From positions 32,001 through 96,000 of IMG/VR virus record IMGVR_UViG_2816332320_000003: 64,000 bases of DNA, one strand, 5' to 3'. This document shows, one piece after another, positions 1 to 64,000 of this stretch. Within the stretch, counting starts at the first letter, position 1; each line of letters begins with the position of its first letter. The notes under the pieces are model-generated. The model saw only the letters and a program-made list of their open reading frames with translations, searched no databases and had not been told where the DNA came from. A program made the translations under genes and the position numbers. This stretch comes from a virus. Its lineage: Duplodnaviria; Caudoviricetes.

Positions 1-580
1 CCAAATTCATCTTTTTCGTACCTTTTTGCGTAGACACTACCTTTATAGACTAATGATTCAGTAAACCCTTTCGGTGTTATGGTCTTTGTGAAAGAATTCA
101 TATCTCTATCCTCCATTTTTCAAAATGTGCGTTATCGATTTACGTTAAACTTTTTTATAATTTTATTTTTAATCACTTCAAGTAAACCTTTGTTCGATAC
201 ATTCTTCAAGGTAGCAGCCTGTTTTCGTCTTCTTGCCTCTCCCATTAGATAACCTCCCTCAATTTATAACCCTATGAAATTTGAGTTTTATTTAGTCTTA
301 TATTCAGGAAGTACAGTTTTCAAAGTCTCAATTATGTATCTCACTGGATCATTTGTACTTCGGATATGTGTGTCGATTTCTCTCAATGCTTCAAGATATC
401 TATTCTTATCATTGTGTAATTCATCTAAATAATCATCACCTTTAAGCTTTGAAGGTAAAGTAAATGACCAGCATTCACCACTGAAGATTTGACCACCCGC
501 CCTCCATCCAATAAAATCAACTCCCTTCCTTAAAAAATTTGGGTTTGATCGAGAAAGCCTTGAATAGTAAGTTTAAGTTA

Positions 581-817
581 TTAACCTTCTATTTCGGTAA
601 ATGGATTTACTTGGTCAATACAATCTTGAATATTCTCATACCATTTACCATCATTCAAACCCTTACTGTATTCAAAATAATCCCTGATCGATTCATAGCC
701 ATCATTCAAATCTCCATTTTCCCACGTAACATCTTGCAGCCAGTCCAGTTCTATCATTACGACTTCATCATAGTCATCTCTTTTAAAAACTACTGTATTT
801 TGTTTTGTGAGTTTCAT
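581..817 (-). CDS. Hypothetical phage protein
   Basis: 78-aa acidic ORF with GAGGTG RBS. Confidence 0.7.
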   Translation of the reverse strand: MKLTKQNTVVFKRDDYDEVVMIELDWLQDVTWENGDLNDGYESIRDYFEYSKGLNDGKWYENIQDCIDQVNPFTEIEG

Positions 818-854
818 TCAATTCACCTCAATTATTTTGTTTAAAACATCTCTT

Positions 855-1436
855 TTATTCGATTTGCTCCCAATGCATGATATTGGACAATCTATTCCAT
901 TTTTTATTGTGTTTTTCTTTCATATAGAAGCACAGCCAGACCATTTCAAGTGAATCTGTAAATAAGTTATACTCAGCCACAGTTTCAATGTAATCTATAA
1001 ATGCTTTAATTTTACTTTTGTATGTTAAACCAATTAAGAACATATCTAGATACTGATCCTGTCGGGGCAACCACACTTTCTCTGCTGTAGAACCACATTC
1101 ATGTTTGTGTTTATAGATACCTGAGAAACCATCCTTCGTCATGACATGGCAGGACGTACTATTTATCACATTCCCTAACCCTAGAACACTACTATGTCCT
1201 CCATAGAACCAATGGGTACCACCGATTGATTCACTGTAATCATATTTACCTGAAATCACAAATGTGTTTGCCATCTTAGCACAATCTAAACACATTTGTG
1301 ATTCGCTACAACTACCTTCTTCACAGTAACTCGATCTAGTTGAGATGTAATCGCCAACCTGCACTCTCCATATATTTTGTAATTCTACTGCCTTTTGACA
1401 CATCACTCTGTAGTATGGTGAAACATCCATTTGCAC
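855..1436 (-). CDS. Hypothetical phage protein (WLPRQDQ motif)
   Basis: 193 aa with GGAGGTG RBS; stop codon lies inside the 841-858 repeat arm. Confidence 0.75.
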   Translation of the reverse strand: MQMDVSPYYRVMCQKAVELQNIWRVQVGDYISTRSSYCEEGSCSESQMCLDCAKMANTFVISGKYDYSESIGGTHWFYGGHSSVLGLGNVINSTSCHVMTKDGFSGIYKHKHECGSTAEKVWLPRQDQYLDMFLIGLTYKSKIKAFIDYIETVAEYNLFTDSLEMVWLCFYMKEKHNKKWNRLSNIMHWEQIE

Positions 1437-1444
1437 ACCTCCTT

Positions 1445-1684
1445 TTAGTCAAGTTTTCTTTTATTAAGTTTATCTTTTAACCATAGAACACCTATAGACC
1501 CAATCGCCAACGATATAATCAAAATCATCAGAAACGCAACTACGTTTATGTGACCATATCCAGTAAAGTAAGATATTACTCCACTGACTGTCATAATGAC
1601 CAAGGAAAAGATAACACTGTCTAGCTTAAACAGTTCCTTTAGATCTTTTCTGGAAAGTTTCCAGCTTGATTTCCGAACTGACAA
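1445..1684 (-). CDS. Small membrane protein (2 TM)
   Basis: Two hydrophobic stretches. Confidence 0.7.
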   Translation of the reverse strand: MSVRKSSWKLSRKDLKELFKLDSVIFSLVIMTVSGVISYFTGYGHINVVAFLMILIISLAIGSIGVLWLKDKLNKRKLD

Positions 1685-1936
1685 GTTATCACCTTCTTAT
1701 GTAATCTCACTCAAGTGAGTAAGCTTAGCTCACTTTCTCCAATTCAAACCAGACACCGATGCCTGATTCTTGATTTACTTTTTCAGCAACCATATAAGCC
1801 TCTGCATGGTCTTTGAATAGTGCTGGTTCATTTGACCTTGGCTGTGTTAAATACCCCACAAAGTTTTGTCCTGCATATGCTTTAATTTTATACAACGAAC
1901 TCATCTCCTTTAATATTTTTATTTTAAAGATTCAAT

Positions 1937-2536
1937 TTATCCTAATTTCTCAAGACTCTCTTTCAGTTGCTTGATCCATTTGTTGCGTTCAGTAGTTCGT
2001 TTGACTTCCTCATTCCATGCATTTGTATGATAATCAATATCTTTCTTGGTGTTTTCAATTTTACTGTTTAACCACTCTTCAGGACTTTGCTTAATAGGAT
2101 CAGGTAATATATAACCACAATCCCATTTAATGCTATCCTTTAATTGTGTTATACAAAATTCTTTTAGACCATCATGTTTGGTTGAAGGAGGTTGCCATGC
2201 TTTCACTTTTGTAAGCATATCTGTGTATTTCTTATTTAAAATATCTTTTTCATGTCTCTGCTTTCTTTTTTGTTCTAGAGTCATTTGGTGCTCTTCTTCA
2301 GCTTTCAGTTTCGCTTCATCTAGTGACATGCTCAGTAATTCATTTAGTCTTTCTCTGGCTTCTTCAAGTCTTTCTTTGTTGTATGTACTAGGTTGAAATT
2401 CATCAGGAACTTTTTTGTCGAGTGGTTCGTCTCTAACCATAATGTATGCACCAAAAGCTCTGGCGCATGTTGAAATAAATTCTTCTACTGAAACGTTTTC
2501 GCCTTCATAAAGTCTACTTGTATATCCTGTTGGCAT
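1937..2536 (-). CDS. Conserved phage coiled-coil hypothetical protein (MPTGYT start)
   Basis: 199 aa with strong RBS; N-terminus resembles a common phage family. Confidence 0.8.
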   Translation of the reverse strand: MPTGYTSRLYEGENVSVEEFISTCARAFGAYIMVRDEPLDKKVPDEFQPSTYNKERLEEARERLNELLSMSLDEAKLKAEEEHQMTLEQKRKQRHEKDILNKKYTDMLTKVKAWQPPSTKHDGLKEFCITQLKDSIKWDCGYILPDPIKQSPEEWLNSKIENTKKDIDYHTNAWNEEVKRTTERNKWIKQLKESLEKLG

Positions 2537-2985
2537 TCAATTTCCTCCTTATATTTTTTATATGAAATATCCATTTGATTGAAATACTATAGCTTCTTAA
2601 TTCGATGATACAGATCTTCAAATATTTCTTTCTCTATGTTATTGAAACTTGTAGAATTAACAATCAGATCCATCAAACCTGTACCAAGTAACTCTTTCTC
2701 TAAATCAGAAAGCACCATTTCCACTTGATCGACTCCCTTCAAAACTTAATGAAATACCTTTTTTATCGAGTCATCATTCGATGATTTCTTGAGATGTTCT
2801 GCATTGCTGCTAGTAGTGTATCTTTAAAATCTGGCTGCTGATCACGCTTCTTTGTGTTTGTGTAATATGTATTGGCTTTCCGTTCATGTGAATATTCTGA
2901 GGCTACCACTCTCATCTTTGTTACTCCTTTCAGTTATTTTTGTTAGTCTTAATTTATCATATATTTTTAGTTATTACAACCGTTT

Positions 2986-4716
2986 TTACTCTTTATTTTC
3001 CGATTTTTTCTTTGATTTTCTATTTGATATCCCCAAGAAATCATTCAAACGCTTCCTAGCTACATCAATATAGTATTGTCTGTCAAGATAATCAGGTACA
3101 CTTTCACCAAGTATGACCTCATTATTAATAAAGCACTTCTCTGGAGTGTTAGCAATCTTCTCGATCCGTTCTTCTGTCTTAACCTTGAAAACACCATTTG
3201 CGTCTTCTTGATTAGAAGCAAAGACGCGCAATACCTTTTCAGGTAATTTTTCTTCACCATGTAGTGCATGTTTATACTTACTTGATACCTTTACTACCTT
3301 TTGGAACTCTCTCAATTCATTACATGAATTGATTGTATCTTCAATTTCAATACCCTTGGTAAAGTAATCAATCAGGGCTTTGTTTACAATGGGCAGATCA
3401 TAATCAAGGTTATTTAACTTTTTAACATATGCGCCTTTTGATTTGAACTTCCCATTTTTATCAATGATAATGTAGTTGTTTACATCTTTCTGATAAATTT
3501 TGTCAAACACTTCCCATTCTAACTCTAAACGAGTACGCTGCTCCCATTCTTTTGCTACTTCTTTAATGACTTCAATATCTTCTTCTTTATTTACTTTCAT
3601 AAAGATACCATCAGTATTCGATTGAATTAATTTTCCGTATGGTTCAATTTTCTCGATTAAGTCAAGCAACAACAATTGACCAGCTACACAAACATTATTA
3701 GCCATTAATGGGTCATATAATGCATTGAATTGATCCTTCATCGCTCCATATGTAGAGTTCAAAACGATTTTATAAGGTGCTTGTTTGGGATCTTTCTTAC
3801 GTTTAAGATCCAATCGAGTGTCCCTAATTTCGGTGTACTTGAGTGGTTCTTTTACGTTTCTACTAATGAAACCATATTCTATCATAATGGAAGGATATAG
3901 ACTGGCTACATCGCAACACAGAATAATACCTTCATCCTTGTATTTTGGAATAGCCCCGTGAATTCCTCCCCAAGCGAAAATATGTGGAACTTCAGCCACT
4001 TCAATCTTTAGACTCTTCTTATAATCCATATTTTCTTCATTTTTATACCAATCAACAATGTGCTTGTACTTATCTATTTTCAACGTATCTGGTAATATCA
4101 ATTTAAATTCATCTTCTCGATCAGGTTGTTTTTCCGCATCAAGAATGTGAGCTGATAATTGTGCTTTTGTTTTGTTAAATAGTGACATGTTCAAATTAAA
4201 CGCATCAATCAATGCCAGTTGACTATCGAATTCCTCTTGTCTGTTATCAAAAACCTCAATTGTCTGAAGAACATCATACTTACAATATTTCACAACCTCT
4301 TCAATTTCTTCCTTTGTCAAGGGGCGATCTAAATCGAAACTCACAGATGATTCTTTAATTTTACTCCCCATAAACCCCTCAAGCTGCTTCAAACTATGGA
4401 AACCAGTTGTAATGTCAAAATTGTTAAAGGGAATCGTGTACGCTTTTTTTACTATGTTATGACCTTTAATTCCTTCTTGAATGAGTTTATTACTGACAAA
4501 GTAAGGATCATATCCAAGCAACAATCCCTTAAATATGTATTGGTCATACTGTCTACTGTTGTATCCAATGAAAACATCATACTTAAAATACTCATAGAAT
4601 CTTCTTAACATATCAACATCATTGATAATTAGCTTTCCCTTTTTACTTTCATAATCAACTAATACCACTAACCATAGATGCTTATAGACCTCGAAATCAT
4701 AGAATATTTTTCTCAT
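2986..4716 (-). CDS. Phage DNA polymerase, family B, with 3'-5' exonuclease
   Basis: Exo motifs YDFEV, GYNSRQYD and YCKYDV; polymerase motifs DVASLYPS, KIVLNSTYG and SNTDG. Confidence 0.92.
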   Translation of the reverse strand: MRKIFYDFEVYKHLWLVVLVDYESKKGKLIINDVDMLRRFYEYFKYDVFIGYNSRQYDQYIFKGLLLGYDPYFVSNKLIQEGIKGHNIVKKAYTIPFNNFDITTGFHSLKQLEGFMGSKIKESSVSFDLDRPLTKEEIEEVVKYCKYDVLQTIEVFDNRQEEFDSQLALIDAFNLNMSLFNKTKAQLSAHILDAEKQPDREDEFKLILPDTLKIDKYKHIVDWYKNEENMDYKKSLKIEVAEVPHIFAWGGIHGAIPKYKDEGIILCCDVASLYPSIMIEYGFISRNVKEPLKYTEIRDTRLDLKRKKDPKQAPYKIVLNSTYGAMKDQFNALYDPLMANNVCVAGQLLLLDLIEKIEPYGKLIQSNTDGIFMKVNKEEDIEVIKEVAKEWEQRTRLELEWEVFDKIYQKDVNNYIIIDKNGKFKSKGAYVKKLNNLDYDLPIVNKALIDYFTKGIEIEDTINSCNELREFQKVVKVSSKYKHALHGEEKLPEKVLRVFASNQEDANGVFKVKTEERIEKIANTPEKCFINNEVILGESVPDYLDRQYYIDVARKRLNDFLGISNRKSKKKSENKE

Positions 4717-5371
4717 CTTCGATATACCTCTTATTGATAAATTTTTTATTCAAAGGCTCAGTTAGAGCAGCTTGTTCACTCCATCCTCTTTGTAATCTAC
4801 TTTGAACTGTTTGATAATTTACTTTGAATACTTCGCACCATTCGACTAATGTTTTTGTAATACCATCAATCTCAACAGTACGATTACTTCTTCTATTGAT
4901 ACTTTGTTCTTTAATTGTACTCCATTTGCAATTTAACGGTTCATAATTACCATTTACATTTAACCTGTCGATTGTCAGTCCATCAGAATAACCATTTTCA
5001 ATCGCCTAATTATAAAATATGAGAAAGCCATCTTCCTGTAACCACACTTTGCAAATTTTTATTCCCCTACCACCGTAAGAATGATAATGCGTTGCGTTTG
5101 GGTTGTAACATCTTGTAATCATATTATGATAAATACTGTATAACCTGCTACTTTTCATACCATGTGTTGTGTTTTCTTTAATCCTCAATTCACTCTTATA
5201 ACATCCACATGAATTTACTTTACCACTTCTCAAATCTCCACCTGTTATTTCTTTTAAGTTACCGCATTCACACTGACAAAGGAACAAAACCGCTCCTCTT
5301 TTTCTTCCAACTTCTTTTGTTACGGTTAACCGTCCGTAGACATTTCCAACTTCATTTTTAGGTCTTACCAA
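4697..5371 (-). pseudogene. HNH homing endonuclease interrupted by an in-frame TAG
   Basis: YGGRGIKIC...FYN*AIENGYSDGLTIDRLNVNGNYEPLNCKW continues in frame to TGA at 4697; the TAG at 5006-5008 sits where the family has Trp. Confidence 0.85.
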
Positions 5372-5382
5372 GTAAACACATC

Positions 5383-6453
5383 CTAGCTAAATAAGTCGAA
5401 ACCATCTTTCTTCGTTTTCTTATCGAATTTATTAGCATTCTCATCCAAATATTGTTTGTAATACTTACACGTTTTCCTATGTCCACAAAGAACACTACAG
5501 TAAAAAGAGTTTTTACTATCTATCTCAACAGCAATCCATTCACTTTCTTCCTCAATATTTTTACTTTCAATTTCTTTTATCGTATCAATTATGTATTCTT
5601 TGAATTCGTTGATCCTTTCTTCAGTAATTTCATACTCAACAATACAATCTTCCAACCAATACTTACCACGAACCTCATTTGGTAAACAATTTATATTGTT
5701 ATCCTGCACTGCCTTATCGAGTAAAAGTTCAATCTCAAACGTTTCCATTTGTAACTTCAACAAGTCTTTTTCTAACGAATCTCTCATTTCTTTCACCCAC
5801 TTACCTCTGTTGCACATCTTTTTCTTAACCTTGCTTTTGCCATTTGAGCATACATATATGTATTTGATCATAAACCATGCTACTTTATTTACTTTAAAGT
5901 TTGACGTACTTTCCAATCCAACCTTATACATCAGTAATTGTCTACCAGCCTCAGTTAATTTTTTTCCTGTAAATTTGCTCGATGTCTTCCAGTCAAGAAT
6001 ATCAATGTACGGTTTACCTAGTTCACTTGGAGAAATTGAATCAATATATCCCTGCATCCAAATCCCATCAGATATTTCAAATATAATATGTTTCTCAAGC
6101 AGCATCTTTTTATCCATCTTTTTAAAATTCTCATAGAAATGATTCACATCAGCAACCCAACTAGCCTTAATCTTATCATTTGGGAAGTTGATTCCAAGAA
6201 GTTCAAGTTCAGTGAGTTTGTTATAGTATTTATTTTTAAATGTATCTTCATTTTGTTCTCCAGAATATATTAATTCAATTCCATTGTGAATAGTCGAACC
6301 TAATAATGTATAGCAATTCTCTATCCCTTTATTTTTTAATATATATGTATTGTAATACTCATACTGGCAATTATTGAATGTACCTAGTTTAGAGAATGAG
6401 TAAACTTTAAAACCTTTAGCAATTAGATCTTCTACTGTAACAACTGTCAACAT
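5383..6453 (-). CDS. PD-(D/E)XK (RecB/Cas4-like) nuclease
   Basis: SFSKL..F..C N-terminus, GYID, ILDWKTS and QLLMY motifs, C-terminal C-x3-C-x5-C cluster; start moved to the RBS-preceded Met. Confidence 0.85.
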   Translation of the reverse strand: MLTVVTVEDLIAKGFKVYSFSKLGTFNNCQYEYYNTYILKNKGIENCYTLLGSTIHNGIELIYSGEQNEDTFKNKYYNKLTELELLGINFPNDKIKASWVADVNHFYENFKKMDKKMLLEKHIIFEISDGIWMQGYIDSISPSELGKPYIDILDWKTSSKFTGKKLTEAGRQLLMYKVGLESTSNFKVNKVAWFMIKYIYVCSNGKSKVKKKMCNRGKWVKEMRDSLEKDLLKLQMETFEIELLLDKAVQDNNINCLPNEVRGKYWLEDCIVEYEITEERINEFKEYIIDTIKEIESKNIEEESEWIAVEIDSKNSFYCSVLCGHRKTCKYYKQYLDENANKFDKKTKKDGFDLFS

Positions 6454-6464
6454 ATCCTCTCCCT

Positions 6465-7484
6465 TTAAATCCATCTTGTACAGTTCTTGATTAATAACTT
6501 TAATGTATTAACATCTACATCAGCAGGAGCTAGTTTGCTTTCCTTTGGTAAATACATGTTGTTTGAGTCGTAAATATAACCAACTTGATTTCTGTAGAAC
6601 CTATCTGATTTCAGTTTTACGGCTAATTCATAGCTCTGCTCTTCGTCTAATCCTTCATCTAACATGATTATTGCCTTTTGTGGAAACATTGCTTTTATGT
6701 GATTGGATTGTAATTCACTCAAGTTGCACCCACCTAATCCAATACCAACATTCAACCCTTTACTAGCAAGTAATAGAGTATGTTTTTCAGATTCACCAAT
6801 CAAGACAATTCCTTTTTCTTGTATTGATTGGTAATTAGCAGCATATCCATATAACGTTTTTGACTTTGGAAATGGGATAACTGGATACCATTTCGATTCA
6901 TCTGGATGTGTATTTCTCCTATTTAACCTTCCCATGACCCCACATAATCTTCCATCAAAACTATACCATGGAACTGTTATTCTGCATGATAGACTATCAT
7001 AACCAATCTTAAATTTCTCTTGTATTTGCGGTAAAATACCATCCTCATAAAATAACATGTTTGGTAGTATCTCAAACTGATCAAGTATTTCGTCAGTGTA
7101 TGTTTCAATATCTAAAGCATTGTCATTTTTCATTCTAGATATTTTTTTATAATATCCACCAAACGGCAATGTAATTTTACTTTCTGGTATATCAGTATTC
7201 TTGTATTGAACAATATCGGCAATATAATTTAAGGTTTTAGTAAAAGATAAACCTGATTTTCCCTGAATAAGTGTAATTAGATCGCCCTTCAGATTGGATG
7301 AAAATATACTGGAGGACAAATTCTTTATGTTCACCTTAACTGCTGTTGGATTACTGTCTGTATCTTTCGCACATCTGTATTCATCGTTATGACGTTTTAT
7401 CTTATGAAATCCTGATTTTTCAAGAATCAACTCAATTAGTTCTGGATTACCAATGATGTAATTTTTAAGTCCAAACACATCCAT
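6465..7484 (-). CDS. DNA primase (TOPRIM; SPbeta YorJ-like)
   Basis: RITVPW, GVMGR, LYGY, IGESEK and MLDEGLD motifs; directly after the helicase. Confidence 0.85.
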   Translation of the reverse strand: MDVFGLKNYIIGNPELIELILEKSGFHKIKRHNDEYRCAKDTDSNPTAVKVNIKNLSSSIFSSNLKGDLITLIQGKSGLSFTKTLNYIADIVQYKNTDIPESKITLPFGGYYKKISRMKNDNALDIETYTDEILDQFEILPNMLFYEDGILPQIQEKFKIGYDSLSCRITVPWYSFDGRLCGVMGRLNRRNTHPDESKWYPVIPFPKSKTLYGYAANYQSIQEKGIVLIGESEKHTLLLASKGLNVGIGLGGCNLSELQSNHIKAMFPQKAIIMLDEGLDEEQSYELAVKLKSDRFYRNQVGYIYDSNNMYLPKESKLAPADVDVNTLKLLIKNCTRWI

Positions 7485-7492
7485 ACAATCGC

Positions 7493-8962
7493 CTACCTTT
7501 GATGCTTCGGTGTACAGTAACCCAACTCAATCCATTTATTCCATGATCCATCGAATTGATACAACAGCACATTCTCACCTTCATCATTTCTCGTTTTGTC
7601 CAAGAAAATGAGCCTATACTTTTTCTCAGGATTTAATAAAATCTCTTCTTTGATTTTTGTAAACTTACCATTTGAATCTTTCTTAAATCTGTATGGTTTA
7701 ATATCATACTTTTCATTTGGCATTTCATCATCCCAAACCGATCTTGTCAATACGAGTTCTGAGACCACTTCTTTAACACCTTTTGCATTTGACAAGCACG
7801 ATGCAGTTAAGTATCTAGTATTTTCCATGTAAATAGCAAGTTGCATGGTGATAATAATTCCAACATTCTCTTTTTCTGCAACTTGTAGTAGTTGCTTCGA
7901 TGCTTCGATGAGTTCACCTGTCACTGTTGTAGAAGCAGCATCTTCAGCTTTGAAGGTATCGTACAGCGCATATCCAAATCCCTGTTTAGCCATTTTTCTA
8001 ATGATCTTCTTCACATCTTCGATACTGTAATCATAGATCTTTGCAAATTTCAATCTGCCTTTGTAATGCTTATTATAGTATTCCTTAGCTTCTTTCATTT
8101 TTTGAAGTTGTTCGTCATTCATGTTTCCCATTTTTTGCTTTTTACGTGGAAGTCCAAAATACTCTAACTTATGACTAAGAATCGTTGCCATTAGAATATG
8201 CTGCCATGCTTTTTTATTCATCTCATTCGCAATGATTACCACGCTCTCCCCCTGATCTAAGATGGGGAGTATGTATGAATTAATACAAAAACTTGTCTTC
8301 CCTATTCCAGAGAAACCAGCAAAGATTTTTACATTTGATTTATGAAGTCCCAATGTATGAAAGTTCAATAATGGACACGCACTAGCATAACTCAATCCCA
8401 TTTCTTCACCAGCATTGCACGAATTGATGAAATCATCATCAATATCTAAATCTTCGATCTTAACGCCAGCACCTCTACTCAGAAAGATGTTATCTAACTG
8501 ATATTCAAAATAATTGTACAACTGTACACTCGTCATCTTTTTAAACTTATCCAACTCAGTAATAACATTAAAACCTTTATCAGTGAGTTTAAGTAACATA
8601 TTATTCTTAACTAGTTCATCGTAATAACGGTCAACGTTCTCTTCGTTTAGGATGCGTTTAATCTCATCAACAGTCCTGTAACCGCCCCGTCTCTCAAAAC
8701 CATTTTTCAATGTCTCTTTATCTTCCACATAACTGTAAATACTTGCATCATCAAAGCTTTTATAACCTAGTTTGTACATTTCATATCCAAGTGAAAAGTA
8801 AAAACGACCATCTTCAGTTAACAAGTCTCTGTCTGCCCTGACTTCTTTTTCATAATCAGCGTATAAATCTGGATTTTTCCATAAACAAAATATAAAGTTT
8901 GCTTCAATCATTTCTCTATTTTGAACTAACTTGTTGTCATAGTTATCCAATGAATGCATCAC
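7493..8962 (-). CDS. Replicative DnaB-like helicase (SPbeta YorI-like)
   Basis: Walker A AGFSGIGKTS, IIANEM, YDTFK, TMQL and DKTR motifs. Confidence 0.9.
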   Translation of the reverse strand: MMHSLDNYDNKLVQNREMIEANFIFCLWKNPDLYADYEKEVRADRDLLTEDGRFYFSLGYEMYKLGYKSFDDASIYSYVEDKETLKNGFERRGGYRTVDEIKRILNEENVDRYYDELVKNNMLLKLTDKGFNVITELDKFKKMTSVQLYNYFEYQLDNIFLSRGAGVKIEDLDIDDDFINSCNAGEEMGLSYASACPLLNFHTLGLHKSNVKIFAGFSGIGKTSFCINSYILPILDQGESVVIIANEMNKKAWQHILMATILSHKLEYFGLPRKKQKMGNMNDEQLQKMKEAKEYYNKHYKGRLKFAKIYDYSIEDVKKIIRKMAKQGFGYALYDTFKAEDAASTTVTGELIEASKQLLQVAEKENVGIIITMQLAIYMENTRYLTASCLSNAKGVKEVVSELVLTRSVWDDEMPNEKYDIKPYRFKKDSNGKFTKIKEEILLNPEKKYRLIFLDKTRNDEGENVLLYQFDGSWNKWIELGYCTPKHQR

Positions 8963-9492
8963 ATGTCCTCCTCATCTAGGAAGTCTAGAATTCCAGTATT
9001 GTCTTTTTTATTTGTTACTACGTCATCAATACCGTTAATCAATAAATCAATGGAAGAGGAATCTTGTTTTGTTTCTAGTTTCACACGATGCTTCCATTTG
9101 TTAAATACATCATTGATCCTACTCTCAATGATCCTCATTACATAACTAACCATTCCATACTCATTTTTGAATTGTTTATTTTTAGTCCAATACTGGATAT
9201 CATCCTTACAAGTAATGAAGCATTCATGTATGACTTCGTAGTTATAGAATTGGTTTAGTGTATTGATTTTCTTAATCAGAACTGGAGGAATGATTTGTCC
9301 TTCTTCATATTGAAACACTTCCAATGCTATGTATTTAAACAAAGTCTCTTTGCTAAATTTATTGATCATGAAAGCATCATACTCATCTTGACTACAATAG
9401 TACTTTTTCTTTCCTTTCTCATCAGCAACACAATAGTATAAGTCAGTGGTTCCCTTCTTATTACAAATCTTACAAACACATTTTCTCCCCAT
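8959..9492 (-). CDS. SPbeta YorH-like protein (CxxC...YYCS), possible helicase loader
   Basis: Cys motif, and position between the AAA ATPase and the helicase. Confidence 0.65.
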   Translation of the reverse strand: MGRKCVCKICNKKGTTDLYYCVADEKGKKKYYCSQDEYDAFMINKFSKETLFKYIALEVFQYEEGQIIPPVLIKKINTLNQFYNYEVIHECFITCKDDIQYWTKNKQFKNEYGMVSYVMRIIESRINDVFNKWKHRVKLETKQDSSSIDLLINGIDDVVTNKKDNTGILDFLDEEDM

Positions 9493-9555
9493 TCATTCAC
9501 CTTCAATATATTTAATAAAGGGGAATGAATACTTCCACTCCCCCTTGTGTAATAT

Positions 9556-10674
9556 TTATTTCAAAAGGTTAACTATTTTTCTCAGTGCTACTGTTGGAGT
9601 TTCTTCTGTATCCTTCAATGATGTAAATTGATATTCACTCATAATTTCTTTAATTTTTAATTTAATTTCATCTGATGCACTGTTAAATTTGTTTTTAATC
9701 TCGTCTGTCAGTTTTTCATTCTCAACAACATCAACAAAGTTGATCAGGGCTTTTTTACTTGCAATTTCAATTTCTTGCTCTTTGGTCTTCTTTTGTTCGA
9801 TACGCACTTCTTCAATACTCGAAGTGTTACCTTTTTGCTGATCAAATGCTTTTTTGATCGCATCTTCAATCGCATTGATGAATGAGTCTGTTTCCAACGG
9901 AGCTGAAGGAATGATATCTGAGAATCTGGATTTAGAATCAATGTTAAAATTATCATCACGGAAAGTAATTATACGAGATTCATCGACCACAGAACCAACC
10001 TTCTTAGCTGTTCCAACTTTCTGTTTAACTGTTACTTGCTCAATTTGTCTGTTAATGGATGCAACACCAAGGACATGAAGTTTAGTTTTGATTGCGTTGA
10101 AGTAACGGTGTGACATATTCGTTGTGAGCATGTCGTATTCTAGACCAGTCACAACATCTGTCATGGTACGTTTCTTCGTATGTCCGAGAACAAACATTGA
10201 AACACCTACTTTTTTCAATGCCCAAATCTTATCGAGAATCAGTTCAATTACTTTATCTTCACCAGCCATAAATCCACCGAAGGCAGCTTTGATTGATTTC
10301 GTTTTCTTATCTGGATATTCTTTATTATGTAGACGAATTACTTCAGGTTCAGTAATCTTAACCAATTCATCAAAAGTATCGTAAACAAGAACTTTCAAAT
10401 CTTTATAATCTGTATTCCGATGTGCAATGATATCATTTGTAATTTCATCAAATGTTGACCAATCTGGAACGTTTTCATATGTTGCATTCGGGATGGCATC
10501 GATACCATCCTCTTTTCCGATATTCAGAATCATGTAACCATCTTCACCAACAAGTTTTTCACAAACTTCTTTGGAGAGGGTTGTTTTACCAATGCCAGAT
10601 TCTCCAATTAAACCCAAGTTATATTCAAGTGGATTAACTTTGATTATATTCTTCTTACCAAATTTCTTAGCCAA
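9556..10674 (-). CDS. AAA/P-loop ATPase (SPbeta YorG-like, Sak4-type)
   Basis: GESGIGKTT, VYDTFD, AFGGF and LGH motifs. Confidence 0.85.
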   Translation of the reverse strand: MAKKFGKKNIIKVNPLEYNLGLIGESGIGKTTLSKEVCEKLVGEDGYMILNIGKEDGIDAIPNATYENVPDWSTFDEITNDIIAHRNTDYKDLKVLVYDTFDELVKITEPEVIRLHNKEYPDKKTKSIKAAFGGFMAGEDKVIELILDKIWALKKVGVSMFVLGHTKKRTMTDVVTGLEYDMLTTNMSHRYFNAIKTKLHVLGVASINRQIEQVTVKQKVGTAKKVGSVVDESRIITFRDDNFNIDSKSRFSDIIPSAPLETDSFINAIEDAIKKAFDQQKGNTSSIEEVRIEQKKTKEQEIEIASKKALINFVDVVENEKLTDEIKNKFNSASDEIKLKIKEIMSEYQFTSLKDTEETPTVALRKIVNLLK

Positions 10675-10716
10675 TCAGAAACAACTCCTATGTATTTTTT
10701 AAATTTAATTCTTTAA

Positions 10717-11961
10717 TTAAGCAAATAGATCATCCAACTCGATATCTACTTTTTTAGTTTCTTTCGGTGTATCGTTATTTGGCGCTTCGGTTGGCTTTTC
10801 CTCTTGCGAGTTAAAAACATAGACTAGTTCGTCTTCTTCATACAAGGAGAGCACTGCTCCATTGATGAAATTATTATCACCATTGATCTCTTGTAAGATT
10901 GGTTTTACAAGACGGTTCTCTTCTTTTGTCTCACCTAGAGTACCGTTCTTAGGTGCAAAGTCCTCCAACTTGTTGTAACCAAATTCCACGGCTTCCTTCT
11001 GTTGTGGGGTCAACTGTTCGAACGTGAATTCAACCTGATCCGCACCTCTAAAGATGTTTACAATCCATGGCAGATGATATACGCCTTTATCTGTTACTTT
11101 AAACTTGTTCTTCAAAAACTCAAGTCGTTTGACATGCATCTCATTGTCCATGTCTACTTTACTTGCATTAATAATAAATTGTTGAGGGTAAAACATATCT
11201 TTCTTGACCTTCTTGTCGTAACTAATTACATAACCACCAATGTAAATCTTCTTTTCCTTTTCAAAATCAACTTCATCCAGTGCATCTTTAGTAAAGAAGA
11301 TGTCAAATGTTGCTCGAAGTTGGGATGGAGTATCTGATGGTACAATTTCAATAACTTCAGGTTTGAATTTGCGATTAAACTTCCCTTTGTATTCACTATA
11401 TTCTGCTTGTCCAGTAATTTTGAACTTATATGCTTTAAAGTTCTCAAGATTTGATGAAAGAAACTCAACAGCATCATATTCATGAATAAATTCATACCGA
11501 TCTGGTACTTTTTGTTTCAATTCCTCTTTCAATTCTTTCAATTTCTCTATTTCTTCTGGTGTTTTCTCATCTTTATATTCAATTGCTCTGATTTCATAGC
11601 GCAATTTTCCTGATGCTTCTTTAACAGCTTCATCGGTTGTGAAGTCAACGACAATCTTCTTAAAATCAGCAACCATGTCAATCGTCTCTGGATTCAAACG
11701 ATCTTCCCATGGGATCTCAAGTTTAGATCCTTTTTCGTTTTCAGTACCTTTACCAAATGTTATGACATTATTCTTTTTACTTTGGAAAAAGCCACCATAC
11801 ATTTCAACATAAACACTGTTAGTCTTTGATTCTTGCACTGCAAAATTCAGTCTATGCCCTTCCCAACCACTGGCACTGACATTAACCTCATGGAACTTGT
11901 CTTTACTCTTTGGTGTTTGAATATTACCAATAAACTCGAATGTATTGTAAAGTCTGCTCAT
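10717..11961 (-). CDS. SPbeta YorF-like protein, putative ssDNA-binding
   Basis: NTFEFIGN start and acidic tail DIELDDLFA; first gene of the replication operon. Confidence 0.65.
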   Translation of the reverse strand: MSRLYNTFEFIGNIQTPKSKDKFHEVNVSASGWEGHRLNFAVQESKTNSVYVEMYGGFFQSKKNNVITFGKGTENEKGSKLEIPWEDRLNPETIDMVADFKKIVVDFTTDEAVKEASGKLRYEIRAIEYKDEKTPEEIEKLKELKEELKQKVPDRYEFIHEYDAVEFLSSNLENFKAYKFKITGQAEYSEYKGKFNRKFKPEVIEIVPSDTPSQLRATFDIFFTKDALDEVDFEKEKKIYIGGYVISYDKKVKKDMFYPQQFIINASKVDMDNEMHVKRLEFLKNKFKVTDKGVYHLPWIVNIFRGADQVEFTFEQLTPQQKEAVEFGYNKLEDFAPKNGTLGETKEENRLVKPILQEINGDNNFINGAVLSLYEEDELVYVFNSQEEKPTEAPNNDTPKETKKVDIELDDLFA

Positions 11962-12074
11962 TATGTATGAATCCTCCCTTTATTTAAACAATATATTTTT
12001 AACTTTAGATTATAATGTTTATGGAGGGCTTCGACCTGATTTGTTAACCAACTGATCACCTCGCTTACATTCTT

Positions 12075-12103
12075 ACTATAACATCACCAAAACAAACATT
12101 CAA
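12075..12103 (-). promoter_or_regulatory. SigA-type promoter of the replication operon
   Basis: TTGAAT-17 bp-TATAGT on the minus strand. Confidence 0.6.
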
Positions 12104-12162
12104 TAGATTTATCATATTTTTTTAGATATTACTTTCTAATCAAGCGGATCTTTTATTCAGTG

Positions 12163-12813
12163 TTACGAGTCAAAATGTTCATACTCAGATTTGTCCTTAT
12201 TTGTTTCTAATAAAGTAGTTTCATGTTGACTAAAGCCAGCGTTCTTTAATTGCAGCAATATCTTTGCCATTTCCTTTTGTGAAATGTCCATATTACGCTT
12301 TAAATATTTGCCAACTCTCATGATTACATGTACTATGTCTCTTGCTCTGCCTTCATTGAATACTAAAGTGTCACTTTCAAGAAAATCAAAATCACTTAAT
12401 GTATCAATCTTTCCATTGTTAAAGTAAAACATGTTGTGCTTGAAGTCGAATTGTCCTACTACCTCTTCTGGAGAACCAATCCAACGTGTAATAATTTGGT
12501 ATTTTCCAATTGATATTGCATTGTCAGTCACAAGCAGCGGATAGCTCTTGTAGATTCCACCACTCTTTGTTTTGGATTTATAACTAGAGAGTTGAAGGAA
12601 ATGTTCTCGCAACTTGTTCACTAGGCTTTCTGAGGTGACGAAAAAATCATAGTCCTTTGGTTCCTGATTGTGATACAGACTGTAGATACAACCTCCAGAA
12701 ATATAGGCATCCCGTTCAAACTCTTCTTTATGATCTTCAGGCATCAATTCCAAAAGCATTTTCTTTTCGAATTCAAGTCTAAGCTCTATGTATTTTAATT
12801 TATTTTGATTCAT
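12163..12813 (-). CDS. Phage nucleotidyltransferase-fold protein
   Basis: ISGGCI...PKDYDFF and FDF motifs of the Pol-beta/CCA-type NTase superfamily. Confidence 0.7.
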   Translation of the reverse strand: MNQNKLKYIELRLEFEKKMLLELMPEDHKEEFERDAYISGGCIYSLYHNQEPKDYDFFVTSESLVNKLREHFLQLSSYKSKTKSGGIYKSYPLLVTDNAISIGKYQIITRWIGSPEEVVGQFDFKHNMFYFNNGKIDTLSDFDFLESDTLVFNEGRARDIVHVIMRVGKYLKRNMDISQKEMAKILLQLKNAGFSQHETTLLETNKDKSEYEHFDS

Positions 12814-13066
12814 CTACCTCATCCTCCCTATATTTTTATCTGTATATTTAGTTTAAACTTGCTCTAGTACCTCAAGATATTCAGAGATAATTTGCAATTT
12901 ATCGTCCCAGATCCCATTCGTATTACCGTCTTTAAAGATGTTATACATACCTGTTAAAACGTGATGGGGGTGTAATTCAACTTTCCGTAAACACTCAATC
13001 AGTAGTTCTTCCTCTGTATATTTTTCCATGGTTCAATCCTCCCCTTCTAATCAAATCAACTTTTTA

Positions 13067-13579
13067 TTAGATTTTCAATTTGTTGATCACGAGTGCACCA
13101 ATTCCTTGTAGTACACTCTTCACAATGACTTGCCCTGCTACTGCCATCGGCACAAACTCCCAAGGTACAAAGCCAGTTCCAATAGGTGACAGCCCGACAA
13201 TAACAAAGATTGTGCTATCCAATAATCCACTAACCAATCCACTAGTCAAAACTCGTGCAGAGAAAGAAGACGTCATTCGAGTGAAAATTTCAGTATCTGT
13301 AGTTTCAGATGCAATAAAGGAAATCGCTGATGCAAATACAATCCATAAAGTATCACCGAGTAACCACGACGAGAGCGCTGAGAGAACTAATGCTAATCCG
13401 ATTACTTGGTATGTCATTTTGCGTCCATATTCCCTTTGTACAAAATCACGCAACATGAAAGTTAAACCAATCAACAAAGTGCCCCAAGGAACTATAAATA
13501 CTCCAAAACTCAAAGGTGTAAAAGATGCAGTTACTACATTTGCCAAGATTATCGCAACGATATACAAAATGATATTCAT
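13067..13579 (-). CDS. yhhQ: VUT family (YhhQ-like) queuosine-precursor transporter
   Basis: Polytopic membrane protein with LTFMLRDFVQ, ASAISF..SETTDTEIF and DSTIFV motifs. Confidence 0.8.
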   Translation of the reverse strand: MNIILYIVAIILANVVTASFTPLSFGVFIVPWGTLLIGLTFMLRDFVQREYGRKMTYQVIGLALVLSALSSWLLGDTLWIVFASAISFIASETTDTEIFTRMTSSFSARVLTSGLVSGLLDSTIFVIVGLSPIGTGFVPWEFVPMAVAGQVIVKSVLQGIGALVINKLKI

Positions 13580-13589
13580 AAATCCACTC

Positions 13590-14399
13590 CTAAATTTTAT
13601 TTATTATTTGAAGTGCCTTCTTACTATTTTCAATTGTCAAATCGGCTGGATGATATTCTATGTATTTCTGCTCCTTCGTGTAGATCTTTTCCCAACGCTC
13701 TGCTTCAAGGTTAATAACTCTTCCCATTGTTGAGTTCAGTTCGAAGGAAGAAGTGTCGCATGAGAGATTTAATTCATCAACAACAATTCCAATTGTTCTT
13801 AATGTTTCAGTGATCTCTCTGACACCCTTTAGCACATCAAATGTACCAACACCAAATATGTGAATATCCTTAATTCCTGAGTTATGTATAAGGGGTAATC
13901 CAATTTTAAATGCATCCCACAATTTAAATTTAAGATCATTAATCTTCCCTGCTAGCGCTACTCCACCAAGTCCAATACAATCTTCTGGTGTTGCTATTTT
14001 TAATGTCTCATAAAGGCAATATATGTACTCTCTTGTTGTATCTCCCTGCACCATAAGTACAATTTGTCGTGGTCTCAACTCTTCTCGCTTACTAGCGAGA
14101 AACTTGTTACCATCTATCGTTTCACCTACATTAGACATGTAATCATATGCAACAATTCTCTCAGAGATAAAGCCCACTTTTTTCTCAAAGTCTAACTGTC
14201 TATGAAGTGCCTCTTTAAAGGTTAACCTAGAATCTTTTTCCCGATCTTGATAAGCCCCACTGTCCAATAATATCTTTGGGTCGGGGTTTTTCAGGGATAC
14301 TCTATATTTTGGATTAAGGCATATATAGTCACTCAAGAGGTCTGTATTTAGTTCTTTTGAGTTTAATTTATCATTGCATTTTGATAGGTATAATCTCAA
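13590..14399 (-). CDS. tRNA-guanine transglycosylase-fold protein (DpdA-like)
   Basis: LLDSGAYQ, VQG, GLGG, HIFGVG and SCDTSS match TGT/DpdA motifs; no Zn-binding CxCxxC. Confidence 0.75.
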   Translation of the reverse strand: MRLYLSKCNDKLNSKELNTDLLSDYICLNPKYRVSLKNPDPKILLDSGAYQDREKDSRLTFKEALHRQLDFEKKVGFISERIVAYDYMSNVGETIDGNKFLASKREELRPRQIVLMVQGDTTREYIYCLYETLKIATPEDCIGLGGVALAGKINDLKFKLWDAFKIGLPLIHNSGIKDIHIFGVGTFDVLKGVREITETLRTIGIVVDELNLSCDTSSFELNSTMGRVINLEAERWEKIYTKEQKYIEYHPADLTIENSKKALQIINKI

Positions 14400-14411
14400 C
14401 CTCTCACTCCC

Positions 14412-14825
14412 TTAAGCATTCTGTGTGTAAAACTGTAACTGTTGCCCAATTCCCATTCCTTTTAGTGGAACATTGCTCGCTATCCCCTCTTGCTCTAGGA
14501 GTGGGACGAGATATTTCCTGTATTTATCTCCAGCGTAGAAATCAACAATATCGATATTGTATTGCTGGAGTTGTTGCATCACTTTTGAAGCCCATTGCTT
14601 AATCTCTGAACTAGACATGTTGTTCAATGTAACATCATATGGCTCAATTTGGAGTGCTGGATCAAGTAGCCCATGTAATGCAGACAGGATGAACCACCTC
14701 TCATAATTTTGATTCTTGATGTAACTTGTAGCTTTAGTAAATAACGTACTCTCAGAATACATTTCTGCTGCTGCACATGTAAAATCTCTTTTGTTTTTAG
14801 AGCAACTAACTAATGCAATCTTCAT
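14412..14825 (-). CDS. DUF6884 (YaaA-like) protein
   Basis: LVSCSKNK, A.EMY.S.LF, WFILSALHGLL, IEPYDVTL and GIGQQLQF motifs. Confidence 0.8.
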   Translation of the reverse strand: MKIALVSCSKNKRDFTCAAAEMYSESTLFTKATSYIKNQNYERWFILSALHGLLDPALQIEPYDVTLNNMSSSEIKQWASKVMQQLQQYNIDIVDFYAGDKYRKYLVPLLEQEGIASNVPLKGMGIGQQLQFYTQNA

Positions 14826-15022
14826 CTAGACTCCTCACCTTTCCTATAAAATAAATTTTTGATCGTATTTATTTTTCTGCAACTTCTTCAAGAACAATCA
14901 TATATCTCAAGAACCTTTTCAAATCATCAATGCTTTCAGCACTTTCTAGCCATCCAAGCAGGGTGTCTTTATCTTTTTGTGTTAACGACACATTTTCACC
15001 TTCTCCCGATGAAAGCAAGTTT

Positions 15023-15430
15023 TCATTTATAATTTTTACATGTATTAATACGATTCAATGCTTCCTGAAGAGTCCCTTCGATCTCATTTACACAACGTAA
15101 CATCTTCGAGTCAGCATCATTCACACTAACACTTGCATTAACCCAACCATCCATGACATCACCAATACGAATGGTTGTACTATTGTCGTTTTCTCCAGAT
15201 CCTTTGATGTAGATGTTTGTAATTCGCACAGAATTAGCTCCAAAATCCTCACGCCACTCTTCAATTTTCTCAGGTGATAGGAGTTTCATTAACTGACGAA
15301 GGTTTGTGAATTTTGAAGTAACCCAATCTCCCTCTTCTTCTTGACTTCCATGAAACTCTTTGAAGTAAGATGTATATTCAACATGACCCTCAATTTCTGT
15401 TAATGCCTTACCTGCTTTGATTTGTTCCAA
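15023..15430 (-). CDS. Hypothetical protein
   Basis: 135 aa with RBS; stop inside a repeat arm. Confidence 0.7.
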   Translation of the reverse strand: MEQIKAGKALTEIEGHVEYTSYFKEFHGSQEEEGDWVTSKFTNLRQLMKLLSPEKIEEWREDFGANSVRITNIYIKGSGENDNSTTIRIGDVMDGWVNASVSVNDADSKMLRCVNEIEGTLQEALNRINTCKNYK

Positions 15431-15633
15431 GCGATATGCCTCCTATTTTCTATAAAGATCAAACATAAATAGTTCCTGCCCAAACACTTTGTCCAACACT
15501 TGGGCATACCATTTTGGATGCTTAAATAGCAATAAGTATGGTATTGCACAAACATGAGCTATTACGATTAGCAGAAAAATATACAACGCTTCATGCCACT
15601 CAAACTTTAGGAAGGTAATCATCCTCCATATTT

Positions 15634-16134
15634 TTAGTCTTCGATTCGAAAGCCAACATTTGATAGTCGCTTAATATAATCTACTTCTGGTTTCTCATCT
15701 TGCAGCCAGAAATAAGATGCTCCAACTGGCTTGTTGTAAGTTAATTCTTCATAGCTATACACTTTCAATCCATACATATCCACCCAACCAGCACTGATTA
15801 GATCCTCGGTATGATCCTTGAACATCTTAACCTCCACAAACACTGGATGCTTTCCCAACAAGCTTATTAATTTATCAAGCTCAAAAGAGTCCCAGAAATG
15901 CTCAATATCGTGCTCCTTCATGTCTTTGATTCTTCTGATTTCACTTGGTTCAGCGTAATCTGAAACCCCAATCTTTAAGTGGTCAAATTGATTGTAACCT
16001 ACAAGTGAATGATCCCCATGTTTTTTATGATAATAATTTTTAAACTCCTTAGACTGTACAAATCCAATATCTTGTAACTTTGTTAAATCATTACCTTCAG
16101 TTTCAAAGTAGATAATTATGTCGATTGCTTTCAT
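15634..16134 (-). CDS. Hypothetical protein
   Basis: 166 aa with RBS. Confidence 0.7.
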   Translation of the reverse strand: MKAIDIIIYFETEGNDLTKLQDIGFVQSKEFKNYYHKKHGDHSLVGYNQFDHLKIGVSDYAEPSEIRRIKDMKEHDIEHFWDSFELDKLISLLGKHPVFVEVKMFKDHTEDLISAGWVDMYGLKVYSYEELTYNKPVGASYFWLQDEKPEVDYIKRLSNVGFRIED

Positions 16135-16174
16135 CTAGTTGCACCTCTCTCAATAAAAGTAGTTTTTTATCAAG

Positions 16175-16432
16175 TTACCAGCAAATCTTCATCAATACGT
16201 TTTCATCATAATCAATATTCAATAATCTCCGCACTTCAGCATGATACTCATTGATTTCGCTGTCTGTGCCTTCACCGAAGTACATTTCTATGTACATATC
16301 ATTCCCAATTGTTTGGTAACTTTCTAAGACATAATCTCTCCAGTATTTTCGTTTACTCAAAAAGCCTTGGCTCTCCATGTGTTCCATTAGTTCAAACAGA
16401 TCATAAGCTTCTCTCGTTTCTTTGCTAAACAT
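16175..16432 (-). CDS. Hypothetical protein
   Basis: 85 aa, bracketed by repeats at 16153 and 16451. Confidence 0.7.
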   Translation of the reverse strand: MFSKETREAYDLFELMEHMESQGFLSKRKYWRDYVLESYQTIGNDMYIEMYFGEGTDSEINEYHAEVRRLLNIDYDENVLMKICW

Positions 16433-17296
16433 TCATTTTCTCCTCCCCTGATAAAAACATCATTTGATTAAGTCGTATAATTTTTCAATTTCCGCTGGAC
16501 TGTATCTGCTCACTTCATCCTTAGTTGCCTTCCATGTGTAATCATCAATTTCAAGACTCAATGCTCTTCTGCTATTTCATGATAAAGCCTCGCTGCATTC
16601 TGGTTTATCATACTGTGTTCCAATGGACTTGCTGGCACCGCAGCTCCATCATATACGCTTCGATTAGAGCAAACTTGTTGATCATACTTTTCAGTGAGAT
16701 AATAGTATTTGACCCAAAGATTGAATGCTTGCTTATGCTGCTTGTGCGTCTTGTCGTTTACCCAATCTATGTACTCATTGGTAAATGCCATAAAATCATC
16801 CTTTTAATTGATCTTAGGTACATACTCAACTATCACAAACTTGCTAAACTCTTCATCAAATGCCCTCTTAAACTCGACAGTTCGTTCTGGAGCATAGCAC
16901 TCTAAATGCCGCACTTGGTCGTATGCGTAATCATTACACTCAGCCGTGATGACTCCTTTAGCTGCCCCAATCTTAAGATATGCAATCTTTCGACCAGTCA
17001 TTTCCCATCGCTTACCGTCTTTATGTATAACGTAAATACAATCTTCTTTACTCATCCCAATTCTCCAAATCTTCGTCCTCATCTCTATATAAAATCTGCA
17101 ACTCAACACGTTTACTGCCATCATCTAAAGTATGCCAGCGCCATTCATAATCAAATTGAGTCAAACCTAGATTGTCTATGAGTAAGAATCCTTCCTCATT
17201 TAGATGTAGGTCAACCTCAACTTCTGCTCCTCCACCTAGATTCAGTTTTACACCTTCTGCAATTGTCTTCCCAATACGTCCATGGTTGTTTAACAT

Positions 17297-17578
17297 TTAC
17301 TGTCCTCCCTTTGCCTCTCTAGCCTTCTTCATTCGTTCTGCTGCCGCCTGTTTTTGCTCTTCTGTCATATTTCTCCCGTTGCTCTTCTGTCTGAATGACA
17401 CTTGCTCAAAGGGAATATTCTTATACCAGTGACCACCATCCCCTTGTACAGTTGTAGGTTCAATTCCAGCCTTCTTTAACTTTGTGATTACACGTTGTTG
17501 CATCGTATAGATACTCCAAGTCTTCGTTTCATCATCACAATGCATTGCTGTTTCCCGTTCATTTGCTACAAGTGACAT
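17297..17578 (-). CDS. Conserved phage hypothetical protein
   Basis: ERET...W.IYT and TEEQKQAAAERM pattern; GGAGGAG RBS. Confidence 0.7.
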   Translation of the reverse strand: MSLVANERETAMHCDDETKTWSIYTMQQRVITKLKKAGIEPTTVQGDGGHWYKNIPFEQVSFRQKSNGRNMTEEQKQAAAERMKKAREAKGGQ

Positions 17579-17609
17579 AGTACTCCTCCTTATTTTTTTG
17601 TTTTATAAA

Positions 17610-17999
17610 TCAGAATCTGATCGGCTCATCTCCACCGTTATACCATGAATAACTAAGTAACCTGCAATCCTTTTTGTCTACACCAAACTTCTTAACCAGC
17701 AAGTCAATATATCCTTCAAGCTCAGACAGTGAAATATCCAATGCATTGTAGTCATATCCATCGCTGTGCATTAGTACATAATCTATTCCCCACTTATACT
17801 TACCTTCAAGACTCTCCACTGGACAATATGTATTAGGTTTATCATCATACATGAACCAATCAACAACCCCATCCCACTCATCAAGATGCTTGGGTTCACC
17901 TACCTTTTCTTTAAAGAATGGATAAGCTTGATTGTGGTCAATTCCCTCAATCTCTGGTAACGGTGCTCGAATGACGGTTTTATACTCCATATGACTCAC
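17610..17999 (-). CDS. Hypothetical protein (WYNGGDEP C-terminus)
   Basis: 129 aa with RBS. Confidence 0.7.
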   Translation of the reverse strand: MSHMEYKTVIRAPLPEIEGIDHNQAYPFFKEKVGEPKHLDEWDGVVDWFMYDDKPNTYCPVESLEGKYKWGIDYVLMHSDGYDYNALDISLSELEGYIDLLVKKFGVDKKDCRLLSYSWYNGGDEPIRF

Positions 18000-18673
18000 T
18001 CAGGTTACCTCCTATATTTTTAGATAAAATCCTTCTTTTATTTAAACATAGCTTTTAATTATTTTTCCTGAATTAAAAATTATATCAGTGTCAATCTCTT
18101 TTATATATCCATGTAGCATTTTAAAAACTTGATCCAAATAAGCGTCTTCTGCATGTATACAATGTACATGAATTTCTCCAAATTTTGTTATAGAGATCAT
18201 CGTATTACTTTTATAAATTATCCATAAACAACTTTCAAAATCACAATATGAAAGAAAATGCTGTTTCAACACTTCTTTTATATGGATAAATCGCAAGCTA
18301 AATTGTTTATCATTTCCGTCCAAATAATAAGACCTACTTTTTACCATAAGCCAATCCTCCAATTTCTGATCAAATCGTACTTTCATTGTTTCAATTGGCT
18401 CATCGAATACCATCAGCATAATCCTTGACCATTTGCAGGTAACGTTCGTATTCATATTCACACATCTCTTCGTCACTTCTAAAATCAAGAGAGTCAATCA
18501 AACTCTTTATTGCCTGTAAAATTAAATCCTCATTAATAACTTCTTTGTTTTTACCTTTAACTGTGATTTCTAAATCGTTACTTATAAATTCAAATGTATT
18601 CATTTGACCATCTCCCTCTGAATTTTAATAAAATATTTTATTTTACTTAATTTTCCAAACCTGCATGTGCAGG

Positions 18674-20098
18674 TCAAAACATTATTTCAATCTTTCCCTT
18701 GCCTAAAGCGTTGAACCGATCCACGCAAATCATTTCTAGTTTCTTAAGTAGTTCAATTACAAATTCACTGGTTACAACAGTGTCCATATAACTTATAAAA
18801 CCACGCTTCACTGATTCTCGAATAATGTCATTACTGGATACACCTAGAATCTTCATAGCAGCGCTCAGAAATGGAACAAGTTCAATCTTATCATGTGGTT
18901 CATATAGCTTATCAATTATCCCTTTGTCATGCAGATATCTTCTCATTCTCACAAAAGGAACTCCCGACTCCAGCCATTTAAACCTACTCTCAATTGTTGT
19001 CATAGAGTATAAACTGTTTATGGCGTAACCCCATGTTGAAAAATCAATCTCCTTGAACTTATCCATTTTGATCGCACTTAATCTACTCCTCCATTTTGAA
19101 GGATATATCTTAACGGGGTAATACTGACCAACTTCTTGGATGTCTTTGTGACTATGAACTATTTCAAGATCTAAGTCTATCTCCTTACAGGTCTTTGGTA
19201 TAAATTTCATCAGCTCATCTGGAACGTTTATGTAGGCATGATCTTGATGATCCATAAAATCTTGGAGTGCCAAAAATCTAAACACGGGTATGTCTGACTT
19301 CTGTAATTTAACTTGAGGAAAAGATACTTTCAAGCTATGTACAAAATCGTACTGATATCCCTTGTAATCAATTACATCTCTAATTCCAAATGGCTCCCCA
19401 ATCAGGTTAAACTCGATGTCATCTAGATCATAGAACGACTTATATGACTTGTATCTTCTCGAATTTATGGCTGTGATGTTCCTGTAGATTCCAATCTTAC
19501 CAGTCTCAGGATTCAGAGCTACTGCACAGTTTTTACCGAAAGATGTGTTCTTAAATAATATTTGGCTTATTCTCTTGAAGGAGATAGTATTATCACTTTG
19601 GATTTTTGCTAAGTTCTCACCAACAATCCAAATGTCTTTGATATTAGCCTTCTTATATAACTCTCGTCGTCTATTCAAGGTATCAAGTGAGATATTAGAC
19701 CGTTGATATTCAATAGCCCATTCTTGACCATTCTTAAATCTTACATAAACATCAGCAATCTGACCTGTTTGAGGTATAAAGTGCTCAATGTCTACTTCTT
19801 CGGCTACATCCGAATATCTATGTTGAAAGTACTCAAATAGCAATTCTTTGCCCTTTGCATGTTCAGCAGATTCATCATTCTGATCACAATCAATATTCTT
19901 GGGACTGTGCCTAAAATGTGGTTTAGTTTTGGGTTCTGCTGCCCATGCCAAGATGACCCTTTTTAAACATGATTGGCATACGTACCCGTTCTCTTTTCCA
20001 ATCTTCTTTAGCTCAATTCTCTGGTCTTTCCAGTACTTCGACTTGAGGTTTATAATCTGATTATCTTTGTTTGACTTTGCCTTGAACATTAGCATCAC
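18674..20098 (-). CDS. CoiA-like competence nuclease-domain protein
   Basis: CxxC, PHFRH, ESAEH..GK, QIADV and AIEYQRS motifs. Confidence 0.8.
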   Translation of the reverse strand: MMLMFKAKSNKDNQIINLKSKYWKDQRIELKKIGKENGYVCQSCLKRVILAWAAEPKTKPHFRHSPKNIDCDQNDESAEHAKGKELLFEYFQHRYSDVAEEVDIEHFIPQTGQIADVYVRFKNGQEWAIEYQRSNISLDTLNRRRELYKKANIKDIWIVGENLAKIQSDNTISFKRISQILFKNTSFGKNCAVALNPETGKIGIYRNITAINSRRYKSYKSFYDLDDIEFNLIGEPFGIRDVIDYKGYQYDFVHSLKVSFPQVKLQKSDIPVFRFLALQDFMDHQDHAYINVPDELMKFIPKTCKEIDLDLEIVHSHKDIQEVGQYYPVKIYPSKWRSRLSAIKMDKFKEIDFSTWGYAINSLYSMTTIESRFKWLESGVPFVRMRRYLHDKGIIDKLYEPHDKIELVPFLSAAMKILGVSSNDIIRESVKRGFISYMDTVVTSEFVIELLKKLEMICVDRFNALGKGKIEIMF

Positions 20099-20149
20099 CT
20101 ATTGTTTAGATGACACTATTTTACATTTAGAATGAAGTGTTGGATAGTT

Positions 20150-20797
20150 TTAAATTCCATATCCTGCGTATCTAACATCCAAATGATAATCGTCCCTTGG
20201 ATCAATGGTGAATAGAACTCTACTTTCATATGCTTTTCTGGCATATCGCACACAATTGCCTGTTCCCCCATTGGAACCATCCCATACAGCAACTACAGCA
20301 TAAGAATGATCAACCATATATTCATTACGCTTTTGCAATTTAGCTGGATGATACTTTCCTGCTGTCATATCTTTTAGCGCATATTCACTGAGTGTATCCA
20401 CATAAATGATTTCATCAGCCAACTCAATCATTCTTCGATACCACTTCTTTTGCTCTGGCGACCATTTCCTATCTTGATCATCAAAAGGAACAGCCAGTAT
20501 ATTTTTAATGTTAGGATACTTCTCTTTAATTTTATGTACCGAAAAGAATCCCAATGTATCAACTCCTAACGCCCCACCTGAGATAAAACGATTAATTTTC
20601 TCTTCTTCAATCAACATTTCAATTGCACCAGTCAAAGCTCTGATGATTGGCTTGTTCTTCTCGTGCTTTATATCATAGTGTCCATATCTATCGGGGCGAT
20701 GACCAGTGAAGCATGCTGTTCGTTTCCGTAACTCTTCCGCAATCCTTTCTCGTTCCGCTTGCTGCGCCTTTTCCTGTTTATACTCTTCTGAATTCAT
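20150..20797 (-). CDS. YspA/DUF1273 SLOG-family protein
   Basis: CFTGHRP, FISGGALGVD, RNEYMVD and VWDG..GGT motifs. Confidence 0.88.
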   Translation of the reverse strand: MNSEEYKQEKAQQAERERIAEELRKRTACFTGHRPDRYGHYDIKHEKNKPIIRALTGAIEMLIEEEKINRFISGGALGVDTLGFFSVHKIKEKYPNIKNILAVPFDDQDRKWSPEQKKWYRRMIELADEIIYVDTLSEYALKDMTAGKYHPAKLQKRNEYMVDHSYAVVAVWDGSNGGTGNCVRYARKAYESRVLFTIDPRDDYHLDVRYAGYGI

Positions 20798-20840
20798 TCG
20801 TTCTAGTACTTTTTTAAAATCGAACGTACTCTACCCCCAC

Positions 20841-21191
20841 TTATTCGTTCTTTTTGATCTTTTTTAACACCTCATATCCCATACCATCAGGAAGATGTTC
20901 AATGTCTCCCATCATGTAAATAACTTCTTCCATAAACTTATCGTCACTCTTTACTGCTGAATTGCTTTTCATTTTCTCACCAAAATCCTCTAGGGCAGCA
21001 ACAATAAACTCCGCTATCTCTAAATCCAGTATAATCGCGATATTGTACAATACTTTTGGATTGGGAATGTGAAATTTATCCAACTCAATCTTGGTAATAT
21101 CATCTACTGAAGAATGACATAGTCTAGCAAGATCTTCTACAGATAATTTGTTTTCTTCTCTGACTTGTTTAACAAATGTTGCAAGATTCAT
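20841..21191 (-). CDS. XRE-family HTH regulator
   Basis: N-terminal Cro/CI-like HTH. Confidence 0.75.
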   Translation of the reverse strand: MNLATFVKQVREENKLSVEDLARLCHSSVDDITKIELDKFHIPNPKVLYNIAIILDLEIAEFIVAALEDFGEKMKSNSAVKSDDKFMEEVIYMMGDIEHLPDGMGYEVLKKIKKNE

Positions 21192-31201: not shown

Positions 31202-31840
31202 TTATTCTTCCCAAGCGTCACTGTGGACATTAACATAATCTGACTCATACACAGTTGCATTTATTGGCGTTTCTTTGTACGTTCGCTTGGTAGGGTTGGC
31301 GGTATAATAAGTATATGTTTTTAATACTCCTTTTGAAGTTTGACCCCTGTACCAAAATCCAATGAACCCTTTTTTCTTAGGACTTACTTCAAAGGAACCT
31401 TCTGCGCCAACCGCCTCATTCCTAGTACGAGAATCTTTGTATTCTGCTCCGACCGAGGCTTCTATGTCTGCAAGAATGCCCGCTTTAATTGAACCTGTGA
31501 ATTGAATGTTACCTGACCACTCAGAGCCTTGTGATTCTGACTTTGATACAGAGACTTTCATAGTGTATGGCTTGACATTTCTTCTATTGTCATGACTAAA
31601 CACTGCAATCTGTCGAAACTTATCTACCTCTATAAACTTGTTATGGTCGTACCCATCGAAAATTGGCCCAACAATCACATCATTTGGTGTATTAATACCT
31701 TGAGGTTTGGATTTTTCTGGATTACCCTTATGAACATCTGGTGTTGCAGGAGCAATTATTACAGACGTACTACTTGCATTTGCTACACTTGGCACAACAA
31801 GCAATAATGAAACTAACAATGCACCAACCCGTTTATTCAT
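31202..31840 (-). CDS. Secreted protein, possible aerolysin/ETX-MTX2-like beta pore-former
   Basis: Signal peptide ending ANA; Ser/Thr-rich strands flank an amphipathic hairpin WSGNIQFTGSIKAGILADIEASVGAEY. Confidence 0.5.
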   Translation of the reverse strand: MNKRVGALLVSLLLVVPSVANASSTSVIIAPATPDVHKGNPEKSKPQGINTPNDVIVGPIFDGYDHNKFIEVDKFRQIAVFSHDNRRNVKPYTMKVSVSKSESQGSEWSGNIQFTGSIKAGILADIEASVGAEYKDSRTRNEAVGAEGSFEVSPKKKGFIGFWYRGQTSKGVLKTYTYYTANPTKRTYKETPINATVYESDYVNVHSDAWEE

Positions 31841-32044
31841 TACCATACCTCCAAAATCAAAGTTACTTACATTTTTTAGTATATTATGTATCTTTTGTTT
31901 GTTCAAGGCAATTTTTGGAATTTCAGTTGATTTGATAGTAACATTTGAGATTGTAACTTTCAAGTTTTTAATAAAATGAATGTTATATAGGTGTTATCTA
32001 TGTGTGAAAAGTTGTCTACACTCCTAATGAGGGGTGTACGATCT

Positions 32045-32377
32045 ATGGAGCTTGTTTTGCAACACATAGGGAAAATGATTCGTGAAATTCGAAAGGCGCA
32101 AGGGTTGAGCCAAGAACAATTAGCCGAAAAGGTTGGAACAAAACATACAGATATAGGAAAGCTAGAGCGCGGAGAGCGGAATGTAACCCTAAAAACACTT
32201 GAAAAAGTGGCTTCCTCATTGGAAATTGAAGTGTATAAGCTATTTGAATATGACATTCAGGAAAAATCTACAGAGAAAGAGTATTTAATAAACAGGATAA
32301 ACCAAAGTCTAATTGATATGCCTGAGTCAGATTTAAGAAAAGTTTTGTCCATATTGAATATTATTTACAATGAATAA
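32045..32377 (+). CDS. XRE-family HTH regulator
   Basis: IREIRKAQGLSQEQLAEKVG...LERGERNVTL. Confidence 0.9.
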   Translation: MELVLQHIGKMIREIRKAQGLSQEQLAEKVGTKHTDIGKLERGERNVTLKTLEKVASSLEIEVYKLFEYDIQEKSTEKEYLINRINQSLIDMPESDLRKVLSILNIIYNE

Positions 32378-32378
32378 T

Positions 32379-32402
32379 AGCTCTAGAAATTAATCTAGAG
32401 CT
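32379..32402. terminator. Hairpin between convergent genes
   Basis: AGCTCTAGA / TCTAGAGCT inverted repeat. Confidence 0.6.
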
Positions 32403-32489
32403 TGCTTTGTTTAGCTTTAAAAATTTTCATTTTTAAGTGGTTACACAGTTATAAATCATAGATAATCAAAATTGCTTAAAGTGATGAGC

Positions 32490-32888
32490 TTAGCATAATA
32501 CTGGTATGACATCTGTCCAATCAATTGAAAAGTCATTAACTTTCATGTCTCCTACATTGGTTTCAACTTCATTAATTACTATATTCAATTCACTCATTGC
32601 ACAATTGGCTGCATAAATTGCATCTTCTTCATTTATCTCAAAAGGGTGTGATACGTATAGAGTTAATGTACCGAACCAATTGTCTCCATATCTATCTTCC
32701 CAATCTAATGACCAGTCATGAACTTTTGGAAAAAACACTTCTCCACTTAGGGAGAACAATTGCAGCATCTTAAGATTAAACCATACTTCTTCCACATATA
32801 CATTAGACTGCACGTTTAACACAAGCTTACCGAAGACTTGAGATTTTACTTTTACTTTTCTTTTATTTAGAATGAGAATGGGTGTCAT
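32490..32888 (-). CDS. Hypothetical protein with two copies of a ~60-aa FG.L...V.D.S..W domain
   Basis: Internal repeat; similar to 38292 and 53596. Confidence 0.7.
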   Translation of the reverse strand: MTPILILNKRKVKVKSQVFGKLVLNVQSNVYVEEVWFNLKMLQLFSLSGEVFFPKVHDWSLDWEDRYGDNWFGTLTLYVSHPFEINEEDAIYAANCAMSELNIVINEVETNVGDMKVNDFSIDWTDVIPVLC

Positions 32889-32975
32889 TAAGATGCCTCC
32901 TCTAAGCGCTCCTTTCGTCTTGGTCGGATGGTGGGGCGCTTTGATGTTTTTTAAAAGTACAAGATTCTCATATAA

Positions 32976-32987
32976 GAACGTTAGTTC
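32976..32987. promoter_or_regulatory. Putative LexA (SOS) box
   Basis: GAAC-GTTA-GTTC matches the Firmicutes GAAC-N4-GTTC consensus. Confidence 0.6.
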
Positions 32988-33147
32988 CTATTATGGGTTA
33001 TGCAAACCTTATAGTCAATGCCTACCTCCCATTCAATTAACATCTTCTATTAAAATGCAAAAAAGAACTTGAATTTTAATATCTAAAATATTATGATACA
33101 TTCATGGATATACCAAAATATTCAAATGCAATATCGGAGGTGTTAAT

Positions 33148-33420
33148 TTGTCATCAGAATATTTTGATCTAATAGTCAAACGTTTGAGTAGAGAAGATTT
33201 GATTTTATTAGAGATATTACGAGAGGAAGAGGCAACAATGGCTAGATCCTCACTGTCAATGCAGAAATTACAGGAAAAGTCAACATTGACTGATGCATTG
33301 TTTCGAAAAACTGTTTATAGACTAAATGCTAACTACTTCGTCGAATCAGAAACAAATAATAAGACTCAATCTTATTACTTAACAGACTTCGGAATACAAG
33401 CAATAACTAAAACTAATTAA
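33148..33420 (+). CDS. Winged-helix DNA-binding protein (TubR-like adaptor)
   Basis: wHTH signature ending YYLTDFG; immediately upstream of the tubulin-like gene. Confidence 0.6.
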   Translation: MSSEYFDLIVKRLSREDLILLEILREEEATMARSSLSMQKLQEKSTLTDALFRKTVYRLNANYFVESETNNKTQSYYLTDFGIQAITKTN

Positions 33421-33440
33421 TTAGAAGGAGTGGATTTATT

Positions 33441-34562
33441 GTGATAGCTGTTGTGGGTTTGGGTGGTGCAGGTGGAAACTGCGCTGACGAGGCAATAAAA
33501 CGTGGTTTTTATGGGGTTGCAATTAACTACTCTGATCGAGATTTAAGGGCACTGGAACACGTCGAGCATAAGTTGAAGCTACAAGGCTCTGAAGGCGTTG
33601 GAAAGAATCGTGAGGAAGCGACAGCTCTTCTCTCTACTCAATATGATGCTGTGGTTAAATGGATCATTGACCATCTTTCTTCTCCTTCGATCAAAATTAT
33701 AGCATTTTACTACTCCACCTCTGGTGGCTCAGGATCTGGAATCGCTTCTCTGCTTATGGAATTACTTCAAAGTATCATGCCTGATAAGACAATAATTGCA
33801 TTCCCAATTCTTCCTGATCTAAGTGAAGACGAAACTGCACAATTGAATTGTCTTGCTGCATCTGAGGAGTTATCAAAACTTAATGTACTCTCCTTTCCAA
33901 TTGACAATCAACAAGTCAAGAATGGAAATAACAATATACCTAAAAATAAGATATATGAAATCACAAACACAAATGCAGTCTATTTGCTCCATTCGGTTGT
34001 CTCGTACATTGAACTATCTAGTAAAAACGGAAACTTCGATGAGCAGGATCTCCTTACTGTTTTAGGCACCAAAGGCGTTGGTCATATTTGCGAAGTCAAT
34101 ATAAAAACCCCTGTGAACATTGAGCAAACATCTCAAGGGCTTACAGATATTATTCATGAGCAATGGAAAACATCAATATTCGCCCCCATCGATTATCAAC
34201 ATGTCACAAGAGCAGCAGTTATCTTTGATGGTGACGAGAAATACACTGACTTGATCTCACATCAGGATATGTTCTCTGTGTTTGAAAATGGCACACCAAT
34301 AGGATTATATGAAGGATACTACCACAATTCAGCAAACAGGATTATTACGGTCTTAACTGGACTTCCATGGTTTACCTCAAGATTGAAACAGATTGAGCAT
34401 ATCATTGAACAGAACACTAGTAAGATTGAAACTGTTCTCTCTAGCCAAGCTGATACCTCCTATGTTTCATCAGTATCTAGTATTGCAAACAAATTAAAAA
34501 GCCCCATTAAAAGTACTCCTAAATCGTCTACAGCAGATATTGTTGCGAAATATAAGCGCTAA
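33441..34562 (+). CDS. Tubulin/FtsZ-family GTPase (TubZ-like)
   Basis: GLGGAGGN, GVGKNR, SGGSGSG tubulin signature and NFDEQD T7 loop. Confidence 0.88.
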   Translation: MIAVVGLGGAGGNCADEAIKRGFYGVAINYSDRDLRALEHVEHKLKLQGSEGVGKNREEATALLSTQYDAVVKWIIDHLSSPSIKIIAFYYSTSGGSGSGIASLLMELLQSIMPDKTIIAFPILPDLSEDETAQLNCLAASEELSKLNVLSFPIDNQQVKNGNNNIPKNKIYEITNTNAVYLLHSVVSYIELSSKNGNFDEQDLLTVLGTKGVGHICEVNIKTPVNIEQTSQGLTDIIHEQWKTSIFAPIDYQHVTRAAVIFDGDEKYTDLISHQDMFSVFENGTPIGLYEGYYHNSANRIITVLTGLPWFTSRLKQIEHIIEQNTSKIETVLSSQADTSYVSSVSSIANKLKSPIKSTPKSSTADIVAKYKR

Positions 34563-34570
34563 ATTGTTTT

Positions 34571-34593
34571 GGGTGCAGATTACTGCACCCTTT
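34571..34593 (+). terminator. Intrinsic terminator after the tubZ-like gene
   Basis: GGGTGCAG-ATTA-CTGCACCC-TTT. Confidence 0.7.
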
Positions 34594-34747
34594 AGAATAC
34601 AGACATTATTGTTCGGCTTTATTAATTCCGCCAAAGTATAGACCCCGTAAATTTTTTCACCTCTTAAGCTTGATTACCTCTAATAACGAACGTTAATTAA
34701 TCTCTCGTTTCAATTGTTCGGTTATACTCCAAAAAAACAACCCGTCA

Positions 34748-35773
34748 TTATGACAGGTTGTTTTCGTTGTATATCTGTTTAATCATATCAATGTTGATAT
34801 ATTCTTTCATAGGGTGCCAATTGTAACCCTCGTAACCGTTATTGTTGATTTTTCCAACTCCAAATTGCTCACAAACCTCTAAGTACTGCTCTTTTTCTAA
34901 TTTACCATCTCGCTCAAGAATTTCTTTTGCATGATAGAGCATACCACTACGCTGTATATTCTTCACAGTAAAATTCTCTAATACAAACATTTCACTGATT
35001 GTAGATAGTCGAGCATAAATAAGATGGGTATTTACTTGCTCTATGTGAACAGTTTTAGTTTTTGCTGGTTTAATAACATAACCTGTTTCAATTAATTGAC
35101 TTACTTCTTTGGTGTTCCTTGAGTTAGGATTTATATGACCGTTTCGCTTGTAATACTCTGTTTGCATATCAGCTTGCTTAATTAATGCAATGCACTCACT
35201 AGGGACTTTAATTATCCTAGTTTGTCCATCCTTATCATCTGTTAGTATCACTTCACTTGTCTCAAGACTGACATCACTTGTGCGTAAGTTTCTTAGTTCT
35301 GAAACTTCTCGTCCATTTGCCCCATAGAATAGCAATGAAATAATTACAGCATCTTGAGCATTCCTACATCTATTTATTATTTCATCAATCTCCATCTTAG
35401 AATAGAATAGTTTTATATTATCATCTAAGAATTTTTCAGCCCAATTATCAAATTGGTATCTCATAGGATTGATGGTGTTTGATCTATACCCTTCTTCAAT
35501 TGCCCAGTCAATATATGAAGATATAATGCTTATATTGGACTTACTTGCAGCAGCAGTCTTTGGTTTTAAATGAAATAGGACGTTCTCAATTTCTTTAATA
35601 TTAAAATCATACATATCTCTATTCAAACTAGCTTCTACAAGACTACTCCTAATAAAAATCCTTTCATAAGGACCTTTACTGTCATCTGAAATCTCTTCCA
35701 TAAACCTGTTTTTCACTTGTTCATTAAAAATATTATCTTGATAAATTTGATTAGGGGCATTTTTGTTAGACAC
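34748..35773 (-). CDS. Tyrosine-recombinase-fold protein, SPbeta YopR/MrpR-like repressor
   Basis: Integrase-like LLFYGANGREVSELRNL..SDV and KNIQRSG with degenerate catalytic motifs; follows a YopQ-like gene. Confidence 0.75.
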   Translation of the reverse strand: MSNKNAPNQIYQDNIFNEQVKNRFMEEISDDSKGPYERIFIRSSLVEASLNRDMYDFNIKEIENVLFHLKPKTAAASKSNISIISSYIDWAIEEGYRSNTINPMRYQFDNWAEKFLDDNIKLFYSKMEIDEIINRCRNAQDAVIISLLFYGANGREVSELRNLRTSDVSLETSEVILTDDKDGQTRIIKVPSECIALIKQADMQTEYYKRNGHINPNSRNTKEVSQLIETGYVIKPAKTKTVHIEQVNTHLIYARLSTISEMFVLENFTVKNIQRSGMLYHAKEILERDGKLEKEQYLEVCEQFGVGKINNNGYEGYNWHPMKEYINIDMIKQIYNENNLS

Positions 35774-37085
35774 CTTTTAGACTCCCCTCTAGTGGAATTT
35801 GTTTAAAGTAGTCACGCACAAACTTTTTGAGTTTCTTGTTTGATATTGGGACATTCATATTTTTCACTTCTTGAATAAATGTATTATTCTCAGTGAGGTC
35901 TATCTTAGAAATGATATCAGCCACAGATCTAGCTGGTACTTCGTTATCAAACATCTGTTTTGCTAGGGATAGATAACCAATGAACATGAAATGCTTAGAC
36001 ATTAATGTTTCTCCACTCTTCTCCTTTGCAAATTCGTGTGGGAAAGAGCCAATTAAGTAATCAAAAAATACAATGAGGTAGTTGGCTAGATTTAATGCCT
36101 CAATTTTAGAATTTAACTTAAACTGTTCTTCTATTTCTTCAGTTAAAAGTTTGTAACTTAATAAATGACCAACAGCATGATTTAGTAAGTGTGTTGGTGA
36201 AACTCTATTCCTTAATTCTGATTCTTTTTGTAATTCTTTTGCAACAATATCACTATACCTGTCAGCTCTAAGTTTCTGAATGTAAGTATTGGGCATTTTA
36301 TTAACTGTATTGATTTGTGCAACATATGCTTGCGCCTCTTTAGTAGAGAAGTTTTTTATGGCAACTTGTACTTTTAAATCTTCATCAGGGTTCAATTGAT
36401 TAATAACTTGAGAAAAAGCATTTAATCGATGGAAACCATCTAGGATATCTATTTCACCTGATTTGATTGTTAATCTCGCATGTTTCTCATCATAACTTAG
36501 TTCATCTCGTCCATCAGCTAAGAGATTCAAAATAATGGTATCTGCTCGAAATGTTTTATTTAGAATGTGCTCTACAATCTCTTTAACTGATTGTTTGTTT
36601 ACATTTGCTAATGTTACAATCTTCCCTTTTTTTAATCGTTCTTTTGGATTTCTCTGTGTTTCAGGGTTATATTCAATTAATTGCGAGTTGTCCCACTCAA
36701 CTAGTGTTTTAATTGGCAATGCTGTAATAAATTCTTGGTCATTAAGATAAACAACATTTTCAATATTTATAGGGAGTGCAATTCTCTCGTCTAAAAACTC
36801 TTTGTGTCTAGAAGCCACTTGTATTTCACGTTCATTAAAATAGATCTCAGGGTTAAAACGATTCTCGGTAGTCAAGGTATAAATAGAGTTTGTGAGCAGA
36901 AATAAAAGAGTGTCATCTAACTCTCCAATAGGTGTAAATTGATTAATTATCTTCTGCACGTCCCCAGCTAGAATATTATATTTAGCTAGTTCACCCTTAA
37001 GCTCTTCTGTAAATTTCGAATCAGATTTTATATCTTCGAATTTTTGTAATAGAACTTGCTCCAATTCTGATCTATTGACCTTCAT
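35766..37085 (-). CDS. DndB/DGQHR-domain protein (SPbeta YopQ-like)
   Basis: YNPETQR, ILDGFHRL and QIN motifs. Confidence 0.8.
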   Translation of the reverse strand: MKVNRSELEQVLLQKFEDIKSDSKFTEELKGELAKYNILAGDVQKIINQFTPIGELDDTLLFLLTNSIYTLTTENRFNPEIYFNEREIQVASRHKEFLDERIALPINIENVVYLNDQEFITALPIKTLVEWDNSQLIEYNPETQRNPKERLKKGKIVTLANVNKQSVKEIVEHILNKTFRADTIILNLLADGRDELSYDEKHARLTIKSGEIDILDGFHRLNAFSQVINQLNPDEDLKVQVAIKNFSTKEAQAYVAQINTVNKMPNTYIQKLRADRYSDIVAKELQKESELRNRVSPTHLLNHAVGHLLSYKLLTEEIEEQFKLNSKIEALNLANYLIVFFDYLIGSFPHEFAKEKSGETLMSKHFMFIGYLSLAKQMFDNEVPARSVADIISKIDLTENNTFIQEVKNMNVPISNKKLKKFVRDYFKQIPLEGSLKGV

Positions 37086-37223
37086 GAAATCACCTTCCTC
37101 GATATTCAGTTTATTAAAATTGTAGTCATTTCCAACTTTAATTATACCTAAATCCACTATAAACAACAATGAGTATTTATTTTATTTATATAAGCAAAAT
37201 CCCCTATCGCTAGGGGTTAAATG

Positions 37224-37841
37224 TCACTTCTTGTCCAATCCCATTATAAATGTGATTGTCCTGAATGAATTGTTTGATGTTGCTAATTGTAGGGCAATCT
37301 TTCTTAGTGCGGCTGCATCTTTAGTTCCATTTAATTTCGAAATAAATTTGCCCCTGATATCCTTTTGACATTCATCGCAATACCAATGTTGCTCATACTC
37401 AGGTGTGAATTGAGTATAGCATCCACCATTATAGCAAACGTTATCTTTTAACTTAACAGCCTTACCATACGTTTTGTAGCCCGCCTGTAGCATAGCTTCT
37501 GTCCATGTTAATTCTCTTTTAGAAAGTGCTTCACTATCTGGCTTAAGCTTCAATTTATCGTACTCAGTAGATGTCGGCACGTATCCAAGTTCCTTAATTG
37601 ATTCTTTGAGTTGTTGCACCAATTCTTCAGCAGTTAACATGGAAGGATGGGGCATAATATTGGCTTCACGTAGCATATTAGTCCATCCAAAATGATCTTT
37701 AATGTAAGAATAAGAAGGCTTTAGACCAGATTTCTTGTAAATTTCTGGTGTTACATTACCCTTGTTTTCTGTCGATAATGCGCGCAAATTTCTGAGTACT
37801 AGCTTTTTTGCTTCAGCTTCAGTGTAAACATTTGACACCAC
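37224..37841 (-). CDS. Protein with homing-endonuclease-associated repeats and a Zn finger
   Basis: Two PS......FGW...L..A-type repeats; CY..GC...CDEC. Confidence 0.6.
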   Translation of the reverse strand: MVSNVYTEAEAKKLVLRNLRALSTENKGNVTPEIYKKSGLKPSYSYIKDHFGWTNMLREANIMPHPSMLTAEELVQQLKESIKELGYVPTSTEYDKLKLKPDSEALSKRELTWTEAMLQAGYKTYGKAVKLKDNVCYNGGCYTQFTPEYEQHWYCDECQKDIRGKFISKLNGTKDAAALRKIALQLATSNNSFRTITFIMGLDKK

Positions 37842-37893
37842 TTATCACCCCATCACTGATTATAAGGTAGAGTTTTACACAAGACAACAAAGA

Positions 37894-37920
37894 TAAAACC
37901 ATACTTTAAGTATGGTTTTA
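37894..37920. terminator. 13-bp inverted repeat (terminator or operator)
   Basis: TAAAACCATACTT-T-AAGTATGGTTTTA. Confidence 0.5.
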
Positions 37921-38291
37921 AGATTTAATTTATTATAGGCATATTTGGCATTTTACTGATCATTGGATTGTTCTTGTAGAACTCATTAAGACATCGGATA
38001 TATAGAATTAAGTCGTTCCATTCTTTCGTGGTGACTTTTTCATATTGATTTACTGTCTCATAGAAAATAACTAGGCATTCATTACTTAAAGTAGCAGCAG
38101 GATCAGTCCTACGAATATGAGTACCGTTGCCTCTCTCGCTTTTCACTAAAAACATTGTCTGTAGTACCTCCTTATTATCACGTCCCTACTGCAAGGGCTT
38201 TATTTCTCGATTCTTCCTTTACTATCGTGATACTATATATTAATTTTACTTAAAATGCCTTGTGCTACATCTTTATTTTGATTTATTTTGC

Positions 38292-38798
38292 TTATGCCAC
38301 TCTTGCCTCGTTCCATGAAACTGCACAGCCTAAACAATCTAACGAGATATAGTCACCACTTGTCGTTTGAAACAGAACCTCATCTTTAGATTCTACGTTT
38401 GCCCATGTCCAGCTCTTAATTGACTTAAATAGATTCACTTCGGCGTTTATAACCAACATCCCAATTACTGTATAAGTATCAGATTCTTCATAAGCTTCCA
38501 TCCATTCCAATGTAAAGCTATCCACCCTTATTGCCCTTTCAGGTACGTTGTTTTGCAACAAAACCTTACTGATATACATATCATTAAGCATGTATTGTGC
38601 TGCCATCAGTGCACTCTCTTGATCCTCTGTGTCAATATTATAAGCTGCTACTCTTATCTTAATAACGCCACAAGCTGTAGCTTTAGCGCTAACCTCTGCC
38701 CTCTTACCTGTTTTCTTTTCGTGCATCTTCTTGGTTGCCACTTCAATCATTTCTATTGATCTGGAAAGTTTCTTATTTATACCGTTCATAACAAACAC
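38292..38798 (-). CDS. Hypothetical protein with two ~60-aa domains, downstream of the arbitrium-like pair
   Basis: VDSFTLEW and CAVSW repeats resemble 32490 and 53596. Confidence 0.7.
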   Translation of the reverse strand: MFVMNGINKKLSRSIEMIEVATKKMHEKKTGKRAEVSAKATACGVIKIRVAAYNIDTEDQESALMAAQYMLNDMYISKVLLQNNVPERAIRVDSFTLEWMEAYEESDTYTVIGMLVINAEVNLFKSIKSWTWANVESKDEVLFQTTSGDYISLDCLGCAVSWNEARVA

Positions 38799-38892
38799 CC
38801 CATGACAAATTTATTTTATACTTATACAGTATCATGGGTTGGCAAGAATCATGACTAATATTTTTTTTGCCAATTGTTATTTTTTATTGACT

Positions 38893-38917
38893 AAAAGAAA
38901 AAAGTGGCTTTCGCCAC
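38893..38917 (-). terminator. Intrinsic terminator after the peptide gene
   Basis: GTGGC-GAAA-GCCAC followed by a U-tract on the minus strand. Confidence 0.7.
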
Positions 38918-38926
38918 CCATTTCTT

Positions 38927-39022
38927 TTACCAGCCACCACCCGGATCTTGTTGAAGGATCACAAGTGCAACTGGTACAATATAAGCCAGAGCCATTAAAA
39001 GTTTTGCTTTCGCTGCTTTCAT
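38927..39022 (-). CDS. aimP: Arbitrium-like pro-peptide MKAAKAKLLMALAYIVPVALVILQQDPGGGW
   Basis: Translated by hand; GGAGGTG RBS, signal peptide, DPGG-W ending typical of arbitrium peptides. Confidence 0.78.
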   Translation of the reverse strand: MKAAKAKLLMALAYIVPVALVILQQDPGGGW

Positions 39023-39028
39023 TAGTAC

Positions 39029-40375
39029 TCACCTCCCTTCAAGCAGCGACTCAAATTTCTGCCTCTGTTCATTATTTAATGAGAAATTATTTTTATATAT
39101 TATTTTGGTTCCTTCTCTAAATCGTTTCATTTGACCCATCTCTACTGCCAGTATCAAGCATTCAATAGCTTGATTAATGGCTTCGTGTGAGTTTTTAAGT
39201 TCAGAATAGTACTTAGCCAAGGCAGATCGAAGTCTTAAGGTTGATTTTTTAATCAACATGTAATCATATTCAGAAAACTGATCAATTATATTTTTGTATT
39301 TATTAATTAAATTACTTGCCTCATTTGGCATACCATGTTTTAAGTAGCACTCAACTGCTAAAGGTAAAACATAATAGAGGTTTTTCGGATCTTGCTCATT
39401 CGCCCAATCAATGTAATCATTGATCGCAGAACAGTCCCCTTTTTCAATTAAGGTATAACTTTTATTGCCAATAGCTATATTCTTAAAATAGTCATTGATC
39501 GCTGCATACCTCTCAATTATCAATAAAGACTCTTCATATTTCTCCATCCCTCTATATGCATAAGCCTGATAAATCAATGACTCTCCAATGTATTTCTGGT
39601 ATGGGGCATGATATTTTTCTTTATTAATTGACAGTGAAATAGATTCAAGCTCAATTGCATAGTCTAATAAATTCTCCCAGTCCTCCATAACATTGAAAAA
39701 TGTTAAGGTTCTATAGTACGCATCAAGTTTTACATTGTACAATTCACCGTCTTTTTCAATGAATTCATCCGGAAGTAAAATGAGATAATCTAACAGTCTA
39801 TGTAGTGCCTCTTTTCCCTTCCCCTGCAAGTCTTGATCTCTAAGTATCATAAATTTTTTAAAATAGCATATAGCTAGTTTTTCACTCTTTTTCTGTTCTT
39901 CTTTGATGATCTCGTTATACAATTCCAATGCAAAATCATATAATTTCATTTCATATAGTTTGTCAGATATTCTTAAAACTAAGTCTTTATTGGATTTAAC
40001 ATCTTGATTAAGAATTTCATAGGTTATTGCCTTTGCTAACAATGGCAAATCAGCTTCATAGCAACACATGATGAATTCTTCACACTTTGCTACTTTGTAT
40101 TTCCCGTTACTATCAATGCACTCACTTACAAAGTCATAATACAACTCCCCTTTTTTAAGACCAAGTGTATCTGAGATTAGATTAAGATGTTCAAGACTCA
40201 TTGGTCGAGGATCATCATTTTTTAGTATTTTATTTAAAGTTGTAGCGTGGATTCCTGTTGCTTCTGCAATGTCTTTTTGCATCATACCTTTTTGATCCAT
40301 GAGAGAGGAAATCTTGCCTCTAAGATTGCAACGTGCAATATCCAATTCAATCTTTTCGTTACTTTGGATAAGCAT
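39029..40375 (-). CDS. aimR: HTH-TPR arbitrium-like peptide receptor
   Basis: XRE HTH plus TPR-like helices, immediately followed by the DPGGGW peptide. Confidence 0.72.
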   Translation of the reverse strand: MLIQSNEKIELDIARCNLRGKISSLMDQKGMMQKDIAEATGIHATTLNKILKNDDPRPMSLEHLNLISDTLGLKKGELYYDFVSECIDSNGKYKVAKCEEFIMCCYEADLPLLAKAITYEILNQDVKSNKDLVLRISDKLYEMKLYDFALELYNEIIKEEQKKSEKLAICYFKKFMILRDQDLQGKGKEALHRLLDYLILLPDEFIEKDGELYNVKLDAYYRTLTFFNVMEDWENLLDYAIELESISLSINKEKYHAPYQKYIGESLIYQAYAYRGMEKYEESLLIIERYAAINDYFKNIAIGNKSYTLIEKGDCSAINDYIDWANEQDPKNLYYVLPLAVECYLKHGMPNEASNLINKYKNIIDQFSEYDYMLIKKSTLRLRSALAKYYSELKNSHEAINQAIECLILAVEMGQMKRFREGTKIIYKNNFSLNNEQRQKFESLLEGR

Positions 40376-40412
40376 GTCTACATCCCCTTTTCGAGTTATT
40401 CCTTACACTCTC

Positions 40413-40441
40413 AATATAACATCGATAGATTTATTTTACAA
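40413..40441 (-). promoter_or_regulatory. SigA-type promoter of the aimR-like gene
   Basis: TTGTAA-17 bp-TATATT, adjacent to an ATATTTTTAGTTATTA motif. Confidence 0.55.
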
Positions 40442-40660
40442 TATATTTTTAGTTATTATTCGAATCAAATTTCGATTTTATTTGGAATTCATTCATCGTC
40501 CACACTATCTAGGTTTCGACTCGCACAAGATGGACAAAAATGAATTGAAGTTTCTTCTGGCATTAATACCGCAAACTGAAACTCGCAATCCTTACACTTG
40601 TAGATTGAATCATACATCCATTCTCTTATAATATCCATTCACTTCTTCTCCTTCTTATAA

Positions 40661-41110
40661 TCAAATGTTCATTTTATCTTGCCTTAGAACTCTTTCCAAT
40701 TCAAACTCCAAAGCACCAATAGAAATAGCCTCTATTTCATATTTTTTGGTCAACAAATCTCTTGGTGCCCAACTTGAGTATATGTTCCATATATACCCAT
40801 CAACCATATGTAGCATTTTCCACCCATAGCGTTCCATTTTAGGCATAGAACCATAGTAGATTCTAACTATGGCAGGAAATACTTCTATGTCGGTATCTTC
40901 TTTAATCTTTAAAGCCAACTTATAAGAGTCTTTGGTGATAAGTGATTTATTAGAAGTGTTCATATTTTGATCAACGAGAAGCTCCATAATAGCTTTCCAG
41001 TTATCATTATCATATTTAGCTTTTACTTCTCTGTATAGCTCGCTGTCTTTCTCATCAAACCAGCGCCAGCTATCTCCCTTTAGCTTTTTGAACAAGTGAT
41101 AGTGTTCCAT
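40661..41110 (-). CDS. Hypothetical protein
   Basis: 149 aa. Confidence 0.7.
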   Translation of the reverse strand: MEHYHLFKKLKGDSWRWFDEKDSELYREVKAKYDNDNWKAIMELLVDQNMNTSNKSLITKDSYKLALKIKEDTDIEVFPAIVRIYYGSMPKMERYGWKMLHMVDGYIWNIYSSWAPRDLLTKKYEIEAISIGALEFELERVLRQDKMNI

Positions 41111-41136
41111 TTGCCATCAACCTTCTTAGTTAATAA

Positions 41137-41502
41137 TCACTTCATGTCCTTTTTGAAACTCTCATCAAAATACCATTCAACGTCCCATGCTGCCATACTT
41201 GTTCTCAATTCTCTGTTGCATGAAATGCAGGGTCTTGTAAATTCATCTCTACTTGGACTGATTCCATTTTTCTCAATTACTTTTCTAAGTTTCTCAGATG
41301 GCTCCTGAGTAACTATCATTTCAAATGAATGAGGGTATGACTCACCCTTAAAATCAGAGCTAATAGTTACTAATGCTTCTTCTATCTCTGATTCGTATAG
41401 TGACTGAAACAGTGATCGTTGTTGCTGTACTATCTCTACAGACTCGCCATCCTGCAACAAATCATTCCAGATAATATGAAGGTACATTAAATCTCTCCTC
41501 AT
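41137..41502 (-). CDS. Hypothetical protein
   Basis: 121 aa. Confidence 0.6.
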   Translation of the reverse strand: MRRDLMYLHIIWNDLLQDGESVEIVQQQRSLFQSLYESEIEEALVTISSDFKGESYPHSFEMIVTQEPSEKLRKVIEKNGISPSRDEFTRPCISCNRELRTSMAAWDVEWYFDESFKKDMK

Positions 41503-41520
41503 TTTCTTTCAGATACTTGC

Positions 41521-42768
41521 TCATTTATAATGTCCACCGATCTTGGCTGCGCGATCTCTTGTTTGCCCAGCAGACGTAAATGAACTTGCCCTCACAATAG
41601 CTGCTTCTCCAAATCTATCTCTAACTAAGTCCATTACTTGATCAATTTTACGCTTTTTCTCCTGATCTTCAAACAAGGTGAGTTGATACACTTCGTCACT
41701 TTCTAATCCAGCAATTGAAACACCAATTCTTCGGATCGGCAACCCATCCCAGTGCTGATGAAATAGCTTTTTAGAATGAGAATATACATCTTCCGTAATA
41801 TTGGTTGAACTCGACAATTTCATTTGTCGGTTAAAGCCTGTCGGACGATCCCAATCAGCTCCCATGCAACTTACATTGAGGACTGAACCTCTAACCTTTT
41901 TCTGCCTAAGTCGTCTACAAACTTGACTGACCATATCCAATAGCACAACATCAATTTCCCAAGCTGTGCAATAGTCTCTAGGTAAAGTCATCCCATTACC
42001 AATTACTTTCTGATTATCATGGGTACTAATTGTTACTGGAGAGCTATCTATGCCATTTGCACATTGCCATAGGACTTGACCATTGACACCCCATTTTTTG
42101 GTAAGGAGTGTTAAGGGTGTTTTAGCCAATTGTCCAATCGTTAAAATGCCCATAAGATTTAAGTGCCTTCTCATTTTGCTACCTACACCCCATAGGTCTT
42201 CCACTGGCTTGTGCCAAATATGCTTCTCAAGCTCATCTTTGCGCAAAGTAAAAATCCCTGATTTGTTCTTTTTGGCAATTATGTCACAACAGACTTTTGC
42301 AAGGATCTTGTTTTCACCAATACCAGCCCTTGACCAAACGCCTGTTTGTATCAGGATATTCTGTTGTATGGCAAGTGCCAATTCTTCAGGAGTGGTATTA
42401 AAAAGGTGTATAGAGTTAGTCACGTCAATGAACAGTTCATCAATGCTGTACGGCTCGACCAGATCTGTATATGATTCAAGAATCCTCGTAATCTGCATTG
42501 ATACGTCTATATACAATTGCATGCGTGGTTGAACTACAATGATATCGATGCATTTCCTTTGTGCTTCCCCTAGCCTATCCGCAGTTGAGATACCGAATGA
42601 CTTTGCTATTGGACAGGCAGCAAGGACAATGCCTGATCTACGTGCAGGATCTCCTGCTACGACAAGCGGCTTATCTTTGTATTTAGGATTCGTTGCTTTC
42701 TCCACAGAGGCATAGAAGCTCTGCATGTCAAAAAGCATAATGATGCGTTCTTTCTTCTTCACAATCAT
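41521..42768 (-). CDS. uvrX: Y-family translesion DNA polymerase (UvrX/YqjW/UmuC-like)
   Basis: DMQSFYASVE, YSIDELF, LAKVCCD and WGVG motifs; C-terminal GGHYK. Confidence 0.92.
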   Translation of the reverse strand: MIVKKKERIIMLFDMQSFYASVEKATNPKYKDKPLVVAGDPARRSGIVLAACPIAKSFGISTADRLGEAQRKCIDIIVVQPRMQLYIDVSMQITRILESYTDLVEPYSIDELFIDVTNSIHLFNTTPEELALAIQQNILIQTGVWSRAGIGENKILAKVCCDIIAKKNKSGIFTLRKDELEKHIWHKPVEDLWGVGSKMRRHLNLMGILTIGQLAKTPLTLLTKKWGVNGQVLWQCANGIDSSPVTISTHDNQKVIGNGMTLPRDYCTAWEIDVVLLDMVSQVCRRLRQKKVRGSVLNVSCMGADWDRPTGFNRQMKLSSSTNITEDVYSHSKKLFHQHWDGLPIRRIGVSIAGLESDEVYQLTLFEDQEKKRKIDQVMDLVRDRFGEAAIVRASSFTSAGQTRDRAAKIGGHYK

Positions 42769-42782
42769 ATCACCCCAAATAA

Positions 42783-42823
42783 GAACATTCGTTTGTGTTT
42801 ATTATACACACAAACATACGTTC
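42783..42823. promoter_or_regulatory. Two LexA (SOS) boxes upstream of the Y-family polymerase
   Basis: GAAC-ATTC-GTTT at 42783 and AAAC-ATAC-GTTC at 42812. Confidence 0.75.
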
Positions 42824-43119
42824 TTGATACGGTGATTTCTAGAGTGCTGATACTTATCTTGTCTATATTCTGTTAAAAGCCTTTTCTCATTTAGTCACAT
42901 ACTCGATTATTTCACTAGGTTCAATAAATAATTGCTCGTTTTCACATTCCACAACGTATTGAATTCTTTTCAGATGGCGATGAAATTCTGGTTTTAATAT
43001 TCGTATCACTGTTCCTGTTTTGACTTCTACCATACCAGTTTGTCGAAATCTTATTCTTTGCCCTTCTTTTGGTCTAAGTGCCAAAAGAACACCCACTCTC
43101 AATAAATCTCACATTTTAT

Positions 43120-43563
43120 CTAGATAGCAAATTCGTAACTACTCCCACCAACTTCAATAAAATTATCAACATGAGGATTGAATAAGTCTTCTTCAGGATC
43201 GTAAACGAGAACTTTCCAATGCTCATCGTCAACTTTATGCTTACTAAATAAGAAAAAGTGAGAATGATGTTGGATAGATGAAGCCTCAAGGTTTCGAAAG
43301 GTATCTGAAGGATTTTTTGATAAATTCAAGTTATCATTCATGGCACTACAAAACATATGCGTTGTACTCCAGAATGCCTCTCCAACTGGAAAGCATTGTG
43401 GTAGATTGCTACTAATTACTGTATACTGGACAATTCCACCACGATCAATCTTTAGTAAAATTTCACCCTTTGTTTTAAAAGGGTTCTTGTTCAATTTAAC
43501 TCCACTGACTTTCATCCCTAGCATGTTTGGATCTGGTACTGACAATTTGTACTTTGGCATCAT
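43120..43563 (-). CDS. Hypothetical protein
   Basis: 147 aa with RBS. Confidence 0.65.
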   Translation of the reverse strand: MMPKYKLSVPDPNMLGMKVSGVKLNKNPFKTKGEILLKIDRGGIVQYTVISSNLPQCFPVGEAFWSTTHMFCSAMNDNLNLSKNPSDTFRNLEASSIQHHSHFFLFSKHKVDDEHWKVLVYDPEEDLFNPHVDNFIEVGGSSYEFAI

Positions 43564-44390
43564 TATACTCCTTAAAATTCCTCATCTTCACCGTATATGC
43601 TTTCATTCCCCTTGCGATAAGAGCCTTGCTCTAAAAATTCAATGAATTCTTCTGGCTGATTCTCCGTATCACAACTGTCTAAATAGAAATCAATAACTGA
43701 ATCATTATTGACTTTGTTCTTGATGAACCATTCTCTAATTAACCGATCTGTTTCATTTGCAATCCGATTCGCTTTTGCATTTCTTACAATAGCATCTTTA
43801 ATGTACTTAGGAACTTTCATTCTTTGCAACTCTCTTTCTACCAATTAATAAGCTTTTTACATTGGATCAAATTTATTTCTAATATCAAAGCACTTGCATG
43901 ATGCCCCCTTCAAGATACCTCCGTATCTCAAACTGGTCTTTGGTGTCAATCACTGAAATCGCCTTTTGAATTAGCAAATCTATTTCATTTACGCTTAAGA
44001 CGATTTCCTTGGTTTTACCTCTAGCCTTCATACAGATCACCAACTTTCATTAAAACCCTCATTTGATTAGGTTTCTACACTGTATTTCTTTACCCAAGTT
44101 TCGTACAGCAGCTCTCGTTTCTCTGCCTGCTCGAACTTCTTGGATAGTTCATACCAATCTAACTCTCGATGATCTTTTTGTGATGGTATGTTTCTTCTTC
44201 CTAAATCCAATATATCACCAACCATCTTGACATTTCCCTGTTCCATGTAGTTATGCAAAAGATCATTGGTTGGGTATTCATGTTTAACCTCTTGAATAAA
44301 AGCTGCTTCTAGCATAAAACCACTCCCTTTTTCCAGTCAAATTAACATTTCATTCTATATTTATTACACATCCCATTGTTTGCTGAATAG

Positions 44391-44744
44391 TTATTGTGAT
44401 AAGTCAACTTCTTGCCATTTAGCCCAATAATCCCAGTCAAAACCTTCTTCTCTTGGTGTTCTCAATTCTGTTCGGTCAAGATCAATTGCTGCAATAACCT
44501 TTTTAATCACTTCGTAATCCTCGAAGCCATCGCTGCTTTTTGCAATCTCCACATAACTTTTATTAGCAACAACACTATCGGTCATCATGCTATCCTTCCA
44601 ATTTTCATACACTTTTTCAGCCTCTTCTGGTGACTCAAATTCATTTGAGCAATCCATGTTTGTATGAACTCGATAAGTATCCAATTTTTTGCTCCCTTCT
44701 TTCTTTTTTGATAATGAATTAAACATCTTCACGTATGCTCTCAA
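44391..44744 (-). CDS. Hypothetical protein (WDYWAKW C-terminus)
   Basis: Acidic ORF; the true start is probably downstream of the ORF-track start. Confidence 0.6.
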   Translation of the reverse strand: MRAYVKMFNSLSKKKEGSKKLDTYRVHTNMDCSNEFESPEEAEKVYENWKDSMMTDSVVANKSYVEIAKSSDGFEDYEVIKKVIAAIDLDRTELRTPREEGFDWDYWAKWQEVDLSQ

Positions 44745-45212
44745 CAGCAGTAATGTTTATTATATTTTCCACATCTCTGTCAGATTCAATAGCTTCCTGA
44801 ATAGCTTCAGCTTTACTTGATTTTCTATAGAAAGCACTTCGCGATAATCCATTTTTGTATACAATAACGATACTATAATTTTTCATGGAATCACTCCGTT
44901 TGACCTTAGAATTCATGAACATAGTGATTAGTATTGACATTTTAAGCATCCTTATCAACCTTTTCTAATCAAATCCCCATTTTATTCCTTTTAGTTATAA
45001 CTCTCGCACAACTCATCTTCTTCAACAGCCCTATTATGAATTACACACACCAAAACTTGTTCTCCATGTTTATCGTCACCACTCATAGAATTACTGCATC
45101 CAAAGCAGTCTAAAAATCGATGACTTTGAATTCTTTCTGTAGCTGTTTAACAATTTTATCTTTGCTCAATTTTATCTAACACCTTTGACAGTCCTTTAAA
45201 ATGCCAATTTGA

Positions 45213-45431
45213 TTATGATTTACAGAAACACCATCCACATCTACAGATAAAAGCGCCACAATCTGAGCACATTTTATATTCAGTAACTAAACTTTTTATC
45301 AGTGGCTCTTTACATGATTGGCAGCGTTCTTCATTGCAAATTTTATTCCAAGAGCGAGATATATTATGACACTCAAGACATTCACTTACTCCTTCTCTAT
45401 TAATGGCTTTTCCGCAATGACATCTTCGCAC
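45213..45431 (-). CDS. Small Cys-rich Zn-ribbon protein
   Basis: Multiple CxxC motifs; between repeats 45196 and 45447. Confidence 0.6.
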   Translation of the reverse strand: MRRCHCGKAINREGVSECLECHNISRSWNKICNEERCQSCKEPLIKSLVTEYKMCSDCGAFICRCGWCFCKS

Positions 45432-45460
45432 AGTCCATGCCTCCTAATGAAAACGATATT

Positions 45461-45886
45461 TTATTCAGGCAAATCTTTTTGATAACTATCCAATATAAGC
45501 TGGTTGAAGATTTTAAACTTATGAGATAAATGCTTTGGGATTATTTGTTCAGCTTTCCTCATTCCTCTTATTTCTAATTGTAAATACTCCTCTTTGCTAC
45601 TACATCTAAATCCTTCAGGGTTCTCTTCATGGTCGTAATAATGACCTATCTCATGAACCAGTCCTAACAGTATAAAGGTCGAAAGATCAAAATCATAGAA
45701 TCCATATTTCTTTCCTTTTTTATACACTTCTTCTATCCTGCTGCAATCATAAACAATACTATTCATATTAGGATCAAACAACATTGAATAATGCTCATCT
45801 AATTCCTCTTCAATCAAGTCGCAGAAAAATTGATGTTTTTCCTTTAGCGTCTCATATTGTTTCATAATCAGTTCTTTAGTATCCAA
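45461..45886 (-). CDS. HExxH zinc metallopeptidase-like protein
   Basis: LVHEIGHYYDH...E. Confidence 0.6.
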   Translation of the reverse strand: MDTKELIMKQYETLKEKHQFFCDLIEEELDEHYSMLFDPNMNSIVYDCSRIEEVYKKGKKYGFYDFDLSTFILLGLVHEIGHYYDHEENPEGFRCSSKEEYLQLEIRGMRKAEQIIPKHLSHKFKIFNQLILDSYQKDLPE

Positions 45887-45954
45887 ATCAACACTTCCTT
45901 CTTTTTTGAAAAAAGGTTATGCTTTCTTTCTTAATCAAATCGCTGTTTTTTCAC

Positions 45955-46167
45955 TTAATCTTCCCAAACACTATCCATCAACTTTTTGATTTCAGCGCTT
46001 CTCGATTCTGTTCCATCTACGTCCTTTGTCCAAGTCCCATCAATTAGTTCAACTGCGTCTCCAGCAATTACACCATCTGCAACTTTGCCTTTCTCCACAT
46101 CTTGTGTTTCTCCATTAATCTCAATTACTACGTAATCACCTTCAAATCGATCAACAATCCCTTTCAT
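45955..46167 (-). CDS. DUF3006 protein
   Basis: GIVDRFEGDYVVIE motif; the usual partner of ComEC-like MBL hydrolases. Confidence 0.8.
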   Translation of the reverse strand: MKGIVDRFEGDYVVIEINGETQDVEKGKVADGVIAGDAVELIDGTWTKDVDGTESRSAEIKKLMDSVWED

Positions 46168-46180
46168 GTAAAGCCCTCCT

Positions 46181-47386
46181 TTACTTCTCACATGCCACTC
46201 CATCGTTATCTCTGTCTAAACCGCTACGGTAGCCGGGATCTCCTTTGTGCAACGGTGCAGCTCCTGCTGCCTTAGCTTCCGCACAATTCTTATAGTAAAC
46301 AGAGTCAACTTGTTCAGGACTGACTACACTTGGTGTTGTCTCTGTTAGCTTACTAGTATCACTGCTCTTCTTAGTTTCAACTGGCTTCCAGTCATTAGCC
46401 GAAACACTGATATCAGTTCCATTAGATGTGAAGACAATATTCCCTTGTTCGTCATTTCGATATATCTTAATCCCTTTTTCTGATAGTCGATTTAACACTA
46501 TATCTGTTGGATGACCATACTTGTTCCCTTTTCCACTTTGAATCACAGCATATGATGGAATCACTTTATCTAGGAATTCTTGACTGGTCGATGTCTTAGA
46601 GCCATGGTGACCAACAAGGAGTACATCCGATTTTAAACTTACCTGAGACTTTAATAAATCAGCTTCACTTTCTCCTTCAGCATCACCCATGAACAAAAAT
46701 GAAGTGTTACCGTATGTAAGATGAATGACAGCACTCATTTCATTTGCGTCCTGATATGCACCAATAGGAGCTATCATCTCAACTGATGCATTTGGTTCCC
46801 ATTCTAATTTCAAACCTGCTTTAGCAGTGGATACTTTCAATCCTTTCTTAGCAATCTCAGTCAGCACACTCTCAAATGTCTTTGTATTTGATTGGACTTT
46901 AGGCATATAAATTTTGCCAATATCAAAGTTTCGAATAACTGAATCTAGACCACCAGCATGATCTGCATCAGGGTGTGTTCCAATGAGTATGTCAACCTTT
47001 TTGACGTTTTCTTTCTTAAGATAGTCCGTAACTACTTGTTCTTTGTCATTATTACCTGCATCAATAAGGATTGTTTTACCTGTTGGGCTAATGATTAGCT
47101 GTGAGCCACCTTGACCAACATCAATGTAGTGTACTGTCAGTTTTCCATTTACTGTTGGTACTGTTGTAACTGTTGAATTGTTTGACTGTACTTGGTTGAG
47201 TTTCTGATCAGGTGACCTTGTATTTGTGGGAGTCGAATCTGTGGTGTTTGAGGTAGTAGTTTCTACGTTTGATGTGCTTGCCGCTGGAGCAACTTCATTA
47301 GAAGTATTGCTATTTGCACATCCAGTGATTATGAGCACACATAATAGTACTGGTAAGAATAACCTATTTATTTTAGTGGAAAACAT
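46181..47386 (-). CDS. ComEC/Rec2-like metallo-beta-lactamase-fold nuclease lipoprotein with Excalibur domain
   Basis: Lipobox ITG-C; DVGQG, THPDADHAGG, GHHGS and YGHP motifs; C-terminal YKNC...LDRDNDGVACE. Confidence 0.88.
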   Translation of the reverse strand: MFSTKINRLFLPVLLCVLIITGCANSNTSNEVAPAASTSNVETTTSNTTDSTPTNTRSPDQKLNQVQSNNSTVTTVPTVNGKLTVHYIDVGQGGSQLIISPTGKTILIDAGNNDKEQVVTDYLKKENVKKVDILIGTHPDADHAGGLDSVIRNFDIGKIYMPKVQSNTKTFESVLTEIAKKGLKVSTAKAGLKLEWEPNASVEMIAPIGAYQDANEMSAVIHLTYGNTSFLFMGDAEGESEADLLKSQVSLKSDVLLVGHHGSKTSTSQEFLDKVIPSYAVIQSGKGNKYGHPTDIVLNRLSEKGIKIYRNDEQGNIVFTSNGTDISVSANDWKPVETKKSSDTSKLTETTPSVVSPEQVDSVYYKNCAEAKAAGAAPLHKGDPGYRSGLDRDNDGVACEK

Positions 47387-47460
47387 AAATCCTCCAAGTA
47401 AGAGATTTAGCAACTATGAATTGGAAATGAGATTGTTTGCGTTTTGATTACACGTTAACT

Positions 47461-47919
47461 CTAGAACTCAATACCCTTACTTTTCATTTCGAGCAATACC
47501 CATTCTGTCGTTCGTCTATCGAGACATAAATCAATATTTTCGAACTTCTCGCAAATTATGGCTAATTCATCAGGAGTTTGTGGATTAAAGTTGTCAGTCT
47601 CGTAATCAAAGTTGTTATGATAAACAGTGAATTGATCAAGTCGAACTAAAATACGAAGAGTGTCTCTGACAAATCCCTTAACGAGCGTAACTTTATCTAG
47701 AATTTCAGGAGTATCACGAATAGTTTTTAATAGAGAAGATACAGCAGGATCAACAATTTCTATTCCTACTGGTATTATCTCTTCAAATTGCGGGAAATCT
47801 CTTGCTAGGTCGTCAAACGAATACAAATACTCATTTATACTGTTCGCAATAACACTATTATCATCAGTTATTAACATTGCGTTGTTTGATTCTGAACATT
47901 TTATTGTTTCATTTCTCAT
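47461..47919 (-). CDS. Hypothetical protein
   Basis: 152 aa with RBS. Confidence 0.7.
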   Translation of the reverse strand: MRNETIKCSESNNAMLITDDNSVIANSINEYLYSFDDLARDFPQFEEIIPVGIEIVDPAVSSLLKTIRDTPEILDKVTLVKGFVRDTLRILVRLDQFTVYHNNFDYETDNFNPQTPDELAIICEKFENIDLCLDRRTTEWVLLEMKSKGIEF

Positions 47920-48072
47920 TGTTAATACCTCTCCTTCATTTTCAAATTACCTTCTTATTGCAATAACCATCTCTCAAACCCTTTATTTGTTATCCAACGA
48001 AGCATTGCTCTTCCGTTGAATGACAAATACATTCCTCCATTCATATTCTTATCAAATCTTGTTTTCATTTGA

Positions 48073-48441
48073 TTACATTCCAAACATGTTTTTTATCCCT
48101 TCAACCAACAAATCTTTCGCAACATCAAAAGGTAAGGAAGAAATATCAAACCCTTTGGATTCTATGCTTTCTTTTACATTCTTCACTACTTGTTCATTAC
48201 GAGTAGCATCGAGAAAGTCATGACCTTTCCATGTTAATCGGTCAATATGGTAATACGTTTCATTATCACTCGAAAAGGAACGTCCTTTTAAATAGCCAGC
48301 CTCAACTAGCAACGCAACATGGTATTGAATGGCATCATACATATACTTTGTTGTGCCTACAACAATTTCTTCTTCTAGTGGCTCTTCATTAACTTCAACA
48401 CGTCTTAAAATTTCAACTACCAATTCAAAACTTCTTTTCAT
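48073..48441 (-). CDS. DUF2513 protein
   Basis: MKR.FEL...IL, YHVALL.EAG and LTWKGHDFLD motifs. Confidence 0.85.
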   Translation of the reverse strand: MKRSFELVVEILRRVEVNEEPLEEEIVVGTTKYMYDAIQYHVALLVEAGYLKGRSFSSDNETYYHIDRLTWKGHDFLDATRNEQVVKNVKESIESKGFDISSLPFDVAKDLLVEGIKNMFGM

Positions 48442-48665
48442 TACCTCACCTTCCCGTTCAAATCACCTTTTATTTGGTATCGCCAACATTTGTTACGCTC
48501 AACCCTATAACACCTTTGTCATTTAAGTTCTTAAGTACATTCTGAACTACGATTCCCTCCTCTCGTGTATAAGTTTCTACTCTTGCTCCATTTATATACA
48601 GAATGCACTTGTCTTTCTCAATTTTCAGTGAAACCAAAGTATACATCTCCTTTTAGTTACGTTAT

Positions 48666-48965
48666 TTATTGTTCAATAAATACTACTTCTGCCCCAAGCA
48701 AGTCCATATCACTTACAAATTTAGCAACAAACAATGGATTTCTTGATAGTCTAGAATGGTTTAATGTAATAATCTTTTTAAATCCTCCAAGCTTAACTCT
48801 TGAAATTAGTAAATCAAGTTGAGGTTTATTTGGTGACAAGCCCGATACCCCAAAGTCTTGAAAAAGTACTAGACTAGCACTTCCAACCTCTTTCATGCAA
48901 CTCTCAATTTGTTGATGCGCTGCCTCAGTGTCATGTGTTGCAGTTCGTACATAGATTGCTACCAT
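48666..48965 (-). CDS. Stand-alone serine-recombinase N-terminal domain
   Basis: AIYVRTAT, DFGVSG, PQL..L and SRLSRN; 99 aa with no DNA-binding domain. Confidence 0.7.
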   Translation of the reverse strand: MVAIYVRTATHDTEAAHQQIESCMKEVGSASLVLFQDFGVSGLSPNKPQLDLLISRVKLGGFKKIITLNHSRLSRNPLFVAKFVSDMDLLGAEVVFIEQ

Positions 48966-49248
48966 TTATCTTCATCCTTTCAAATCTTCATTTCATTCAA
49001 AGTTTTCATTGTAAAAACGTATTAACTTCTCCATTCCCTCCTTCGTTAACGTAAACGAATATTGTTGCTCTTGTCCTTTGTTCTGATAGTGAAAGCTTAT
49101 GGTGTTTTGAGCAACTACGGAATCTACATGAATAACAGCGTCAACCGTTGTGTCCGAATCAAATACATCGTGTTCATGATGATTTAACCTTAATATCAAA
49201 TCAGCCATTTGTCTGTCCCCTTTCAAATGAAAACCATCTTTTATTCCA

Positions 49249-49605
49249 TTATGTAAATAAATTCTTTGCTCCCGTGATTAACAGGTCTTTTATTACGGCA
49301 ATCGGTAGGTTATACAATTCAACACCTTGTTTTTTGGCAATTTCCTTGGCTTTTTCAACCACTGTTTCATTTCTAGCAGCATCTAAGAAATCATACCCTG
49401 CCCAAGACATTTCCGAAATCCAGTATTCCAATGGATTGTAAGTGGCTTTCGCTTTTAAAAAACCAGCATCCTTTAAAAGCCCCACATGATACTGAACAAC
49501 TTCAAAATCGTAACCCTCTAATTCAATAACAATATTGTTTGTAGCTGTTTTTTCTTGCTCTACTCTTTTCAGAATTTCTATGATTAGTTCCATATCTCTT
49601 TTCAT
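49249..49605 (-). CDS. DUF2513 protein (second copy)
   Basis: MKRDMEL...IL, YHVGLL.DAG and MSWAGYDFLD motifs. Confidence 0.85.
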   Translation of the reverse strand: MKRDMELIIEILKRVEQEKTATNNIVIELEGYDFEVVQYHVGLLKDAGFLKAKATYNPLEYWISEMSWAGYDFLDAARNETVVEKAKEIAKKQGVELYNLPIAVIKDLLITGAKNLFT

Positions 49606-49640
49606 AAAAACTGCATCCCTTTCCGAATCAAAATCTTCTT

Positions 49641-50174
49641 TTATCGAACTGTTATTTCATATGTACCTGTCCACTGCCCCTTGGTATAAGTACCATTCAT
49701 AAACAGTGGCATTTTGAATGGTACTTTATCTCCATCATTAGCTCGAACATACTGTGAACCTGTCCCAGCAACTTCTCCATTCGTGTTGTAAAGAACTACA
49801 TCAATGGTAGTTCCCATAATGCCAGCCTTAGTAATTTCTGCTGTGCCTGTTATCTTTGAGCCTATACCATCAATTTGTATATTAACGTTGCTAAAATTCG
49901 CACTAACTGGAGTAGCTGCTACCTGCTGATAATACTGTTGCTGCTGAAGGGTTTGCTGGGCAAGAACCGCCTGAAGTTCAGCATCTTGTTTTTGAGATTG
50001 TTCCATACTGATCCAGCCAAAGTTAGAATCAAATCGCTCTGTTTCATTTGTGAAGAGATTGGTTCTGTATGTGTGGTTCCCAATCTTCTCTTGTTTCCAT
50101 TGATTCATCCAAGCATAAGTGCCAATTCCTAATAATAAGACACTCGAAATCACCACGAGACTAATCTTCTTCAT
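49641..50174 (-). CDS. Membrane-anchored or secreted protein with a C-terminal beta (FxLYD-like) domain
   Basis: N-terminal TM segment, Gln-rich linker, VLYNTNGEV. Confidence 0.6.
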   Translation of the reverse strand: MKKISLVVISSVLLLGIGTYAWMNQWKQEKIGNHTYRTNLFTNETERFDSNFGWISMEQSQKQDAELQAVLAQQTLQQQQYYQQVAATPVSANFSNVNIQIDGIGSKITGTAEITKAGIMGTTIDVVLYNTNGEVAGTGSQYVRANDGDKVPFKMPLFMNGTYTKGQWTGTYEITVR

Positions 50175-50185
50175 ATAGCCCCCTT

Positions 50186-50806
50186 TTAATCACAAGGTAG
50201 ATTAGGATTAATCCATTTAATCTTGGCATAATGTCCAAACTCTTCAATTTCGAATCCATGCTTCTTATAGAAGTGAACAAGTCTATCTCCGTGATCATTC
50301 AAATCCTCTGGAGTCAAGTCACCTGTAATCTGTTTTTTGTTTTGCTGAATCGCATTAGCCTTCAACTGTTGCACTAAGAGTGAACCATAACCTTTACTTG
50401 CATCCTTATTACGAACTTTGATATCTAGAATGAAAAGTGCCCCGTCTTGACGCTCTAATGCGGCGATACTTACATGATTGTAGGAATTATCTGAGCTGAT
50501 AATTGTCGCCACTATGTAAAATGGGTCATATTCATAACCGTATAAGATAATAAATTCCTTGTCTTTGTTAATAAGTGTATTGTAGATGATTGACTCTTTC
50601 TCAATGACGTGCTTTTCAATCAGATGTGCCTTAAGATCATCGCATGAAAGCTTTTGAACATGACTCCAGTCAACAACTTCACGAACCATAAATGGAGGAA
50701 TAAAGTCATTATTAGTGTCATCATCTACTTCTTCAAATCCAATATCCTTTAACGCCTCAAACAAATCAATCCCTCCAATCATTAACTCTTTAGGCACACT
50801 AGACAC
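50186..50806 (-). CDS. GNAT acetyltransferase
   Basis: KGYGSLL and FYKKHGF motifs. Confidence 0.8.
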   Translation of the reverse strand: MSSVPKELMIGGIDLFEALKDIGFEEVDDDTNNDFIPPFMVREVVDWSHVQKLSCDDLKAHLIEKHVIEKESIIYNTLINKDKEFIILYGYEYDPFYIVATIISSDNSYNHVSIAALERQDGALFILDIKVRNKDASKGYGSLLVQQLKANAIQQNKKQITGDLTPEDLNDHGDRLVHFYKKHGFEIEEFGHYAKIKWINPNLPCD

Positions 50807-51323
50807 TCCTTTTATGCAAGTTCAGTTTTCATTTTCTCAATCTTATTTTCTATACTTTGTAGAGCCTGATTGCGCCCTTCGATTACTCCCTGTTCTAATC
50901 CCTCACCATAAGCTCTATGTAGATCCATAAAAATTGAATTACGTAAGCCAACATCTGACATGTCTAAGCCCTTCTCTTCAAGTCTAGCTATTAATGTACG
51001 TGCAATCTCATTTGCTGCATTCATTTAATGAAATTCTCCTTTTATTCTTTGTTCTAATAATCAACTGCCGAATTTTAAACTAAATTCCATTGACATCTTT
51101 TTTAAAAACTTCTTCCTATCTTCTGTTTCATCTGCAAATGGAAAAATTAAAATACATTCCTCTTGCTTTGTCTTTATTTCAACTCCATACTCTTGCATGA
51201 AACACGCTTCAAGCTCCACTCTTTTGTGGTGACAAGAGAAGTGAGTTGGCTTATGCTGACAGTTAAAATCTCTACATGAAAAAATCAAGTTCTTGTCACC
51301 ACATTCCCGATAAAGTATTGATT

Positions 51324-51866
51324 TTAACTAAAATGTCTTCTGAAATTGGGATAAAACGTTTCCCCAAAAGCTATAGCATCTTCTCGGTTTTCACGAGGAT
51401 CATTAAGCCATGGCTTAATCAAATTAAATAATTCATATTCAGTGGGCATCCATTGTGAATACACTATATTTAGTTGACCATTTCTTTTCAGTGAAAGAAG
51501 ATGGCTTTTAACATTTGAAATTTCCCTAACATCAACTATGTCAACTCTACTAACAGCGACTTGTTCTTCCGACCATGATGTACTTTGGGAGAACAGTGCA
51601 TTATCTACTTTATACACATATCCTTCTGACTGACGATATCTCCAATTAAAAGCACCAGTGACCTTTTCTGATATAGTAAATACACCGAATTTATCCCTAC
51701 CCATATCAAAGATATGACCTCTTCCACTACGATGAGCAAAAGTAGCAGCTACTATTGGATCATGAGTTGCGTATACATATTGACTACCAGTTTGAGGTTC
51801 AAGATATGGTAAATTCTTAAAGGGTGATGCGTGATAAAGAAATTGACTCAACCTATTCCTCTCCAT
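51324..51866 (-). CDS. ADP-ribosyltransferase-fold (Arr-like) protein
   Basis: LYHAS, VYAT, GYVYKV and a late E resemble H-Y-E ART motifs. Confidence 0.5.
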   Translation of the reverse strand: MERNRLSQFLYHASPFKNLPYLEPQTGSQYVYATHDPIVAATFAHRSGRGHIFDMGRDKFGVFTISEKVTGAFNWRYRQSEGYVYKVDNALFSQSTSWSEEQVAVSRVDIVDVREISNVKSHLLSLKRNGQLNIVYSQWMPTEYELFNLIKPWLNDPRENREDAIAFGETFYPNFRRHFS

Positions 51867-52048
51867 TCCCGATCAAATTAGACTTTAATCCAATTCCTCA
51901 ATATCTCCTTCGAGATATTCTTCATTAAAAGCCTCACCACAATTTAAGCATTTCCATTTACTGAGTCCTTCTTCGATCAACGATTCTTTTCCACATGCTG
52001 GGCATTCTCTGTCTCCCATATTTACTATCCTTTCTTATAAGAGCATTT

Positions 52049-52276
52049 CTATTTGCTGTTATGCTGCTCTATCATCTTCTGAATCTCTGCTAATAACTTC
52101 GGATCATCTGGCAGCTCAATCTTGTTTTGCTTCTTGATGACAATTTCCTTGTTCTCAGTTACTTCAACTGATAGCATATCACCATACTCTGCACCAATTA
52201 GTTTCAACTGTTCAGTAATTGAGACTCCCAAGCTAGTTCCAATCTTGATGACTTTTCTCTCCTGCAATTGGTTCAC
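52049..52276 (-). CDS. AbrB/MazE-like DNA-binding protein
   Basis: RKVIKIGTSLGVSI...GD.L.V. Confidence 0.75.
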   Translation of the reverse strand: MNQLQERKVIKIGTSLGVSITEQLKLIGAEYGDMLSVEVTENKEIVIKKQNKIELPDDPKLLAEIQKMIEQHNSK

Positions 52277-52302
52277 CTCACCTTACATTTCCTTATATAC
52301 CC

Positions 52303-52331
52303 ATTATAGCGACTATTATATAATAGTGCAA
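52303..52331 (-). promoter_or_regulatory. SigA-type promoter
   Basis: TTGCAC-17 bp-TATAAT. Confidence 0.7.
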
Positions 52332-52386
52332 GATGATTTCGGAGAAAACTTTTTCTGTTTATATATTTTTGGTTATTAAAACAATA

Positions 52387-52405
52387 ACCTGTCATATTGA
52401 CAGGT
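52387..52405. terminator. Hairpin terminator
   Basis: ACCTGTCA-TAT-TGACAGGT. Confidence 0.55.
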
Positions 52406-52795
52406 CTATTTGTTTACATGATATTTTTATGAATGTTCAGCTCTATAAATAAGATCAGCCAATTCCTCAGAAATTTCAGTTTCCCCAAAAAGCTCAAACC
52501 CAGCATTTATGTAATCTTCAACGTGTTCATCGTTACATACAACAACATCACTTTCACTGGTGAGGACAAAGCATTTTCGTGAAATATCATAGTCAACATA
52601 GTTTGAATAAAGATGAATTGTATTTTTCAATTCATCAGTTTTAACAACATTGTCCAATAGAGCAGCTTCGAGAGTTTTCATCATTTAAGCCTCCTTATGG
52701 TTGTTTACCTGATAATCCCATTATACCACATGTCCACTCGTTAACAAGTACACGTTCTATATTTTTATTTATTAACAATCGTGGGATTTCCCACT

Positions 52796-53425
52796 TTATC
52801 CAAGTATCATATCCATTTCTGATTTGACCTGCCTAAAGAAGTAATACATTCTTTTCATCATTTCAGGTGTAATACCTCTTGCTTCCATCTCTTCAGCAAA
52901 TTTAAACCACTCACCATATTGCTCAATCATTTCTTGTCTTAATTGCTCTCTAAGACTATCAATTTCAAGATTCAACTCATCTTTTCTGTGTTGTAGTGTG
53001 TTGTATACACTAGTGGCTTCTTTAATAACAATTTGGTTTATATCTTCCGATAAATAATCATTATAAAATGACTCTCTAAGCCATGTGCCATCTGGCTTTC
53101 CATTGATTATAGGAATGTCATTTGCTTTACTATAATCTCTAATCAACATCGTGGATAAACTATCCCAAAACTCACTATCATCCTTCGATGTCTTAACTCC
53201 ACCTAATATAAACAACAATTTAAGATCCACTTCGAGTGCTTTCGACAAATTCTCAAAGTTTTCTGGTGTAGGAAGGTGTTCTCCACGCTCAATCTTGCTT
53301 AAATGAGAAAAGCTTATCTTGCTTAATTCCTCAAGTTTACGCAAGGAATAACCTTTCTGCCTTCTAATTTCGCGTATGTACTCTCCAAGTCTTGTATGGG
53401 CTGATTCCATGCTATTCTCTCCCAT
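52796..53425 (-). CDS. XRE-family repressor
   Basis: IREIRRQKGYSLRKL...HLSKIERG HTH. Confidence 0.85.
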   Translation of the reverse strand: MGENSMESAHTRLGEYIREIRRQKGYSLRKLEELSKISFSHLSKIERGEHLPTPENFENLSKALEVDLKLLFILGGVKTSKDDSEFWDSLSTMLIRDYSKANDIPIINGKPDGTWLRESFYNDYLSEDINQIVIKEATSVYNTLQHRKDELNLEIDSLREQLRQEMIEQYGEWFKFAEEMEARGITPEMMKRMYYFFRQVKSEMDMILG

Positions 53426-53595
53426 TATTACATATTTTCCTTGCTCAAATTATACGTGTTAATGAACTAATAACACAACACAACAATTTTGTAATATGCT
53501 GTCGAATTGTGTTGACTCGTGACACATAGGAAGATTATACTAATATCAACAGCTTGGAGCGACTAGATAAATATACATATTCAGGAGGAGAATGC

Positions 53596-53793
53596 ATGGA
53601 GGTTTTTGGAGAGCTTCGTATTCCTATCTCAATTCAATTATCAAACAACACAACAGAGCCACTTCAACTAGTTCGTACGCTAGTTAACGATTACAATCTT
53701 CATATGACTCAACTTAAATTATCTACTGTTGATGGTCTTTGTGTTACTGTCTCTGTGCATGATCACTCAATTGAATGGATCGAAGTAATATAA
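53596..53793 (+). CDS. Single-domain member of the ~60-aa VFG.L...VHD.SIEW family
   Basis: AGGAGG RBS; divergent from the repressor; followed by a hairpin at 53794-53813. Confidence 0.7.
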   Translation: MEVFGELRIPISIQLSNNTTEPLQLVRTLVNDYNLHMTQLKLSTVDGLCVTVSVHDHSIEWIEVI

Positions 53794-53818
53794 AACCTGC
53801 CAATCGGCAGGTTATTTT

Positions 53819-54283
53819 TTATGCTTGAATAAAATTCGCCTCATTATTGAAAAAAGCTTCACATCTCTGTTTAGTCATGCGATGATTTGCGTTGCCAAAT
53901 ACAATAGACTTTAATGAGAGCACAAGCAATTCATTCCCCAGTTTGTCATAAAACTTTGTTTCTCTTACTGCAAACATATCAATTTTCTCTTTTCTGAAAG
54001 TAATGCTGCTGCCAACATGTTTGGGCTGGTCTACATCAACTAGCTTCAAATCAGCAAATTTACCTCTCATTCCATCAAAAACATATTCTGCCATCTTGCC
54101 TTCTGGAATCTTTATATTTCTAGACTTTCGATACGCTTCTTCTGCCTCCAACTTGAGATGTCCTCTAGTGTCGAACAGCTTTTGAGTGACGTGTGCCCAA
54201 TAGAACCAATCAGGGTCTTTAAACAATACTTGGGGTAGTGTAGATCCCTCATGTTTTCCGAAATTTAATTGAGTCCAGTTCAT
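53819..54283 (-). CDS. Hypothetical protein with FGKH.G motif
   Basis: LNFGKHEGSTL..V...DPDWF.W. Confidence 0.7.
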   Translation of the reverse strand: MNWTQLNFGKHEGSTLPQVLFKDPDWFYWAHVTQKLFDTRGHLKLEAEEAYRKSRNIKIPEGKMAEYVFDGMRGKFADLKLVDVDQPKHVGSSITFRKEKIDMFAVRETKFYDKLGNELLVLSLKSIVFGNANHRMTKQRCEAFFNNEANFIQA

Positions 54284-54763
54284 GTGTAATTACCCCTTTT
54301 CATTTAAATCACGTTTCTATTTGAACTAGTGAGCTATGATGAAGTTCGTCTTAGGATACCATCCAATTGAACCATCTTCAAAATCTATGCAATAAGTATC
54401 TACACACTCATCAATAACAGCATAACTTTCACCTAGCTCTACTTTTGATTTCTTGAAATTACTATGTGGTTGCTCAACACATTTTACCCGCATTGCACGA
54501 TCACCTGTCCCATGAGAAAGTCTCTTATAATTGCTTAAATAGATCATTCATCTCTAATTTAAATGTCCCCAATAACTTTTGGTACTCTGGAGATTCTCTT
54601 TCAAGTTCTGTTAATTGAAAGTCAGGCTTATCAGACCCTGCCCACATACTTTGAAATACATTCTTATGATACCATTGACCCTTGTCATCCTCTAAATAGT
54701 GTCCATTAGATGCTCTATAGATATTAATCATTGATATCCTCTTTCCTATATAAAATCACATTT

Positions 54764-55186
54764 TTATTCAAAAGTTATTTCTTCAAAATCCAAGTTATTA
54801 TCTTTCAACTTAGCCCACACTACTTTCAATTCCTCGTCAGTGATAAACCCCCTGTCTGCGTTATTAATTATCACATTAAACAATAAAGCTTCGTCCAAGT
54901 TGTAATCCTCATCATAGATTGAGTCAATGTCGGTCTCATTTGAACCAAAATGATATGTTCCTGCACCATAAATAATCATTCTACCAGTGTCTTCTATTCC
55001 CCAATCTTTCGCCCCATAATCCGAAAAACACATTGCTTGTGGGTCTGTTTTTGACAACCAAAGAGCCTTTATTTCTTGTCCGTTTGCTTTCATTTTGACA
55101 GTGTACAGTGAACCATACTTACCATTGACTTTGAACCATTTGCCATCAGCAATCGTATCTAAAAATTCTTGTTTGGTCATATCCAT
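54764..55186 (-). CDS. Hypothetical protein
   Basis: 140 aa between repeats 54750 and 55194. Confidence 0.7.
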   Translation of the reverse strand: MDMTKQEFLDTIADGKWFKVNGKYGSLYTVKMKANGQEIKALWLSKTDPQAMCFSDYGAKDWGIEDTGRMIIYGAGTYHFGSNETDIDSIYDEDYNLDEALLFNVIINNADRGFITDEELKVVWAKLKDNNLDFEEITFE

Positions 55187-55568
55187 TCTCCTTATAAAAT
55201 AAGTCTTTTATTATCTTGTGCAGCACGTTAATGCAAGTAATTTGCTTCTTGGTGTTTTAGGGTTATTAATTTTACTAAAAATCTGTTCTAATCTGTCGAT
55301 TTGCCTAGTAATTAATGCATTAACAATTCCTCTTGGAATGTAAACTTTCTCAATTTCAACCCAGAAAGTATTGTCCTCCAAGCTGTCTAACGACTTCCAT
55401 TCTTTAAAGTGTCCTCTTGAATTGTCTTTGTAGATAACAACCACTGGGAAGCTTGAACCTAGAGCCTCAATATAAAAATCTAAGAATTCCTTTTTTAGGC
55501 TTCCTTTGAATGAATAAAGAAATCCCTCAAATTCAGATGATTCAAATTTTATTTCTTTCATGATTTCA

Positions 55569-56231
55569 CTAACCATCTTTATCACCCCTGCCCGATACAA
55601 TATGTTCTTTATATCCATTACTCAGCCATACATAAATTTTAAAGTATCGATCTCTGTTATAAATGTCGTTTTTCTTATTATACCAGTTATTTAAGCTTTC
55701 TGTACGTTTACTCGAATTACAACCATGACAACTGGGAATGCAATTCTTCAAGTCGTTACGACCATTGAAAATAACATGTTCTTTATGTAGACCTTGATTC
55801 CTATACTTATTCTTGTGGTCATCCTCTGAAAGACCACAGTATGCACACTCAAATTGAAAAAATGTTTTACACGCAATCCATTCTTTTTGTGTTATGTTAT
55901 GTTTTCGTTGGCTTCGCCTCTTTTCATTGTACGTTTTTATTTTATTCTTGTTATTTTTTCGCCACTTCGAAGCATACTGCCTTTTGAAGTCTCCCAAATT
56001 TCTATCAATTATTTTTTGTTTTTCTTTCAGCCTTTCCTTGTTCTTTTTATACCATTGCTTTTTGTATGCCATATATTCTTCTTTATTGTCTACTGCATAT
56101 TTCCTACTATTTTCTTTGAAACAATCCCTGCACCATGAATTAAGTCCATCTTTTCTGTTTTTATCTTTGTAAAAATATTCTTCAGTAGCAGGATAGGCTG
56201 CCTTACATTTTGTACACGCTTTATTCAACAT
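55569..56231 (-). CDS. HNH endonuclease
   Basis: N-terminal CxxC Zn finger; CAYCG...HKEHV...N..PSC..CNSSK. Confidence 0.85.
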   Translation of the reverse strand: MLNKACTKCKAAYPATEEYFYKDKNRKDGLNSWCRDCFKENSRKYAVDNKEEYMAYKKQWYKKNKERLKEKQKIIDRNLGDFKRQYASKWRKNNKNKIKTYNEKRRSQRKHNITQKEWIACKTFFQFECAYCGLSEDDHKNKYRNQGLHKEHVIFNGRNDLKNCIPSCHGCNSSKRTESLNNWYNKKNDIYNRDRYFKIYVWLSNGYKEHIVSGRGDKDG

Positions 56232-56351
56232 TATATCCCTTTCTATTCAACTCTTGGTACTGTTTAATGAGTATGTCTTTTGCTACTCCAGTTATACCTT
56301 CTCGCTCCAACTTCTTAGCGAATTCATTAATTTTCATTAATATCACCTCTA

Positions 56352-56768
56352 TTAGATTGCCAAACATCCAACCTTATTTGTTTTCATTTTCTTATTTTTA
56401 ATTGCTAAAAAATCTTGAGGTGTAATTAAGCTCAAACTTACCTCTAAAGCTTCATTTACGTCTTCCATGGTTTTAAAATTCAAAGTTGCCACTTTACGAG
56501 ACAATCGTTGTTTATCAATTGTTCTAATCTGCTCTAGTAGAATAACACTATCTTTTTCGATGTCATAATCTTTCGCGCTAATTTCAACATGAGTTGGCTG
56601 TCTTCCCTTCGAAATTTGAGAAGTAATTGCCGCAACAATCACCGTTGGGCCAAATTTGTTTCCAATGTCATTTTGGATGATAAGGACTGGTCTGTTACCA
56701 CCTTGCTCACTTCCTACAACTGGAGAAAGGTCAGCTAAGTAGATCTCCCCTCGATATACTGGCTTCAA
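56352..56768 (-). CDS. mazF: MazF/PemK endoribonuclease (EndoA-like)
   Basis: [32 protein letters not shown]...[13 protein letters not shown], close to B. subtilis EndoA. Confidence 0.93.
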
Positions 56769-56826
56769 GTTTTCTCCTCCCTTTTCTTCATTTTTGATTT
56801 ATAATATCTATTATTTTTATGTCTAT

Positions 56827-56855
56827 AATATACCACGACAAATTACCCATTGCAA
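56827..56855 (-). promoter_or_regulatory. SigA-type promoter of the mazF operon
   Basis: TTGCAA-17 bp-TATATT with an extended TG. Confidence 0.65.
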
Positions 56856-56878
56856 GTAAAATTATACAATACAACGAT

Positions 56879-56907
56879 AAAAAGACCTTAATTGGTAAGG
56901 TCTTTTT
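56879..56907 (-). terminator. Intrinsic terminator after yolD
   Basis: AAAGACCTTA-ATTGG-TAAGGTCTTT with flanking A/T tracts. Confidence 0.7.
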
Positions 56908-56918
56908 AAGCGAAGGAT

Positions 56919-57260
56919 TCACTTTGTTACACTAATAAGATTTTCTATCTTGATCCATTCAGAACTCCAGTCACTGATAAGCTTAAACCGTCTTTTATTA
57001 GCGTCTATCTCCTTTACAACACCCCATGAAGACTCCAATGTCCCCAGATTACCTTTCGCTGGCTGAAACCATTTAACATCGATTGCATAGTCATACTGTG
57101 TACTGTCATAGATACGAAAGCACATCTCACCAAAATCATCATCATCGACATAAGGCTTCTCCTGCAATCCACGTTTACTTTCATGATCAAGGATAGCAGC
57201 TCTTTGTTCAGGTAAAACCATTCGCATACTTCCAAACAGGTCATTAATCTTTTTGGACAC
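56919..57260 (-). CDS. yolD: YolD-like SOS accessory protein
   Basis: SMRMVLPEQ...KP..D motif; SOS box upstream. Confidence 0.82.
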   Translation of the reverse strand: MSKKINDLFGSMRMVLPEQRAAILDHESKRGLQEKPYVDDDDFGEMCFRIYDSTQYDYAIDVKWFQPAKGNLGTLESSWGVVKEIDANKRRFKLISDWSSEWIKIENLISVTK

Positions 57261-57280
57261 TGTAACACACCTCTTAATAA

Positions 57281-57292
57281 GAACGTTTGTTC
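57281..57292. promoter_or_regulatory. LexA (SOS) box
   Basis: GAAC-GTTT-GTTC. Confidence 0.75.
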
Positions 57293-57384
57293 GTTTGTTC
57301 TTATATTATGCTACCAGTTAAGGAAAGATGCAAGCAAAAAAGACTTCGCTCTTTTTGGCAAAGTCTTCTAATGAAATGCGTATT

Positions 57385-58335
57385 TTATTTAGTCATGATC
57401 TGACCAAGAAGAGATGCAACTTGTTCTTGAATGTTTGAGGCTACAAGGCTGCCTGTAATCCCTTCTGAAATATTTCTTACAGATTTTAAGGTCTCTGCAA
57501 TTACATTTAACTTTGGCTTTGGTGATTTAACTTGCAATTCTAATACACCAATGTCTGATTCTAGAATTTCTTTCTGTTCCGTGTCATGTACTTCTTTAGA
57601 CATTTTTTTAAGACTTTCAATTAAATGATTTAAGTCGCTCATTTTAATTGAAGAAGTCATTGTGTTAGTTTGGGTTGAATTTTCTGTATGTTGTTGTAAC
57701 TGAATGTTGCCCCCAGATGAGTTAAAGATATTGTTGTTTGTGATAATTTGAGCTGTACTCTTTGCCGCAGTTTCTTCATCTCTCTTTGAAAAGGACATTC
57801 CTTCGCCCAAAACTCCATCCTCCTCTAGTTTTAAACTCCAATTTAGTACAATGGCTCTTACTGCTTCAATAATTTTTTGAAATTGAGATGCAGTAATGTC
57901 TAATTTGCATACCATTGGAAACTCCATATACTTCATAAGATACTCTTGTGTCTTATCTGGGAAGTTCATTTGCAAATAACCTGTTTTAGTTTGTCCTAAC
58001 AAATGCTCGATTTCGCCAACTGAAATATTTATCTTTCGAACAGTTAGTGATTGAGACAATTTTTCGTCTGAAAAAATTGCAGGTATATTTAACCCATTAT
58101 ACGGATTTTTAGCTGTCACTACCCCTCTAATTTCCCGATAGTCAGGTAAACTGTCCAAGGAACCCTTATACCCATTTAGTTCATTGTTAATCCATGCTTC
58201 AAAATCACGAACTTTCAATTTTTTCGCGACCATTAAAGCCTTTCTCAAAAGATCGTTAATCTTACATTTTCCGTCTACTGCTTCTCTTTGAAGTTCTAAA
58301 ACTAGTGAAATGCTGATCCCCCCTTTTTGTCCCAT
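57385..58335 (-). CDS. AbiTii-domain protein (putative anti-phage defence)
   Basis: LVLELQREA...LLRKALMVAKKL...W.NNELNGY...PDYR..RG. Confidence 0.8.
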   Translation of the reverse strand: MGQKGGISISLVLELQREAVDGKCKINDLLRKALMVAKKLKVRDFEAWINNELNGYKGSLDSLPDYREIRGVVTAKNPYNGLNIPAIFSDEKLSQSLTVRKINISVGEIEHLLGQTKTGYLQMNFPDKTQEYLMKYMEFPMVCKLDITASQFQKIIEAVRAIVLNWSLKLEEDGVLGEGMSFSKRDEETAAKSTAQIITNNNIFNSSGGNIQLQQHTENSTQTNTMTSSIKMSDLNHLIESLKKMSKEVHDTEQKEILESDIGVLELQVKSPKPKLNVIAETLKSVRNISEGITGSLVASNIQEQVASLLGQIMTK

Positions 58336-58393
58336 TTCATTCTACGGTATAAATACCATATCAAAATTTGACTATTTAAATCAATTGTCTCTT

Positions 58394-58777
58394 TTATTGA
58401 AAACACTCAGTGTAAAAGTACTCCTCACCCGTTAACGGATCAATGAAAGATTCTTTCTCATAATACGGTCTATAATCATAATCATTTGTTGAGCCTTCAT
58501 GCTTGCAAAATGCATCGATGCACCACAATGGAAACCCAGACATTGCATGTGTAAACCTAATGACCCTAACGCCAGTGATTTTTCGCTTGAATAGAGCCGA
58601 TGCAAATCGAATCATTTCTTCATCTTGAACCCTATGCCATTCATCACAATTCATATTGATACTAATATGCTTCACTGCTGCTGACCATTGTTCACTGTTA
58701 ATTCTGTCAGTATAAACACTAGTTATGTAGTCGCCTTTATAGTAATTTCGCGGGAAATTCACTTGGGCAATTAACAT
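58394..58777 (-). CDS. Hypothetical protein
   Basis: 127 aa; stop inside a repeat arm. Confidence 0.6.
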   Translation of the reverse strand: MLIAQVNFPRNYYKGDYITSVYTDRINSEQWSAAVKHISINMNCDEWHRVQDEEMIRFASALFKRKITGVRVIRFTHAMSGFPLWCIDAFCKHEGSTNDYDYRPYYEKESFIDPLTGEEYFYTECFQ

Positions 58778-59342
58778 GTTTTGAATGCCATATGGATTCG
58801 TCCAAAATTGATTGATATCATAAGCCTTTACCTTTGTAGTGTCATATCAAATCATTTTCTCACTCCCTATAAAAATAACGAATTTATTGAAACTGGTACA
58901 GTTTTATTTCCTTTGGTGCAATTACCGTTCCATCTTTAGTGAGCAACTTTATTGTCAATTTATCATCCAACACATTTTCGATGATACCTAAATCTCCCAT
59001 AGCTACAGGGAAATAACCTTTATCACCAACTGGGATTCGTATATCTTCAAGAAACATCACTTTATCGCCTGTATTCAATTTGATACCCTCCTTATCGTTA
59101 AAATCAGACTTGTATTCAGTTTTGATCAGCTAGACGCTGCCATGAAATAATCTGGGTCTTTACCTCAATTACTCCTCTACTTTTGTCTGCGTAATGTTCA
59201 TCTATCTTCATTAGATCTCTTTCAGTAAGAATTTCATTATCTGTTCTATAATAAATATTAGAAAAGATTCCTGTGTCGTTATGTCTAAGAACAACATAAA
59301 AGGTATACATCGCTATCATCCTTTTCCAATAAATCTATGCTT

Positions 59343-59825
59343 TCATTGTGATAAGAGTTTATTTCGCACATTCACAATTCTTCTTTCAATAATTTCTATA
59401 TGCTCATCCAATGACTTCCCAGATTCAATTACATCGATAAGTCCCCAGTAAATCTCTTCTGATAAACTTGTGAGTTCATATTCAATTTGTCCAACCTGTT
59501 GGCGTATTTGTGAGTAAGAAATGTCCTCTTTATTGAGTCTCTCTGTTAAATGCTGTACTCTTTGCCTGACATTCACTAATAACACTTCCTTTTTAATCAA
59601 ATTTTTACAATCACTTATTTTTACATGTTTGTATTTGCTATTGCCCAACCTCACTACCTCAAACATCATGTCGCCAATGTTATACCTATATCTCCCTTTT
59701 CCGTCCACTCTGGTTATGCCTTCAGCCAATTGAGAGATGTAGTTGATATTATTGGATATGCATACCTCTTCCCAAATAAACGCCGTATCGTTTATTAACT
59801 GTACGTACTTGAATAGTTTGTACAT
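59343..59825 (-). CDS. Hypothetical protein
   Basis: 160 aa with RBS. Confidence 0.6.
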   Translation of the reverse strand: MYKLFKYVQLINDTAFIWEEVCISNNINYISQLAEGITRVDGKGRYRYNIGDMMFEVVRLGNSKYKHVKISDCKNLIKKEVLLVNVRQRVQHLTERLNKEDISYSQIRQQVGQIEYELTSLSEEIYWGLIDVIESGKSLDEHIEIIERRIVNVRNKLLSQ

Positions 59826-61925
59826 CTATCTCACCTTAAACTCTAAATGTCTATCGGGAAATGCTTCGCTTTGAATTCTTGATACTCTTGTTTGACTGGT
59901 TCAAACCTTTGAGAGAGGAATGAATATGACGAAATACAATGTTTCCCGTAGAAATCCATTGCCTCAACAATTGTCTGATATTCATGCTTTAACATGTTTT
60001 GTGTAGTTTTCACAGTCTCTTTTTCATGTAAATCCATAGTTCTTCTAATACCTTCAATGTGTAATGTGATACCTGTGTATAAACATGAGCTAACTCCAGC
60101 AGGAACAATCAACATCTATTAAACACCCTTTCCAAATAATTATTTTATTCATTCTTTCAGTATGTAATCCTCATGATTGTCACTATAGATGAACTGTCCT
60201 TCACAAACGTTAATAACTCCATGCCATGTTTCTGTATGTTTGCGAATATCCTCAATGCTTGCTAGCTTCAATCCTAGATTGTTAAACGTTCCGTAGATCT
60301 GACCAATTTGATTCCTGTAAACATAGACATCTCTCGAATCCATTTGATCACCTCATTCCATGAAATTTTACTTTATTTGGTTTCTGTGTATAACTTGCAG
60401 CATTCAACGCGAATTCCTTTATAGCCTGTTTCTGTCTTCACAAAATACATATCCCAAGTTTTTGCATGTACATCGAACATTTGACCGATACGATTTTTGT
60501 ACCAACTTTCATCATTCAAACAGGCTGTTACTTGTACCCGCATTTTTCCTCTTCCTTTCTTAATCAAATTCCACTTTTATTGAGTTATACCAATCAAGTT
60601 TTATTTAATATATTTATTCAAGCCTATTTCATTTCTCTCCCCTTACTATCAATCTTAGCTCCAAGTTTTCTATAAAGCTCTAAATTTGTTGGTATCTTAA
60701 ATTGATCTCTTGAGAAGATCGGTGTAACTTCTCCAAAGCTGGATGAAATTGAACCACCAGAAATGTGGTATACATCTCCATCCCATAGCTGTATGTATCC
60801 CCAATGACCATGGTAATGTGATTCCTTGTCTTTGATAACGATTAGCTTCCCGATCATCTTCTCTGGGTTCATTTTCAAATCCTCCTTTCAACATCCAATT
60901 TGCCCTACACTGGAAGCATTCCTTCTTTGTTTGTTGAGATCCACTTTGATACAACTTTTACTGTTCCTCTTCTTCAAGTTCCTGAAGTAACTTCAAATAA
61001 ATCTCTTTAGCTTTCTTTGGTTTAGTGGCAAGTACTACAATCATTTCACTTTCTCCATCGATATCATCAGGTTCAGTTGTAGTCATGGCAGCTATACCTT
61101 CTTCTGTAAACCGTTTGAGTAATTCGTCTACTGTTTCACTGTGATAAAATGAACCAATTCGATGATACAAGTTCATCAACTCCATTTCCCAATCAAATCT
61201 CAATTTTATATAGAGTATTATTTTAATTATTATGTAATCCACATATGTATAATTTGCATATGTGGATTACAAATCAGGAAGTGTGCAAACAGCCTGTTTC
61301 TTTGTCAAAAATCCAACTATAACCATACTCTCGACTATCAATTAGTTGAATATCACCCTCGTAATATCCACTGTTAATTTTAATGGTAATTACGTCTTCC
61401 AGCAAAACGTGTGGATCTTCTTTAAGAAGGTTTTGCAGTCTATCGATACATTCATCAACAACTTTATTTACAGCTTTATCACCTATAGTATCTGGTAACA
61501 TTGCTCGAAATTTATTAAAAACAGCATTCTTTAAATTCAAATTTGCTCCTCCTCAAATATCGCATATGTGTATCTGCATGTTCATATTAGCAAGATAAAC
61601 TCTATTTTGTCACCTGTTTTCTCTTCCCTCATTCTACTGAAACATCCCTATAAGTCTACTTATTCAAAGGTTCATGTATGTCACAATAAAGTCAGTAACA
61701 TTCTATTTCGCTCTCTTTGCAAATTCACTTGTCCATACAAACTTATCAGTATGATTTGAAGTTCTTATAAACCCCTGACCACTGCATTCCCAGCCTTCTG
61801 ATTCCATACTTTTCACATGCTCATTTCTTTCCTCTTCAGATTCATAATGAAATCCTATCTTTGTGTACTCAAGTACTTTCTTCATTTTCATCATCTCCCC
61901 ATCAAAGGATCATTTTATGGGGATA

Positions 61926-64000: not shown

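Follow-up and report, generated by a model that had tools for sequence, protein, structure and literature searches.

Integron attC sites are 57–141 bp long, fold as single strands, move with their cassettes and are cut by IntI in the core. For the lambdoid phages, the modular theory of Botstein (1980) is said to have proposed that short conserved border sequences guide exchange; to our knowledge, these linkers were never defined as one strict motif present in dozens of copies per genome. The PeSL (promoter-early stem-loop) cassettes of T4-type phages consist of a sigma-70 promoter and a terminator hairpin, the activities of which have been shown, and mini-circles have been detected (Arbiol et al. 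2010, PMC2839356; Comeau et al. 2014, PMC4122927). The SPBRE, the MrpR/SroF operator of SPbeta, is an asymmetric box of 15–26 bp (core AATATGTATA in SPbeta) that forms part of about ten early promoters and to which a monomer binds (PMC10516654; bioRxiv 10.1101/2025.11.27.690993).

The element described here is a palindrome, ATNAAA-N6-TTTNAT (the dyad), that lies between small accessory genes of a large Bacillus-type phage, and it is real. The window, a 64-kb stretch corresponding to positions 32001–96000 of the 163,172-bp phage genome, contains 31 exact matches versus 0.92 ± 0.86 (4 at the most) in dinucleotide-preserving shuffles. These include all 26 positions listed in the original prediction, which overlooked the sites starting at 9841, 18369, 33495, 40464 and 62239. 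The whole genome holds 54 dyads with the 6-bp spacer versus 0–5 copies at each other spacer length from 0 to 15; the spacing is strict. Of these dyads, 48 are found in the 0–112 kb arm, the genes of which are on the minus strand. With up to one mismatch allowed and junction status taken from our own gene calls, the window has 54 junction dyads, of which 27 are exact and 27 are near-copies, in agreement with the earlier figure of about 50. The flanks continue the symmetry (A at position 0, T at position 19), and as a rule position 3 is not T and position 16 is not A. Position 12 is A-rich on the coding strand only and lacks a symmetric counterpart, a hint that part of the signal may be strand-specific. 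No formal description of the dyad was found in the literature searched, as the original prediction had also stated.

The dyad occupies short intervals between accessory genes and usually abuts or overlaps the upstream stop codon. In 17 junction dyads of the window, counting only upstream ORFs of at least 30 codons, the stop codon is bases 2–4 of the arm; this register had been noted before, with a count of about 19. Among the exact sites (window coordinates, unstranded) the arm contains the stop codon at 274–291, 2749–2766, 15009–15026 (TGA), 23452–23469, 27410–27427, 45447–45464, 49627–49644, 54750–54767 and 57371–57388, the last being followed by a terminator-like hairpin and no RBS. Further exact junction dyads are located at 2562–2579, 16153–16170, 16451–16468, 18369–18386, 23711–23728, 44968–44985, 49227–49244, 51028–51045, 51872–51889, 55194–55211, 60563–60580, 61192–61209 and 62239–62256; the dyad at 18024–18041 is followed by CTAAAAATATA, and at 61901–61918 CCCC/GGGG flanks lengthen the palindrome. 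The dyads at 40660–40677 and 48051–48068 also look junctional, although the gene caller scored both as coding: a 49-codon ORF lies between the former and the dyad at 40464–40481, and a stop codon is found 7 nt before the latter. Two exact matches that may be due to chance are within genes, at 9841–9858 (gene 9556–10674) and 33495–33512 (a TubZ-like gene). The 27 one-mismatch junction copies, of which we estimate that some 4–5 are chance matches, span 532–60377 (unstranded; starts at 532, 841, 10607, 12139, 21336, 22252, 24109, 24943, 25785, 27117, 27369, 27866, 28806, 31971, 37893, 38802, 42980, 43102, 43866, 44050, 44336, 45196, 45934, 48979, 58380, 59329 and 60360).

Single accessory genes are indeed delimited by dyads, as had been proposed. 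The three-gene TGT block is exactly enclosed by the dyads at 13050–13067 and 14846–14863; the deaminase gene has 23452 at its upstream border and the near-copy 22252 on its other side; TnpB (25906–27117) is enclosed only loosely, via the near-copies 27117 and 25785. The replication operon (2986–11961) has no junction copies inside it, as originally observed, and is the sole block in common with motif-free relatives.

The motif is not private to one phage, being common to the whole SPbeta-like group. SPbeta carries 13 copies of ATAAAA-N6-TTTTAT, and its spacer scan gives 14 at spacer 6 versus 1–6 elsewhere; the corresponding values are 15 copies in 41 kb versus 0–4 for Geobacillus virus E3 and 20 versus 0–4 for Psychrobacillus phage Perkons. 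In pooled YopR-neighbourhood loci there are 186 copies at spacer 6 and 16–47 at others, spacer 6 ranking highest in 37 of 52 loci. Whole records contained 81, 43, 15, 9 and 0 dyads versus 0–3 for the control; the dyad occurs in most YopR-encoding IMG/VR contigs and prophages, with up to 81 per genome, and the closest relative, G9, has 35. Host chromosomes lack the dyad: three of 5–7 Mb held 24–98 copies versus 20–52 for the control. The dyad-bearing group is that of phages with YopP/YopQ/YopR (sro) genes; among these phages, YonO polymerase was confirmed only in the studied phage and SPbeta. Of the 40 junction dyads in Perkons, 17 begin 3 nt inside the stop codon, a register that persists even with the next start 35–446 nt away; the dyad is present in 23 of 38 gaps of 25–60 nt and in none shorter than 25 nt.

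Comparison of relatives suggests what the dyad marks. A homology breakpoint was found at 138 of 185 unique dyad junctions versus 94 of 235 without the dyad (odds ratio 4.4, P = 1e-12), a comparison confounded by the location of dyad junctions in variable regions and by the non-independence of related loci. Homology starts peak at dyad positions −1 to +1 and homology ends at +16 to +18 and at the SD/start codon, whereas in motif-less gaps the breakpoints are more evenly spread; the jump in identity across a junction is doubled where a dyad is present (P = 2e-4). Between the studied phage and G9, the dyad is at none of 11 conserved adjacencies and at 48 of 111 non-conserved ones. The dyad, leader and SD together make up two islands, 41 and 49 bp long, that are conserved with G9 between unrelated flanks, the 41-bp one being 27386–27426 with the dyad at 27410. 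One indel family lies between two dyads, with a single copy left, and orthologous dyads retain their own spacers. Breakpoints of gain, loss and replacement thus coincide with the dyad as had been predicted, so that the outcome named beforehand as refuting the prediction, breakpoints away from the motif, did not materialise. They lie, however, at the two outer boundaries of the dyad (78 homology-end and 66 homology-start events) and almost never in or at the 6-bp spacer (about 7 and 1). The enrichment was absent from the E3 cluster (10/32 versus 9/30); clean indels had a dyad at both ends in only 7 of 55 cases and at neither in 21 of 55; and dyads are not at the bounds of the documented phi3T-to-phi3Ts replacement.

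The dyad, with the leader and Shine-Dalgarno sequence after it, is the only sequence common to otherwise unrelated junctions, and may therefore serve as a linker for the exchange of ORFs. We put at about 0.5 the probability of the reading in which the 18-bp (A)ATVAAA-N6-TTTBAT(T) is a double-stranded-DNA element specific to large SPbeta-like Bacillales siphoviruses that delimits gene modules open to exchange, being a putative protein-bound, phage-specific linker. A phage-encoded protein would bind the dyad, and recombination at the site, either through short homology or upon stalling by the protein, would swap, insert or delete whole ORFs, while the dyad with its own spacer would remain in place, a mode of action like that of the PeSLs and unlike that of an integron. 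For homologous recombination, 10–12 conserved bases are few, which counts against the linker.

The dyad is probably bound by a protein, and its symmetry suggests a dimer. Two proteins with a recombinase fold were found, both with an incomplete active site. The product of 34748–35773 (minus strand) is a homologue of YopR/MrpR/SroF (PDB 8BJ6/8A0A, E = 1e-31; Pfam MrpR_N_CB and MrpR_C_cat above cut-off), the master repressor of tyrosine-recombinase fold, which is not a recombinase in SPbeta and in the family of which recombinase activity has reportedly been lost (PMC10516654). In the YopP-like protein, encoded in the genome outside the window, the second catalytic Arg is replaced by Lys. No intact recombinase was found; the original prediction had expected one, probably outside the window. 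The YopQ/SroE homologue at 35766–37169 (minus strand), with a weak DndB-like match, is a candidate binder.

Rather less likely, the dyad may mainly be an operator or silencing site at which an sro lysogeny protein, either a YopP/SroD-like integrase-fold dimer or a YopQ/SroE-like DndB/ParB-like protein, shuts off or insulates the accessory genes at each border, recombination being a by-product of the repetition. Inverted arms round a 6-bp centre are the footprint typical of such a dimer, the YopP homologues fall among the canonical Phage_integrase proteins and have the altered active site HS[LF]K, the phi3T SroF box holds two TTTTAT hexamers with A-tracts being read by that fold, and the dyads are concentrated in the early arm. 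In favour we also count that SroE and SroF are said, in work of Brady et al. from 2023, to bind many sites of the phage genome. A YopP homologue is present in four dyad-bearing records and absent from the one dyad-free record, but this correlation is confounded by phylogeny. An operator would, however, be needed at promoters and not behind every stop codon, and the dyad's absence from all 11 conserved adjacencies, its presence in SPbeta both within the late cluster and between convergent genes, and the recovery of nothing but the SPBRE by MrpR ChAP-seq all speak against this role. The identity of the dyad with the SPBRE/SroF operator itself was rejected: SPBRE is a separate box, and the window also has an SPBRE-like one, at 40433–40457 (minus strand) by the AimR-like gene, immediately downstream of the dyad at 40464–40481, and further copies with three mismatches at 2951–2975 and 62316–62340.

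The integron-style system originally envisaged, in which a dedicated recombinase recognises dyads and excises or inserts the genes between them, is unsupported and appears distinctly unlikely. It would account for the core-site geometry of tyrosine recombinases, for single genes bracketed by dyads, for breakpoints meeting the dyads at base resolution, for the indel family that leaves a single dyad and for gene 27424–27846, which lies between two dyads with nearly identical spacers. Yet breakpoints almost never fall in the spacer, adjacent dyads do not share spacers (1.87 versus 1.60 of 6 bases), the dyad stays with the backbone and not with the cassette, the symmetric arms have no orientation while all the genes are co-oriented, the sites do not fold like attC, and there is no IntI-like enzyme, the YopR-like protein belonging to a repressor family and the YopP-like one lacking the second catalytic Arg.

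An RNA-level signal on polycistronic early transcripts, acting in processing, control of the next cistron or termination-reinitiation, is more improbable still. The location between stop codon and RBS, the fixed stop register in about one third of sites, the coding-strand bias at position 12 and the leader and SD kept with the dyad in two islands would suit it, but a stop codon within the arm is to be expected in any case, since TAA is part of ATAAAA and TGA of ATGAAA. The next start may be anywhere from 4 to 446 nt away, SPbeta dyads are found at convergent and divergent junctions, and copies also precede terminators. No covariation was detected in three phage sets for the N pair or for eight flank pairs; the dyad is therefore not a hairpin, and that reading was rejected. 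Folding energies of most sites are near shuffle values, predicted stems being negligible, and Rfam gave no match. A selfish REP-like miniature palindrome spread by a trans-acting transposase with no phage role, as intergenic multi-copy palindromes just behind genes and the IS200/IS605 genes of the studied phage (TnpB) and E3 might suggest, is very hard to reconcile with an unfolded element of just 18 bp with a free spacer that is kept in orthologues, is conserved in phages of psychrophiles, mesophiles and thermophiles and occurs in SPbeta, whose record lists no IS200/IS605 gene.

Compared with the described systems, the dyad shares with SPBRE its repeated, intergenic, A/T-rich nature, its phage family and a possible integrase-fold reader, along with the TTTTAT hexamer of the phi3T box, but differs in sequence, symmetry, copy number and position. 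Promoterless single-gene arrays with a repeat at the gene 3′ end, often containing the stop codon, are reminiscent of integrons; unlike attC, the dyad is 18 bp long, unfolded and backbone-bound, with breakpoints at its outer edges and no IntI found. Two inverted arms round a 6-bp centre recall dif and loxP, but the arms are just 6–7 bp, partner spacers differ, exchanges occur outside the spacer and the recombinase-fold proteins at hand are of repressor type. As short conserved sequences at module borders, the dyads resemble the linkers of the modular theory. Their closest counterparts are the PeSLs, which are likewise short conserved intergenic repeats between non-essential ORFan genes, at which indels and replacements between relatives end and which are thought to be exchange points between unrelated sequences; the dyad differs from them in that neither a stable stem nor promoter hexamers at a constant distance were found, in its 10–12 fixed bases round a free 6-bp spacer, and in being carried by siphoviruses of Bacillales.

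The palindrome ATNAAA-N6-TTTNAT is present in the window as 31 exact matches, while only 0.92 would be expected from dinucleotide-preserving shuffles, and with at most one mismatch it marks 54 junction sites, in 17 of which the upstream ORF ends at bases 2–4 of the arm. The motif had thus been described accurately in the original prediction. In the whole genome, a single contig of 163,172 bp of which the window covers bases 32001–96000, the motif occurs 54 times with a spacer of 6 bp and 0–5 times at each other spacer length in the range of 0–15. The genes run on the minus strand over 0–112 kb of the genome and on the plus strand (late genes) over 112–163 kb, and the minus-strand arm holds 48 of these 54 copies. 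Viewed on the coding strand, the dyad lies over or just past the upstream stop codon, a few bases ahead of the Shine-Dalgarno sequence; between the two there is often a stretch rich in A that includes CTAAAAATA or AACTA (sites 18024, 27410 and 40464, as well as sites of the Psychrobacillus phage Perkons, L010). According to the deposited gene calls of Perkons, sites are found in 23 of 38 gaps of 25–60 nt and in no gap shorter than 25 nt, and at 17 of 40 sites the start of the dyad lies 3 nt within the stop codon, including cases with 35–446 nt to the next start codon. Site 57371 of the window is followed by a terminator-like hairpin instead of an RBS, and SPbeta also has dyads in its late cluster and between convergent or divergent genes. 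These placements indicate that the dyad goes with gene ends and intergenic regions in general and not with translation starts.

In the comparison of related loci, clusters were compared all-against-all and unique co-directional junctions with gaps of 25–150 nt were scored. At least one homology breakpoint was present at 138 of 185 junctions with a dyad and at 94 of 235 dyad-free ones, an odds ratio of 4.4 that comes from related, non-independent loci and from dyad junctions sitting in variable regions. The enrichment was strongest in the SPbeta cluster (72/75 with the dyad versus 30/71 without it), and no enrichment was seen in the small E3 cluster. The breakpoints are positioned with base precision: homology starts at −1 to +1 of the dyad (66 events) and ends at +16 to +18 (78 events) or at the Shine-Dalgarno sequence or start codon, with almost no breakpoints in the spacer and at positions 3–13, while in the gaps without a dyad they are spread more evenly. 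Where both flanks are homologous, the jump of identity across dyad junctions is twice that at other junctions. The same dyad with the same spacer is kept in relatives while either neighbouring gene changes, and in one indel family everything between two dyads is deleted and a single dyad left, but clean indels with dyads at both ends account for only 7 of 55. The documented replacement distinguishing phi3T from phi3Ts was dropped as a test case, as its ends are not at dyads. Among the phi3Ts–SPbeta hybrids of Dragos et al., the one non-homologous joint, described as following yosA, is located no more than about 100 bp from the dyad at SPBc2 116414. For our phage the closest relative is G9 (136 kb, 35 dyads); between the two, the dyad is found in 0 of 11 conserved adjacencies versus 48 of 111 non-conserved ones, and two short islands comprising the dyad, the leader and the Shine-Dalgarno sequence are kept between unrelated flanks. 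The dyad would therefore be best pictured, on our reading of these alignments, as a fixed linker that is kept while the ORFs on either side of it are replaced.

The original prediction had explained the same arrays by the capture of cassettes by an integron-type or other tyrosine recombinase, and the geometry does resemble a core site of such enzymes, which consists of inverted arms around a 6–8 bp spacer; the dyad has a strict spacer of 6 bp and symmetric arms and flanks. Exchange inside the 6-bp spacer, however, was not borne out in the relatives, where the breakpoints fall at the two outer edges. Nor do the spacers of partner sites match: adjacent sites agree at 1.87 of 6 positions versus 1.60 of 6 for random pairs, and on these figures shared spacers were rejected as an indication of canonical insertion by a recombinase. 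One gene of 140 codons (27424–27846) is located between the dyads 27410–27427 and 27866–27883, the spacers of which are almost alike (AGATAC and GATACT); G9 has a single dyad with the same spacer, and no second pair of this kind was found. With neither spacer exchange nor matching partner spacers nor, among the ORFs profiled, an active enzyme seen, the capture mechanism is not supported.

As to the enzyme, no IntI-type tyrosine recombinase was found beside the array, among the part of the genome ORFs that was profiled, and in the same set the only genes with a recombinase fold belong to the MrpR family or encode a YopP-like protein with HS[LF]K. The YopR homologue of the window belongs to the MrpR family, and MrpR of SPbeta is reported to keep three of seven catalytic residues and to have no recombinase activity (PMC10516654). 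A catalytically complete recombinase would have the residues R-K-H-R-H/W-Y. The YopP homologues of our phage and of SPbeta, read by eye from the sequence, keep the first Arg, the His and the Tyr and have HSLK or HSFK where HxxR is expected, so that the YopP/SroD active site is, as judged from its residues, conserved and non-canonical.

A hairpin, a terminator and a known RNA family were also considered. The symmetry itself is extended, since the arms are lengthened by one symmetric base (A ahead of the dyad, T behind it) and the variable base of each arm is restricted symmetrically, position 3 being seldom T and position 16 seldom A. In our phage, as in two sets of related phages, positions 3 and 16 are complementary only at chance level, and the same is true of the spacer pairs and of eight flanking pairs. 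The folding energy of most sites is no better than that of shuffled sequences and the Rfam search yielded no family match, so we reject these identities; symmetry without covariation favours double-stranded DNA read by a protein. There is one asymmetry: on the coding strand the spacer of 28 of 48 sites ends in A, with no counterpart T on the opposite side.

Our phage is a distant member of the SPbeta-like group, as indicated by its YopR, YopQ, AimR-like, TubZ-like, YonO and YopP homologues. The YopR/MrpR/SroF homologue (34748–35773; E 1e-31 to PDB 8BJ6/8A0A, Pfam MrpR domains) is 37–38% identical to those of the nearest named relatives, E3 and Perkons, and is adjoined in the window by the YopQ/SroE homologue. 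The YopP/SroD homologue is encoded on the minus strand at L078:2866-3903, another part of this genome (genome positions 110866–111903), and the YonO polymerase, 51% identical to that of SPbeta, is also encoded elsewhere in the genome. Two AimR-like HTH-plus-TPR proteins of about 445 aa (29167–30492 and 39029–40375, both on the minus strand) may be arbitrium-type receptors. A small gene (33148–33420) followed by a TubZ/PhuZ-like tubulin gene (33441–34562), both on the plus strand, opposite to all their neighbours, resembles a TubR–TubZ partition pair, a hint at a plasmid-like prophage; in the genome no match to a SprA-type integrase was found. Inside the sro operon, a homing-endonuclease-associated repeat protein (PF18780; 37224–37841, minus strand) is 85% identical in G9 and has no match in SPbeta. 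Elsewhere in the window are a TnpB (IS605 OrfB) gene (25906–27117, minus strand), 63% identical to one of several E3 copies, and a MazF/PemK-type gene (56352–56768, minus strand), 61% identical to ORF37 of Perkons, which forms its own unit without dyads in both phages alike.

The operator of this group, SPBRE, is bound by MrpR at about ten promoters (PMC10516654). We derived its SPbeta core, AATATGTATA, from the ten ChAP-seq target regions; it lies within TAGACA...TATAAT promoters and is unrelated to the dyad. In phi3T, the target of SroF is an asymmetric box of 26 bp, to which the protein binds as a monomer (bioRxiv 10.1101/2025.11.27.690993). An asymmetric, monomer-bound element with some 10 copies in sigma-A early promoters was therefore rejected as the identity of the dyad. 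Our phage has a separate SPBRE-like box, AATAACTAAAAATATATTGTAAAAT, at 40433–40457 (minus strand), with more diverged versions at 2951–2975 and 62316–62340. The core of this second repeat, AACTAAAAATA, has seven copies in the genome. Upstream of the AimR-like gene the repeat is shared with G9; it is probably the SPBRE/SroF box of this phage within early promoters. The dyad itself is not a sigma-A promoter, as no conserved hexamers were found at a fixed distance up- or downstream and the promoter scan gave values below the shuffle level, nor a YonO promoter, as the single start site of YonO, upstream of yonK, lacks it. REP/RAYT repeats were rejected, there being no hairpin and no RAYT seen; SPbeta has the dyad though its record lists no IS200/IS605 gene.

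The dyad is widespread in the group. There are 15 copies with a spacer of 6 in Geobacillus virus E3 and 20 in Perkons, versus 0–4 at other spacers in each, and 14 in SPbeta versus 1–6, of which 13 read ATAAAA-N6-TTTTAT. Pooled over 52 IMG/VR loci surrounding YopR homologues, the counts for spacers 2–10 were 24, 26, 16, 16, 186, 47, 23, 26 and 33. The count per whole record reaches 81, versus 0–3 for the reversed control, and the dyad is also present in prophages of Paenibacillus, Metabacillus and B. pseudomycoides. In E3 (L009 35064 and 35080) two exact dyads share two bases (…TTTCATGAAA…) and may represent an empty slot between two sites. A site for a host factor was rejected, as three host chromosomes are at the control level. 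We first suspected a lineage-specific invention, as contigs with a 75–79% identical DNA polymerase lack the dyad; this was dropped because those contigs have only the replication module in common with our phage. This module (2986–11961; eight genes, including polymerase, exonuclease, primase and helicase) shows 55–88% amino-acid identity to IMG/VR contigs without the dyad, with no other gene in common, and is a clean mosaic block. Megablast of the window, E3 and Perkons against the phage collection gave no close relatives, and two cassette proteins had no relatives in IMG/VR.

We infer that a phage-encoded protein binds the dyad, and the most natural candidate would be the YopP/SroD-like integrase-fold protein, because the dyad geometry suits it and the fold reads A-tracts, as described in the SroF–DNA structure paper (bioRxiv 10.1101/2025.11.27.690993). 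The YopP-like protein and the dyad go together in all five records tested (four with both, one with neither), which is weak evidence; no solved structures of YopQ- or YopP-like proteins were found. The first job of the dyad may be either regulation, with recombination as a by-product, or the exchange itself. In its strongest form the latter would be a dedicated, protein-directed gene-swapping in SPbeta-like phages, in which a dyad-bound factor directs breakage and rejoining at both edges of the site; we regard this as unlikely, with a probability of roughly 15%. Such a factor could perhaps be a nuclease, or else the conserved YopP/SroD integrase-fold protein, in whose active site Lys replaces an Arg, and each ORF between two dyads would be a replaceable slot.

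The idea that phages exchange modules at short conserved linkers is about forty years old. To our knowledge, few concrete, testable examples of it exist beyond the PeSLs of T4-type phages. Repeat-mediated module borders are already known as a kind of element; the dyad motif, its strict dyad form, its group-wide breadth and the edge-precise breakpoints are new. No description of the dyad was found in the searchable literature on SPbeta, phi3T, E3 and Perkons, in agreement with the statement of the original prediction that no formal description was known; in the SPBc2 record two copies are annotated merely as stem-loops. The present dyad is strict, 18 bp long and repeated dozens of times in each genome, and it lies at base-precise mosaic borders in phages whose Bacillales hosts are psychrophilic, mesophilic or thermophilic. 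It may explain the turnover of the many small anti-host and defence genes in SPbeta-like phages of 130–180 kb, and it provides annotators of such genomes with a marker of gene borders. Since SPbeta and phi3T carry the dyad, it is directly testable in Bacillus subtilis by the existing genetics, hybrid-phage crosses and ChIP.

The attC site of integrons is an imperfect inverted repeat of 57–141 bp that folds in single-stranded form, moves together with its cassette and undergoes crossover within its core, whereas the dyad is 18 bp long, lacks covariation, folds mostly near the level of shuffles, stays in place and has its breakpoints at the outer edges. The best analogue is the PeSL, the promoter-early stem-loop cassette of T4-type phages (PMC2839356, PMC4122927). 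Ends of indels and replacements at a repeat flanking variable ORFs, a PeSL-like trait, were found in the relatives, and for our phage the comparison comprises one distant relative. The PeSL, however, combines an early promoter with a terminator stem-loop, while the dyad has neither promoter hexamers nor a stable stem. A further trait of the PeSL type is that mini-circles arise between adjacent repeats. Gene-swapping directed by a dyad-bound factor would differ both from integrons and from the homologous exchange of the PeSL type.
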